A stretch of DNA of 55,840 bases from Bdellovibrionia bacterium (lineage in GTDB: Bacteria; Bdellovibrionota; UBA1018), in the NCBI GenBank assembly GCA_045805065.1, contig JBJMMA010000201.1, forward strand, positions 1-55,840. Direction: 5' to 3'. Each line of letters starts with the position of its first letter. The first letter of the stretch is position 1. The notes beneath the pieces are model-generated. The model was not told the DNA's origin. It was given only the letters and a program-made list of their open reading frames with translations, and ran no database searches. Shown here one piece after another: positions 1-55,840 of this stretch. A program made the position numbers and the translations under genes.

Positions 1-206
1 CCGGTTTTTGACGCTTTTTTCAATTAAACAAGAATTAGAAATCAATAATACGAGTATCAAAAATCCGATCGCGAATTTTTCTGAGAGCACGGAGTCTTTT
101 AATATTCAGTACTTGACGCATTACGTTAAATAAAAATGCGAACTTCACAAAAAGATGACAAAAAAAGTCTACTGTTTTTTAATACCGTACCGAAATGATC
201 AACAGA

Positions 207-337
207 AGGTAGGCAACACTGAGATGGTCTGAGTGTCACCTGTCATCGTCGGGCAGAAAGCAAAACCTGCCTGAGAAATTATTGAATGTGCAAAAGCGCT
301 GAAGATAAGCGGGATCAACGAAAGCTTTACAGCGCTT
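207..337 (+). promoter_or_regulatory. Structured 5' leader of flagellin (three stem-loops)
   Basis: Stems ACACT(216-220)/AGTGT(232-236), TCGGGCAG(249-256)/CTGCCTGA(267-274) and AAGCGCTG(294-301)/CAGCGCTT(330-337), directly before the AGGGGGA SD. Confidence 0.5.
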
Positions 338-353
338 CTGACAAGGGGGAACT

Positions 354-1187
354 ATGGGTCTACGTATCGCAACTAATACGCAATCACTCGCTGCTCAGCG
401 CAATCTTGGCTTGGCAAGCGCTTCACAAAAAGCTTCTCTCGAGAAGTTATCCTCAGGTGCTCGCATTACCCGTGCTGCTGACGACGCAGCTGGATTGGCG
501 ATCTCCGAAAAGATGCGCGCAAGCATCCGTTCGGTCCGCCAAGACGTGCGCAACGCTAACGACGGTATCTCGATGATTCAAACGGCTGAAGGCGGCATGT
601 CTGAAGTCGGAAACATCCTGGTTCGTTTCCGCGAATTGTCCACGCAAGCAGCATCTGACACCTTGAGCAACACGGAGCGTGGATTTATCGATAAGGAAAT
701 TCAACAGCTCGCTTCAGAAGTAAACCGTATCTCCAGTGTGACTGAGTTCAACGGCCACAAGCTTTTGAACGGCACCGGCGATATGATGGAAATCCAAGTG
801 GGCATCAACAACGATCCTGAGAACGATCGTTTCAAATACGCTCCAGAAAAAACCAACGTTTCGTTGGATCACCTCGGCCTCAGCGGCATCACGGTTAGCG
901 ACAAGGCTTCTGCTCAGCAGAATCTGACCAAGGTCGACGAAGCCATCAAGGTGCTCTCTGAAAACCGCGCAGAGCTCGGCGCTTTGCAAAACAGACTTCA
1001 ATCGTCCGTGAACAGCTTGAACGTCTATGACGAGAACATGTCTGCTGCCCGCAGCCGCATTTATGATGTGGACATGGCATCTGAGACCGCTGAGTTGACG
1101 AAGGGTAATATCCTTTCTCAAGCAGGTGTCTCGGTTCTCTCTCAAGCTAACCAGAACAACATGATGGCTTTGAAGCTGCTTGGATAA
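354..1187 (+). CDS. fliC: Flagellin (short, 277 aa)
   Basis: N-terminal LRIATN...LEKLSSGARI..AADDAAGLAISE and C-terminal RAELGALQNRL...SRIYDVDMASE flagellin motifs; strong SD. Confidence 0.97.
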   Translation: MGLRIATNTQSLAAQRNLGLASASQKASLEKLSSGARITRAADDAAGLAISEKMRASIRSVRQDVRNANDGISMIQTAEGGMSEVGNILVRFRELSTQAASDTLSNTERGFIDKEIQQLASEVNRISSVTEFNGHKLLNGTGDMMEIQVGINNDPENDRFKYAPEKTNVSLDHLGLSGITVSDKASAQQNLTKVDEAIKVLSENRAELGALQNRLQSSVNSLNVYDENMSAARSRIYDVDMASETAELTKGNILSQAGVSVLSQANQNNMMALKLLG

Positions 1188-1219
1188 TCAGCATCAACTG
1201 ACATCTTAGTTCTCCAGTA

Positions 1220-1260
1220 GGGGTCTGCGCCGATAAACGGCGCGGGCCCCCTCCTGTTTT
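1220..1260 (+). terminator. Intrinsic terminator after flagellin
   Basis: GGGGTCTGCGCCG-ATAAA-CGGCGCGGGCCCC hairpin followed by a T-rich tail. Confidence 0.7.
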
Positions 1261-1283
1261 GTTCGGTAGCAAGGGAACCCGTT

Positions 1284-1754
1284 GTGGGCAAAAAAAGTAA
1301 GAAATCAAAGAGCGCAATCAGGATTCCTGAGATCCTGCGCTCGCCGCTGCGCGATGAGTCCGAGGCCGTCGTTTCGTCGGACGCCGAGCATGCGCTTTTT
1401 TTGCGCTGCTTTGAGCTTTACCGCGTGATCGAGCTTGCGGACCGCACTCTGGAGTCCATGATTGAGGCGTACTCAAAATACAGAACGCGCGACCTTTTCA
1501 AGGAAACGCTGCAAATGAGGTATTTTGATTTCGATAGTGCGGGTCTGGATGGAATCGATCCAGGACTCAACGCAAACGTGATCGCGATGTTCAATAGAAT
1601 TTATGAACTCCGACTCTCGCTTCTTTTCGAAGACGGTTTGCCATTCACCGTGAAAGCGAGAGTCGAAGCCGTTTTGTCAGAGCTCAAACGCGAATGGAAT
1701 TCCATTCAGGCCGAAGTTGAGACTCGATATCAGTGGAGTTTCAAGCTCCTTTAG
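1284..1754 (+). CDS. Hypothetical protein, helical, basic N-terminus
   Basis: 156-aa ORF, GTG start with AAGGGA upstream, fills the gap, stop overlaps the convergent gene. Confidence 0.7.
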   Translation: MGKKSKKSKSAIRIPEILRSPLRDESEAVVSSDAEHALFLRCFELYRVIELADRTLESMIEAYSKYRTRDLFKETLQMRYFDFDSAGLDGIDPGLNANVIAMFNRIYELRLSLLFEDGLPFTVKARVEAVLSELKREWNSIQAEVETRYQWSFKLL

Positions 1755-2242
1755 ATCGCGCCGCAAGACAAGGCCAGGGCGGGATCGCGCTCAAGCTCAT
1801 GTCTGATGTTCAATACAAGATCCAGGCGAGTATCGGAGTCAGATGCGATCGCAGAGAAGTTCTTGCGTACCATCTGCGCAAAACCGGAATAAGACTCTTG
1901 ATCACAGCCCATCAGGGAAGCGAAAGCCTGAAGATTTTCGCCTGAGCCTTCGGCCATCTCCTGGCGAAGTGAATCGTAGTTTTCGACAGCATAAAACGCA
2001 GCCTGTTCATCTCTCTTCCTCACCAGATCATGTTTCGCGCAGCCCAGAGTTCCAGATGTCATCCCGAACGTTGGAGGAACGAAAGCGTTGGTTGTCGTGC
2101 GCGTACTGGTCGCGGAAAATGTGGTTTTAGAAGTCAACTCCCAGCCGAGACCGCAGCCATCGCTGGAGTCACGGGCTTGAGCGCTGATGGAAATTGCCGT
2201 TAGTGCGGCCAATGCCGCGAGTCCTGAAAGAATCTTTTTCAT
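1751..2242 (-). CDS. DUF3015-family secreted protein
   Basis: Signal peptide, GCGLG motif, TFGMTSGTLGC and EMAEGSGENL segments. Confidence 0.85.
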   Translation of the reverse strand: MKKILSGLAALAALTAISISAQARDSSDGCGLGWELTSKTTFSATSTRTTTNAFVPPTFGMTSGTLGCAKHDLVRKRDEQAAFYAVENYDSLRQEMAEGSGENLQAFASLMGCDQESYSGFAQMVRKNFSAIASDSDTRLDLVLNIRHELERDPALALSCGAI

Positions 2243-2349
2243 GAATTGTCGTTTCCTCTCTGCTGACTATGATGACAAGCAGGAGAGAAGCGGACAAGCC
2301 GGCAGAAAATTCCCAGGCTAGCCTAAGTTATACTTAAGGCAATGAGCGC

Positions 2350-2859
2350 TTAAGGCCTCTTTAAAACGTTTGACTCGACTTGTGAGCAGATCCTTCCGGT
2401 CTGCGGGTTCTCAAAGCAGACTGTATTGAGCAAGATTCGGTCTTCCGGACTGCGAACATGGGCCGATAGGGTGAATGTCACTTCCTTTCCAGCGCCGAGG
2501 AGAATGTTCTTCCACTCGATTCTGGAAACCGGGTGTTCGCTTTGCGAAGTAAAACGAGAGTCATCCCGGGTCGCAGGAAATTCAGTGGGTTTAGGGCTCG
2601 CCTCGAAAAAGGTGGTCATTCGCGGAATGAAGTCGACGACACTTGAGTCGCTGAGGTCGCAATCCCCGGTGTTGCGAACGTGGATCTCATAATCAATCCT
2701 GTCCCCAACGGAGACAGCTGGGGGACCTTTCTGGTCCACCGTGATTCCCTTGCATGCCCAGAGTACCGACGGATCCGCCTGTGCGATGGGAAGTGCGACA
2801 TAGGCCAAACCCAAGGCAAGAGTCGCAAGCACCGATGTCAAAATCTGAGAATTGTTCAT
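2350..2859 (-). CDS. Secreted DUF11-like (Ig-like) domain protein
   Basis: Signal peptide from the Met at 2859; VGDRIDYEIHVRNTG..L...VVDFIP and V.FTL.A.V pattern. Confidence 0.7.
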   Translation of the reverse strand: MNNSQILTSVLATLALGLAYVALPIAQADPSVLWACKGITVDQKGPPAVSVGDRIDYEIHVRNTGDCDLSDSSVVDFIPRMTTFFEASPKPTEFPATRDDSRFTSQSEHPVSRIEWKNILLGAGKEVTFTLSAHVRSPEDRILLNTVCFENPQTGRICSQVESNVLKRP

Positions 2860-2873
2860 AAGTGATCCTCCGT

Positions 2874-3845
2874 TCAATCGAACCAAGGTTGGTCCATCCA
2901 GACCTGGTCAGCCAGCTGTTGCTGACCATCGGCGTTGGGGTGAAAGCAATCTGCCGCCAGGATCGAGCGTGGGATGTTCAAGTTGTAGAGGCGATCGCTA
3001 TAGACTGCCTGAATTTTTGGAAAGAGCTTGTTGGCCTCAGTCACGGTGTCTCGGATCAGGCGATTATCATTCTCAATGACCATCATCTTCTGATCGTATT
3101 CTTTTTCAGTTTTCCAGGTGAGGAGCGGATTGCACTCTTTCAGGATTTTGTTCCGAACGGTGTTGCAGCTCAGGCCCAGGAGAGTCTTACTGCTGCGAAG
3201 CGATGGCTCGGCAAGATCCGGAATGCGCGGAATCCCTACGACAAGCACGTGCACTGGCTCTTTCTGGGGAAACATCGACAAGATGCGGAACGCCTTGATC
3301 AGATTGTCATGCATTTCGCCGAGAGGAACGCCCCATGGAGTTTGTGATGAACAGGCGTCGTTGGAGCCTACAAGAAGAGTTACATATTTGAGTTCGGAGT
3401 AATTGCCTTCGCGAAAATCCTGCAAGAGCTGGAGCGCCTGATCTTCCATGGCGTTCGTCATTCGCCCCGGGTAGGAAACGTTGTCCACGTTGATGGGGCG
3501 CGATTCCCCCTTGCGCTTGAAATAGTCTTTGAGTCTCACGTAGTGGGATTTGATTCCAATTCCAGATGCCCAGGAAAGAAGATACTTGTTCTCAAAAATC
3601 ATCCTCTCCTGAAGTTCCTCGATCTGAACCTTGTCATTCGATGCAGACGCGTCCGATGGAATAGGGAAGTCAGCGAGCGTGGCTGCTGATATGGAATCAC
3701 CCATTACGCCCATCATGAGAGGCCCTTGATATCGCGTTTCCTGCGCGTGAGCTTGAGATCCGCTCATCAAAGCAGGGAGGGCAAAAGCAAGGATTGAAAA
3801 TGCTTGAACCAGTGGGATCTTGCTCTTGCTGGATTTTTTCCTCAT
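2874..3845 (-). CDS. Secreted SGNH/GDSL hydrolase
   Basis: GDSIS (block I), GSNDAC (block III), DCFHP (block V); signal peptide. Confidence 0.9.
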   Translation of the reverse strand: MRKKSSKSKIPLVQAFSILAFALPALMSGSQAHAQETRYQGPLMMGVMGDSISAATLADFPIPSDASASNDKVQIEELQERMIFENKYLLSWASGIGIKSHYVRLKDYFKRKGESRPINVDNVSYPGRMTNAMEDQALQLLQDFREGNYSELKYVTLLVGSNDACSSQTPWGVPLGEMHDNLIKAFRILSMFPQKEPVHVLVVGIPRIPDLAEPSLRSSKTLLGLSCNTVRNKILKECNPLLTWKTEKEYDQKMMVIENDNRLIRDTVTEANKLFPKIQAVYSDRLYNLNIPRSILAADCFHPNADGQQQLADQVWMDQPWFD

Positions 3846-3977
3846 TACCTGCGTTTTACACAGTTTATGTAGAAATGGTCAATTCGCGCCCCGTCGGCAC
3901 AACGAATCGAGTAGAAAAAACGGTGTGTGATTGCATGGGTTGTCAAAAGAAAGGTCTTTTGGTAGACGTTTTCCCAT

Positions 3978-4523
3978 ATGAAAAGACATCTCAACGCTTT
4001 GGGTTGCCTTGTTGTGGGAGCACTACTGAATTCAACCGCATTTGCTGCGCATATCAGCTCAGCGCTTCCTCCGGATGCGCGTCTTCAAGACGTGGCCAAA
4101 ATCACCAATTCGCGCGATGCGTCAGTTGCGGTCTTAAGCGTTGCTTTAGGCCCTAAAGACGAGGTGTTAGGCGTTTATAGCGTTTATGAAATGAATGACG
4201 GAACAGGCGAAGTGATTCGAGATCTCATGCCGCTTTCTGAAATTCAAAGCCCTCAAGGCTCAGTTCTGCATGAAGAGAATGGGATGAAGATTTTCATTCT
4301 CCAAGGTACAGTTGACACTGAGCATGGAAGAGCGAACCTTCAGATTCGTTATCTGACCAACGGCATCAAGCGCTCCTATGACAGCTGCCGCGTTAATGCC
4401 AATCGGTCGGCACAAGGTACTTGGACTCTTGTGAATGCCTACAATGGCAAGACAGTCACCGAGGCGCACGCCAAGGCATGGACTTTTGGCATCAAGACGA
4501 TTGAAAACGTCTGCCCAAACTGA
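3978..4523 (+). CDS. Secreted hypothetical protein, paralog of 9878-10393
   Basis: Signal peptide; shares G.VL....G..I.IL...D..HG..LQI.YL.N.I..SY...TW.L with the ORF at 9878-10393. Confidence 0.8.
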   Translation: MKRHLNALGCLVVGALLNSTAFAAHISSALPPDARLQDVAKITNSRDASVAVLSVALGPKDEVLGVYSVYEMNDGTGEVIRDLMPLSEIQSPQGSVLHEENGMKIFILQGTVDTEHGRANLQIRYLTNGIKRSYDSCRVNANRSAQGTWTLVNAYNGKTVTEAHAKAWTFGIKTIENVCPN

Positions 4524-4533
4524 GTCCTCTCAA

Positions 4534-5001
4534 TTAAGCTCCAAAGAAGAACGTAAAAATAAAGTAGGCACCGATGGCGCACATCGCCGTGCCTAAGATG
4601 CGGTCCAGGAGTTTTGGATTCATCACGAGGCCTAGGCGATTGCCCATGATGACTGCAATTCCTGCAACGCTCCAAAGCGCAAGGACTGCCGCCGTAAAAA
4701 CGGTCCACGGAGCGTGATACTTCGCGATCAGCGAGGCGGAGGCGATCTGCGTCAGGTCGCCCCACTCGGCGATGAAAATGACCAGAAATGAGCTCCAGAT
4801 GGTTTTTCATGCGTGGACGCTTGCAGTAAGTTTCTCATCGATCTCATGCTTCTCCTCTTCGATCTCTTTTTTGACGTCCTTTCGCCAGGACAGAATTCCG
4901 TAAACTAGGAAAAGAATGCCGGCAATCAGCGGCATCCACTCTTTAAGAGCTGCGCCAAACAGGGTTCCAAAGAGAACCGCGATGAGTGTTTGATAGGCCA
5001 A
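4534..5001 (-). pseudogene. TMEM165/GDT1 (UPF0016) transporter remnant, 5'-truncated with an internal stop
   Basis: The frame of ORF 4807-5001 continues past TGA(4809-4807) as KTIWSSFLVIFIAEWGDLTQIA... to TAA at 4534; the first ExGD motif is missing. Confidence 0.8.
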
Positions 5002-5053
5002 TCTTAACTTGAGTTTTGTGGTTTACTCAGTGAAAATTTCCGTTTGGGGAACT

Positions 5054-6070
5054 ATGGCAAAAGTTGAACTTCGGTCGGTGCGTAAAAGTTTTGGGGCGGT
5101 CAATATTATTCCAGAGTTAAATCTGGAGATCGGCTCAGGCGAGTTCATCTCGCTTGTGGGTCCGTCAGGCTGCGGCAAGAGTACCATTTTAAGAATGGTC
5201 GCAGGACTTGAGGATCCGACGGCTGGCGAGATCAAAATTGATGGCCGCGTTGTGAACCGCGTGAGCCCGAAGGATCGCGGCCTGGCGATGGTGTTTCAAA
5301 ACTATGCGCTCTATCCGCATATGACGGTTCGCCAGAATCTGGGCTTTGCCTTGAAGCTTGCAAAGCTTGATTTCAAAGAGGCAGAAGCGCGCATTCAGGA
5401 AACTTCTGAAATTTTGGGACTCCAGGAACTGCTCGATAGAAAGCCCTCTCAGCTTTCGGGTGGACAGAAGCAGCGTGTAGCCATGGGAAGAGCGATGGTC
5501 CGCCGGCCTAAAGTGTTGCTCTTTGATGAGCCACTATCCAACCTCGACGCTCAGTTGAGAATCAAAGTTCGATCAGAGATTGCGCATCTTCATAAAAAAC
5601 TTCGATCAACAGTTATCTACGTCACGCATGATCAAGTCGAAGCCATGACGCTGTCCGATCGGATCGTCGTTTTAAATCGCGGAAACCTTGAGCAGGTGGG
5701 TGCCCCGCTTGAGGTCTATCACAAGCCAAGAACCAAGTTTGTGGCGTCCTTCATTGGAACGCCCCCTATGAACTTTATTTCGGCAAGCCAGATTCCAGCC
5801 GCCGCTCAAAGGCAGGCCGAGACGGTTGCGTTTCGTCCGGAGTGCACCAAACTTTCGGCTGAGTCTGGAGCAGTTGAAGTCGGAAAGGGGCGAGTAAGCC
5901 TCATTGAGCCTTTGGGGAGCACGACTCATGTTCATGTGCGCGTGGGAGAGCAGAGTCTGATTGCTGAGCTTAAGTCCGATGCGATGCCAAAGCTCGAGGA
6001 TGAGTTGAGCGTTTGGGTGAGTCCAAAGGATTTCTTCTTCTTTGACTCAAACGGGGTCACGCTCACATGA
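5054..6070 (+). CDS. ugpC: Sugar/glycerol-3-phosphate ABC transporter ATPase
   Basis: [28 protein letters not shown]-terminal TOBE region; ATG 5054 with a GGGGA SD. Confidence 0.9.
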
Positions 6071-6939
6071 GGCGCTCAGACAATCTCTTTGCGTGGCTGC
6101 TTCTGCTGCCTACGCTTGTAGTGCTTGGGGTTTTTGTTTTTTATCCCGCCATCAATTCGTTTTATCTGAGTCTGCATGAGGTTGAGGCGTTCTCAACGCA
6201 CAAGACTTTCATTGGCCTGGATAACTACAAGATGCTTCTTGAGTCGCCTCAATATTGGCAGAGCATTCAGGCCACCATCAGCTTTATCCTTCTTACTGTC
6301 ATTCCATCCGTTATTCTAAGCCTTGCGTTTGCGATCGGAATTGATGCGAATCCGTATTTCCGTGGCTTGCTTCGAACGATCTTCCTGATGCCGGTTGCGA
6401 TTTCATCCGCAATGGCTGCCATGCTGTGGATCTTTTTCTATAATCCGACATCTGGTTACATCAATTACGTGCTCGAGATTTTTGGCGCTCGGGGTCCGAA
6501 CTGGCTAGGCGATGGCAGATGGGCCGTTCTTGCGGTGGCGATTGTCACGGTCTGGAAAGAGATCGGCTTCAGCGTCATATTCTTTCTTGCGGGTCTTGCC
6601 GCGATTCCAAGCGATATTCGCGAGGCTGCCGCGCTGGATGGGGCCAACGCCTGGCAGCGCTTCTGGCAGATCGTGCTTCCCATGCTCTCGCCAACCGTTC
6701 TTTTTGTTACCGTCGTGTCGGTGATCAACTCATTTCAAAGCTTTGGTCAGATTCATATCCTGACCCAAGGTGGCCCTGCAGGCGCGACGAGTACCCTGGT
6801 TTACAATCTTTACCGGGATGCATTCCAGAACTTCCAGACAGGGTCAGCATCCGCTCAGGCCGTCATTTTGTTTTTAATTATGCTTGCGGCGACTGCGGTT
6901 CAATTCTGGGTTGCAAAGAAGCGCATTCATTACAGCTAA
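6067..6939 (+). CDS. ugpA: Carbohydrate ABC permease
   Basis: EAA loop ([14 protein letters not shown]), TM helices, operon context. Confidence 0.85.
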
Positions 6940-6951
6940 GAGGACGATGTC

Positions 6952-7785
6952 GTGGCCAATCAACACACCGAACAGAAAGCCAGGACCTGGGCAACGATGC
7001 TTCTTCTGGTTCCTGCCATCATCCAATTCTTTCCAATCCTCTATGTGATCTCGCTTTCGTTCAAGGATAAGACCGAGGTCTTCAAGTATCCTCCATCTTT
7101 GATCCCGCAACATTTTCAAACGGCAAACTTCCAGGCAGCACTTGCTGCCGCGCCTCTGGGAAGGTTTCTGATCAACTCCCTTTTCATCGCGTCTGCCATC
7201 ACGCTGTTTCAGATCCTGACAGCAGTGCTTGCGGCGTACGCTCTGGCCCGGATGGAATTTGCCGGAAAGAAAATATTTTTTGCCCTGATCATCGCAACCA
7301 TGATGGTTCCTGGTGAAATCACGATCATTCCAAACTACCTGACGGTTGCAAAGCTGAACTGGATCGATACGTACAGCGGATTGATCCTGCCGTTTGCCGC
7401 ATCTGGATTTGGCGTGTTCCTTCTTTACCAGTTCATGCGAGGAATCCCAAAGGAGCTTGAAGAAGCGGCAAGACTTGATGGAGCATCCAGGATCCGTTTT
7501 CTTTTTCAGTTCGCCGTACCTCTATCGATGCCTGCAATCGCTGCTTTTTCTGTCTATGCGTTCGTCAATGCGTGGAATCAATACCTCTGGCCCTTGATCG
7601 TCACGCAATCCACGGAGATGCAGACCGTTCAGATCGGAATCGGAATGTTCCGCTCGCAAAATGAGTCGGTGAGCTGGGGTGTGATCATGGCGGCAACCAT
7701 CATTCTTGTGTCTCCGATGTTGATTCTGTTCGTTGGAACTCAAAAACAGTTTGTGCGCGGAATGACCATGGGAGGCCTCAAATGA
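6952..7785 (+). CDS. ugpE: Carbohydrate ABC permease
   Basis: EAA loop (EAARLDGAS), WNQYLWPL motif. Confidence 0.85.
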   Translation: MANQHTEQKARTWATMLLLVPAIIQFFPILYVISLSFKDKTEVFKYPPSLIPQHFQTANFQAALAAAPLGRFLINSLFIASAITLFQILTAVLAAYALARMEFAGKKIFFALIIATMMVPGEITIIPNYLTVAKLNWIDTYSGLILPFAASGFGVFLLYQFMRGIPKELEEAARLDGASRIRFLFQFAVPLSMPAIAAFSVYAFVNAWNQYLWPLIVTQSTEMQTVQIGIGMFRSQNESVSWGVIMAATIILVSPMLILFVGTQKQFVRGMTMGGLK

Positions 7786-9089
7786 AAAGAGGCTGGATCT
7801 CGCTTGCAGTGGCCGTATCTTTTCTTTCCGTCTCACCCTCCTTTGCTGCGTCGACCGTGCTGCAGTTCTGGCACTCGATGGGTGGTCAAAAAGGGAAGCT
7901 TCTGAAAGAGATTGTCCAGGAGTTCAATGCTCTTCCTGAGAACAAGGACAAGACGGAAATCCAGGTTCAGTATGTGGGGAGCTACGAAGAAGGTTTGAAT
8001 AAGCTTCGAACTGCGCTCATCGGGGGCCGCGGTCCTCACGTGGTTCAGATCACGGATATCGGTCAGCGCGTGATGATCGACTCGCATGCCGTGACGCCGC
8101 TTCAGGATTTTATCGATAAGGATCCTGAGTTTCCGATCACTCAGATTCTTCCGCCGATTCGCCACTACTACGAGCTTAATAAGAGACTTTACTCGCTGCC
8201 TTTTGCGACCTCAAATCCGATCCTCTATTACAATGTGGATGCTTTCAAGAAAGCAGGAGTCGAGAAGCCTCCCGCGACTTTCAAGGAACTCGAAGAGATC
8301 AGTCGCAAGCTGACAGATACGAAAGCCAGAATTCAAGGCATTACCTGGCCTGTGAACAGCTGGTTCTTTGAGGAATTCCTGGCGCGCCAGGGAGCAAACC
8401 TCGTCAATCCAGGAAATGGTCGAGTGGCTCGTGCGAGTCAGGCGAACTACATCTGCTCCGAAGGTGTTGAGTACCTTACACTTTGGGCAAAGATGGTTCA
8501 GGAAGGGACACTGGCCAACGTTGGGCGAGGCTGGGATCCGGCCGAGCAGAACTTCATCGCCGGTCGCACGGCGATGCTGATCACATCGACCAGCGATATC
8601 TTCGAAGTTCTTAAAGAAGCTCCGTTTAAACTTGGAACCGCTCCTATTCCCGCTCGCTCGCTGAATGAGCGCGGTGGAACGGTCATCGGTGGAAATTCGC
8701 TTTGGATTCTCAATAATAAGCCAATTTCCGAGCAGGAGGCGGCTTACCGCTTCTTGAAGTTCATGGCCAGTCCCTCGGTTCAGGAGAAATGGCACAGCAA
8801 CACCGGCTATTTTCCGATTCGTGCGGACGTCATTGATTCGTTAAAAAAGCGTGGATTTTACGACAAATTTCCGGTTGCATGGACTGCTATAGAACAAATG
8901 CGCGCGTCCCCGGATATGGACGCGACGCGGGGGGCGCTCATGGGAGTGTTCCCTGAGGCTCGTGAGCACATTGCCACGGCGATCGAAGAGGTACTGGCAG
9001 GCAGGACGGATGTCCTGACCGCGTTAAGGAAAGCGAAAGCCAAAACGGATTTTTCTCTGATGCGCTACAATCGAGGCAAAAGTGATTGA
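7782..9089 (+). CDS. ugpB: Glycerol-3-phosphate/glycerophosphodiester ABC substrate-binding protein
   Basis: Signal peptide, FWHSM, LPFATSNPILYYN, GGNSLW, W...TGYFP; adjacent GDPD gene. Confidence 0.85.
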   Translation: MKRGWISLAVAVSFLSVSPSFAASTVLQFWHSMGGQKGKLLKEIVQEFNALPENKDKTEIQVQYVGSYEEGLNKLRTALIGGRGPHVVQITDIGQRVMIDSHAVTPLQDFIDKDPEFPITQILPPIRHYYELNKRLYSLPFATSNPILYYNVDAFKKAGVEKPPATFKELEEISRKLTDTKARIQGITWPVNSWFFEEFLARQGANLVNPGNGRVARASQANYICSEGVEYLTLWAKMVQEGTLANVGRGWDPAEQNFIAGRTAMLITSTSDIFEVLKEAPFKLGTAPIPARSLNERGGTVIGGNSLWILNNKPISEQEAAYRFLKFMASPSVQEKWHSNTGYFPIRADVIDSLKKRGFYDKFPVAWTAIEQMRASPDMDATRGALMGVFPEAREHIATAIEEVLAGRTDVLTALRKAKAKTDFSLMRYNRGKSD

Positions 9090-9894
9090 GAGTTCAGTTG
9101 TTATTCACGGGCACCGCGGATCGCGTGGAACGCATCCGGAAAACACATTGCCATCCTTCCAAGAGGCGCGTGATGTCGGCGCGGCCTTTGTCGAGCTTGA
9201 TGTTCACTTGAGCAAAGACGGACACGTGGTTGTCTTTCACGACTTTGAGATCAGTGGAAAGCTTTGCAAGGACTCATCCGGTGAGCCGGTCCGGGGGAAA
9301 ATCCCGCTCAGCGAGCTGACCCTGGCCCAGATCCAGTCTTATGAGTGCGGAAGCACGAAACTTCCGGGGTTTCCTTTTCAGATGGCTTGTCCAGGCGCGC
9401 GGATTCCGACTCTTGAAGAAGTCATCCGCTGGAAGCTTCAAGAGGCTCCAAACATGAGTCTCAATATTGAGATCAAGCGAGAGGAAGAGCCAAAACCTTA
9501 CCGCCCATCGGCTGAGCAGCTTTCTGAGAGCGTCGTGTCTCTCATTCATCAATACGGAATCGCATCTACGTCTCTGGTGCAATCGTTTGACCTTGAAGTG
9601 GTGCGTGCCGTCCGCAAGCTTGATTCAAAGCTCAAGCTCTCATGCTTGTTTGAAGAGGAAGCAGACTTTGCGCAGATCACTCTCAATCACGGCGCTCAAG
9701 TCGTGGCGCCTTACCATCGGCTGCTGACGGAAGATCATTTTGAGGCCTGCCTGGAGGCGGGTCTTGAGGTTCTGCCATGGACGGTGAACGAGCCCGATGA
9801 TTGGGAGCGCCTCATCGATCTGGGAGTGCGCTCCATTATCACGGACTACCCGCGAAAATTAGGCGAGTACGTAGCCCTTACGGTTGTAGAGTGA
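9082..9894 (+). CDS. glpQ: Cytoplasmic glycerophosphodiester phosphodiesterase
   Basis: GHRG..PENT, ELDV, VVFHD, NIEIK, WTVN, IITDYP motifs. Confidence 0.92.
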   Translation: MIESSVVIHGHRGSRGTHPENTLPSFQEARDVGAAFVELDVHLSKDGHVVVFHDFEISGKLCKDSSGEPVRGKIPLSELTLAQIQSYECGSTKLPGFPFQMACPGARIPTLEEVIRWKLQEAPNMSLNIEIKREEEPKPYRPSAEQLSESVVSLIHQYGIASTSLVQSFDLEVVRAVRKLDSKLKLSCLFEEEADFAQITLNHGAQVVAPYHRLLTEDHFEACLEAGLEVLPWTVNEPDDWERLIDLGVRSIITDYPRKLGEYVALTVVE

Positions 9895-10393
9895 TCGAAT
9901 CGATCCCGACGACTTGTCCGAACACTTTGTAAGCCTTGAAAAAGCCGCGGGTCACCACATGATGTCCGCTTTGATCATTGGCCATCAGCTCCCAGGTGTC
10001 GCCTTCACGGACCAGGTCAACCACTAACGTTCTGTAGCTATGGTTAATGGCGTTTCTCAAATAAGTGATTTGAAGTGTGCCTCCGTGGGCTGGGTCAAAG
10101 TCCGTGCTTTTGAGGATGGCGATATCGATGCCCTGATAGTTCATCAGAACGACCCCTTTGGAGAGGTCAGTCAGCTCAAGTTTCGCGGTCTTAGCGTCGG
10201 AGACAGCTTGGAATGCTGTGGCGGTGAAGTCATCATTGACCAGCACTTGGATATCTAGATTTCCCGCAATCGCGTCCGACGTGCCGCGTAAAAGCTGTTG
10301 CGCGGAATCTGCGAAAGCCAGCGATGAAATCGTCATGACCGCACTCATGCATAAAGTTAAAGCCGCGACTTTAAAGGAATTTGGCTTTCTCAT
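9878..10393 (-). CDS. Secreted hypothetical protein, paralog of 3978-4523
   Basis: Signal peptide ending SLAFA; shared motifs with 3978-4523. Confidence 0.8.
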   Translation of the reverse strand: MRKPNSFKVAALTLCMSAVMTISSLAFADSAQQLLRGTSDAIAGNLDIQVLVNDDFTATAFQAVSDAKTAKLELTDLSKGVVLMNYQGIDIAILKSTDFDPAHGGTLQITYLRNAINHSYRTLVVDLVREGDTWELMANDQSGHHVVTRGFFKAYKVFGQVVGIDSITLQP

Positions 10394-10520
10394 TTCTCTA
10401 GCTCCCCCAATTGGCTCTTAAGATTAGAAAGTCGGAAAGATTTGCCTATCTTCTCGGTGCTCGATCGGGGAACTTGAATAAATAAGTCTTGTATAAAAAT
10501 GATGCAGCCCGCAATGGCAA

Positions 10521-10536
10521 TGGCTGCGTTATTGCT
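10521..10536 (+). promoter_or_regulatory. Putative sigma54 promoter
   Basis: TGGCTGCGTTATTGCT with GG and GC 12 bp apart, upstream of the Gln-rich gene. Confidence 0.55.
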
Positions 10537-10550
10537 TGTGATAAGCCTCT

Positions 10551-11420
10551 ATGAAGTCTGCCGGTATGAAGACCACAGGCCTTGTCGCAACCTTGCTGGC
10601 TGTCGTTCTCGCGGGTGCTGTAATTCACAGCGAAAGGCATAAGGCCATGAATTCACAGCAGCCGGATCCTGCTATGACCACTTCCGCTGGCAGTGCTTCT
10701 GGAAATGATGGAGGAGCTCAAGTCTCCAATCAGTCCGCTGGACAATACAAGGGCGCTCCCGCTTTAAGTCGCGACCAAATCAATCAAAAGCTTGCACAAA
10801 ATGATCAGGAGCTTGCAGCCGCACAGACTCGACTTCAACGCGTGCAGGATGATCTTCTCGCCGCAAATCTGGATCAGCAGATCGAGCAACAACAGCAGCT
10901 TGTGACGCAACTGCAAGCCCAAGCTAAAGTGGGTGGCACGCAAGGAGAGATGTCCGCGCAGTTGCAAAATCAGGCGATTCTGACGGAACAGGGCTTTCAA
11001 GTTCTGCAGCAAAGGGCCGCAGCAGTTCAGCAACAGGTCCAAAATCAGCAGGGCATCTCAAATTTGATTGAGGAAAAGCTTCGACAAACGATTGCGCCTG
11101 CTGACAGTGACGTTATCGTTAGTCTGAATTCTCAGTTTCAGGCATCAGAACAACGGAAGCGCGCTCTGCAGGCGGAGCAGGACTCGCTTGTGCAACAGCA
11201 GCAGCAGCTTGCATCCAGCCGTTACGCTAGTCAGGCCCAGCAACAGCAACAGCAGCAAGCGGGAGCAGTCAGTACCAATGTTGCGCTTGATCAGGCCAAA
11301 GGCAGACTCGAAGACCTGAATCGTCAAAAGCAGCAGCTTCTCAATGAGGCTGATCAAGACAAGCGACGCGTACAAGAGCTTCAGTCCGAGCGCTCAACTC
11401 TTTTGAATCAGACTCAATAA
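10551..11420 (+). CDS. Membrane-anchored Gln-rich coiled-coil protein
   Basis: N-terminal hydrophobic segment, poly-Q tracts, heptad pattern; start may be 10566. Confidence 0.8.
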   Translation: MKSAGMKTTGLVATLLAVVLAGAVIHSERHKAMNSQQPDPAMTTSAGSASGNDGGAQVSNQSAGQYKGAPALSRDQINQKLAQNDQELAAAQTRLQRVQDDLLAANLDQQIEQQQQLVTQLQAQAKVGGTQGEMSAQLQNQAILTEQGFQVLQQRAAAVQQQVQNQQGISNLIEEKLRQTIAPADSDVIVSLNSQFQASEQRKRALQAEQDSLVQQQQQLASSRYASQAQQQQQQQAGAVSTNVALDQAKGRLEDLNRQKQQLLNEADQDKRRVQELQSERSTLLNQTQ

Positions 11421-12661
11421 GCCCAGTAAGGGCCTGTTCCCAGGGTGGACGACGTGCCCTCAATTCCCAGGTAAACGTTTCGTCCCAGATAGAACGGAAG
11501 TCCCCAGTCAAAGAGCCCATTCAAGCCTCCACTGCCGGATGAGCCAGACATGCTTGGGAAAACCCATGCGCCTGAGTTACTCAGCAGGTCTCGCATACTG
11601 ACGACCTGAAAATCAAAGCTTCCGCTTGGTGATCCTGTATACGCGGAATTAGTCGCAGTCAGCAGTGTCTGAGTTGAAGGACAGAACCAGCCCCCGAGAC
11701 TTCCACCGCAATCCGCGACAACGCCGCTTGGAAAGAAGAGTCCATTGGATCCGCTATCAATGAAGCTTCGATAGGTGTGGCCATTGAAGCTTGTTACAAA
11801 CTGCGCGGTCTGTGGATCTGCGGCGAACGTTTGAACGCTTCCAGGGATATTGTTGGAGCGAGTCCCGATACCAAAGACAATGTAGCCATTCGTGGACGCC
11901 GTGCCTGTTGCTGCAACACTTGGAAGCTCGAGAATGACGCCGTTGTTATCAATCGGGAGCAGCGATGCAGGATTTTGCACCTGGCTTGTGACCGCGAGCC
12001 GGGTGCTCGTGCAGCTTGATCCGCTGCAAGCGTAATACATCCCGTTGTTAGTGGTCGATGCGCAATCAGGGCCGCAATCCTGGGCGAAAAGTCCGATTCC
12101 CAAAATGCCGTTAAAGCCCGCATCCGATGGGCCGGTGTCCGGGTTTGCACAGTTGTAGTGGCCCGAAAAATAGGTCGAATCAATGACCTGAATGGGCGAC
12201 GTGATGGTGGGTTCACCGCCCAGAACAAGATCCGCGGTTGCCACGGGCCCCCAATCCGCTGAGCCATCGCCAAAGTGCACGCATTGTGCGACCGGGGTAG
12301 ATGATGCGTTAACAACTTGAGGCAGTGACAGGTTCCCAAGCGCGGACTTGAACACACGCAGCCCATAGCTTCCCGTATCTACGAGCAAGTCATTCACGGT
12401 CACGCAATGATTCGTGCCGGGTTCGCAGATCGTTACGCTTGCGCAAGGTTTGTTGGGATAAGTGTTCGAGCATCCAGGTCCGTTCACGCTCAAGCTCATG
12501 ACGTTTGGCCCACTGAGGGCAGGGAGCGAGGTGCCGTTAGGAAGCGAATAGGGAAACGGATTGATGCTGGGCTGCGAAGGGCTCCCGTTGCTTGCTCCGA
12601 TGCAGCCTGAAGACAGGATGCAAAACCCGGTTGCCAACAGAAGTCGATTGAATGTTTTCAT
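11414..12661 (-). CDS. DUF3443-family lipoprotein with pepsin-like DTG/DSG motifs
   Basis: Lipobox-like LSSGC after ATG 12661; LLVDTGSYGLR, FNGILGIG, FIDSGSN, FDWGLPFYLGRNVY; paired with DUF2844. Confidence 0.85.
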   Translation of the reverse strand: MKTFNRLLLATGFCILSSGCIGASNGSPSQPSINPFPYSLPNGTSLPALSGPNVMSLSVNGPGCSNTYPNKPCASVTICEPGTNHCVTVNDLLVDTGSYGLRVFKSALGNLSLPQVVNASSTPVAQCVHFGDGSADWGPVATADLVLGGEPTITSPIQVIDSTYFSGHYNCANPDTGPSDAGFNGILGIGLFAQDCGPDCASTTNNGMYYACSGSSCTSTRLAVTSQVQNPASLLPIDNNGVILELPSVAATGTASTNGYIVFGIGTRSNNIPGSVQTFAADPQTAQFVTSFNGHTYRSFIDSGSNGLFFPSGVVADCGGSLGGWFCPSTQTLLTATNSAYTGSPSGSFDFQVVSMRDLLSNSGAWVFPSMSGSSGSGGLNGLFDWGLPFYLGRNVYLGIEGTSSTLGTGPYWAY

Positions 12662-12662
12662 T

Positions 12663-13121
12663 TTAAAGCTCTCCGGGAATATCACCCAGGGAGACGCCTC
12701 CGGGAATGAGGGAAGGGTCATAGGCGCGGCCGCTGAGGCTTCTCATATGGCCCCAATGCTCGACAACCACTCGATCCGTGCGTATGGAGCGGCTTCGGCG
12801 ACCATGCTGGCGCACCGATCCCTTCACAGCGTTTTCGTATTCGCCATTGTAGGAGCCCAGGAGAATGGAGAGGTCAGGTTGCGCGATCCCGCTCCAGGTC
12901 ACGGCAAAGACTACTCCGGAAGGTGAGATAAACTCACGAACTGTAGTGGTATCCGACTGGGTCGTTCGCACGGAAAAAGACTCGCGAATCTCGGAACGGG
13001 CTGAGAAACCCGAAGGCATGCGGCTTACAGAGTTCGCAGACTCTGCGATCTCGCCTAAAATAGCGTGAGAGATGTTGGGATGAAGAAAAATTAATGGCAA
13101 AATCAGAAGGTAAAGCCTCAT
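12663..13121 (-). CDS. DUF2844-family secreted protein
   Basis: TVREFISPSGVVFAVTWSG...PDLSILLGSY, GHMR...GRAY; AGGAG SD before ATG 13121. Confidence 0.85.
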   Translation of the reverse strand: MRLYLLILPLIFLHPNISHAILGEIAESANSVSRMPSGFSARSEIRESFSVRTTQSDTTTVREFISPSGVVFAVTWSGIAQPDLSILLGSYNGEYENAVKGSVRQHGRRSRSIRTDRVVVEHWGHMRSLSGRAYDPSLIPGGVSLGDIPGEL

Positions 13122-13336
13122 GCTTAGCACTCCTAAGTATTTCGTGGACCTTTCGTTGACCCTTCCTGGGTCCTCGTTGTAATAGTGTGATCTAGTGCCC
13201 CAGATCAGCTATATATTTAATGATCGTGTAAAAAGCGGGGATTAGTAAAGCAGTTTAAAATCCGGATCATTTCAGGTAGGTAACGGATAGGTACATGTCG
13301 GTAAAAAGTACCTAGGCGAAATAGGGAAAGACGAAA

Positions 13337-16300
13337 ATGAGCCTCTCCGAAATTTCAATTCGACGTCCGGTATTTGCCTGGATGCTCATGTTTGCATTGA
13401 TTGTTTTTGGCGCCATCGGTTTTCAGCGCATGGGAATCAGTCAAATGCCTGACGTGAATTTCCCCGTTGTGAACGTTTCGCTTGAGCTGGATAACGCGGC
13501 TCCTGAAGTCATGGAAATGGACGTCGTTGACCCGATTGAAGATGCGGTCATGGGAATTGAGGGGCTGAAGAACGTCACTTCCACAGCAAGTCATGGCACG
13601 GCGAACATCACCTGCGAGTTCGAGCTCAATCATAATATTGACGTGGCGCTCTCTGAGGTTCAGGACCGAATTACTCAGGCACGCAGAAAACTCCCAACAT
13701 CGCTTTATCCGCCCGTCATCACCAAAACCAATCCTGAAGATCAACCGATCATGTGGGGCATGGTCACCGCTGATCCAGGCGTCTCGCTTTATCAGCAGAT
13801 GACCTACGCGCGGAACACCTTGAAAGACCAGCTCTCAACGATTGCTGGCGTTGGAAATGTCGTCCTTCGTGGCTATGTGGATCCTAACCTGAGAGTTTGG
13901 GTCGATATCAACAAGCTCAATCGTTTTGAGCTCACTTCGACGGATATCATCAATTCGATCACGGCGGGTCAGATTGAGCAGCCCGCAGGCCGAATTGAAG
14001 GAATAGATAAAGAATTCAATATTCGCGTTCTGGGAGAAGCCAAGACTCCTCAAGATTTTGGAAACATCCGCTTGGATTCACGCGGTGGCGGTCCCAACTA
14101 TAAGCCGATGCCGCTCTCTCAGATTGCATCAGTCGAAGAAGGCATTGCGGACCTTCGAGCGATTTCTCGTTATAACGGAAAAATGGCCGTGGGCCTTGGC
14201 ATCGTCAAACAGCACGGCGCCAACGCAGTTGAAGTCTCCAACCTGGTTTATAAAAAGGTCGATCAGCTGAGACCGACTTTGCTGCCGGGCTTCCACATGG
14301 ACGTGCAGCTCGATACAACGAAGTACATCCGGGACTCCGTCCATGAGCTGAACTTCACGCTGATTCTCTCTGCGATCCTGACTTCGATCATCTGCTATCT
14401 CTTTCTGGGCTCGTGGTCTTCAACCTTTAATGTGCTTCTGGCAATTCCGACATCGATCGTGGGCGCCTTTCTTGCGCTCTACTTTTTCGGGTTCACACTC
14501 AATACATTCACGCTTCTTGGCCTCTCGCTTGCGATCGGGATCGTGGTCGATGACGCGATCATGATGCTTGAGAATATCGTCAGGCACGCCGAGATGGGCA
14601 AGCCTCGCAGACAGGCCGCGATTGATGGGTCCAACGAGATCACCTTCGCTGCCCTGGCGGCAACACTCGCTATTGCGGCGATTTTTATCCCAGTCATCTT
14701 CATGCAAGGGGTTGTGGGTCGCTTCTTCTATCAATACGGAATCACGGTGACCGTGGCTGTTCTTCTTTCGCTGCTTGAGGCGCTCACTCTGACGCCTATG
14801 CGGTGCGCTCGCTTTCTTCATACGTCTCATTCCGGAAACCCGGGCTGGGTATTGAGAACGATGGACGCTTGGATGTCCAAGCTCGAGAAACGGTATCGAG
14901 GACTACTTGAAACCACGCTCAAGTATCGCAAGGCAGTGCTTGGGGCATCGGTTGCGCTCTTTATCGTGTCAGCTTTGATGCTTGTTCCGATGAGAAAAGA
15001 GCTGATTCCAGCGCAAGATCAGTCGCTCTTTCTACTCTCTCTGAAGACACCCGTAGGAACCGCAATCAAGGCCACGGATACGGTTTTCAAAAAGGCCGAA
15101 GAGTATCTAAAAAAACAGCCAGAAGTGAAAGACCTGTACACGACGGTCGGAAACTATAACGATAACGACATCGTCAATGCAGGCTACATTTATGTGATGC
15201 TGAAGGATCCTGATGCAAGAAAAGCGCGTCAGACGGAAGTGATGAGCCGTACGCGGAAAGAGATCTCTTCACTTCTTCCAGAAACCGAAGTGGTTGTGCA
15301 GGACCTGTCCTTGACGGGCCTGAGCGCCTCGCGAGGCTTTCCAGTCGAATTCACGGTTCAAGGTCCCGATTGGACTAAACTTGCGCAGGTCTCGCGCGAT
15401 CTGATGGCAAAGCTTGGCAGCACGGGCACTCTGACAGACATTCATACGGACTTTCAGGATGGAATGCCTGAGATTGACATCGTGCCTGATCGTATTCGCG
15501 CTTCGAGCCGCGGCTTGAGCGTGAACTCAATGGGACAAGAAGTCAGCATCCTGATGGGTGGACAGGTTTTCAGCGCCAACACGCAATATCCATCCGGTGG
15601 GCACCGCTACGATATCCGCGTACGTTCCGATAAGGATCAGCATAATGATCCAAAAGATCTGGATAAAATCCTACTGAGAAACAATCGCGGCGAAGTGCTT
15701 CCGATCGCTCAAGCGGCCGATATCAAGCAAACCACGGCACTGCAGCTGATCTCGCGCCTCAATCGCCAGCGCGCGATTCCAATTTATGCAAACGTGGCTG
15801 AAGGAAAATCCCAGCACGCGGCTCTCAATCAGGTCGAAGAAATCGCCAAACAGACACTTCCTGCGGGTTATAAAGTTGTCATGACCGGAAGCGCGCAAGC
15901 GTTTCGTGATGCTTTTGACGGTCTGGTCTTTGCGCTCTTGCTGGGGATCATCGTGGCCTATATGGTGCTTGCGGCCCAGTTCAATAGCTTCATCCACCCG
16001 GTGACTGTTCTTACGGCGCTTCCGTTCAGCTTAACAGGTGCTCTGATTTCGCTCTATGTGACCGGTCAAACGATCAATCTGTTTAGTATGATCGGATTGA
16101 TTCTGCTCATGGGGATCGTGAAGAAGAACTCCATTCTCCTGGTCGATTTCACCAATCAGCGGAGGTCTGAAGGACTTGCTCCTCATCAAGCGCTTCTTGA
16201 AGCCTGCCCTGTGAGGTTGCGCCCAATTCTCATGACCTCAGTCGCAACGGTCGTTGGTGCGCTTCCTGGCGCTCTGGCGTTGGGACCAGGAGCCGAAACT

Positions 16301-16426
16301 CGTATTCCAATGGCGATTTCAATTGTCGGTGGTGTGACTGCATCGACTCTTCTCACGCTTTTTGTGGTTCCTTGTGTCTACAGCCTTTTCGTTCGATTTG
16401 AGCGTCCGGAAAAGGAAGAGGCTTAA
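13337..16426 (+). CDS. RND efflux transporter permease (AcrB/MdtBC-like), copy 1
   Basis: GIVVDDAIMMLENI, GIVKKNSILLVDF, RLRPILMTS; 1029 aa. Confidence 0.95.
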   Translation: MSLSEISIRRPVFAWMLMFALIVFGAIGFQRMGISQMPDVNFPVVNVSLELDNAAPEVMEMDVVDPIEDAVMGIEGLKNVTSTASHGTANITCEFELNHNIDVALSEVQDRITQARRKLPTSLYPPVITKTNPEDQPIMWGMVTADPGVSLYQQMTYARNTLKDQLSTIAGVGNVVLRGYVDPNLRVWVDINKLNRFELTSTDIINSITAGQIEQPAGRIEGIDKEFNIRVLGEAKTPQDFGNIRLDSRGGGPNYKPMPLSQIASVEEGIADLRAISRYNGKMAVGLGIVKQHGANAVEVSNLVYKKVDQLRPTLLPGFHMDVQLDTTKYIRDSVHELNFTLILSAILTSIICYLFLGSWSSTFNVLLAIPTSIVGAFLALYFFGFTLNTFTLLGLSLAIGIVVDDAIMMLENIVRHAEMGKPRRQAAIDGSNEITFAALAATLAIAAIFIPVIFMQGVVGRFFYQYGITVTVAVLLSLLEALTLTPMRCARFLHTSHSGNPGWVLRTMDAWMSKLEKRYRGLLETTLKYRKAVLGASVALFIVSALMLVPMRKELIPAQDQSLFLLSLKTPVGTAIKATDTVFKKAEEYLKKQPEVKDLYTTVGNYNDNDIVNAGYIYVMLKDPDARKARQTEVMSRTRKEISSLLPETEVVVQDLSLTGLSASRGFPVEFTVQGPDWTKLAQVSRDLMAKLGSTGTLTDIHTDFQDGMPEIDIVPDRIRASSRGLSVNSMGQEVSILMGGQVFSANTQYPSGGHRYDIRVRSDKDQHNDPKDLDKILLRNNRGEVLPIAQAADIKQTTALQLISRLNRQRAIPIYANVAEGKSQHAALNQVEEIAKQTLPAGYKVVMTGSAQAFRDAFDGLVFALLLGIIVAYMVLAAQFNSFIHPVTVLTALPFSLTGALISLYVTGQTINLFSMIGLILLMGIVKKNSILLVDFTNQRRSEGLAPHQALLEACPVRLRPILMTSVATVVGALPGALALGPGAETRIPMAISIVGGVTASTLLTLFVVPCVYSLFVRFERPEKEEA

Positions 16427-16428
16427 GC

Positions 16429-19400
16429 ATGATCTTGTCTGAGATCTCGATCCGAAGGCCTGTCTTTGCGTGGATGCTCATGGCAGCTTTGATTGTCTTT
16501 GGCCTGATCTCTTTCAATCGATTGGGAATGAGCCAGTTGCCGGACGTGGATTTTCCCGTGGTCAGCGTATCGCTCTCCTTGCAGGGTGCGGCACCAGTCG
16601 TGATGGAAAGTCAGGTGATCGATCCGATCGAAGACACGATCATGCAGATCGAGGGAATTCGAAGCATCAATTCCACCTCATCCATGTCCTCAGGCAGAGT
16701 CTCGGTCGAGTTCGAGCTCGGTCGCGACATCGATCAAGCCGTTCAGGATGTTCAAAATCGCATCTCCCAGATTCAAAATCAGCTTCCTAAGGACCTGAAG
16801 CCTCCAACCGTTCGCAAAAGCAATCCTGAAGATCAGCCGATTCTATGGATTGCCGTGACAGGCGATAGTTCAGTCTCGCTGATGGATATGATGATGTATT
16901 CGCGAGACACTCTCTTTGATCAGTTCAGTTCGATCCCGGGCGTTGGCGATATTTCCCTGGGGGGATACGTCGATCCTGCGCTCAGAGTCTGGGTGGATCT
17001 TGATAAGCTCAATCGCTACAGCTTTACCTCGGATGACGTGCTGAATGCGATCACGAACGAACATAAAGAGGTCCCCGCGGGTCGCCTTGAGAGCGACGAA
17101 CGCGAGTACAATCTGAGAATCAGAGGGGAAGCAACGACCCCAGAAGAGTTCTCAAATATCCTGATTGAGAACCGAAGTGGACAAGGGGTGAACTTCAAGC
17201 CTACGCCGCTGAGCGCTGTTGCAAAAGTGGAGGAAGGCACAGCGGATGTTCGGAGAATCTCACGCTTCAATCAGCAGCTTGCCGTAGGATTGGGAATTCA
17301 GAAGCGACATGGCGCCAATGCCGTTGAAGTCGCCGAGGCAGTTCGAAAGAGAGTTGAAGAGATTCAACCTACTTTGCCGAAGCAGTACCATGTCGAAGTG
17401 CGCTCGGACTCGACTCGCTTTATCAAGCAATCGGTTCATTCGCTGATTTTTACGCTCGTTCTATCGGCGATTCTGACGTCTCTGGTTTGTTTTCTCTTTC
17501 TGGGATCGTGGAGTTCGACGATCAACGTTCTCTTTGCCATCCCAACCTCGCTCGTTGGCGCCTTCATCTTTCTGCATTTCTTTGGCTTCACGCTGAATAC
17601 TTTCACTCTTCTGGGCCTTGCTCTTGCGATCGGAATTGTCGTCGATGATGCGATCATGATGCTGGAGAATATCGTCCGGCATCGCGAGATGGGTAAGAAG
17701 CGAAAGCAGGCGGCGATTGATGGCTCAAGGGAAATCACCTTTGCCGCGGTGGCCGCGACCGTCGCAGTGGTTGCGATTTTCATCCCTGTCATTTTCATGA
17801 AAGGCGTCATCGGGCGCTATTTCTTCCAATACGGAATCACAGTCACGGCTGCTGTGCTGCTGTCACTTCTTGAAGCGCTCACACTCACACCGATGCGCTG
17901 CTCGCAGTATCTCACCGCGGGAGATCGTCAAAGCCGATTCGCTCAAAAGCTGGATCACGCGTTTCATGGTCTGGCAAAACGGTATCAGTCAACCCTTGAG
18001 TTTGTCCTTGCTCACCGGATCAAGACCCTTCTGATTGCGGCGCTGGTCTTTGTTCTGGGCTTTGGTCTTGCCAAGAAACTTCCAAGCGAGATGATGCCTG
18101 CGCAAGATCAGTCGCAGATCATGCTTCGGTTCAAGGGCCCGCCCGAGGCCTCGATCGATTACACCGATCAAAGACTCAAGAAAGCCGAAGCCTATCTTAG
18201 AACCCTTCCTGAAGTGGACGGAGTCTTTGCCACTGTCGGGGGCTTTGGTGGAGATGCGGTCAATCAGGCGCAGATTTTCGTATCGCTCGTGGATCGCTCG
18301 AAGAGAAAGCTTTCTCAGGCCGAGCTAACGAACATTATTCGCGAGTACCTGAACAAGAACGTGAAAGGCATTCGCGTGAACGCTCAGGACATGTCACTCC
18401 GGGGCTTTGCTCCGACACGTGGCTTTCCTGTCGAGTTCATCATTCAGGGTCCTGATTGGGAGAAGTTGGAAGAGCTCAGTGAGCAGCTCACGGATGAACT
18501 TGAGAAAACCGGCGTCCTGGTCGACGTGAATACCGATATCCAAAAGCAGGTGAAGGAAATTCACGTAGTTCCGGACCGCGATGCGCTCTCCAAGTATGCT
18601 GTCTCGATGAATTCCGTTTCCACGGCCTTGAACGCTCTGGTGGGCGGTGCATTGTTGAATGGCCAGACCGAGTATCCAAAGAACGGGCATCGTTATGAGA
18701 TTGAAGTTCGCTTGCTTGCGCCCCAAAGAAGTCAGGCCGAACAACTGAACATGATTCAGGTGCGAAACAATCGAGGCGAGGCGGTTCGTCTCTCAAAACT
18801 AGTGAAGATCGTCAACGATGATGCCCTTCAATCCATCACACGGTTGAATCGAGCGAGATCCATCTCGATTTACGCAAATCCTGCTCCAGGGCATGCGCAA
18901 CAAGAGGCGCTCAAGGTGGCAGAGGGAGTGGCGAAGAGGATTCTGCCGCAAGGATATTATTATAAGATGAGTGGAAGTTCCCAAAGCTTCAAGGAGTCTT
19001 TTGATGGCCTGATCATGGCACTGCTTTTGGGGATTTTGGTTTCTTACATGGTTCTGGCGTCGCAGTTCAACAGCTTCATCCATCCCGTGGTGGTCTTGCT
19101 GGCTCTGCCATTCAGCTTTACTGGCGCCTTTGCGGCGCTCGCACTTTTTCACCAGTCGATCAACATCTACAGCATGATTGGTTTCATTCTATTGATGGGG
19201 ATCGTGAAGAAGAACTCGATTCTTCTCGTGGATTTCACTAATCAACTTCGATCTCAAGGATCAGACGTGAAGCGGGCTTTATTGGATGCGTGCCCCGTGA
19301 GACTCAGGCCAATCATCATGACTTCGCTTGCTACGGTTGCAGGCGCGTTACCGGAAGCTCTTGCGATTGGCCCAGGATCAGAGACCACGGTACCGATGTC

Positions 19401-19512
19401 GATTGCAATCATCGGTGGAGTGATCGCATCCACGGTTCTGACACTTTTTGTCGTGCCTTGTGCTTACAGTCTTCTGGCAAAGCTTGAGCGGCCAGATGAG
19501 CTTAGCCAGTGA
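16429..19512 (+). CDS. RND efflux transporter permease, copy 2
   Basis: Same motifs; co-linear paralog of copy 1; 1027 aa. Confidence 0.95.
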   Translation: MILSEISIRRPVFAWMLMAALIVFGLISFNRLGMSQLPDVDFPVVSVSLSLQGAAPVVMESQVIDPIEDTIMQIEGIRSINSTSSMSSGRVSVEFELGRDIDQAVQDVQNRISQIQNQLPKDLKPPTVRKSNPEDQPILWIAVTGDSSVSLMDMMMYSRDTLFDQFSSIPGVGDISLGGYVDPALRVWVDLDKLNRYSFTSDDVLNAITNEHKEVPAGRLESDEREYNLRIRGEATTPEEFSNILIENRSGQGVNFKPTPLSAVAKVEEGTADVRRISRFNQQLAVGLGIQKRHGANAVEVAEAVRKRVEEIQPTLPKQYHVEVRSDSTRFIKQSVHSLIFTLVLSAILTSLVCFLFLGSWSSTINVLFAIPTSLVGAFIFLHFFGFTLNTFTLLGLALAIGIVVDDAIMMLENIVRHREMGKKRKQAAIDGSREITFAAVAATVAVVAIFIPVIFMKGVIGRYFFQYGITVTAAVLLSLLEALTLTPMRCSQYLTAGDRQSRFAQKLDHAFHGLAKRYQSTLEFVLAHRIKTLLIAALVFVLGFGLAKKLPSEMMPAQDQSQIMLRFKGPPEASIDYTDQRLKKAEAYLRTLPEVDGVFATVGGFGGDAVNQAQIFVSLVDRSKRKLSQAELTNIIREYLNKNVKGIRVNAQDMSLRGFAPTRGFPVEFIIQGPDWEKLEELSEQLTDELEKTGVLVDVNTDIQKQVKEIHVVPDRDALSKYAVSMNSVSTALNALVGGALLNGQTEYPKNGHRYEIEVRLLAPQRSQAEQLNMIQVRNNRGEAVRLSKLVKIVNDDALQSITRLNRARSISIYANPAPGHAQQEALKVAEGVAKRILPQGYYYKMSGSSQSFKESFDGLIMALLLGILVSYMVLASQFNSFIHPVVVLLALPFSFTGAFAALALFHQSINIYSMIGFILLMGIVKKNSILLVDFTNQLRSQGSDVKRALLDACPVRLRPIIMTSLATVAGALPEALAIGPGSETTVPMSIAIIGGVIASTVLTLFVVPCAYSLLAKLERPDELSQ

Positions 19513-20023
19513 TACCGCCGTTTAAAGTCACGGTGCTTGGGCAGCTGCTGCTGTAAGACGAGTACTGGGAATTGTTCTGCTGGAGGTACAGGCTTCCGCT
19601 CAACTGATTGTTTGAGTAGTAAAGAGTACCCGTATAGGTACACGTCATAGAAGTCTGATTTCCATAGTTGTTATAGCCATTATAATAGCCGTTGTTATAA
19701 CCCGAACCGTATCCATAGCCGTAGCCTGATTGGCTCTGTTGAGACGCCGTGACCAGAGTAAGGGTGACATTGTTGAGATGACCACTGCCGTCGTTCGTCC
19801 CCGTCAGGGTTTCGGACGAAAAGCAGCTGTTGCTGCCGGAGCCGTTCACGTTGCCACCGCTTTCAGAAAGGCTCAGATTGAGTTGCGTATTTGCGCATTG
19901 GCTGGAGAAGTATCCTCCCTGGATTGATTGGGTGATCGAGTAGGTGCCCGACATGCCCTTTCCACAAGCCACTGCCATGATACTAAGAACCGCCAAACCT
20001 GCTGCTTTTTTCATCAACTTCAT
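19502..20023 (-). CDS. Lipoprotein with a G/Y/N/S-rich low-complexity insert
   Basis: MKLMKK...MAVAC lipobox from ATG 20023; SGYGYGYGSGYNNGYYNGYNNYGN tract. Confidence 0.8.
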   Translation of the reverse strand: MKLMKKAAGLAVLSIMAVACGKGMSGTYSITQSIQGGYFSSQCANTQLNLSLSESGGNVNGSGSNSCFSSETLTGTNDGSGHLNNVTLTLVTASQQSQSGYGYGYGSGYNNGYYNGYNNYGNQTSMTCTYTGTLYYSNNQLSGSLYLQQNNSQYSSYSSSCPSTVTLNGGITG

Positions 20024-20086
20024 ATGTATAAGGTCCTGCAAATTAAAGATCGGCGTCCGACTTGAACGCGATTGCGCGGGCACATG

Positions 20087-20102
20087 AGCAAGGGCAATGC
20101 CA
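20087..20102 (-). promoter_or_regulatory. Putative sigma54 promoter of the lipoprotein gene
   Basis: Minus strand TGGCATTGCCCTTGCT, close to consensus TGGCAC-N5-TTGCW. Confidence 0.7.
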
Positions 20103-20223
20103 GGCGTCTTTTGTGGTTAAATTGTGTTTAATTGGTTTAGAAGACGGAGATCTGTCTAAGAACTGGACAGATGTTCAACCTCGAACAGCCTCGTCGGTGC
20201 CGTGTTTGCATCACTCTCATGTC

Positions 20224-20559
20224 ATGCGAAGAAAGAAACTGACATCGAATGGTAGGCGCAAGGTGAGTGGACGGGATGATAAGCGTTGGTCTGGCCGCGT
20301 GACGAAAGAGAGCGATGCTCTAGACCTCGAGCAGGGGGCTTTTAACAAAAGGTCGCCTCGAGCTGTCGCACTCTCCCTCAAACGATCAGCGGATACAAGC
20401 AATCGACGAAAGGCGGAGCCGTTCCGATCGGCTATGTCGATGCTGAACTTTTATATTAATCGAGGAGGGAAAAATCTTCCCCCTTCGAGGAAGAAAATTC
20501 TGAACGAAGCTAAGGATGAGTTGAGAACACTTTATGGCCGTACTCGGAAAGCCAAGTAG
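20224..20559 (+). CDS. DUF3175-family basic protein
   Basis: WS..VT..SDALDLE.G.F, SLKRSA..S.RRK..PFRSAMSMLNFYINR.GKNL motifs; ATG 20224. Confidence 0.85.
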   Translation: MRRKKLTSNGRRKVSGRDDKRWSGRVTKESDALDLEQGAFNKRSPRAVALSLKRSADTSNRRKAEPFRSAMSMLNFYINRGGKNLPPSRKKILNEAKDELRTLYGRTRKAK

Positions 20560-20628
20560 ACACAGGCCGGTTGCTGGCATAAAATCTGGAAAGATTTTAA
20601 TTCCAAACATCGAAAGGAATCCGACTTT

Positions 20629-21036
20629 ATGAAAAAGTTTTCCACGATCCTCTCCGTATTTGCCTTGTTGGCTTTTTCTAGCGCAACCGCACATGCCGCA
20701 GCCGACGCATCCGAGTGCAACAAGGAGTCACATTACCCACTGATCACTAAGTCTGAGCTCAAGCAGGTGGTCGAGAGCAAGTCGGCAACGATTTTCGACG
20801 TAAATAGCAAAGACAGCTATGAGTCCACGCATGTGCCTGGCGCAGTCCACTTTGGAAGCCATGAGTCGGACTTCGCCAAGATGCTCCCGAAGGACAAGGG
20901 TGCGATGATTGTGGCTTACTGCGGCGGCCCAAGCTGCACCGCATGGAAAATGGCCGCAAAGGAAGCATGTAAGCTCGGCTACACCAATATCCGCCATTTC
21001 AAAGAAGGCATCAAAGGCTGGAACGAATCGAAGTAA
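20629..21036 (+). CDS. Exported rhodanese-like protein
   Basis: Signal peptide, FDVN...Y...HVPGA, active-site loop YCGGPSC. Confidence 0.88.
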   Translation: MKKFSTILSVFALLAFSSATAHAAADASECNKESHYPLITKSELKQVVESKSATIFDVNSKDSYESTHVPGAVHFGSHESDFAKMLPKDKGAMIVAYCGGPSCTAWKMAAKEACKLGYTNIRHFKEGIKGWNESK

Positions 21037-21066
21037 TCCGGCAACTCACGCCTTAGGAAACGATTG

Positions 21067-21101
21067 ACCCTCGCGCTGCATCACGCAGGCGAGGGTTTTT
21101 C
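21067..21101 (+). terminator. Intrinsic terminator
   Basis: ACCCTCGC..TGC-loop-GCAGGCGAGGGT followed by a T run. Confidence 0.75.
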
Positions 21102-21172
21102 ATTTTATGTCTAAGAGCGTTCAACGCTCAGAGGCGTGACAAATAAATAGGCTGGCTGGTATTACATCGACC

Positions 21173-22342
21173 ATGTTGAACATCGCCTCCAAAAAAGTCG
21201 CCTGGGTCCTGTCACTCGTCACTCTTTTCTCCTCAGGGCTTGCGCTCGCGAGCGAAGCTGAAACGAGGTCCGCTGCAGCGTCTCCACTTTTCCAATCCGA
21301 TAGTATCTTGGAAGTCACGCTGAAGACGGATCTTCCACAGCTGATCCGAGATCGTTCCAAAAACTATCACACGGCCTCCATCGAGGTTGTCGATCCTGCG
21401 GTTCGCGGACCCGGACTTAAAATGAAGGTCTCAACTCGAGGAATGACCAGTCTCAGGACATGCGCGTTTCCGCATCTTCGTCTTAAGTTTGATACGGCGA
21501 CCACGCAAAACACGATCCTAAGAAATCTGGAGAAGGTCAAGATTGTGGGCCACTGCAATAATCCTGATCTGGGCGACTCAAAGGCGAACGAGCAGAAGGA
21601 AGTCTTCTTACAGTACGCTCTTTACAAGATGTATAATGTTCTCACCGACTACAGCATGCGTGTTCGCCTGGCCCGCATGCATTACGAGGATACAAGCGGA
21701 AGGATGTCGCCGATCACCAAATACGCGTTCTTCATCGAGCCGGAAGAAAGCGTTGCTGCACGCTTCGGAGCAAAGGCCTGGGACCGGGAAGAACTGAACA
21801 ATCAAGGCTACTCGTCCAGTAATCTCAACGCGACTTACGCAGGAATGGACGAGGCTTACCAATTCCTGATTGGAAACGGAGACTGGCGTCTTTTACGCGG
21901 AAACACCATCAGCATCCTGAACTCTATCGTGATCTCAGGGCAGAATATCGGATTCCTTGCGATGCCTTTTGACATGGATCGGGGTGGAATGGTGAATGGA
22001 AGCTTCGCTTTTCACAGCATCTATTCGGATGGTGGGACTTTCCCGATTGTCGGAGACGACGTAGGGACGATCCGAAGCATTTACACCCAGTACTATCAAG
22101 GCCGAAAAATGTATAAGTATGCGTTCGAACGATTCAGGGAAAAGCGCACGGAGATGTATGCCGTATATGATCGTCTCAGTTCTCTGATTGATCCACATTA
22201 TCGAAACCGTACGATTGGTCACCTGGATCGATTCTTTCAGGCGATTGGTACCCGTGAGGGAGCCGAGATTGATGCGACAACGCCTTATGATGAGTCGGTA
22301 CCTCTCGATGAGGCTGTGCCGATGGAAGGCTCCGAGCCCTAA
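21173..22342 (+). CDS. Secreted protein, probable CotH-like atypical kinase fold
   Basis: Signal peptide; STRG..S...C.FP.LRLKF, QFLIGNGDW, ILN, PFDMD pattern. Confidence 0.6.
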   Translation: MLNIASKKVAWVLSLVTLFSSGLALASEAETRSAAASPLFQSDSILEVTLKTDLPQLIRDRSKNYHTASIEVVDPAVRGPGLKMKVSTRGMTSLRTCAFPHLRLKFDTATTQNTILRNLEKVKIVGHCNNPDLGDSKANEQKEVFLQYALYKMYNVLTDYSMRVRLARMHYEDTSGRMSPITKYAFFIEPEESVAARFGAKAWDREELNNQGYSSSNLNATYAGMDEAYQFLIGNGDWRLLRGNTISILNSIVISGQNIGFLAMPFDMDRGGMVNGSFAFHSIYSDGGTFPIVGDDVGTIRSIYTQYYQGRKMYKYAFERFREKRTEMYAVYDRLSSLIDPHYRNRTIGHLDRFFQAIGTREGAEIDATTPYDESVPLDEAVPMEGSEP

Positions 22343-22401
22343 TGCGCAAGTTGCGCAGGCCGCGATGATGTGAGAAAGTCGCGGCCTCAGGAGGCTCCTC
22401 G

Positions 22402-22692
22402 ATGTTTGTCATTTTAATCCGCTATTTGAAGTCATTGTCTGAAATCGAAAAAGTCGTGGATTCGCATCGCGCATTTCTGGATCGCTATTATCAATCAGGT
22501 CATCTGATTGCTTCTGGGCCTCAAGTGCCGCGATCTGGCGGAGTGATTTTGGCCAAGGCAAGCTCGCGCGAAGAGCTTGTTAAAATCTTCTCTGAAGACC
22601 CGTTTGTGAATCAGGGCCTTGCCGAATATCAGTATATCGAATTTGTACCGGTCAAAAAAACGGCAGCTTTTGATTCGATCCTGACCGGATGA
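22402..22692 (+). CDS. YciI-family protein
   Basis: H..FL, ASGP...GGVI, EDPF motifs. Confidence 0.88.
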   Translation: MFVILIRYLKSLSEIEKVVDSHRAFLDRYYQSGHLIASGPQVPRSGGVILAKASSREELVKIFSEDPFVNQGLAEYQYIEFVPVKKTAAFDSILTG

Positions 22693-23630
22693 TCTACACG
22701 ATCACCCCAAATCCAGCGCTTGATACCTGCGGGGTGGTGGATCGCCTTGTCCCTGACGAGAAGAACTATGTCAGCGCAGTTACGAACTTTCCTGGTGGCA
22801 ACGGAGTAAATGTTGCTCGTGTTTTGACTCGGTTAAAAGTCGAGTGCGTGGCTTCTGGATTTTTAGGTGGATCGATCGGGGAAGAGCTTTTCGGAGCATT
22901 GAGACGAGAGAAGGTTCAGTGTGATTTTGTTGAGATTGAGGGACATACGCGAATGAGTGTGACGGTGACTCAATCTAAAACCGGCTGTCAGACGCGGTTG
23001 AGTTTTCCAGGTCCCGTGATTCGCAAAAGCGAAGCACTGGCGCTTTCAAAAAAAGTCCGGAATATGGAAGCGTCCTCGATCTTGATGTGCGGCGGAAGCT
23101 TGCCTGGGAACTACTCGGTCCAGGATTTGGTAAAACTTTTGAAATTGGCAAAATCCCAGGGATTGCGGCTCGTCGTGGATTGTCCCGGGAAACTTCTAAG
23201 ACCACTCATTGAAGCGCAGCCTTCTTTGATCAAACCGAATATCGTGGAATTTCAGCAGCTCATGGGAAAGAAGCTGCATTCCGTTGAAACCCTCGCCAGG
23301 TCGGCTAAAACTCTTTTAAAGCAGGTACAGCTGGTCTGCGTATCCTCAGTAGACGGCGGCGCGCTGCTGGTGACGCAAAAGGGTACTTGGTATGGAAAGG
23401 GCAAGAGTATCAAGGCGTGCTCGACAGTAGGAGCAGGCGACTCGATGGTCGCTGGGATGATCTCGCGTATGACCTTGAACGATGACTGGGACGAGCTTGC
23501 ACCCGAGCTCTTGCGCCGGGGAATAGCAGCTGGAATGGCTACCGCATCCCAACCAACCGGATATCTGGGGCAGGCGACCGATATTCAGAAGTTCTCAGGA
23601 CAGGTGCGAATCAAACGTATTTCTTCTTAA
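22689..23630 (+). CDS. pfkB: 1-phosphofructokinase/PfkB-family hexose kinase
   Basis: TITPNPALD, GGNGVNVA, IKPN..E, STVGAGDS. Confidence 0.88.
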   Translation: MIYTITPNPALDTCGVVDRLVPDEKNYVSAVTNFPGGNGVNVARVLTRLKVECVASGFLGGSIGEELFGALRREKVQCDFVEIEGHTRMSVTVTQSKTGCQTRLSFPGPVIRKSEALALSKKVRNMEASSILMCGGSLPGNYSVQDLVKLLKLAKSQGLRLVVDCPGKLLRPLIEAQPSLIKPNIVEFQQLMGKKLHSVETLARSAKTLLKQVQLVCVSSVDGGALLVTQKGTWYGKGKSIKACSTVGAGDSMVAGMISRMTLNDDWDELAPELLRRGIAAGMATASQPTGYLGQATDIQKFSGQVRIKRISS

Positions 23631-23642
23631 AAGGAGAATCAC

Positions 23643-24662
23643 TTGAAGGTCGCAATTTTTGACACTCATGAGTTTGAGCGAAAATATTTTGAAAGTGCTA
23701 ATCAGGAAGCCAAACACGATCTGACTTTTTTTGAGATCAAACTCAATGAGGAGACCGTCAGCCTGGCATTCGGATTTGATGCGGTCTGCGTCTTCGTCAA
23801 TGACCGCCTGAATGAAGAGGTCATTCGCGCACTTCAGGTCGGAAGCGTAAAGCTCATTGCGCTTCGCTCCACGGGTTTCAATAATGTTGATCTGGATGCG
23901 GCTCATAGGTACCACATTCCCGTGGTTCGGGTTCCGGAGTATTCGCCTTATGCTGTGGCTGAACACGCAACAGCGTTGATCCTGAGCTTGGATCGAAAGA
24001 TCCATCGGGCGCATCAAAGAGTGAGAGAAGGGAACTTCTCATTGAATGGCCTTGTTGGATTTGATCTCCATGGAAAAACCGTTGGAATAGTTGGGACGGG
24101 TCGCATCGGTACCGTCATGGCTCGGATCATGAGCGGATTCGGGTGCCGGATTTTAGCAACAGACCTGAAGCCCAATGAAGACGTGAAAGGGCTACCCAAT
24201 ACGGAATACGTTGATCTGCAGAGGATCTATCAGGAGTCAGACATCATCACGCTGCATGTTCCTTTAACTCCAAAGACTCGCCACCTATTGAATGACCAGA
24301 GCTTCTCGATGATGAAAGACGGCGTAATCGTGATTAATACCGGCCGCGGAGCGCTCATTGAGACACAGGCATTGATTCGAGCGTTAAAGCAGGGAAAGGT
24401 CGGATTTGCCGGCCTTGATGTCTACGAGGAAGAGGATAAGATCTTTTTCAAAGATCTATCCGAGCTGGTCCTGCAAGACGATTGCATTGCGCGCCTTCTG
24501 ACCTTTCCAAATGTATTAATTACTTCGCACCAGGGTTTCTTGACCCGGGAAGCACTTCAAAACATCGCAAGAACGACACTTGAGAGCATAACGGCGTTTG
24601 AGCAGGGTCGAACGCTGGAAAACGAGGTTTTCTCAAAGGACGTGTTAAAAGACGTCGCTTGA
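23643..24662 (+). CDS. ldhA: Fermentative NAD-dependent D-lactate dehydrogenase
   Basis: VCVFVND, RVPEYSPYAVAEH, GTGRIG, LDVYEEE, NVLITSHQ. Confidence 0.88.
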   Translation: MKVAIFDTHEFERKYFESANQEAKHDLTFFEIKLNEETVSLAFGFDAVCVFVNDRLNEEVIRALQVGSVKLIALRSTGFNNVDLDAAHRYHIPVVRVPEYSPYAVAEHATALILSLDRKIHRAHQRVREGNFSLNGLVGFDLHGKTVGIVGTGRIGTVMARIMSGFGCRILATDLKPNEDVKGLPNTEYVDLQRIYQESDIITLHVPLTPKTRHLLNDQSFSMMKDGVIVINTGRGALIETQALIRALKQGKVGFAGLDVYEEEDKIFFKDLSELVLQDDCIARLLTFPNVLITSHQGFLTREALQNIARTTLESITAFEQGRTLENEVFSKDVLKDVA

Positions 24663-24663
24663 T

Positions 24664-26007
24664 CTAGATCTGCTTGCCGAGTTTTGTGAGCAGATCGAGA
24701 GAGAAACGGCGATTCTCAAGTTCCCGTTCGAAAAACTCTTTCCTGAATTGGGCTTTGTCGACTCGAGCTTGTCCCAGACGAAGTGACGTGGATTGATCGA
24801 TGATTTCAGCGATCTGAATCAGCTCAGCGATTTTAGGGACTTTGGTTCCCATGAGCTTTTTCGGGAATCCGTTTCCATCCACGCGCTCATGAGAGCAGGC
24901 GATGATGTTGCGAACATCCTGCGAAATCGGAAGCTTTCTGTCGAGCACGACTTCGATGCTGATCGAAGGATGCTTCTCGTACTCATCTCGCTCGGAAGCG
25001 GTCAGGGATGCGATCTCTTTGTTTCGCAGCTTTCGGGTGATCTTGGGATCCAGATAAATAATGCCAAGGTCCGACAGGAGGGCAGCCAGCATGACGTCGT
25101 CCAATGGACCGACATCGGCCTGAAGAGAGAACAGGGCTGCGTAAGCTGCGATGGCAGGTGCGCGCTCGACTGAGCCAAAGGTTCCGATGGATGAGTTATT
25201 GATAATGTTCCAAGCATCGTCAAAGCCGCCGAGTGAGGCGACCATGGATTGCGCGACCTCGATGGTTTGCTTCAAGAAGTCCTGTCCCTGCTTGTAGGAA
25301 GCGTGCTCACCCCGATTAGTGAGGTGATAGACCAGATCAACGTAACTTGAAGCCAGCGAGAGGAATTGGGCGCGACAACGGCGCGATAGTCCTGCAGCGC
25401 TTCGATCCGTATGTTCGTTCGTGTACTTGCTGAAAGCTGCAGCATCTTTTTGGCGGATATACATCTCGCCCACGGACGCGCACTTGCTGATTTTAGCGTC
25501 ATCCAAAACGTCGCCCGCATGTCGGCTGATCAGAAATTTCCCCCGCATCGGCAGCAGATGAAAGAGGTCAAAAGTGATCTCCGCGCCAGGAGTCAGCTCA
25601 GAGGCTTTGATAGGGATGTAGGCCGAGCTGAGTGTCTGGCTGCAGATAAAGTGAATCTTGCTGGAGCGGATGGCCTCGTCTTCAAGAACAACGACATCTG
25701 CGCCTGACTTTTTCAGAAAGGACGCGGTTTCGGGTTCCAGCGTCTTTTCAACGACACAGATAATGAAGCACTCGGTGAAAATCTGGCGGACGACCTGAAC
25801 CTGCCCGGCGATGTCGTTCTTGTTCTTTACTGCGACGGCGGAAAGGATCGCGATCCGAGGTTCTTTTTTAGGGCGTTCCGATTCGAAAAGAGTGTCGATG
25901 TCTTTCCATTCTTGAAAAGGATAACCAAAGTCGGCTTTAAGAGCTTCACAGACCTTCCGAAGCTCATCATTGGGTGCGATGACAAAGATGTCAGCCTGCT
26001 GATCCAT
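24664..26007 (-). CDS. Degenerate HD-GYP domain protein with a receiver-like N-terminus
   Basis: HERVDGNGFP retained, but HD replaced by SD (LLSDLG). Confidence 0.8.
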   Translation of the reverse strand: MDQQADIFVIAPNDELRKVCEALKADFGYPFQEWKDIDTLFESERPKKEPRIAILSAVAVKNKNDIAGQVQVVRQIFTECFIICVVEKTLEPETASFLKKSGADVVVLEDEAIRSSKIHFICSQTLSSAYIPIKASELTPGAEITFDLFHLLPMRGKFLISRHAGDVLDDAKISKCASVGEMYIRQKDAAAFSKYTNEHTDRSAAGLSRRCRAQFLSLASSYVDLVYHLTNRGEHASYKQGQDFLKQTIEVAQSMVASLGGFDDAWNIINNSSIGTFGSVERAPAIAAYAALFSLQADVGPLDDVMLAALLSDLGIIYLDPKITRKLRNKEIASLTASERDEYEKHPSISIEVVLDRKLPISQDVRNIIACSHERVDGNGFPKKLMGTKVPKIAELIQIAEIIDQSTSLRLGQARVDKAQFRKEFFERELENRRFSLDLLTKLGKQI

Positions 26008-26189
26008 ATATTCATTGAATACGTACTCCCGAACTTTAGCAAGAAAAGTGGCGCAAAAACCGCTATATGCGTTATGAAGTTATAGATTAGCAGTGTCATT
26101 TGTGAAGGAAGTGCGAAGGCGCTATAAGATGATAGAGCTTAAAAGATTTGCAGACCGGGCGACTGGTCTGAAAATAGGGGGAGATTCAT

Positions 26190-27647
26190 ATGTCATCTGA
26201 AAAAGATGTAACCGGTAAAATTGTCATTATTGATGACGACGGTGAAATGCGCGCGCTTTTAAGCGACTTCCTGAGCAAGCAAGGTTACGAAGTCGCTACT
26301 TTCAAGCTGGCGACTGAAGCATTGACGGCACTCTCCCCAAACGGTGAATTCGCCCGAGGCACCGAAAAAGGTGACCTGGATCTGATCCTTTCCGACATTA
26401 AAATGCCTGAAATGGACGGCTTAGAGTTTACTGCAAAGGTCCGAAACCTGAGACCCGAGCTCCCCGTGATTCTGATGACAGCCTTTGGGAGTATCGAGAC
26501 GGCCATCGAGGCAATGAAGCGCGGCGCGTATCATTATATTGTTAAGCCATTTAAATTGGCCGAAGTGGACGTCAGTGTGCGGCGCGCTCTGGAGCATCGC
26601 GCCCTTCAACGCGAAAATGTCGTCTTAAGGCAAGAGCTCAAGCAGAACTGGGCCTTTGGCGGTGTGATTGGAAAAAGCTCTGGAATGAAGGCCGTATTTG
26701 ACCTCGTTCAAAGGGTTTCTCAGGCGACGGCCAATGTTCTTATTACGGGGGAGAGCGGAACCGGTAAGGAAATGGTTGCGCGAGCGATTCATGAAAATGG
26801 CGTGCGCGCCAAAAAGCCTTTCATCGCGATCAACTGCACAGCAATTCCGGATACTCTTCTTGAAAGCGAATTGTTTGGTCATGCAAAGGGCTCGTTCACG
26901 GGAGCGATTCAGCGGAAGCGCGGTCTTTTCGAGGAAGCCAGCGGAGGAACTCTGTTTCTGGACGAAATCGGCGACCTGGACGTTACGCTTCAAGCAAAGC
27001 TTCTGCGCGTGATTCAGGAAAAGAAGGTTCGAGCCGTCGGCGAGAACATTGCGCGTGATGTGGATGTGCGCCTTCTTGCCGCCACTCATAAGGATCTCAA
27101 GTCAGCCATGAAGGATGGGCGCTTCAGAGAAGATCTTTACTATCGCCTGAGCGTGATCCCGATCGTCATTCCGCCGCTTCGTGATCGCAAGGAAGACATT
27201 CCGCTTTTGGCCGACTACTTCCTCAAGAAGTATTCAGCCGCGAATGGAGCAAAGATTGCCGGTTTTACGAAAAAAGCCGCCGCAAAGCTCATGAGCTTGC
27301 GTTGGGAAGGCAACGTCCGTGAGCTTGAGAATGTGATTGAGCGCGCAGTTGTCCTGAGCCCCGGCCCTTACATTGATGATACCGATATCCCGTCAGGAGT
27401 GGAGCAATCGGCAGAAGAGTTCTTTGCCGGAGCCTCGACTGACTTTCCGACCGTCGAGCAATTGGAAAAGCGTTATATTCAATTGATTCTTGAGAAAACG
27501 GGTGGACGCAAAGACAAGGCCGCGCAAATTCTCGGGATGAACCGCAGAACGCTCTATCGTAAGGAGCGCGAGTACGGGCTTCTACCGGCGGATGCTCCGC
27601 CAGAAGAAGCCGTGTCCTCAGTCTCTGAGAACCCAGACGAGACTTGA
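26190..27647 (+). CDS. Sigma54-dependent NtrC/AtoC-family response regulator
   Basis: Receiver (IIDDD, SDIKMP, KP), GESGTGKE, GSFTGA, LFLDEIGD, FREDLYYRL, Fis-type HTH (AAQILGMNRRTLYRK). Confidence 0.95.
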   Translation: MSSEKDVTGKIVIIDDDGEMRALLSDFLSKQGYEVATFKLATEALTALSPNGEFARGTEKGDLDLILSDIKMPEMDGLEFTAKVRNLRPELPVILMTAFGSIETAIEAMKRGAYHYIVKPFKLAEVDVSVRRALEHRALQRENVVLRQELKQNWAFGGVIGKSSGMKAVFDLVQRVSQATANVLITGESGTGKEMVARAIHENGVRAKKPFIAINCTAIPDTLLESELFGHAKGSFTGAIQRKRGLFEEASGGTLFLDEIGDLDVTLQAKLLRVIQEKKVRAVGENIARDVDVRLLAATHKDLKSAMKDGRFREDLYYRLSVIPIVIPPLRDRKEDIPLLADYFLKKYSAANGAKIAGFTKKAAAKLMSLRWEGNVRELENVIERAVVLSPGPYIDDTDIPSGVEQSAEEFFAGASTDFPTVEQLEKRYIQLILEKTGGRKDKAAQILGMNRRTLYRKEREYGLLPADAPPEEAVSSVSENPDET

Positions 27648-28547
27648 AGCCTCTCGGACGATTTGCCTGCTGATGCTGCCCAGTAGCGCGGATTTGGCCG
27701 CGCCACTGCGTGCTTCAAGTGCAATCAACGAGACGTTTTCTTTAGCGGCGATCTCTCGAATCGATCCCGTAACAGAGGGCGCCGAGCTATCTAGAGAGGT
27801 CTGGACCTTCACCCCGGCACTTTCCGCGATTTTCCGGTATTCAGTCAGGAGCTGAGAACCTTTGTTACGAGCTGCGCCTAGAAATTCGTCGAGCGGCACC
27901 CAACCGCCTCCCATGAGATAAAGCCCGCTTTGAAAGACTGGATCGATCGGGCGCTCAATCGTGTGATAGATGATGAGCTCCGCATCCCATGCGAGAGCGA
28001 TATCAATCACGCGTTTCAGTGTGTCTTTTGAGCTTTTGGAGAAATCAGTTGGGAACAAAATCTTTTCGATGGGTTTTGGTTTCCAATGAGGATGGATGAC
28101 AAGCACAGGAAGCTTGGACTGAAGAAGCAGCGTCTCCGCAAAAGAGCCAACCAGGAAGCGATCCAGCCCAGACCGGCCATGCGTTCCAGTCACAATGAGA
28201 TCAGCGCCTTCATCGTGGGCATGCTGAAGGAGAGTGTCAATTACCGCTCTCAAAGAGCGGCTCTTTTGACGGATGATTTTAGGTTTTTCGACCAGGGTTC
28301 CTGCGTCTTTTAACGCATAGTCCAGGGCTTTTTTGAGCTCAGGTTCATACTGGCGATGCCAAGGATCAGAAAGCTGAATCGGGAGATTGAAGCTCTCGGG
28401 GCTAAAGACATAGACCGGCTCAATGTGAGCGTCATATCTTTCTGACAAAAGTCTCAAAAAGCCGATGATCGCTTCACGAGTCTCCTTGTGACTCTCGAAA
28501 GGATCGATTGCCCAGATTATTCTCCGCGCCTTTTTTTCATTAGCCAT
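27618..28547 (-). CDS. Tandem universal stress protein
   Basis: Two USP domains (DLIVTGTHGRSG..LVGS.AE; ILFPTDFS..S; LLGSISRQIV). Confidence 0.92.
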   Translation of the reverse strand: MANEKKARRIIWAIDPFESHKETREAIIGFLRLLSERYDAHIEPVYVFSPESFNLPIQLSDPWHRQYEPELKKALDYALKDAGTLVEKPKIIRQKSRSLRAVIDTLLQHAHDEGADLIVTGTHGRSGLDRFLVGSFAETLLLQSKLPVLVIHPHWKPKPIEKILFPTDFSKSSKDTLKRVIDIALAWDAELIIYHTIERPIDPVFQSGLYLMGGGWVPLDEFLGAARNKGSQLLTEYRKIAESAGVKVQTSLDSSAPSVTGSIREIAAKENVSLIALEARSGAAKSALLGSISRQIVREASSLVWVLRD

Positions 28548-28571
28548 TTGAGTTCCTCAACTGGCTAAAAA

Positions 28572-28587
28572 AGCAGGGAGCGTGCCA
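28572..28587 (-). promoter_or_regulatory. Putative sigma54 promoter of the USP gene
   Basis: Minus strand TGGCACGCTCCCTGCT, about 25 bp before the ATG. Confidence 0.75.
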
Positions 28588-28633
28588 GCCCTACTGCGCT
28601 TATAGGTGGGCTGGCGCAGATCGAACAAGAAGT

Positions 28634-28672
28634 TGAGACAGATGCGATTCCACGTTGGGTCAAAAAGTCCCA
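28634..28672. promoter_or_regulatory. Putative enhancer sites (TGRGACA-N3-TGTCYCA family)
   Basis: TGAGACA half-site at 28634-28640 and TGGGTCA-AAA-AGTCCCA at 28656-28672. Confidence 0.6.
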
Positions 28673-28693
28673 AACGCGGTTTGCTTCAAGAGG

Positions 28694-29800
28694 CTATGCT
28701 TTTGGAACAATCAGATGAAAGATCGTGCCTTTGCCTTCTTGGCTTTCAACGGACATTGAGCCGCCCCAGGATTGAATCATCCAATAAGACGTCGCAAGTC
28801 CCAGGCCTGTTCCCACACCAATGTCTTTGGTCGTAAAGAACGGTCTGAAGAGCTTGGCTTGATTTTCCTTGGAAATGCCACTGCCCGTGTCTTCAACGCT
28901 AATGGACCACTGCGCTCCGAGATCCAGAGCGCTGATCCTAATCATGTGGCCATCCGCTCTGCCTTTTTTCTTTGCTTCGACAATCGCATGGACGGAGTTC
29001 ACTACGAGATTCAGTAGAATCTGATGGAGCTTGTCTGAAGTTGCGCGAATACGCGGAGAAACGGCTAACTGTCCGATCGTGTTTTCGATCCGGATGTCGT
29101 GTTTCTTGAGTTCATGGTTCATCAGCTCAAGAATGTCTTGAACGGCAGGTGCAACCTCGATTGCAGAGACCTGAGCGGTTTCGTCACCGCGGGCAAGATT
29201 GAGAAGCGAGCGGATCAAACCAGAAACGCGATCAATCTGAGAGACGATGATGCCGACGTTCTTTTTTACTTCCGCGTTGTCTTCGACCTGCATGGACAGA
29301 TATTCTGCGCGACCGCGGATCACGCCAAGTGGGGTTCCAATCTCATGAGCCAGGCTGGATGCCAGCAGGCCAATCGAGGCCATGCGATCCTGAGTGATGG
29401 CCTGGGTCTGCATTTGGGCGCGATAAGTGGCATAACGGATCGCGCGCTCAAGAAGATGCGTGCTGAGCTCGCCTTTCAAAAGATAATCCGCGGCGCCCAC
29501 GCGCATGGCTTCCTGGTCAACTTCGTGATCGCCATAACCCGTAAGCAAAATGACCGGAGTGCGATCGCCACGCGCGATCAGTTCCTTGAGAAGGTCCAGG
29601 CCTGTCACAGCGCCTAAGCGATAATCGATAATATAGACGTCAAAAGTCTGCTGACTGATTTTCTGGAAGGCCTCGTCGGGTGAGGAGGCTGCTGAAAAGT
29701 CAAAACGTGAAGTGCGGACTTCTGCCAGGTAATCCCTAATGACGAAGATATCGTCATCATCATCGTCAACCAGCAGGACTCGGAAGGAAGATTTAGGCAT
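28694..29800 (-). CDS. Receiver-histidine kinase hybrid (NtrB-like kinase core)
   Basis: Receiver (VDDDDDD, IDYRL) plus LAHEIGTPL, NLVVNS, DTGSG, FFTTK, GTGLGL. Confidence 0.92.
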   Translation of the reverse strand: MPKSSFRVLLVDDDDDDIFVIRDYLAEVRTSRFDFSAASSPDEAFQKISQQTFDVYIIDYRLGAVTGLDLLKELIARGDRTPVILLTGYGDHEVDQEAMRVGAADYLLKGELSTHLLERAIRYATYRAQMQTQAITQDRMASIGLLASSLAHEIGTPLGVIRGRAEYLSMQVEDNAEVKKNVGIIVSQIDRVSGLIRSLLNLARGDETAQVSAIEVAPAVQDILELMNHELKKHDIRIENTIGQLAVSPRIRATSDKLHQILLNLVVNSVHAIVEAKKKGRADGHMIRISALDLGAQWSISVEDTGSGISKENQAKLFRPFFTTKDIGVGTGLGLATSYWMIQSWGGSMSVESQEGKGTIFHLIVPKA

Positions 29801-29803
29801 GGC

Positions 29804-30271
29804 TCAGCACCGTTTGGGAGTGCGTGGAAGCTCCACAATCTCAAACCAATATTTTCCAAGGTCTCTCAGAATGTCCACCAGGGATCCGAAAGTGACTGGT
29901 TTTGTGACAAACGAATTCACGCCGAGATTATAAGTGCGAAAGATATCTTCTTCAGCCTTGGATGTCGTCAGTACGACCACGGGAATGTCTTTTAAGGCAG
30001 GATTGCTTTTGATGTCCCTGAGGGCCTCGCGACCATCCTTCTTTGGCATGTTGAGATCTAGAAGAATAAGGCCCGGGCGGGGAGCCGGAGTGTTCTCATA
30101 TTTTCCCCGCTTCATCAGATAGTCCATCAGGTCTTCGCCGTCCTCGACGAAGTGAAGGTCGTTTGCGAGGCGGTTTTCTTCCAGCGCGTCCTTGATCATC
30201 AGCCGATCGTCAGCATCATCATCAGCCACCAGGAGAGTGATACACTTTGTATTTTGCTCATTCTTAGTCAT
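29804..30271 (-). CDS. Single-domain response regulator (Rcp1-like)
   Basis: ADDDADD, PGLILLDLNMPKKDG, IPVVVLTTS, YNLGVNSFVTKP, YW. Confidence 0.9.
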   Translation of the reverse strand: MTKNEQNTKCITLLVADDDADDRLMIKDALEENRLANDLHFVEDGEDLMDYLMKRGKYENTPAPRPGLILLDLNMPKKDGREALRDIKSNPALKDIPVVVLTTSKAEEDIFRTYNLGVNSFVTKPVTFGSLVDILRDLGKYWFEIVELPRTPKRC

Positions 30272-30284
30272 AGGAATTCTTCAG

Positions 30285-31412
30285 CTACCTTTGTCTGACA
30301 GGAAGATTGATAATGAAAGTGGTTCCATGACCAGGCGTGCTTTTGGCAGTCACTTGCCCATGATGGCGCTCGACAATTCGCCTGACAATCGCAAGGCCAA
30401 CGCCTGTGCCCTCGTACTGGCTTTTTCCATGCAACCGCTGGAAGATCGTGAATATTCGATCGAGGTATTTCTCCTCAAATCCGATTCCGTTGTCTCGAAT
30501 TCGAATCTCACAGTTTCCAGCCTTCACTTCTGATTCGATATGAATCTCAGGCGGAGTTTCCGGTTTATGGAATTTCAACGCGTTGCTCAAGATGTTCTGC
30601 AAAAGCTGCCGCATCTGTGAGGGATCACTATCAATCGTGTGCAATGTGCTTGATATGATTTTTCCGTGCGTGCTCTCGATTCGAACCTCAAGGTCAGAGA
30701 TGACTTCCCGAAGGACTTGATTGAGGTCGGTTGAAACGAAGGGCTGCGCCTTGGTCGTGATCCGGGAGTAGGAGAGCAGATCATCAATCAGGGTCTGCAT
30801 TCTCTTGGCCGATCCCAGCATGCGGTCGAGATAATCTTTTCCATCATCGCCCAAAAGATCTCGGTACTTGGTTTTCAATCGATCCGAGAAGGCCTGAATT
30901 TTTCGGAGAGGCTCTTGAAGGTCGTGCGCTGCAACGGATGCAAAATCCTGAAGCTCCCGGTTACTTGCTTCAAGCTTGTCAGCGTAATGAATCAGCTGTT
31001 CCTCCGCCTGCTTTCGCGAAGTGATCTCATAGCGGATGGACACATACTCGTAAGGTGTTCCCTTCTCGTTCAGGAAAGGAACGATGGTGGTATAGACCCA
31101 ATAAATTGAGCCGTCTTTTGCGCGATTTCGAATCTCGCCTTCCCAAATCTGGCCGCTCGAAATGGTCTTCCAAAGATCGACGAAAAACTGAGGCGGATGA
31201 AAGCCCGAATTAATGATTCGGTGGTTCTGTCCTAAAAGTTCTTGCCGAGGATACTTGGAGATCTCGCAGAACTTATCATTCACATGGATGATGCGACCGC
31301 CTGGATCAGTGATCGCCACAATGGCTGAGCGGTCGAGAGCATTGCGAATATTGGTTAATTCTCGCTCGGTCGCTTGTAGCTGCTCGGACGGTGTTCTCTG
31401 GTCCACGGTCAT
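30285..31412 (-). CDS. Soluble PAS histidine kinase (NifL/Aer-like PAS)
   Basis: VNDKFCEIS.Y...ELLGQNHRII...LW.TI..G.IW.GEIRNRAKDGS.YW; AHDLQEPLRK, DNGIG, GTGVGL; no TM segment. Confidence 0.92.
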   Translation of the reverse strand: MTVDQRTPSEQLQATERELTNIRNALDRSAIVAITDPGGRIIHVNDKFCEISKYPRQELLGQNHRIINSGFHPPQFFVDLWKTISSGQIWEGEIRNRAKDGSIYWVYTTIVPFLNEKGTPYEYVSIRYEITSRKQAEEQLIHYADKLEASNRELQDFASVAAHDLQEPLRKIQAFSDRLKTKYRDLLGDDGKDYLDRMLGSAKRMQTLIDDLLSYSRITTKAQPFVSTDLNQVLREVISDLEVRIESTHGKIISSTLHTIDSDPSQMRQLLQNILSNALKFHKPETPPEIHIESEVKAGNCEIRIRDNGIGFEEKYLDRIFTIFQRLHGKSQYEGTGVGLAIVRRIVERHHGQVTAKSTPGHGTTFIINLPVRQR

Positions 31413-31421
31413 GCCCAGAAT

Positions 31422-31754
31422 TTAGCAAACCCCGGGCGTGTTTGGAACAACTCCTAGGTGTTTTTCGGCCAATGAGCGCAGAAGAAAGTCGTGAGGATGC
31501 TCCAGATTCTCACAGCCGACGACTTTTCGAGCAATCTGCGGTGCTGTTTCTCGAACATAAGCATAGAAGCGGTACTTTGAGACACCGGGGCCCACAATCA
31601 GAATGCGTGTTGCTTCCTCAAGCCGATTAGCCAAAGCTTCTAAAAAATGACCGTGGCCAGGCATCGTGTTCTGAAGGCTATCTTCTGTTGGCGGATTTCG
31701 CGAGAACCCATAGAGCCTTGCATGACTCCGATCAATCCAAACTAAAGTGGGCAT
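31422..31754 (-). CDS. Small eRF1-domain-2-like (baeRF/host-attachment-like) protein
   Basis: VWID..HAR, ILIVGPG..K..F, VVG.E..EHP motifs; GGAG SD fits ATG 31754. Confidence 0.65.
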   Translation of the reverse strand: MPTLVWIDRSHARLYGFSRNPPTEDSLQNTMPGHGHFLEALANRLEEATRILIVGPGVSKYRFYAYVRETAPQIARKVVGCENLEHPHDFLLRSLAEKHLGVVPNTPGVC

Positions 31755-31781
31755 GTTCTTCATCTCCAAGCGCGCTCATAA

Positions 31782-31797
31782 AGCAACGGCTAAGCCA
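31782..31797 (-). promoter_or_regulatory. Putative sigma54 promoter of the baeRF/kinase operon
   Basis: Minus strand TGGCTTAGCCGTTGCT; nearly identical to 40925-40940. Confidence 0.72.
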
Positions 31798-31862
31798 AGC
31801 GGGCTCCGGCCAAATTCCCTAAGGATTGTATGGGGCTTAAGAATTTCCTGTGAATTCCCACT

Positions 31863-31910
31863 CGGGACAGTTTTTCTCCCTGCTCCCGGCGAATGGGACT
31901 TTCTGTCTCA
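31863..31910. promoter_or_regulatory. Tandem enhancer sites between divergent sigma54 promoters
   Basis: CGGGACA-GTT-TTTCTCC (31863-31879) and TGGGACT-TTC-TGTCTCA (31894-31910), 31 bp apart. Confidence 0.62.
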
Positions 31911-31949
31911 TGGTTAAAACCGGACCCGAGTCATTTCAATAGGTTGCGC

Positions 31950-31965
31950 AGGCACAACCACTGCA
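31950..31965 (+). promoter_or_regulatory. Putative sigma54 promoter of the cbb3 operon
   Basis: AGGCACAACCACTGCA with correct GG/GC spacing. Confidence 0.65.
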
Positions 31966-31981
31966 CAAACGCACCCCCGAT

Positions 31982-34465
31982 ATGCTTCAAAAGATCAACA
32001 TCTTCGAGTCTGTGGCTGGATCAGTCGTGAGCACTGGACCCGCCAAGTGTGTCCACTGCGGGCTGAGGATTCCGGCCGGCGTGAGCGGAATGTTCTGCTG
32101 CCGTGGCTGCGAGATGGTTTTCACTTTGATCCATGAGCGCGGGCTCGATGATTACTACCGGATCCGAGATCAGGGAGCGAGCATTCGAAGCAGCCGCCCC
32201 GCTGCAGTTTCTAGCGAGAGCCTAAATTTTTACTCACATCTCGACGATCCCGAATTTCTGAATCTTTATTGCCAGCCTGAGGCGGGCACGGGACTTCGGA
32301 CCATGCAGTTTTATCTCGAAGGCGTTCACTGCACCGCTTGTGTCTGGCTCACGGAGAAGGTGAGTGAGTGGGTTGCTGGCGTTCGCTCGATTCGGCTGGA
32401 TCTCGGTCATTCGCTTGCGACAGTAAAGCTTGATAGCAACGGATCTTTCTCTGAAGTCGCACGCGAGTTCATGAAGCTCGGTTACCGCCCGCATCCTGTC
32501 AAACAAGATGAGGCTCAAGCACTGGAAGCTCGCGAGAATCATCGCGCGCTGATTCGCATGGCCATCGCAGGCGCTGGAGCGGGAAACATCATGCTTCTGG
32601 CGATCTCAGTCTATGCGGGCGCCACTGGAGTTCTTCAGCACTACTTTGAGTGGGTAAGCTTTCTGATCTGCCTGCCGGTTGCAACCTACAGTGCCTGGCC
32701 ATTCTATCGCAGCGCTTTGGGCGCGCTCAGATCACGTCAGCTCTCCATCGATATTCCGATCGCGCTGGGACTCAGTGTTGCGTTTGTCGCAAGCTTCATC
32801 AGCATCCTGATCCACTCCAAGCATGTTTACTTTGATACGGTTTCCTCACTGGTATTTTTGCTTCTGGCAAGCCGCTATGTTTTGAGAAAGACGCAGCAGG
32901 AAGCACTTCATGCAACGCGCTTGATTCATTTTCTCACGCCTTCCATGGCACGCCGGAAGCGCGTTCAGGGCAGTGGCTTTGAGGAAGTCAGCGTTGACTC
33001 GCTTCAAGCAGGTGATCATGTCCTTGTTCTAGCTGGAGAATGCATTCCTACGGATGGGATTGTATGCTCCGGAATCAGCGCCTTGAATCTATCGCTTCTG
33101 ACGGGTGAGTCTCGTCCTGAGCTCGTGCAGCCTGGCGTTCCTGTGTTTGCTGGAACGCTGAACACCCAAGCCCCGCTTGAAATTGAAGTTCAAAGCTTTG
33201 GCAGCGCCACTCGCCTTGGCAAGATCCTTTCTTCGATGGAAGAACACTTGTCTCGCAAAGCTCCTATCGTTGCCTTTACGGATCAGATCTCCAAGGCATT
33301 CGTCTTGATCTCGCTGGCACTCGTAGGCGTCGCCTTTTACGTCGGATTTACCATCAGTCCTGCTGAGGGCGTGAGCCGCGCACTGGCCATGGCGATCGTA
33401 GCGTGCCCTTGCGCTTTTGCTTTTGCAACGCCTCTGGCTCTAAGCATTGCCATGGGCCGCTTTGCCCGATACGGCGTTCTGATCAAGGGCGCAGACGTCA
33501 TTGAAAAGCTTGCGCATGTGAATCAAGTGGTTCTGGATAAAACCGGCACCCTGACGACCGGTCAGTTTGAAGTCAAAAAATGGCTCATTGATGCGGATCA
33601 AGTTGGAATTGAGGAAGCGGTCTATGCTCTTGAGACACGCTCAACGCATCCCATTGCTCGCGCTTTGGTTTCATTCCTGAAGCCTCGCCTGAATGGTCGC
33701 GAGATTCCTGGCGTTGAAGAGTTTTCTGAGACCATCGGGCGTGGACTCTCGGGTCGCATCCAAAGTCATCCTTATGAAGTCCAAGCGCTGAACGAAGAGT
33801 TGCTCAATGGATCACCCAATCTATCAAACGACGCCGGTACCCAGATCGCCATTTTAAAAGATGGCAATCGAGTTGGACGCGTAACGTTAGGTGACAGTTT
33901 GAGAACTGATACTGAGAGCGCTGTTGAAAAACTTCGCGCGTTGAAGCTTGGAGTGAAGATCCTCTCAGGCGACGGCAAGTCCGCAGTGATGAGTGTCGCC
34001 AATCGACTTGGCGTCGGATCTCGAGACGCGTACTTCAAGGCATCGCCTGAATACAAGAGCGAGGTCATCGGTAAAATGCCACGTGCCCTGATGGTGGGTG
34101 ATGGCGCAAATGATTCCATCGCATTGGCTTCGGCTTATGTGGGTGTGGCGGTTCATAGCGGAATGGAAATCAGCATGCGCGCAGCTGATGTTTATCAGCG
34201 CCAGCCAGGTGTCATGCCGGTGGTTCATTTGATCCGTGCCTCGCGCGAGACGCTGAAAGTGATTTACAGAAACTTCGCCTTCTCGCTCGTCTATAACTTC
34301 ATTGGAACCTATGCCGCAATTACGGGACATGTGAGCCCGCTTTTTGCCGCGATCCTGATGCCGATCAGTGCTTTGACCGTGTTTGGATCTTCCATTGTCG
34401 GCACCCGCAAACTTCGTAAAATTTACTCTCAGCTTTCGGATGAGAGTCAGGAGGCAGCAGTATGA
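31982..34465 (+). CDS. ccoI: Cu-transporting P1B ATPase for cbb3 assembly (CcoI/FixI)
   Basis: C.HCG, CC.GC, HCTAC, TGES, CPC, DKTGT, GDGAND; heads the cco operon. Confidence 0.92.
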   Translation: MLQKINIFESVAGSVVSTGPAKCVHCGLRIPAGVSGMFCCRGCEMVFTLIHERGLDDYYRIRDQGASIRSSRPAAVSSESLNFYSHLDDPEFLNLYCQPEAGTGLRTMQFYLEGVHCTACVWLTEKVSEWVAGVRSIRLDLGHSLATVKLDSNGSFSEVAREFMKLGYRPHPVKQDEAQALEARENHRALIRMAIAGAGAGNIMLLAISVYAGATGVLQHYFEWVSFLICLPVATYSAWPFYRSALGALRSRQLSIDIPIALGLSVAFVASFISILIHSKHVYFDTVSSLVFLLLASRYVLRKTQQEALHATRLIHFLTPSMARRKRVQGSGFEEVSVDSLQAGDHVLVLAGECIPTDGIVCSGISALNLSLLTGESRPELVQPGVPVFAGTLNTQAPLEIEVQSFGSATRLGKILSSMEEHLSRKAPIVAFTDQISKAFVLISLALVGVAFYVGFTISPAEGVSRALAMAIVACPCAFAFATPLALSIAMGRFARYGVLIKGADVIEKLAHVNQVVLDKTGTLTTGQFEVKKWLIDADQVGIEEAVYALETRSTHPIARALVSFLKPRLNGREIPGVEEFSETIGRGLSGRIQSHPYEVQALNEELLNGSPNLSNDAGTQIAILKDGNRVGRVTLGDSLRTDTESAVEKLRALKLGVKILSGDGKSAVMSVANRLGVGSRDAYFKASPEYKSEVIGKMPRALMVGDGANDSIALASAYVGVAVHSGMEISMRAADVYQRQPGVMPVVHLIRASRETLKVIYRNFAFSLVYNFIGTYAAITGHVSPLFAAILMPISALTVFGSSIVGTRKLRKIYSQLSDESQEAAV

Positions 34466-34635
34466 GCGCAATTTATTTGATGCTTCCGATCGCGCTTCTT
34501 TTGGGCCTGAGCTTTGTTGTGGCGTTCATTCGCGCCGCATCCCAGGGCCAATATGATGATCTCGATACTCCTGCTCATCGAATCTTACTGGAAGATAAAA
34601 TTTCACAAGTGACTCTTAAGAAAGGCAACCTATGA
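34462..34635 (+). CDS. ccoS: cbb3 oxidase assembly protein CcoS (57 aa, not in the ORF track)
   Basis: MSAIYLMLPIALLLGLSFVVAFIRAASQGQYDDLDTPAHRILLED...; GQYDD motif; ATGA overlaps at both ends. Confidence 0.92.
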   Translation: MSAIYLMLPIALLLGLSFVVAFIRAASQGQYDDLDTPAHRILLEDKISQVTLKKGNL

Positions 34636-36830
34636 TCACCCCCACGAGCAGTAATGAAAGCAACTCTGCAGTCGTTGAACTGAATGCAGATTCAACGAAG
34701 GCACGTGAAACCGAGCAGTTCAGATATGACGACGATATCGTCAAGAAATTCATTCATGCCACGATGGTCTGGGGATTTGTGGCCCTTCTGCTTGGCGTTT
34801 TCATCGCTTCGCAACTAGCGAACTGGCGACTGAACTTCGGTCTTCCCTGGCTGACCTTCGGAAGACTCCGCCCGCTTCACACGAACGCGGCGATTTTCGC
34901 TTTCGCGGGGAACGCAGTTTTTGCAGGCATTTATTATTCGACACAGCGTCTTCTCAAGACGCGCATGTACTCGGACACCTTGAGCAAGATCCACTTCTGG
35001 GGCTGGCAGCTGATCATCGTTTCGGCTGCGTTGACTCTGCCTTTTGGGATCACGGTCGGTAAGGAGTACGCCGAGCTTGAGTGGCCGATCTCTCTTGCGA
35101 TCAATGTGATCTGGGTGCTCTTTGGCTACAACTACTTCAAGACGATTCAGATTCGTCGTGAGCGTCATATTTATGTGGCGATCTGGTTCTATATCGCAAC
35201 GATTCTGACGACCGCGCTTTTGCACGTCGTGAACACGATTCAGATTCCTGTCTCGATGTGGAAGAGCTATCCGATCTACTCAGGCGTTCAAGACGCGTTG
35301 GTTCAATGGTGGTACGGCCATAACGCCGTTGCCTTCGTTCTGACGACGCCGTTTCTGGGCCTGATGTACTACTTCTTGCCAAAGGCGGCGAACCGCCCGG
35401 TCTACAGTTACCGCCTTTCGATCGTGCACTTCTGGTCTCTGGTGTTCATTTACATCTGGGCCGGTCCGCACCATCTTCTTTACACGGCCTTGCCGAACTG
35501 GGCGCAGACGCTGGGGATGGTGTTCAGCGTGATGCTGCTGGCTCCAAGCTGGGGCGGCATGATCAATGGTCTTCTCACGCTTCGTGGAGCCTGGAGTCGA
35601 GTTCGTACGGAACCGGTTCTCAAGTTCTTTGTCGCAAGCTTGACGTTCTACGGAATGGCAACGTTTGAGGGCCCGCTTCTTTCCATCAAATCCGTGAGCG
35701 CTCTTGGCCACTACACGGATTGGATCATTGGTCACGTCCACGGAGGAACGCTGGGTTGGAACGGCTTCATGACCTTTGCGATGGTTTACTGGCTGGTTCC
35801 AAAGCTTTGGAACACGAAGCTCTACAGCGAGAAGCTTGCGAACGTCCATTTCTGGACGGGTTTCTTGGGAACGGTCACTTACATGATCTCCATGTGGGTT
35901 GCCGGCATCACGCAAGGTCTCATGTGGCGTGCGATGGATGGAGCTGGGAAGCTCGTTTATCCAGACTTCATTGAAACGGTCACTCGCATCGTGCCGCTCT
36001 ACTATGTGCGCGCGATTGGGGGCGGCCTCTACCTCGTGGGCTTCGTCGTCATGTTCTACAACATCTACAAGACGATCTCGCTGGCACCGAAAGCGGTCAA
36101 AGACGAAGTCGTTTCGGCTCCAAGGCTTAAGGCACCCGCTCCAGGCGAGCTTGGAACAAAGCCTCACCGGGTACTCGAAGGTCTGCCTGGACTTTTCGCT
36201 GTGCTGAGCTTTGTAGCAGTAGCTGTAGGTACGTTCATTGAGCTTGCTCCTGCGGTTCTCTCTGCCGACTACGTGGAAGTGAACCCAGCGGTCAAGCCAT
36301 ATACGCCACTCCAGCTTCAAGGCCGCGATATCTATGTGCGAGAAGGATGCTATCTGTGCCACTCGCAGATGATTCGTCCGCTGGTCTCGGAAACGCTTCG
36401 TTATGGCGCGTACTCCAGGCCTGAGGAGTCGGTCTATGATCGCCCATTCCAATGGGGATCCAAGCGTACCGGCCCGGATCTGGCCCGTGTTGGCGGCAAG
36501 TACCCAGACCTCTGGCACTTCCGTCACATGATGGATCCACGGGACGTCGTTCCTGGTTCGATCATGCCGATGTACCCATGGTTGTTCAAAGACAAGATCG
36601 ACTACGGAACCATGACCAAGAAGCTTCAGGTCATGAAGTCCCTGGGAGTTCCATACTCTCTGGACGAAGTGAACAACGCAGCCGATCTCGCTCGCGCTGA
36701 AGCCAAGCAGATCTCTGAAGGACTGAAAACCCAGGGTGTTCCTGCCGGATATGAGGATCGTGAGATCGTCGCTCTGATCTCGTATCTGCAGCGCTTGGGA
36801 ACTGACTTCAAGAAAGGACTGATCAAATGA
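34632..36830 (+). CDS. ccoNO: Fused cbb3 cytochrome c oxidase subunits I+II (CcoNO)
   Basis: GRLRPLHTN, WWYGHN, GPHH, GHVH; C-terminal EGCYLCHSQMIRP and WGSKRTGPDLAR. Confidence 0.97.
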   Translation: MITPTSSNESNSAVVELNADSTKARETEQFRYDDDIVKKFIHATMVWGFVALLLGVFIASQLANWRLNFGLPWLTFGRLRPLHTNAAIFAFAGNAVFAGIYYSTQRLLKTRMYSDTLSKIHFWGWQLIIVSAALTLPFGITVGKEYAELEWPISLAINVIWVLFGYNYFKTIQIRRERHIYVAIWFYIATILTTALLHVVNTIQIPVSMWKSYPIYSGVQDALVQWWYGHNAVAFVLTTPFLGLMYYFLPKAANRPVYSYRLSIVHFWSLVFIYIWAGPHHLLYTALPNWAQTLGMVFSVMLLAPSWGGMINGLLTLRGAWSRVRTEPVLKFFVASLTFYGMATFEGPLLSIKSVSALGHYTDWIIGHVHGGTLGWNGFMTFAMVYWLVPKLWNTKLYSEKLANVHFWTGFLGTVTYMISMWVAGITQGLMWRAMDGAGKLVYPDFIETVTRIVPLYYVRAIGGGLYLVGFVVMFYNIYKTISLAPKAVKDEVVSAPRLKAPAPGELGTKPHRVLEGLPGLFAVLSFVAVAVGTFIELAPAVLSADYVEVNPAVKPYTPLQLQGRDIYVREGCYLCHSQMIRPLVSETLRYGAYSRPEESVYDRPFQWGSKRTGPDLARVGGKYPDLWHFRHMMDPRDVVPGSIMPMYPWLFKDKIDYGTMTKKLQVMKSLGVPYSLDEVNNAADLARAEAKQISEGLKTQGVPAGYEDREIVALISYLQRLGTDFKKGLIK

Positions 36831-37012
36831 ATGTCATTCGAGAAGTGTTGTCGCATTTTCATCTCCCGCTGCTCTCTTGCTTTGGGCTCCTGCTTTTCAT
36901 GGGCGTCTTTACCGGTGCCCTGATGTGGGTATTCCGCAAGGGAAGCGGGGAATTTTACGCAAAGCTAAGCGATCTGCCCTTGGATCTGATCCCACAGGAC
37001 GGAGAGAGATAA
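36827..37012 (+). CDS. ccoQ: cbb3 oxidase subunit CcoQ
   Basis: 61 aa, one TM helix then W.FRK...LPLD; position in operon. Confidence 0.85.
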   Translation: MNVIREVLSHFHLPLLSCFGLLLFMGVFTGALMWVFRKGSGEFYAKLSDLPLDLIPQDGER

Positions 37013-37014
37013 CT

Positions 37015-37590
37015 ATGAGCAACATGAACAACGAAGATAACAAAAAACTCACCGACCACGAGTATGATGGGATTCGTGAGTTCGATTACCAGCTTCCTCG
37101 CTGGTGGCTGAACATGTTCTACATCACGATCCTGTTTGCGGTCGGCTACTTTGCTTACTACCAGATGCTGGCCGGGCCATCGATTCAGGAGGAGTATCAG
37201 GCTGAGCAAAATCAGCTTGAGGTGATGATGGCAACTGCTGCTGCCAAGCGAGCAAATATCTCCGAGGCAGATCTGGTCGCGATGGTAAAAGATCCGATCA
37301 AAGTGAAATCAGGAAAGGATCTCTTTCAGGTCCGCTGCGTGGCCTGTCACGGGGCTTCTGGACAAGGTCTCATCGGCCCGAACCTCACGGATGAGTTCTG
37401 GCTGCATGGTGGAAAGCTTGCCGAAGTTTCCAATACCATCACCAACGGCGTACCCGACAAGGGAATGCCTCCGTGGGGTCCGGTCATGTCCGCTGATCAG
37501 ATCCACAATGTCGTGGCTTATATCCGCTCGATTCGTGGAACCAATCCAGCTGGAGCGAAGGCTCCACAAGGAGAGCAGTACAAAGAATGA
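37015..37590 (+). CDS. ccoP: cbb3 oxidase subunit III, short monoheme CcoP
   Basis: DHEYDGIRE...LPRWW, single CVACH, GPNLTD, GMPPW; ATG 37015. Confidence 0.92.
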   Translation: MSNMNNEDNKKLTDHEYDGIREFDYQLPRWWLNMFYITILFAVGYFAYYQMLAGPSIQEEYQAEQNQLEVMMATAAAKRANISEADLVAMVKDPIKVKSGKDLFQVRCVACHGASGQGLIGPNLTDEFWLHGGKLAEVSNTITNGVPDKGMPPWGPVMSADQIHNVVAYIRSIRGTNPAGAKAPQGEQYKE

Positions 37591-39005
37591 CTTCGAGAGA
37601 GCTTCCGCAAGACCGCTTAGCTACTGCTGACGAGGAGGGAAAGCGCGTATGGCTTTATCCCTCCGACGTGAAAGGTAGGTACCGCACCCGCAGAAAATGG
37701 GTGAGTGCTGCGCTGATCAACTTCTTTTTGTTTCTCCCATGGGTCCGCATCGGTGGTCACCAAGCGGTCTTGCTCGATATTCCTCAACGACGTTTTGCTA
37801 TTCTTGGCATCACGTTCTGGGCACATGATGCTCCGATGCTGCTTTTTGTCGCAGGCGGAGCGGTCCTGACACTCGCCTTTGTTACGGCGGTGTGGGGAAG
37901 AGTGTGGTGCGGTTGGGCGTGTCCACAAACTGTTTTCATCGTCTCGGTGTTTCGAAGGATTGAGCGCTGGATTGAAGGTGATGCGGTTGAGCGCCGGAGG
38001 CGCGATGAGGGCCCGGCTACACCCGAAAGAGCGATCAAGAGGACCATCAAGTGGAGCTTGTTCACTCTCGTATCGCTCATCATCAGCCATAGCTTTCTGG
38101 CGTATTTCGTGGGAACGCAAAAGCTTGCTCAAATGATTACAAGCTCTCCGGTAGAAAATCCGGGAAGCTTTCTGATCATGGCATTTGTCACGGGGCTGAT
38201 CCTTTTTGATTTTGGCTGGTTCCGTGAGCAGTTCTGCACGATTGTTTGTCCTTACGGCAGATTTCAGTCTGTCTTGATGGATGATCAATCCACTGCTGTT
38301 GTCTATGATGCGCGTAGAGGCGAACCTCGTCGGGGAATTGCAACGCCTGATCAACCTGCAGGTGATTGCGTGAACTGCTATAAATGCGTTCAGGTCTGTC
38401 CGACCGGGATTGATATCCGCCGTGGAGCGCAGCAATTGGAATGCATCGCTTGCACCGCCTGCATGGATGCCTGCGATGACGTAATGGCCAGACTTAAAAA
38501 GCCGCAAGGCTTGATCCGGTATGGATCCGTGGCAGAGATCCAGGGCAAGCCAACCGGGCGTGGCGCACGACCTTGGGCTTATGGCGCTCTGATTGTCGCG
38601 TGCATCACGGGACTTACGTTGACGGTTCGGGACAGAACGGCGATTACTGTGAGCCTGATCCGGGCTGCGGAAGCTCCCTATCAGGTCATTGCGGGCGAGA
38701 ATGGCGCTCCAGAGGTGATCAACCATTATAAGCTTGAGCTTCGTAACCAATCCTTTGATCGTCAGGCGATCGAGATTCTCGTTCCCAAAGAATATCAAGA
38801 TAAGGGCGTCAAAATCGTTATTTCCAATCACGCCGATGGTATTGAGGGGGGCGCCTCTGAGCGTGCGGATCTCTTTATCCGATTCCCAAAGACGCTTTTG
38901 AATCTGGGAAAAGGTGAGATGGATCTCGATTTCTCCGCAAAGAGCGAAAACAAACAAGAATCCGTTTTGAAAAAGGAGGTGCGCCTTGTCGGGCCTTTTA
39001 TCTAA
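37587..39005 (+). CDS. ccoG: cbb3 accessory 4Fe-4S protein CcoG
   Basis: GRVWCGWACPQT, REQFC..VCPYGRFQS, DCVNC..CVQVCPTGIDIR, ECIAC.AC.DAC. Confidence 0.95.
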   Translation: MTSRELPQDRLATADEEGKRVWLYPSDVKGRYRTRRKWVSAALINFFLFLPWVRIGGHQAVLLDIPQRRFAILGITFWAHDAPMLLFVAGGAVLTLAFVTAVWGRVWCGWACPQTVFIVSVFRRIERWIEGDAVERRRRDEGPATPERAIKRTIKWSLFTLVSLIISHSFLAYFVGTQKLAQMITSSPVENPGSFLIMAFVTGLILFDFGWFREQFCTIVCPYGRFQSVLMDDQSTAVVYDARRGEPRRGIATPDQPAGDCVNCYKCVQVCPTGIDIRRGAQQLECIACTACMDACDDVMARLKKPQGLIRYGSVAEIQGKPTGRGARPWAYGALIVACITGLTLTVRDRTAITVSLIRAAEAPYQVIAGENGAPEVINHYKLELRNQSFDRQAIEILVPKEYQDKGVKIVISNHADGIEGGASERADLFIRFPKTLLNLGKGEMDLDFSAKSENKQESVLKKEVRLVGPFI

Positions 39006-39696
39006 TCCGGCATTTGTGCCTCTGGCCGTTGTCAGCGCAAGTCTTCTGGGAAGTGGACACTGTGTGGCGATGTGTGGCGGCTTGATTGCCTCGTCGACTC
39101 GTAATCGAAGCGATGTCTTTAAGTATCATCTGGGACGTCTGGCAGGTTACACCGCACTAGGCGCCGTCGCCGGCTTGCTCGGTGAGCGGATGTTTCGTGA
39201 GACCACGATCGGAGTCCTTCCGTGGATTGCGACCGGAATGCTCGCTGGAGGCCTGATCCTGTCGGGTGTCAGGATCTGGACAGGAAAGGGAATGCATCTT
39301 CAGATTCTTCCGGCGGCACTCATGCAAAAGCTTTATTCAAAAAGCCGTGGATCCGCGGCGCGCGTGGGGATTCTATCGGCGTTCTTGCCTTGTGGCTGGC
39401 TCCATACGTTTGTCATAGCCTCATTGGCAACGCGTAGCGCGCTCTACGGCGCGCTCTTTTTGTTCTTTTTCTGGCTGGGAACTCTTCCAGCACTGACTGC
39501 GGCTCCGTTGCTTTTGCAGCGAGTGCTCAAGCCCATGAGTCAAAAGCTTCCACGTCTATCGGCAAGCCTTTTGATCGTAGCCGGTGTGCTCACTTTGGGC
39601 GCCAAGCTCAGACCCTTGATCGATGCCCAGACTCAAAGCGGCAACGGCGAACAGCAGACCATGACCTGCCATTCGCCGTCGTATCATGAACATTGA
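38986..39696 (+). CDS. DsbD_2/TauE-SafE-like membrane protein (cbb3-associated)
   Basis: GSGHCVAMCG, YHLGRL.GY, FLPCG, FWLGTLP; TTG start after AAGGAGGT. Confidence 0.88.
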   Translation: MSGLLSNPAFVPLAVVSASLLGSGHCVAMCGGLIASSTRNRSDVFKYHLGRLAGYTALGAVAGLLGERMFRETTIGVLPWIATGMLAGGLILSGVRIWTGKGMHLQILPAALMQKLYSKSRGSAARVGILSAFLPCGWLHTFVIASLATRSALYGALFLFFFWLGTLPALTAAPLLLQRVLKPMSQKLPRLSASLLIVAGVLTLGAKLRPLIDAQTQSGNGEQQTMTCHSPSYHEH

Positions 39697-39715
39697 GCAC
39701 TAGTTGTCAGATCAC

Positions 39716-40897
39716 TTAGTTCAGCTTCTGCTTTTGAGCAGGAGCTGCTGGAGGCGTTGGCAAGGCCAGTGCTTCCAGGTCATCGAGCTTTTGCTCGATG
39801 TCTCCTGGGATGTCCGTTCCTGCGCTTCCCGTAAAGCCATCGTAAATCGCTTGTTCGTAGCGTTTGTAGCAAGTCTGAGCGAGATTGGAGTGCGGCGAGC
39901 TTCGGATGCAGGATTCGAAGTAAATTTCATGGAGCTCACCAAGTTGATAGGTTTTCAGGACATCATAGCAGAGGCCTGCCATGAGATAGCCTTCGTTGGT
40001 GTGCTTGGCTTCCTTACCTAACTGAAGCAGACGATGAACCGCTGCTGAGGCTCTCAGATAGAGAATGTCCGCGCCGCGATCAGCCGGAAATTTCTGAGCC
40101 TGCTGAGCTTGAGCCAGCAATCGGACAGCTTCCGCATAGGTACCTTCTTCGCTATCAATTTTTTTACCGGCTTCCTTCTGCCATTCCTCAATTGAGCTCT
40201 TCCAGGTCAGTGCATCCTGCTTCATGAAGAAAGGCACGGATTGCGTTGCCAGTACTTGATTCACGATCTTCAAGGCGAGTGCCGGATCTTGTTTCATCCT
40301 GACTGCGATACCCAGGCTGTTGCGAACAGATTCCTGCCAGTCGGCAAAGCGCTGATTTGCAGCGCCTGGCTCAGAGATGACCTGTCCAAACTCATCGATC
40401 GCGCGATCAAATTGGCGGGTTGCCGCAAAAAAGCGACCTTTCTCAATGGAGCGCAGGTCCTTCAAAGTAGGATTGAGCGGGAGATCCGTAAAGCTGGGTC
40501 CGCTTTGAGTGCGCGTGTGACAAGCGATGCAATAGCCGGGGAGGCTTTGGAGAAGCTCGCGCGCATAGGCTCTCTGAGGTGCCTTTCCGGTTTTCAGGAG
40601 CCGGTAAGCGCGTGCGGATTCATCAGCGAACATGTTTCCAAGTATCTGGATCGATGGATCATGGTCAGGCGCATCGCTTTTGGGCTTGGTCAGATCATGC
40701 GCCAGTTGGGATAGTTTCTTCGCGTTCTGTTCAATTCTCGTCTTGTTGGCTGGCGAATTGAAACGTTTCTCACTGCTGACATCAGTGATCAGATCTGCCA
40801 GGGTTTTATAAAGACTCTGCATTCGTGCAGACCAGGTGAGACTCTCGGCATGCGAGAGCGCGGGTATGAGGAGTAATAGACAGATCAATTTCTTCAT
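39716..40897 (-). CDS. Exported monoheme cytochrome c fused to TPR-like repeats
   Basis: Signal peptide, helical domain ending in CIACH, then helical repeats. Confidence 0.75.
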   Translation of the reverse strand: MKKLICLLLLIPALSHAESLTWSARMQSLYKTLADLITDVSSEKRFNSPANKTRIEQNAKKLSQLAHDLTKPKSDAPDHDPSIQILGNMFADESARAYRLLKTGKAPQRAYARELLQSLPGYCIACHTRTQSGPSFTDLPLNPTLKDLRSIEKGRFFAATRQFDRAIDEFGQVISEPGAANQRFADWQESVRNSLGIAVRMKQDPALALKIVNQVLATQSVPFFMKQDALTWKSSIEEWQKEAGKKIDSEEGTYAEAVRLLAQAQQAQKFPADRGADILYLRASAAVHRLLQLGKEAKHTNEGYLMAGLCYDVLKTYQLGELHEIYFESCIRSSPHSNLAQTCYKRYEQAIYDGFTGSAGTDIPGDIEQKLDDLEALALPTPPAAPAQKQKLN

Positions 40898-40924
40898 GAA
40901 AGGGCCTTTCTAGGCAGGAGATAA

Positions 40925-40940
40925 AGCAACGGCCGAGCCA
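40925..40940 (-). promoter_or_regulatory. Putative sigma54 promoter of the heme-TPR gene
   Basis: Minus strand TGGCTCGGCCGTTGCT. Confidence 0.72.
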
Positions 40941-40987
40941 GCTGAAATGGGCTTAAAGTGAGGCTAAGACCTGAAATTTCAAAGCCG

Positions 40988-41004
40988 TGAGACAGAATGT
41001 CTCA
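40988..41004. promoter_or_regulatory. Perfect enhancer-like palindrome
   Basis: TGAGACA-GAA-TGTCTCA, 48-64 bp upstream of the sigma54 box; could also act as a terminator hairpin for the XRE gene. Confidence 0.62.
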
Positions 41005-41015
41005 AAGGCTTTCAG

Positions 41016-41639
41016 TTAAGTCCCGCTCGCAGGATTAGGCGAGAAGGCTGGAGCGACAACACCCAAAACCGCAGACGCTTCGTGAGATGCTGAGCGCGCC
41101 AGCCGTTTCCAGCTGATTTGAGCCAGATAATCGGACTGATCTTGTGCAAGAAGGTGATACTGGGCAGATGCCTGGGGGAGACTTTTGGCCGTGTTGGAAA
41201 GGACTTGAGTTTGAATGTTCTTCTTCTCAGACTCATTAGAAAAGAGCTCATTGAGCACGGTCCGGCCCGCTCCAAAAAGCTGAATGAAGCTCGCATTCCG
41301 GAAAATCAGCTCACCCTTTAAGTTGGCGACGAATACTGGCGTAGGCATGTGATTGAGAATTTCAGACTCACAGGAAATGCCGTGCTCCGAAAGCCGACTA
41401 TTGAGTGCTTCCTCGTTCAGAAGGTAGCAGGCTCGAGTTTCCAGTACCCCGCTGATCGTCTTGAAGAACATCAGCGGGGGATTGACTTCGCCGGCCTCGA
41501 TTTTCTGAAAATGACGGCGTCCGAGTCCGCAGCGTGATGCACATTCAGACTGAGTGAGGTTCTTGCTCTTACGTGCATTGCGTACGATTTGACCTAAAGA
41601 TTCGCCGGGTTTCTTCTGGTTGTTTTCACGTGACGTCAC
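41016..41639 (-). CDS. XRE-family HTH regulator with a C-terminal PAS-like domain
   Basis: GQIVRNARKSKNLTQSECA...IEAGEVNP; ILNHMPTPVFVANLKGELIFRN. Confidence 0.82.
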   Translation of the reverse strand: MTSRENNQKKPGESLGQIVRNARKSKNLTQSECASRCGLGRRHFQKIEAGEVNPPLMFFKTISGVLETRACYLLNEEALNSRLSEHGISCESEILNHMPTPVFVANLKGELIFRNASFIQLFGAGRTVLNELFSNESEKKNIQTQVLSNTAKSLPQASAQYHLLAQDQSDYLAQISWKRLARSASHEASAVLGVVAPAFSPNPASGT

Positions 41640-41743
41640 GGCTTTGATCCTAATTCCACTTCACTTGAATGAAAAGAGTAATGTGGATGCGCCCTATAAG
41701 TGCGCATTTTCAATCTCTTCATCACAACATCACAACTTTCGTA

Positions 41744-41770
41744 TTTAGCGTACAGCCATGGCGTCGATTA
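41744..41770 (+). promoter_or_regulatory. Possible sigma28 promoter of the chemoreceptor
   Basis: TTTAG-N14-GTCGATTA versus consensus TAAAG-N14-GCCGATAA. Confidence 0.4.
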
Positions 41771-41822
41771 TATTAATATACAACCGATATGTAGTTGTAC
41801 TTGGAAATATGAGGACACACCA

Positions 41823-43940
41823 ATGAGCGGATTCACCAAGCTGGGGCTTCAGAAAACGGTACTGCTATCCGTCGGACTTGCGTTCGCGTTGTGTACTTTT
41901 GTATCGGTGACGGTTGCCGAATATTTCAGCAAGGCCGAGCTGCGGGAGGGAATCGTCGAGAAAGCGCGAACTGTGCATTCTCGACTCGATGCTGCCACGG
42001 AATACGTCGCCAATCAGGGCGGATTGAGGCTCGTGATTGAGAGATTGTCCTCCAAGTACAAATCAGCCGAAGAGCTGAGCGCCCAGGAGAAGGTCGACGT
42101 CCTCAAGCAGGTTCCTATTTTTGCCGCCATGAAAATCGGAGCTAAGGACGCGGAGAAAGAGCATTACCAGTTCAGAGTTTTTTCTGACCGGCCCAGAAAG
42201 AAAGAGAACCTTGCGACGGCAAAAGAGCTTGAGGTCTTTGATCGCTTTGAGCGAGAGCCCGGACTGAACGAATATGTATCAGAAGTGGGCTCGGTCATCA
42301 CCGTGTATCGTCCAGTGAGGCTCTCTGAGGCTCAGGGTTGCTTGAACTGCCATGGAAATCCGAATACAAGCCCATGGCACAACGGTAAGGACGTTCTTGG
42401 CTTTGAGATGGAGAACTGGAAAGATGGAAAGCTTCACGGTGTCTTTGCTATTTCAAGCGACATGAGTGTAGTGAAGGCGGAAAAAGCCAAGTCTCGCCTG
42501 ATCTCCAGTGATCATCAGATCGGAATCTTCGTTGGACTGGGCGCGATCGTATCGCTTTTCCTGGTAGGGATGGTCTTGAGCAAACCTTTGAGAAAGGTTT
42601 CAGAGTCGACTGAGAGGCTTTCGCAGGGAGCATCTGAGGTAGGGAACGCGATTGGCGTCATTTTAGGGATCTCGCACGAACTATCAAACGCTTCGAATCA
42701 ACAAGCGGAGGCCGTGCAGGAGACTGCAGCTTCGATGGAAGAGATTTCTTCCATGGTCAAGAAGTCAGCTTCCAATGCCTCCGATTCTCAGAAAGCATCA
42801 GAGGCTTCGCGCCAGCGCGCCATGCGCGGGCAGGATGTCATGGCTCAGATGATGACTTCGATGACAGATATCAACAAGAACAATGATCAAGTCATTGATA
42901 CGGTTCAAGCGAGTAACCAGAGCATCACCGAGATCGTCACGATGATTCGCGAGATCGGGGAGAAGACTCAAGTCATTAATGATATTGTTTTTCAAACCAA
43001 GCTTCTCTCTTTCAATGCTTCCGTTGAAGCGGCTCGCGCCGGAGAGCATGGCAAGGGGTTTGCCGTAGTTGCTGAAGAAGTCGGCAAGCTTGCCCAGATG
43101 AGTGGTGAGGCCGCTAAAGACATCTCGGACATGCTCGAGCGAAGTATCAAGCGCGTGGAGTCCATCGTCGATGAAACCCGATCCAAGGTTGAAACGATCA
43201 TTTCATCCGCGAAGTCGACAGTGGACCAAGGGGTCGCGGTCGCAACTGAGTGCAGACAGGTTCTCTCCGAGATCGTTGAAAGTTGTGACCAGGTGTCACA
43301 AATGGTTGCGACAATCGCAGTGGCCAGCCAGGAGCAATCCAATGGTGTGACGGAGGTTTCGAAGGCCGTTCATCAGATCGATCAGGCGACCCAAACCAGT
43401 GCGGGAGCCGCCAATCAATGCTCATCCACTTCAAATGAGCTGGCCTCTCAGGTCAAAAAACTTCGTGAAGTGGCAGCGGACCTCAGATGGGTGGTTGAGG
43501 GAAAGATCACCATGAATCGATTTGTCTGGGGTGAGCAGTATCGCCTTCATGTACCTTCCATGGACGATGAGCACGCGGTGCTGATTGAGAAGATCAACCA
43601 TGTGGCGCGGTGCCTGGAAACGGGATTATCTGGCAGAGGTTCTGTAGAGTTCCAGGAGGCGTTTCAATCCCTTGCGGAATTCACGCAGAAACACTTCTCG
43701 GATGAAGAAGCCTACATGGCATCTATCCGATACATGGGACTTGAAAGGCATAAGGAGGCCCACCAGGCTTTGCTTAACAAAGTGCATGAGTTTGGCGCCC
43801 AAGCTGCTTCAGGGCGCATGGATGGCAGAGAACTCATGGAATTTCTCAATGACTGGTTGATGAGGCATATCTTGGGTGTCGATATGAAATACGCGAAGTA
43901 CTCTAAAACCGTGCGGCAGTCTGAAGCCCCTTGCACATGA
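41823..43940 (+). CDS. Methyl-accepting chemotaxis protein with a periplasmic c-heme (DUF3365-like) domain and C-terminal hemerythrin
   Basis: Two TM helices, [32 protein letters not shown]; hemerythrin ligands DDEH, HFSDEE, HKEAH, HILGVD; ATG 41823 with a GAGGA SD. Confidence 0.93.
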
Positions 43941-43967
43941 ATAGGTTTTCCAGTGTAAACTCTCTTC

Positions 43968-44375
43968 ATGATTTCGCAACTTGGTCAACTCACCTATTTC
44001 CTATCCGAAAAAGAAGTCGTTTCCCAAAAGTCTGTCATTTTACTTATTTCGTTGGCTGGTCCAATTAATCGGTCCAATGCCGCTGTCCTCGATAAGCTGA
44101 TAGAAGAATTAGAAAAAAGATCCCCTGGTTGGGTGGTACTCAATCTGAGAGATGTCGGCTCAAGTATTGAGCGAACCCAATATCCCGCTTTTGCAAAGCT
44201 TCAGAAAACAGTTCGGGACAAGGGAGCTGAGTTGAAAATCTGCAGTGTTCATCCGAACTTAAGAACGACCCTAGTGGATGCTGGCTTGCTGCGCGTTAAT
44301 GAGATTACAAACAACTTGCCAGAAGCACTGCAGTCGCTAGCGCCCAAACAGGCGCCCGGGACTAGTGAAAAATAA
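43968..44375 (+). CDS. STAS-domain protein
   Basis: ISLAGPI..SNA, VVLNLRDV, GAELKICSV...R..L...GL; the phosphorylatable DSSG motif is not conserved. Confidence 0.72.
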   Translation: MISQLGQLTYFLSEKEVVSQKSVILLISLAGPINRSNAAVLDKLIEELEKRSPGWVVLNLRDVGSSIERTQYPAFAKLQKTVRDKGAELKICSVHPNLRTTLVDAGLLRVNEITNNLPEALQSLAPKQAPGTSEK

Positions 44376-44466
44376 AGAGTTGCGCTGTCTATCTTTCTTA
44401 AAATGCGATACTTCGTGATTTTGCAGCCATAGAGCTGCGATGAGTCTAATCGCCTGATCGAAGTCC

Positions 44467-46107
44467 ATGGTAAAAAAAACACCAACCACCCCGAAGGCAG
44501 CGTTAGCTGCCTCTGAGCCAAGTTCTATTCCTAGCCCTACCGAGCAGAGCGGCCAGCTTGCTCAGTTGAGGGATATTGCTGCGTCTTTTGGAAGTGAAGA
44601 CAAATTCAAGCTGCTCGTCGACAGCGTGGCTGACTATGCTATTTTTCTGCTGGATCCCAATGGCTATATTCAGACCTGGAATCTTGGCGCTCAAAGAATC
44701 AAAGGCTACGAACCCGAGGAAATTATCGGAAAGCATTTTTCGGTTTTCTACGGCAGCGAAGATCTCGAGCGTCATCATCCTGAATATGAACTCTCTGTAG
44801 CTCGCGACACGGGTAAGTTCGAAGAAGAAGGCTGGAGAATCAAAAAAGACGGGTCGCGGTTCTGGGCCAATGTCGTAATCACGCGATTGACCGATGCGAG
44901 TGGCGAGCTCATTGGATTTGCCAAAGTCACGCGCGATCTGACCGAAAAAAAGGCAGCTCAAGAAAAGCTTCGCATCAGTGAAGAAAAGTATCGATTACTT
45001 GTTTCTGCCGTAAAGGATTATGCGATTTTCCTTCTGGATCCGGATGGTCGGGTAGCGACATGGAATGATGGCGCTCAGCGACTCAAGGGCTATACTCCCG
45101 AAGAGATCATCGGCCAACACTTCTCCAAGTTTTATCCGGAAGAAGACATCCGTGCTCGCAAGCCTGAATGGGAGCTTGAAGAAGCCACTCTGACCGGTCG
45201 ATTTGAGGATGAGGGCTGGCGCCTGCGTAAGGACGGAACGCGCTTTTGGGCCAGCGTTGTCATTACGACGGTCAGGAACGAGCAGGGAAAACTGATTGGG
45301 TTTTCGAAAGTCACGCGCGACATGACGGATCGTCGCCGACTGGAAGAAAAGCTTCGTCGTGCCAATGAAGAGCTCGATCAAAGGGTTCAGCAAAGAACGG
45401 CGCAGCTTGAAGAAGCAGTTCGGGCGCGCGACGAGTTTCTGAGCATTATCAGCCATGAACTGAGAACACCGCTGACTTCGCTCAAGCTCCAGGTCCAGAC
45501 AGCGGTTCGCCAGCTGGATCGAAGCAATGTCGAAATGTTTCAGGAGCGCGCCGTCAAGTTTGTCGCCGGGGCGGGAAGGCAGCTGGATCGCCTTTCCAGG
45601 CTAATTGATGACATGCTGGACGTGTCCCGAATCTCCATGGATCGCCTGGCGATTGAGAAAGCGCCGTTTGATCTCTCCGATCTGATCCGAGAAGCGATGG
45701 AGCGCTTTGAGCTGGAGTGCAAAAAAACAGGGTGCACCATCGAGCTCTCAGAAGATGGACCTGTCATGGTCATTGGAGATCGCAATCGCTTGGATCAAGT
45801 CATTTCAAATCTCATGATCAATGCGATCAAATACGGTGAGGGCAAGCCGATTCATGTTTCTGTTCGCAAAGCCGGTGAAAAAGCGCTGCTCGAAATCCAG
45901 GATCAAGGAATCGGAATTGCCGTAAAGGATCAGGACCGGATCTTTGATCGCTTTGAGCGTGCCGTATCGGCAAATGCGGTAAGCGGGATGGGGCTTGGAC
46001 TTTATATCAGCCAAAAGATCGTTGAAGCCCACCAAGGTAAGATTTGCGTCCAAAGCGAGCTTGGAAAAGGCTCGACTTTTACCGTCAAGTTGCCCATATC
46101 CAAGTAA
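44467..46107 (+). CDS. Soluble PAS-PAS histidine kinase
   Basis: Two near-duplicated PAS domains (DYAIFLLDP.G...WN.GAQR.KGY), SHELRTPL, DQGIG, GMGLGL. Confidence 0.93.
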   Translation: MVKKTPTTPKAALAASEPSSIPSPTEQSGQLAQLRDIAASFGSEDKFKLLVDSVADYAIFLLDPNGYIQTWNLGAQRIKGYEPEEIIGKHFSVFYGSEDLERHHPEYELSVARDTGKFEEEGWRIKKDGSRFWANVVITRLTDASGELIGFAKVTRDLTEKKAAQEKLRISEEKYRLLVSAVKDYAIFLLDPDGRVATWNDGAQRLKGYTPEEIIGQHFSKFYPEEDIRARKPEWELEEATLTGRFEDEGWRLRKDGTRFWASVVITTVRNEQGKLIGFSKVTRDMTDRRRLEEKLRRANEELDQRVQQRTAQLEEAVRARDEFLSIISHELRTPLTSLKLQVQTAVRQLDRSNVEMFQERAVKFVAGAGRQLDRLSRLIDDMLDVSRISMDRLAIEKAPFDLSDLIREAMERFELECKKTGCTIELSEDGPVMVIGDRNRLDQVISNLMINAIKYGEGKPIHVSVRKAGEKALLEIQDQGIGIAVKDQDRIFDRFERAVSANAVSGMGLGLYISQKIVEAHQGKICVQSELGKGSTFTVKLPISK

Positions 46108-46622
46108 TGCAATCTTCGTCTTTAGACAGCAGAGTGGAAAGCAGAATCGTTTCCGCTACCGAGGCTGACGTGAGCTCCATCCTCGAGTTCATTCGCGATT
46201 TAGCTCTCTATGAAAAGCTTGAGCATGAAGTCGTGGCCACTGAGGACAAGCTTCGTGAGACTCTCTTTGGAGAAAAACAGGTCGCAGAAGTCATTTTTAT
46301 AGAAGAGTCGGGAGTCAAAGTAGGTTTTGCCCTGTTCTTTCATAACTATTCAACATTTCTCGCAAAGCCCGGCATTTACCTTGAGGATCTCTTCGTCAAG
46401 CCGGAGCATCGAGGAAAAGGATACGGAAAAAGACTTTTAGGATATCTCGCAAAGCTTGCAGTCCAAAGAGATTGTGGCCGCTTGGAGTGGTCCGTGTTGG
46501 ACTGGAACACTCCAGCGATCGATTTCTATCGCTCGATCGGAGCGGAGCCTATGTCGGAGTGGACTGTTCAGCGAATGACGGGAGCGGTTCTGACCCGGTT
46601 CGCAGCGCAATCTCCAGATTGA
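46107..46622 (+). CDS. GNAT acetyltransferase (spermidine/diamine acetyltransferase-like)
   Basis: LA.YEK, YSTF..KPGIYLEDLFV.P..RGKGYG, LEWSVLDWN..AIDFY; TAATG coupling. Confidence 0.9.
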   Translation: MQSSSLDSRVESRIVSATEADVSSILEFIRDLALYEKLEHEVVATEDKLRETLFGEKQVAEVIFIEESGVKVGFALFFHNYSTFLAKPGIYLEDLFVKPEHRGKGYGKRLLGYLAKLAVQRDCGRLEWSVLDWNTPAIDFYRSIGAEPMSEWTVQRMTGAVLTRFAAQSPD

Positions 46623-46653
46623 TTCCAACCTCCTCTTCGAGTAGGTTGGCGCC

Positions 46654-47292
46654 ATGACTCAAATCCGTATTCATAGTTTGGTAGCGTACGATCGTGGCGG
46701 CAAAGCCCGCTGGCTTCTCACCGAAATGGGAATGCCTTATGAAACTCGCTGGATCAATCGGGAGAAAAAAGAGAATGAATCTCCTGAGTATCTGCGCCTC
46801 AATCCAATGGGACGAGTCCCTGTTGCTGAAATCGATGATCAGGCGATTTTTGAGTCGAGCGCCATTTGCTCCTATCTTGCGGATCGTTTCATGGAGAAGG
46901 GGATGGCACCTGTGCTGTCTTCGCCAGAGCGCGCCAAGTACCAGCAATGGATGTATTTTGCCGCAGCCACCATTGATCCGATCATGGCTCGCATGATGAT
47001 CATTGAAGACATGCCCGCGGGCGAGCTTCGCACTCAAAAAGAGAGCGCGATGATGGAAGATTTCAATGACGCTATGATTGCGCTGGATAACACCTTGAGC
47101 AAAGAGTCCTTCCTGGTGGGTAATCGCTTTTCAACCGCGGATATCTGCGTGGGCTATCACCTTTACTTCTGCTCGCTCTGGTCTGAATTTAATGAAGTGA
47201 TTGGCAAGTTCCCTTCGGTCGCTTCTTATTTGCAGCGCCTCAAGGAAATGCCATCGGCCATTCAAGCCAAAGTGTTTTCTTACGAGGGATAA
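46654..47292 (+). CDS. Glutathione S-transferase
   Basis: LNPMGRVP, FESSAI..YLA, FL.G..FS.ADI. Confidence 0.92.
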   Translation: MTQIRIHSLVAYDRGGKARWLLTEMGMPYETRWINREKKENESPEYLRLNPMGRVPVAEIDDQAIFESSAICSYLADRFMEKGMAPVLSSPERAKYQQWMYFAAATIDPIMARMMIIEDMPAGELRTQKESAMMEDFNDAMIALDNTLSKESFLVGNRFSTADICVGYHLYFCSLWSEFNEVIGKFPSVASYLQRLKEMPSAIQAKVFSYEG

Positions 47293-47313
47293 GCCCTTTT
47301 TGACGCAAATCCA

Positions 47314-47355
47314 TTTCCCACAGCGTTGTGGATAAGTGGATAACTTTGGGGATAG
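47314..47355. promoter_or_regulatory. DnaA-box cluster
   Basis: TTTCCCACA (47314), perfect TGTGGATAA (47327), AGTGGATAA (47335), TGGGGATAG (47347). Confidence 0.6.
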
Positions 47356-47368
47356 TTTTGAGCTTCGC

Positions 47369-49258
47369 TTACCATTGTGAGCGAAGCCAGAACATTCCGA
47401 CCTTGCGCGTTCCCTTTTCCACGCTCGTGGAACCTGGCGTTACTACGTCTTTTTCGTCCGCAAAGACCGAGTTCATTCTATTTTTGCTGACTTCAACGGA
47501 TGCGCCGACTTCGATTGCCTTTGTGATGGCCTTTCTCCAGGTGACGCCCAGGCGTGTTGAGAGAGGGGTGTCATAGAAGGGGTCTTTCGACTTGTTACTT
47601 GTGATCTTGGATGCGTCAGCAACAACGATAAACTCCCCGCGATTTTGGACAGGAATCACTGCTTCAAGTTGAGCGCGAAGGCCGGTTGCTGTGTTCTTTG
47701 TGATGCCTTCCATCGCGTACACGTTTCCTTGCGCGACCAGATAAGCCTGGCTTTCTTTTCCGCTCGTATCGTAAATGACGCTGATCTTGTCATACGCTGT
47801 GCGTAGAGTCGGATGAACGTATTGCGTGGAGTCGGTGGGAACGACATCAATCGTTCGCTCAATTCCGACTTTGACGGGCTCTTTCGTGCTCGCCCATTCG
47901 ATGCCTGGACGGATTTGAAGGGTCGCCATGCCATTTTTGAAGTTCTTGAAATCGATGGTTTTTGCATCCAGGGCAATGCTGCCTGTGACTTGATCGATTC
48001 GTGCGGATCGTTTTTGTTCCACGCCAAAAAAAGCGTTGGAACGGATCTTCTGGTCATTACTCGCAGGGCTAACTGAACTGACAGGATCGGGCGCGCTCAT
48101 CTGCAAAAATCCGCCGTAGATTCTGCTTGAGACGTTCACCTCATCAATCATTCCCATTATTCCCATTATTCCATGAAGCGCAGGGCCCGAGTGATTGACA
48201 TCAGCCACTGAGATTCCAACGGCATCCAGACCGAATTTGCCTTCATCGGCTTTATACTCAGAATGAATAACAAAGCCGTTCATCCGGGCGTGATCCGACA
48301 AATTTTTCTGAAGCCTTAAAGCGACCTGGCTTTCCACATTGCTGGCTTGAACAGAAATCATGGGGGCAGGCTGAGCGCCCGTTACTTTCGAGAGTTGCTG
48401 CTCTACCCAGCGCGCTGTATTGGGAACATAAGCATGAAATGTCCCGGGCTTTGACTCAATATAGGACGCTCCCACAAGGGGAGTCAGCGTTTGATTGGCC
48501 ACATCGACCGCACCTTGGAGCGTCGTCATGCCTGTGTCGATGAGCTGGCTGTAGTTTTGAGAGTAGTACTTCCCAGTGGATGGATCTTTGAAGAAGGACA
48601 CGTAATGGCCTTCGGCAGTCTTTCCCTTATCGTTGGATTTCTGCCAGATGCTTGAATTGAGACCCGCTGATTGGAACCCGAGCGCAGCTGCTGCGCGAGA
48701 CAGATATTCATGAATGCTGCCGCAGATTCCGCCGTTGGTTCCATTGGCGGCGAGATTTTGAAAGGTCGCCTCAAGACTCTGGTTCTTTAAATGGGCATTG
48801 TCGTAGCCTTGTGAAAGAGAGGATCCAAGCATCGAGAGATAGAGGAGCCTCTCATCGGTCGACATGGACTTGCCCTGCTGCTTCAGAATAGACATCGCCT
48901 GGTCGAAACTGCCTGCCGGAGATATCGAGATCGCGCTCATAGACGTATAACCTGCCGGGCGTCCGCTTGTGACGTTCCAGAGGTCATAGACTTTAGCGTA
49001 GGCGCCTAGAGATAACTCAGGGGCCACGCTGGTTGCCCTCACCATTCCGTCTTGCTTGATGGCGGTGAATTTGAAAGTCGCATCAATGGCATGTGCCTGG
49101 GAGTCTTTTGATTCGAGAGTTTGAATCACCTTTTTGACTTCTGGACCTGCGGGATCTGGGGCTCCAGGCTGAACAGGATCGCAAGGCTTGTCAGCTGCAA
49201 GCGCAGCCGGGATCATCGCAAATCCAACCAAGACTTTGAGCGCTGACTTTTTCTTCAT
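47369..49258 (-). CDS. Secreted protein with a putative transglutaminase-like domain and a C-terminal beta-barrel-like region
   Basis: Signal peptide from ATG 49258 (GAGGAG SD); GGICGSIH, EGHYV, YYSQNY; amphipathic strands ending FWLRSQW. Confidence 0.6.
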   Translation of the reverse strand: MKKKSALKVLVGFAMIPAALAADKPCDPVQPGAPDPAGPEVKKVIQTLESKDSQAHAIDATFKFTAIKQDGMVRATSVAPELSLGAYAKVYDLWNVTSGRPAGYTSMSAISISPAGSFDQAMSILKQQGKSMSTDERLLYLSMLGSSLSQGYDNAHLKNQSLEATFQNLAANGTNGGICGSIHEYLSRAAAALGFQSAGLNSSIWQKSNDKGKTAEGHYVSFFKDPSTGKYYSQNYSQLIDTGMTTLQGAVDVANQTLTPLVGASYIESKPGTFHAYVPNTARWVEQQLSKVTGAQPAPMISVQASNVESQVALRLQKNLSDHARMNGFVIHSEYKADEGKFGLDAVGISVADVNHSGPALHGIMGIMGMIDEVNVSSRIYGGFLQMSAPDPVSSVSPASNDQKIRSNAFFGVEQKRSARIDQVTGSIALDAKTIDFKNFKNGMATLQIRPGIEWASTKEPVKVGIERTIDVVPTDSTQYVHPTLRTAYDKISVIYDTSGKESQAYLVAQGNVYAMEGITKNTATGLRAQLEAVIPVQNRGEFIVVADASKITSNKSKDPFYDTPLSTRLGVTWRKAITKAIEVGASVEVSKNRMNSVFADEKDVVTPGSTSVEKGTRKVGMFWLRSQW

Positions 49259-49398
49259 CGTTAGTCTCCTCGCGAATTCACGGGCTTTTACCAGTTTAAG
49301 GGGTGGTAGGGATTCCAGCCAGACTAAAAAGGCCGGATGCGTTTTACGCACCCGGCCTCCCCAATAGTCATACTTTAAACAAAACGAGTTGAATCAGC

Positions 49399-50673
49399 TT
49401 ACTTCTGGCTGATCGAATCCGTTTCGAAGTTGCTGGTATAGTTGTCGTTGTACCAATGGCTTCCCTTGCGGGCCACGCTGAAAACGACCTTGGACTTCGT
49501 CTTGCTTTGAAGCGGAATTGCAATCGCGGTCTCAGTCTGAGTGACTGGAACAACGACGTCGGTTCCTGGCTTGTAAGAACCCAGGCAAACCGAGAAGAAG
49601 TTCATCTTGCAAGTATGGACGTTGTACTTGAGAACGAGCTGATCGCGTCCATCGCCCATGTACTGCTGATTGACTTTAAGTCCGAATACGCCTTCGTTTC
49701 CTTGACGTTGGAACACGCCTGCACGGACCGCGTTTCTTGGCAAATCAACCAGAATGCGCTGAACGCCCGTCGCACGGACCTGAGCCATGCCATGGGTCTG
49801 TTCCACGGACACGTTGTAACGATTGAATGGGCCGATTTCGGCGCTGACATCTCCGCTATCATGTCCAACACTGATCGTTGCCGTATCGGTTTCGAAAGAC
49901 TGGAGATCGGAGCCGCTGACGTCGACCGAGACATTGCGTCTCATGGAGTCAATGACACGCGTATAGGTCTTGTCCTGATACTTCGTGCATGGATAAGCGA
50001 CCAATCCTGGAGTGTAAATGGTGCAGGAATATTGATAGGTCGTGCAGGAGGAGACATCATATCCGAGATTCGTGACGTTCTCGGCTTTGTACTTCACAAG
50101 CACTTGATACGAGATATCTTTACCGATCACGCCGCTGTTGACTGCGCTTTGGATCTCGTTCGAGAACGCGTCCCAGGAGCGGGGCTTGCGGTTAAAGAAG
50201 TTCGCTGCAATCAATTTCTCAGCCGAAGATTTTCCAATGCCTTTGATGGCGTCCGCCAGTGCGTCAGCTTTTTGGGATTTAGGAGCACTGTAGTAAGCGT
50301 CCCATGCTTCGCTCTTTCCTGAACCAGCAGGAGAACAATGATATCCTTCGCAGTATCCAGGTTGCTCATTGTATCCGTCGCGATAGCAGGTGTCTTGATA
50401 AGGAACGGACTCGGTCCATTCTTTGATCTGCTGGATTTCGGCCGTGAAAGTTTCATGAATTCCGTTTTGGCCCACGATGTATTGCTTTTCAGCCTTGGTC
50501 CAATAGACCCGAGGCTCAGAAGCAGGCATGCGATCGCCTTCCTTGAGATTCACTTTTTGACTCAAAGGGCGTGGCTCGACGGTATGAACGGATGAGCAGG
50601 ATACGCTGATCACGGCAAGGGCCGTGCTCGCAAGAAGTACTGCGCTAGACAGCAAAGGACTCGATGTTCTCAC
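49399..50673 (-). CDS. Cys-rich lipoprotein with a helix-hairpin-helix motif
   Basis: Hydrophobic signal ending ISVSC; LADAIKGIGKSSAEKLI matches HhH. Confidence 0.72.
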   Translation of the reverse strand: MRTSSPLLSSAVLLASTALAVISVSCSSVHTVEPRPLSQKVNLKEGDRMPASEPRVYWTKAEKQYIVGQNGIHETFTAEIQQIKEWTESVPYQDTCYRDGYNEQPGYCEGYHCSPAGSGKSEAWDAYYSAPKSQKADALADAIKGIGKSSAEKLIAANFFNRKPRSWDAFSNEIQSAVNSGVIGKDISYQVLVKYKAENVTNLGYDVSSCTTYQYSCTIYTPGLVAYPCTKYQDKTYTRVIDSMRRNVSVDVSGSDLQSFETDTATISVGHDSGDVSAEIGPFNRYNVSVEQTHGMAQVRATGVQRILVDLPRNAVRAGVFQRQGNEGVFGLKVNQQYMGDGRDQLVLKYNVHTCKMNFFSVCLGSYKPGTDVVVPVTQTETAIAIPLQSKTKSKVVFSVARKGSHWYNDNYTSNFETDSISQK

Positions 50674-50787
50674 TAAATTTTCCTCCTGAAAATTCGGTCT
50701 AAACAGCTGAATGAGTTAATGTGTGAAAACAAGGATAAGGAAAAGAGGGGTGATTCGCTACCTCGTTTTTCGTCAATCCGATGGCGC

Positions 50788-50818
50788 TTGACCTTCCCAC
50801 TGTGGGAAGCTTTAAGGT
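50788..50818 (+). promoter_or_regulatory. CueR/MerR-type copper-responsive promoter
   Basis: TTGACC, 19-bp spacer, TAAGGT; dyad CTTCCCAC-T-GTGGGAAG in the spacer, the E. coli copA promoter architecture. Confidence 0.85.
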
Positions 50819-50824
50819 GGAACT

Positions 50825-52072
50825 ATGACGAAAAAGATTTCTCGTAGAGGATTTATTTCAGCCGCGAGCGCGGGGGGAGCAGCCCTTGGAGCGGGAATGC
50901 TGTTAGGCAAGCCCGAAGTGGCCTGGGCAAAAGATACTCATGCTGCAGTTCCTGCTGGTTGGTCAAACGCGTTCCAGCCAGCCTCTACAACACCTCGCTA
51001 TGCGCCTCGTCAAGCTCCCAAGCCAGGCGAAAAAGTGCATGAGTTTGACATTGAGCTGAATGTCTCGGTTCATGAAATCGTGCCGAGCGTGAAGATGCAC
51101 GCCTTCACTTACAACGGCACTTATCCTGGACCTGAGATCCGGGTTCCCGAAGGCGATTGGGTACTTGTCAATTTCACCAATCGGACTTCGGAGTTTCATA
51201 CCATCCACTGGCATGGAATCATCTTAGCCAATGAGATGGACGGCGTTCCGAACGGCACTCAATGGGGCGTAGGCCCCAATCAGACGTTCAAGTATCTCTT
51301 TCGTGCGCAGCCGGCGGGCACTCACTTTTACCACTGCCACAACATGACTAATCTTCATGTGCAGGCTGGAATGTTTGGAGCGCTGATCATTGAGCCTCGT
51401 GAACCAAAGGAGGACATTGTTCAGCGCGTGTTTCCTTATAAGCGCGAGTACACGCTGCTTTTGAGTGAAGTCGATACTGTTATGGTTGAGCAGCAGATGG
51501 AAAGAATGTTGCGTGAGATGGGAACCATGGAAAAGATGAACCAATCGCCCACGCTCATGAAAGAGATGAACGGGAAGATGATGGGCTGGTTCATCAATAA
51601 GCAGGCTTTTGTGGACGCCGTGAAGTCTGGCTACACGCCTCCTTATGCATCCGCCCAGGCAGGTCGAAGCCCGCTTCCCAATTTCAATTACTTCATGATC
51701 AATGGGAAGTCTTATCCCATGACGGATGAGATGATGATTCGATCCGGAGAAAATATCCGGGTGAGACTCATTGGTGCCGGAGCGATGCCTCATTATATGC
51801 ATCTTCACGGCCATGATTTCTGGCACGTCTGTCAGGACGGATCACCTTTGCAATCACCAGTGAGGCTGAACACGGTACCAGTCTTCCCGGGCAGCACAAC
51901 GGATATCATTATTCAGGGAACCAATCCCGGCATGTGGCACTTTCATGATCATAGCGATCTTGCCAGTACCAATAATGGAGTGTTCCCTGGTGGCATGATG
52001 ACCATGCTCATGTATGAGGACGCCGCCGAGCATGGCGTAAAGGTTCCGGAGATTGTGCAGGTGAGCTCTTGA
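50825..52072 (+). CDS. Tat-exported two-domain multicopper oxidase with a Met-rich insert
   Basis: SRRGFI Tat signal; HTIHWHG, HCH...H....M in domain 1; HYMHLHG, HFHDH in domain 2. Confidence 0.9.
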   Translation: MTKKISRRGFISAASAGGAALGAGMLLGKPEVAWAKDTHAAVPAGWSNAFQPASTTPRYAPRQAPKPGEKVHEFDIELNVSVHEIVPSVKMHAFTYNGTYPGPEIRVPEGDWVLVNFTNRTSEFHTIHWHGIILANEMDGVPNGTQWGVGPNQTFKYLFRAQPAGTHFYHCHNMTNLHVQAGMFGALIIEPREPKEDIVQRVFPYKREYTLLLSEVDTVMVEQQMERMLREMGTMEKMNQSPTLMKEMNGKMMGWFINKQAFVDAVKSGYTPPYASAQAGRSPLPNFNYFMINGKSYPMTDEMMIRSGENIRVRLIGAGAMPHYMHLHGHDFWHVCQDGSPLQSPVRLNTVPVFPGSTTDIIIQGTNPGMWHFHDHSDLASTNNGVFPGGMMTMLMYEDAAEHGVKVPEIVQVSS

Positions 52073-53280
52073 AAAAGCCTGTTAGAAATCTACTTACGTT
52101 GTTCGCGGCTACTCTGAGCTCAACAGGGTGGGCCTTTCAAGCGCAACCTGTTCCTGTGCCTGAAGATCAGAGCACGGCGCCACAAATCGATATCGCAGCT
52201 GTGGGCACTGCGACTCTTAATTTGGGAAGAACCGGATCTACCGGAAAAACTGAAGGTGGAATCAACTTCAGCGACTCGGCCGTTCAGTTAGGCGGGGCAG
52301 AGCGACTATTCAATCAAGGGATCGGAAGCGCGGTCTTTGGCGGAATGACGAATGAGGAATCCATTCAAGGCGGGGGAAACTCGCTTTTTCTTCACCAGAC
52401 TCTTGTGGATTATCAGGAACAGTCCTTTGAGGCTCTACTGGGACGATCGGATAATCCAACGGCGCACTTGATCGATTTTCCAACGCTTCGAGGCGATGAT
52501 CTGATCACATTGACCAATCCGTTGGATCCTTTTTCAAATGGAACGAACGTCGAAGAGCATCGCTATTCAAACGTGGCCTCGGTGACGTTCAATCAGAAAC
52601 TTCGTTATTTCGAGAATTTCCATGCTCAGCATCTCATCAATAGCGCAGGACTTGGAAGCCCATCAGGTCTCAATTCTTTTGGAGCGACTTTTGAGTACAG
52701 AGTTGACGTGGGCCAGGAGATGTTTCAAAGGGTGCCATACTGGGGGGTGGGCTATGAGCACATTACACTCGCGAACAATTCGCCAGGTGGCCTGAACCAA
52801 GCCTATGCGGGGATGGTGCTCAATCTCAACGAGAGCGTGACGAATCGCTGGGATCTCAGGCTTCAGGATATTGTGAGCCTGGGAAGCGACTTGCGTTCGT
52901 TCGCAAACATCACGGACTCTTTTCAAGGTAACTCAAACGCGATTTCAGGATCGATTCGCTATCTGCATAGTCCGTTCGGAAGTGCGGGATACCAGCTTGC
53001 GTTGACTCTGGGACAAAAGAAATACTTCCGAGTCAGTAATGCGAGCAGTTGGGGTGGCGCTCTGACGGGTGTGAAAACGCTGGGACAGGGTTTTGACGTG
53101 GTCGTTCAATACCAGGGACAATGGCGGGGTCAGGCTTTAGCTTCCGCGCAATCCAGCGGCATCGCTTATGAGCAGGTTGCCGAGGCGGGGCTGATGTTCA
53201 ACTTTGATGCTGTGATCAATCAGCATCTGAGTCCGCGTCGGTCCATTCTCAATCAACAGCATCAATATATTCCCAGGTAA
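52069..53280 (+). CDS. Putative outer-membrane beta-barrel protein
   Basis: Signal peptide, alternating aromatic/hydrophobic strands; TTGA overlap with the MCO stop. Confidence 0.6.
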   Translation: MKKPVRNLLTLFAATLSSTGWAFQAQPVPVPEDQSTAPQIDIAAVGTATLNLGRTGSTGKTEGGINFSDSAVQLGGAERLFNQGIGSAVFGGMTNEESIQGGGNSLFLHQTLVDYQEQSFEALLGRSDNPTAHLIDFPTLRGDDLITLTNPLDPFSNGTNVEEHRYSNVASVTFNQKLRYFENFHAQHLINSAGLGSPSGLNSFGATFEYRVDVGQEMFQRVPYWGVGYEHITLANNSPGGLNQAYAGMVLNLNESVTNRWDLRLQDIVSLGSDLRSFANITDSFQGNSNAISGSIRYLHSPFGSAGYQLALTLGQKKYFRVSNASSWGGALTGVKTLGQGFDVVVQYQGQWRGQALASAQSSGIAYEQVAEAGLMFNFDAVINQHLSPRRSILNQQHQYIPR

Positions 53281-53287
53281 CTCTCTT

Positions 53288-53887
53288 ATGACCAAAAAAG
53301 CACGGATCATCATCGGCGCGATTGCTGGGCTAGGCCTGATCTCAATGACTGCTCACTCTGCCGAAGAAGGCATGCCACGCATGCCCAAGATTGCTCCAAA
53401 GAAATCCTATACAGTGCAGTCTATTGAGCAAGGCAAGACCCTTCTTGAGGAACGAGGCTATGGAGATCAAGAACCCATGGTTCGCATGATGAACCTCATG
53501 ATGGTCGGAGGATCTGGCTATGAAGGAATGGACATGCAGAATGTTTCAGAAGCGGCTGCTCCCAAAGTCCCATCTCCTGCGGAGGGACAGACCGCGAGCT
53601 TTGACGTTCAAAGCAAGCTCACTCCCGACCCGGCGCGGGTAGGTGCAAACACTTTGGAGATCGAGATTCATCAGAAAAACGGCGGTACTCCGGTAAAGGG
53701 CCTGAAAATTCGAGCTCAGGTTTATATGACAAGCATGGATATGGGAACCGAAGAGCCTGCAGTGAAGGAAACCGCGCCGGGCAAGTACCAGGTTAAAGTT
53801 GCTTTCCCGATGGCAGGCCCTTGGGCTGTTAAGTTGCTGCTTCCAGAAGGCGGCGAAAAAGTTCTGCCCTTCGATGTGAAGCACTAG
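53288..53887 (+). CDS. YtkA/FixH-like exported Met-rich protein
   Basis: P.P.RVG.N, MTSMDMG, PGKY...FPMAGPW; N-terminal MVRMMNLMM..GMDM. Confidence 0.8.
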   Translation: MTKKARIIIGAIAGLGLISMTAHSAEEGMPRMPKIAPKKSYTVQSIEQGKTLLEERGYGDQEPMVRMMNLMMVGGSGYEGMDMQNVSEAAAPKVPSPAEGQTASFDVQSKLTPDPARVGANTLEIEIHQKNGGTPVKGLKIRAQVYMTSMDMGTEEPAVKETAPGKYQVKVAFPMAGPWAVKLLLPEGGEKVLPFDVKH

Positions 53888-53920
53888 CGGGCGAAGTACC
53901 AGACTTGCAATGTAACGTGC

Positions 53921-55150
53921 ATGTCGTTCTTACGGTCTTCACGCGAAGAACTGCTTTTGCATTGCACTAAAACCAGCGAAGTTCTGGCTTCATCCTTGGA
54001 CTATGGTGAGACTCTTCGCAATGTGACCAAGTGGCTAACTCCTGTATTGGGACATTGGCTCATCATTGACCTCTACGACCCAGTTTTCGACGTCGTACGA
54101 AGAATCTCTGTTACGCATGTGGATCCCGCTAAAAGGTCGATCGCCTCAGAGTTTCAACGCATTCCTCCAACTGAGCGCAAAGATGTGCGAATAGGTCCAC
54201 GCCACATCATCGCCAGCCGTCGGCCAGAGATAGATAGTGACATCACGCCAAGCAAGCTTCGTGATATGGGAGCGAGTGAGCACCAGGTCGAACTTGTTCA
54301 AAAGCTAGGAGCCGCGTCGGTTCTTTGCATTCCTTTAATGGCTCGAAACAGGCCTTTAGGAGTTCTCTCTTGGGTAAGCTCAGATCCACAGAGGCAACAT
54401 GACAAGACTGATCTTGAATTCGCGATGGAGATGGGGCGCATCGCTGCTGCTCACATCGACAACTCGCGGCTTTATTGGGAAGTGCGACGAGGTTTGGAGA
54501 TGCGTGACCATATCTTGCGAATCGTTGCTCATGATCTGAGAAACCCTCTTTCCGCAATCAAGCTCAATGCTGATCTACTTAAAAGAAAGAAAGAGCAGTC
54601 AGGCGTAAGTTCTCCAGTCGTAAACCGAGTTTCGCAATCCCTTCACTCGGCCTCGGATCGAATGAACGAACTCATTCAGGATGTCATCTCTTTTCGGGAG
54701 ACTCCGCGAACCACAGAGGCATCCCTCGAGCTCAGTCCTACGGATTTTGATGATCTCGTCGAAAGAAGCGTTCACTTTCTTCGACCGCTTTGCGAAAAAC
54801 GAAAAATTGAGATCAAAACAGAACTTCATGCGCAGACGGAGTTCCTCCTAGATGAGGATAAACTCCAGACGGCAATCTCTTTATTGCTCGAAAATGCGCT
54901 CTTTTCAGTCCTTCCCGGGAGTTCGATCGTGGTCTCTACGTTTCAGAAAGAGCACGTGATCTCATTAGACGTTTACGCGAAAGGCGCCATGACAGAGCCT
55001 CTATCGAGCGAAGCGGGCTTGCCTACGGCACGCGACGTCTTTGACATGCACGGGGGCGCTTTAAAAGTGGAGAGAAATGAACGGCACATCACTTTCAAAA
55101 TGGAGCTTCCCTCGGATCTCAAGTTGTCCACCTCAAATCGTGCCGCCTGA
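53921..55150 (+). CDS. GAF-domain histidine kinase with a degenerate ATPase domain
   Basis: GAF (LCIPLMAR...GVL), AHDLRNPL, LLENA; G1/F/G2 boxes eroded. Confidence 0.8.
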   Translation: MSFLRSSREELLLHCTKTSEVLASSLDYGETLRNVTKWLTPVLGHWLIIDLYDPVFDVVRRISVTHVDPAKRSIASEFQRIPPTERKDVRIGPRHIIASRRPEIDSDITPSKLRDMGASEHQVELVQKLGAASVLCIPLMARNRPLGVLSWVSSDPQRQHDKTDLEFAMEMGRIAAAHIDNSRLYWEVRRGLEMRDHILRIVAHDLRNPLSAIKLNADLLKRKKEQSGVSSPVVNRVSQSLHSASDRMNELIQDVISFRETPRTTEASLELSPTDFDDLVERSVHFLRPLCEKRKIEIKTELHAQTEFLLDEDKLQTAISLLLENALFSVLPGSSIVVSTFQKEHVISLDVYAKGAMTEPLSSEAGLPTARDVFDMHGGALKVERNERHITFKMELPSDLKLSTSNRAA

Positions 55151-55204
55151 TTGTCAACGCTGAGGAATTGACCTGTAGCAGTGGTACTGTTATCAATCGG
55201 AGGC

Positions 55205-55840
55205 TTGAGATCGCTCGTTTTGATTTTCCTCATCTTCATGACCGTGATGAGCGCGACCATCCGTCGTGCTGATGCGTACATTGATGAAACCCGCGCCGAA
55301 ACCGTTTTGATCTCGCCTTATAAGCCGACTTATTTCCTTCTAGGATCTCTCGATACGAAGGTTGAGCTCAGCTTCAAGGGTCAGCTCGTGGAGAAGGTGC
55401 CCGTATTTTTCGGGTACACACAGCTGATGTTCTGGGACCTGTTCAAAACTTCAGCTCCTTTCAGTGATATCAACTATAACCCTGAGGTCTTTTACCGCGT
55501 TTATGCTTTTCCCGAGCACACCCAGTGGATTGACATCGGGATGTTTGAGCACGAGTCCAATGGAAAAGGCGGAGAGGATTCGCGCTCCTGGAACAGGACT
55601 TATCTACGTTACAGTGATACGTGGAGAATCGGTGAGCGGGGTCAAATTTTTACAACGATCAAAGCTTGGGTTCCCTATGCACTCTCTGAAAATCCAGAGA
55701 TTGCAAGGTACCGCGGACTTGCCGAATTCACTGTCTCGTTCTCTGGATTCCTAGGCCGGTTTTTTGATCGTGATGATATGATCTTTCGTTTTTACTTGGG
55801 CGGTTCGACTTATTTCAATCCACTTCAAGGCGGACAAGAG
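55205..55840 (+). CDS. pldA: Outer-membrane phospholipase A (partial, runs off the window; start uncertain)
   Basis: Manual translation: SPYKPTYF, FGYTQLMFW, SAPFSDINYNPE, catalytic EHESNG..G..SRSWNR. Confidence 0.88.
   Translation, partial: MRSLVLIFLIFMTVMSATIRRADAYIDETRAETVLISPYKPTYFLLGSLDTKVELSFKGQLVEKVPVFFGYTQLMFWDLFKTSAPFSDINYNPEVFYRVYAFPEHTQWIDIGMFEHESNGKGGEDSRSWNRTYLRYSDTWRIGERGQIFTTIKAWVPYALSENPEIARYRGLAEFTVSFSGFLGRFFDRDDMIFRFYLGGSTYFNPLQGGQE

Follow-up and report, generated by a model that had tools for sequence, protein, structure and literature searches.

The window analyzed here is a stretch of 55,840 nucleotides from a Bdellovibrionia bacterium (contig JBJMMA010000201.1, positions 1 to 55,840). 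The genes and control elements considered below occupy positions 26,190 to 41,004; the sigma-54 boxes were read directly from the sequence, and palindrome mismatches are counted against the pattern of the initial annotation, TGRGACA-N3-TGTCYCA.

26190..27647, plus strand: NtrC-type sigma-54 activator (Pfam Sigma54_activat 5.3e-71, Response_reg, HTH_8)
27618..28547, minus strand: tandem universal stress protein, USP (Pfam Usp 3.7e-36, 2 stretches)
28572-28587, minus strand: sigma-54 -24/-12 box of the USP gene, TGGCACGCTCCCTGCT
28656..28672, no strand: enhancer palindrome of the USP gene, TGGGTCAAAAAGTCCCA, 2 mismatches
28694..29800, minus strand: hybrid kinase with an N-terminal receiver (Pfam REC, HisKA, HATPase)
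29804..30271, minus strand: single-domain receiver protein (Pfam Response_reg)
30285..31412, minus strand: cytoplasmic PAS histidine kinase (Pfam PAS_9, HisKA, HATPase)
31422..31769, minus strand: p115, a small protein (110-115 aa), first gene of the kinase operon
31782-31797, minus strand: sigma-54 box of the p115-kinase operon, TGGCTTAGCCGTTGCT
31863..31879, no strand: weak second enhancer site, CGGGACAGTTTTTCTCC, 3 mismatches
31894..31910, no strand: strong enhancer palindrome common to the divergent promoters, TGGGACTTTCTGTCTCA, 1 mismatch
31950-31965, plus strand: sigma-54 box of the cco operon, AGGCACAACCACTGCA
31982..34465, plus strand: CcoI/FixI-type copper P-type ATPase, first cco gene (Pfam E1-E2_ATPase, ATPase-cat_bd, HMA)
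34632..36830, plus strand: fused CcoN-CcoO of a cbb3 oxidase (Pfam COX1 6.2e-118, FixO 4.7e-89)
36877..37590, plus strand: CcoP with one haem c domain (Pfam FixP_N, Cytochrome_CBB3; one CxxCH)
37587..39005, plus strand: CcoG/FixG (Pfam Fer4_18, FixG_C)
38986..39696, plus strand: DsbD_2-family membrane protein, last cco gene (Pfam DsbD_2 3.8e-36)
39716..40897, minus strand: exported 393-aa protein with one CxxCH motif
40925-40940, minus strand: sigma-54 box of the 393-aa gene, TGGCTCGGCCGTTGCT
40988..41004, no strand: perfect enhancer palindrome of the 393-aa gene, TGAGACAGAATGTCTCA, 0 mismatches

All four -24/-12 boxes that had been claimed are present where the initial annotation placed them. 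The distance from the end of the box to the start codon is 13-28 nt in every case (25 nt for the USP gene). The cco box is the weakest of the four, with A for T at -26 and CTGCA at -12, i.e., off consensus at both elements, and the predicted transcription start is located only ~7 nt before the annotated ATG. A loosely defined sigma-54 pattern shows no enrichment in the window (38 matches versus 32 expected).

Five palindromes had been proposed, and three of them are strong: the 28656 site, centred ~102 bp upstream of the predicted transcription start of the USP gene, the 31894 site, centred ~73 bp from the predicted cco start and ~130 bp from that of the p115 operon, and the 40988 site, centred ~81 bp upstream of the predicted start of the 393-aa gene. 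The 31863 site is weak but credible: using a matrix made from the five strong sites of the genome, it scores 9.0 bits, compared to 95th and 99th percentiles of 5.1 and 9.1 bits in control flanks, and it lies 31 bp, centre to centre, from the 31894 site. The fifth, at 28634, is a half-site only (-3.6 bits with the same matrix; the left half, TGAGACA, alone fits). A second site above the 95th percentile of the controls accompanies 9 of the 21 strong sites; the two are 20-22 bp apart in 5 cases, 30-32 bp in 3 and 47 bp in 1. Counted within the window only, palindromes with at most 3 mismatches (12 versus 6.4 expected, a number reached by 2 of 100 shuffles) are weak evidence. The reported absence of an FNR box from 31770-31981 was reproduced, the best match to TTGAT-N4-ATCAA in this interval having mismatches at 4 of the 10 specified bases; likewise, no CRP/FNR-type protein was found in the 94%-complete draft genome.

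Genome-wide, the pattern TGRGAC-N5-GTCYCA with at most 1 mismatch has 36 matches in 4.22 Mb, of which 7 are intergenic by crude ORF calls (both the gene calls and the sigma-54 scoring were crude, and made for this analysis). Five of these 7 are found 48-111 bp upstream of a sigma-54 candidate. The association was evaluated for an interval of 30-250 bp upstream of any of 225 sigma-54 candidates, which takes up 4.0% of intergenic positions; the binomial probability of 5/7 is 2e-6, in agreement with the original proposal of a sigma-54 regulon defined by a common palindrome. Two of the five sites, C209:10584 and C252:9587, are outside the window and played no part in defining the pattern, and both are upstream of sigma-54 boxes. 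Since two further UAS plus sigma-54 promoters are on other contigs, the regulon extends beyond the window and is not "self-contained", as had been suggested. The targets on C209 and C252 are exported proteins of unknown function, the latter being a His-rich lipoprotein beside a Fur-family gene. The exact pattern, compared to its reversed control in 41 genomes, showed no excess of palindromic places (19 versus 22). The genome contains rpoN and 17 full-length sigma-54 activators; no RNA run was found to contain this DNA.

The 26190 activator has a REC, AAA+, HTH_8 build, with a GSFTGA loop at residue 234 and the Walker A motif GESGTGKE, and orthologues with at least 57% identity are present in 19 of 40 relatives. 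We scanned the five-site matrix, with a match threshold of 13 bits or more, across the genome and these relatives. Within 3 kb of 20 orthologue genes there are 21 matches in 138 kb, distributed over 14 of the 20 loci, the remaining 6 having none at this threshold. The controls gave 1 match in 43 kb at 10 paralogue loci (1/10 loci), 4 in 169 kb farther out at the same orthologue loci and 47 in the entire 4.22 Mb genome. Matches are thus ~14-fold enriched around activator orthologues in relatives, which are not independent of each other. The dyad stands directly before the start codon of the orthologue in at least 6 loci. The difference between 14/20 orthologue and 1/10 paralogue loci suggests that the 26190 activator is the likely binder of the palindrome; the initial claim that this resident regulator drives the regulon is therefore favored by motif clustering, although no site precedes its own gene in this genome.

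In relatives, the genes for a CBS protein, the 393-aa protein, p115 and the activator form one run, with p115 homologues just before the activator gene and with adjoining USP genes and PAS kinases; a site and a box precede this run at five loci (L112, L113, L114, L116 and L125). Most relatives have the PAS kinase and the activator only. A clear site-plus-box is found upstream of cco in 4 of the 12 genomes that contain both an activator orthologue and cco (G002, G022, G030 and this genome), and no site was detected upstream of cco in any of the 6 genomes without an activator orthologue; cco is a variable target of the regulon. In another genome, G017, a site and a box precede a multicopper-oxidase-like gene. 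The 393-aa protein has no Pfam or NCBIfam family, and its family was found in 167 of the 301 genomes sampled from the phylum. One structural look-alike cluster is most frequent in Myxococcota. The description of this gene as "heme-TPR" holds in part: all 10 orthologues compared share the one CxxCH motif at the aligned position, whereas TPR is unsupported by Pfam.

Among the signalling proteins, the PAS domain of the 30285 kinase matches residues 1-120 of PDB entry 3ewk_A with 137 bits, and further matches were to the aerotaxis receptor (8dik) and to the nitrogen fixation regulatory protein NifL (2gj3); this kinase is likely to be the redox or oxygen sensor atop the relay. The core of the 28694 hybrid kinase is the best match in the genome (46-50% identity) to the PAS kinases adjoining the activator in relatives, and it is likely to be the direct kinase of the activator. 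BLASTP aligned nothing between the 29804 receiver and the receiver of the hybrid kinase; a role of the former as a phospho-sink is possible. The p115 protein is without a Pfam match and has a weak pelota match among NCBIfam profiles; Atlas structures match clusters named "translational machinery protein" (TM 0.83-0.84), and the predicted fold is eRF1/pelota-like.

In this soil Bdellovibrio-like bacterium, the high-affinity oxidase appears to be placed under one sigma-54 activator and a common palindrome, along with a stress protein, the system's own sensor kinases and a small cytochrome, in what is probably a small regulon for coping with low oxygen, built like NmpRSTU of Myxococcus xanthus. 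The sites, the sigma-54 boxes that go with them, their conservation beside orthologues of the activator and the domain builds were observed directly, and from these we infer the identity of the binder, the direction of phosphotransfer and the oxygen or redox signal. The PAS kinase (30285-31412) would sense the signal and transmit it through the receiver-kinase hybrid (28694-29800); the phosphorylated activator would bind the dyad, sometimes together with a second, weaker site at a distance of 2 or 3 turns of the helix, and remodel the RNA polymerase-sigma-54 held at the -24/-12 boxes. Six promoters would be driven from five enhancer regions in this genome: those of the USP gene, the p115, PAS-kinase, receiver and hybrid-kinase operon (a positive feedback on the system's own signalling proteins), the ccoI-ccoNO-ccoP-ccoG operon, the mono-haem exported 393-aa protein and the two exported proteins on C209 and C252. 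The low-oxygen theme, already part of the initial annotation, is plausible given the likeness of the PAS domain to its counterparts in the aerotaxis receptor and NifL, and given that the targets include a cbb3 oxidase, USP and a c-type haem protein.

The palindromes could instead have no role as enhancers and be terminators, fortuitous matches or members of a repeat in the genome. The enrichment at the level of the window is weak, the 40988 palindrome lies 12 nt past the point where the upstream HTH-PAS gene stops, and a similar-looking repeat, TGYGAC-N5-GTCRCA, is abundant in the genome. However, this repeat has Y/R where the sites have R/Y and gets low matrix scores, orthologous promoters in other genera retain the sites, and there is the positional association with sigma-54 boxes (P = 2e-6); the evidence against such an origin is largely in hand, and we consider it highly improbable.

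If the palindrome and promoters are real, the dyad might still be bound by another of the 17 activators, the 26190 protein being merely nearby. The absence of a site before its gene and the two targets on other contigs would fit; however, the motif tracks its orthologues rather than paralogues, and the dyad directly precedes the orthologue's start codon in several loci, which makes a different binder quite unlikely. Alternatively, the regulator and sites may be as proposed, with a signal other than oxygen, such as a metal (copper or some other), energy starvation or a phase of a predatory life cycle. A copper P-type ATPase is the first cco gene, the targets on C252 and in G017 could be read in the same way, USP and CBS proteins belong to the general energy-stress proteins, and M. 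xanthus has a sigma-54-type copper system, CorSR. Conversely, the two types of kinase associated with the activator are both cytoplasmic and carry PAS domains; among their best structural relatives by sequence are the aerotaxis receptor and NifL, and not periplasmic metal sensors. The target set agrees with the hypoxia-induced NmpR regulon. A signal of this kind is rather unlikely, and a low-oxygen regulon is the reading that we prefer.

Several known systems can be compared to this regulon. AtoSC and ZraSR have the same activator domain build and the best NCBIfam scores (AtoC 492 bits, ZraR 418 bits); however, these are far under the equivalog cut-offs of 714 and 760, the activator falls below every such cut-off, and the targets and sensors are unrelated. 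In Proteobacteria, ccoNOQP/fixNOQP are controlled by FixLJ-FixK and FNR/Anr through sigma-70 promoters, TTGAT-N4-ATCAA boxes and CRP/FNR-family proteins. These names and the box are also cited in PMC11841059. The output is the same, a high-affinity cbb3 oxidase induced when oxygen is scarce, whereas neither such a box nor a CRP/FNR-type protein was found here. DosR is a NarL-type regulator that works with the sigma-70-type polymerase, and its regulon includes a CBS-domain protein; it is not known to control a cbb3 oxidase. The hypoxia regulon of DosR (DevR) in Mycobacterium tuberculosis is rich in USP proteins, a link cited in PMC11841059. The resemblance to the regulon proposed here lies in these features; DosR, however, is not a sigma-54 activator.

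The closest design is that of M. xanthus NmpRSTU, which Bretl 2018 (PMC6211767) and McAllister 2025 (PMC11841059) describe as NtrC-like, sigma-54-dependent and hypoxia-induced. According to these studies, the NmpR "oxygen utilization regulon" comprises a P-type ATPase plus cbb3 operon, USP, its own kinase operon and a CBS-headed operon that holds the regulator, and the dyad is GCGCA-N5-TGCGC, usually in two sites with a preferred spacing of 14-15 bp. Compared to that description, the top sensor is PAS (aerotaxis receptor/NifL-like) here and protoglobin in M. xanthus; one single-domain receiver replaces the two-receiver NmpT, and it has no detectable likeness to the hybrid's receiver, unlike the NmpT/NmpS pair; the operator is TGRGAC-N5-GTCYCA; no pilR or hemN-hemerythrin targets were seen here; and most relatives carry the PAS kinase and activator only. 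The likeness to NmpR (MXAN_4240), drawn from domain build and target classes, includes an NtrC-like regulator, sigma-54 promoters, a dyad with a 5-bp centre, a receiver-first hybrid kinase in the relay (the 28694 hybrid is NmpS-like in build) and, as far as described, no use of FNR. The gap of 14 nt between the 31863 and 31894 sites equals the preferred M. xanthus spacing, the P-type ATPase plus cbb3, USP and own kinase operon are in both target sets, and the CBS-headed operon with the regulator is found here in relatives only. The initial annotation did not recognize this wiring as described; since NmpRSTU, a similar design, has already been characterized experimentally, the wiring has a precedent in M. 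xanthus.

The window belongs to a draft genome of 4.22 Mb in 262 contigs (GC 51.7%, completeness 94%), and this DNA was found in four DNA sequencing runs from a soil metagenome, all from a single study, and in no RNA run. Pfam searches agreed with the gene calls of the initial annotation in the region, which contains the following features:

26190-27647, + strand: NtrC-type sigma-54 activator with receiver (REC), AAA+ and HTH_8 domains (Pfam)
27618-28547, - strand: tandem USP gene (Pfam)
31769 down to 28694, - strand: operon encoding a 115-aa protein, a PAS histidine kinase, a single receiver and a receiver-first hybrid kinase
31982-39696, + strand: cco operon (ccoI, fused ccoNO, ccoP, ccoG and a DsbD_2 gene), divergent from the kinase operon (Pfam)
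39716-40897, - strand: 393-aa exported protein of no family (no Pfam or NCBIfam match)

The cbb3 complement of the cco operon is full: COX1 and FixO matches represent the fused CcoN/CcoO, FixP_N and Cytochrome_CBB3 represent CcoP, and the assembly genes are recognized by Fer4_18 and FixG_C (CcoG) and by E1-E2_ATPase and ATPase-cat_bd (CcoI), all in Pfam.

The four -24/-12 boxes proposed for the USP gene, the kinase operon, the cco operon and the 393-aa protein gene all lie where the initial annotation placed them. They fit TGGCAC-N5-TTGCW, with GG and GC 10 bp apart, and each ends 13-28 nt short of a start codon; the weakest is that of cco (AGGCAC-N5-CTGCA). The five palindromes reported with these boxes are of unequal quality: the site at 40988 is perfect, 31894 has one mismatch and 28656 has two, whereas 31863 is weak (9.0 bits, close to the 99th percentile of the control) and 28634 is a half-site only (-3.6 bits). 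The palindrome count within the window, 12 matches versus 6.4 expected, is unconvincing, and a loose sigma-54 pattern was not enriched there. Across the whole genome, the pattern TGRGAC-N5-GTCYCA with at most one mismatch occurs 36 times, and seven of these occurrences are intergenic by our own crude ORF calls. For five of the seven, a sigma-54 candidate directed at a gene lies 48-111 bp downstream, compared with a background of 4.0% of intergenic positions (P = 2e-6; the gene calls and promoter scores are likewise our own). Two of the five, which played no part in defining the pattern, lie on other contigs: C209:10584, ahead of the gene for a 246-aa exported protein, and C252:9587, ahead of that for a 237-aa His-rich lipoprotein. 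The predicted regulon is thus not self-contained, contrary to the initial proposal, and extends beyond the window; judged from these sites, it is real and small. A census of the exact pattern in 41 genomes returned 19 palindromic places versus 22 for the reversed control; this pattern is too strict and rare, and the census was abandoned as a measure.

Two further observations concern these sequences. Only ~7 nt separate the predicted cco transcription start from the downstream ATG annotated for ccoI (window 31965-32030), which leaves no space for a ribosome-binding site; translation of ccoI may instead begin at a GTG in the same frame, ~45 nt downstream, or the message may have almost no leader. 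The genome is also very rich in a different palindrome, TGYGAC(A/T)TCCTGTCRCA, with ~40 exact copies among 134 matches (e.g., C10:11046, C51:8438 and C134:1289; in the window, 43284-43300), and its non-palindromic centre is seen in both orientations.

The next question is which protein binds the dyad. The genome encodes rpoN (Sigma54_DBD, 1.4e-64, contig C21) and 17 full-length sigma-54 activators, and, therefore, the nearness of the 26190 gene to the sites is, by itself, weak evidence. The 26190 protein has the expected parts of an NtrC-type regulator: a receiver (Response_reg, 1.2e-26, residues 11-126) with the phospho-acceptor Asp69 in LSDIKMP; an AAA+ domain (Sigma54_activat, 5.3e-71) with GESGTGKE at residue 187, GSFTGA, a one-residue variant of the GAFTGA loop, at 234 and DE at 258; and a C-terminal Fis-type helix-turn-helix (HTH_8, 1.3e-13, residues 421-462). 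Its closest named relatives, at 74-75% identity, are encoded by Bdellovibrionia and Oligoflexia metagenome genomes, and orthologues (57-75% identity) are present in 19 of 40 relatives. We scanned the genome and its relatives with a matrix made solely from the five sites of this genome, and matches were found at 14 of 20 loci of activator orthologues. Within 3 kb of the orthologue genes there were 21 matches in 138 kb, although the relatives sampled are not independent of each other; farther out in the same loci there were four matches in 169 kb, at ten paralogue loci one in 43 kb, and across the entire 4.22 Mb genome 47. The remaining six orthologue loci had no match to the matrix.

The gene neighbourhoods are conserved. 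A run of genes for a CBS-pair protein, the 393-aa protein, the 115-aa protein and the activator, with a dyad and a sigma-54 box ahead, is found at five orthologue loci (L112, L113, L114, L116 and L125); USP genes often adjoin the activator orthologues; and so does a PAS-HisKA-HATPase kinase of ~370 aa, a build found in eight of the nine neighbouring kinases scanned. Since matrix matches and neighbourhoods of this kind are what comparative analysis usually shows for a regulator with its operator, the 26190 protein is probably the binder of the dyad.

At six of the 20 orthologue loci, there is a good sigma-54 box for the activator gene itself, of the TGGCAC-N5-CTGCT type (L113 ~2877-2994, L114 2865-2990, L116 16961-17088, L125 16903-17060, L129 2193-2307 and L085 1131-1243). 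In these six, the dyad is downstream of the box, ~35-85 nt past the predicted transcription start and 25-50 nt ahead of the initiation codon, so that the enhancer would lie within the 5' leader; no such arrangement was seen at the activator gene of the window. The relative G017 (locus L120) has four dyad and sigma-54 pairs within 20 kb (1863-2023, 6493-6596, 8483-8576 and 19034-19106), which precede a USP-activator operon with a divergent CBS gene, a multicopper-oxidase-like gene, a pyridoxal-dependent decarboxylase gene and an unknown gene; the right half is the variant TGSCGCA in two of these G017 dyads. On contig C252 of the genome that contains the window (~9400-9700; L151 2400-2720), a dyad lies between the gene of the His-rich lipoprotein and a divergent hemA, which is followed by a 516-aa ORF; a Fur-family gene is located just downstream of the lipoprotein gene, and no sigma-54 box facing hemA was seen by eye.

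The place of cco in the predicted regulon was examined across 41 genomes, 18 of which contain ccoNO; an activator orthologue is also present in 12 of these 18. A clear dyad and box precede cco in four of the 12: this genome, G002, G022 and G030, in which the leading genes of the operon are a CBS gene and a receiver gene. The upstream region is ambiguous in three (G018, G028 and G038) and has no dyad and box in four (G004, G014, G019 and G040); the cco stretch of the twelfth genome, G037, is too short for judgement. No dyad was found at cco in any of the six genomes that have cco and no activator orthologue. Because the site is clear in only four of the 12 genomes and is ambiguous or missing in others, cco is a lineage-variable member of the regulon as predicted here, the core of which consists of the 393-aa protein, the 115-aa protein, USP and the kinase set. 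The claim that an FNR box is missing held: the best match to TTGAT-N4-ATCAA upstream of cco has four of the 10 specified bases wrong. A regulator of the CRP/FNR family was not found either, in that the matches to HTH_Crp_2 (four, one of them above the cut-off) and to cNMP_binding (nine) never coincide; as the draft is 94% complete, we describe such a protein as not found rather than as absent.

The 393-aa protein has a single CxxCH motif, which is aligned and kept in 10 of 10 orthologues, and the haem part of the earlier label "heme-TPR" is, therefore, reasonable, whereas its TPR part has no Pfam support. Of 301 genomes sampled from the phylum, 167 were found to have a member of the family. 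Just past the regulon, the window encodes an HTH_3-PAS protein (41016-41639, - strand) and a chemoreceptor that combines a Tll0287-like sensor with a hemerythrin domain at the C terminus (41700-43940, + strand). Both are plausible oxygen or redox sensors, but their genes lack dyads and sigma-54 boxes of their own.

On the input side, the kinase at 30285-31412 has a PAS domain that matches residues 1-120 of PDB 3ewk_A (137 bits), the flavin-binding sensor MmoS. The same domain also matches the aerotaxis receptor (Aer) and the nitrogen fixation regulatory protein NifL, in both of which the PAS domain concerned binds FAD. In relatives, the kinases that adjoin the activator carry a PAS domain related to that of 30285-31412, and, within this genome, they are most similar (46-50% identity) to the kinase core of the hybrid at 28694-29800, which has a receiver in place of PAS (Response_reg, residues 8-119, with HisKA and HATPase). 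Since the core of the hybrid corresponds to the activator-adjoining kinases of relatives, the likeliest phosphoflow would be from the PAS kinase to the hybrid kinase and on to the activator. The kinase operon is itself a predicted target of the regulon, and positive feedback would follow.

The regulatory reading of the initial annotation is, thus, largely supported by comparative evidence; its claim of novelty is not, because the wiring thought to be undescribed is already present in the NmpRSTU system of Myxococcus xanthus (PMC6211767; PMC11841059, 2025). In that system, the protoglobin kinase NmpU controls the receiver-first hybrid kinase NmpS, NmpT is a phospho-sink, and NmpS phosphorylates the NtrC-like NmpR (PMC6211767). 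The binding sites of NmpR are paired GCGCA-N5-TGCGC dyads that lie upstream of sigma-54 boxes; its targets are mxan_4236, a CBS protein gene that heads an operon with nmpR, as well as nmpUTS, USP, P-type ATPase and cbb3 oxidase genes, hemN and hemerythrin, and pilR. Hypoxic, NmpR-dependent induction is reported for mxan_4236, and the other targets are up in a strain with constitutively active NmpR (PMC11841059). Another M. xanthus system, CorSR, was considered as the closest one and rejected as a copper system whose "cbb3" gene encodes a lone CcoP-like protein. Among the papers listed in literature searches on sigma-54/RpoN/NtrC, oxygen and cbb3, judged by titles and abstract openings, none was found to describe the present system in Bdellovibrionota.

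Several features are shared with NmpRSTU. By predicted sites only, the regulon here has the same classes of members, namely P-type ATPase and cbb3 genes, USP and the own kinase operon in the window, and a CBS-headed operon with the regulator in relatives; the hybrid kinase has an N-terminal receiver, as NmpS does; and the 14-nt gap between the sites 31863 and 31894 matches as well. The architecture of the activator and the geometry of the sites are compatible with an NtrC-like regulator that, as NmpR does, would act on sigma-54 promoters through paired dyads. Other features differ. The top kinase is of the PAS type, unlike the protoglobin NmpU; NmpT has two receivers, of which the first is similar to that of NmpS, and the system here has in its place a single 155-aa receiver, no part of which BLASTP aligns with the receiver of the hybrid kinase; and the operator consensus is TGRGAC-N5-GTCYCA. 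In a scan of named genomes, the best matches of the activator outside the phylum are at most 47% identical, and no homologue of the 393-aa protein was found in five of the genomes behind these matches; a Myxococcota cluster that is structurally similar to this protein (TM 0.80) is the only hint of gene content shared with the NmpR system.

It is tempting to extend this comparison to a scenario that we regard as rather unlikely: sigma-54 control of cbb3 would be a phylum-wide replacement of FNR in Bdellovibrionota that arose independently of NmpR, from an ancestral pair of PAS kinase and activator, and the activator, bound at an enhancer in the leader of its own gene, would start transcription there and at the same time obstruct it, producing a self-limiting switch. 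More directly, the results offer a concrete, testable answer to the question of how bacteria apparently lacking FNR turn on a high-affinity oxidase, and they place the 393-aa CxxCH family, which matches nothing in Pfam or NCBIfam, in a putative regulatory context. The principle is not new; novelty lies in the lineage, the operator, the PAS-type input and the connection with this phylum-wide protein. An oxygen-utilization regulon that, in the papers examined, is demonstrated experimentally only in M. xanthus is extended to soil Bdellovibrionota of an uncultured lineage, for which an operator is defined, targets are predicted and the sensor domain is of another type.
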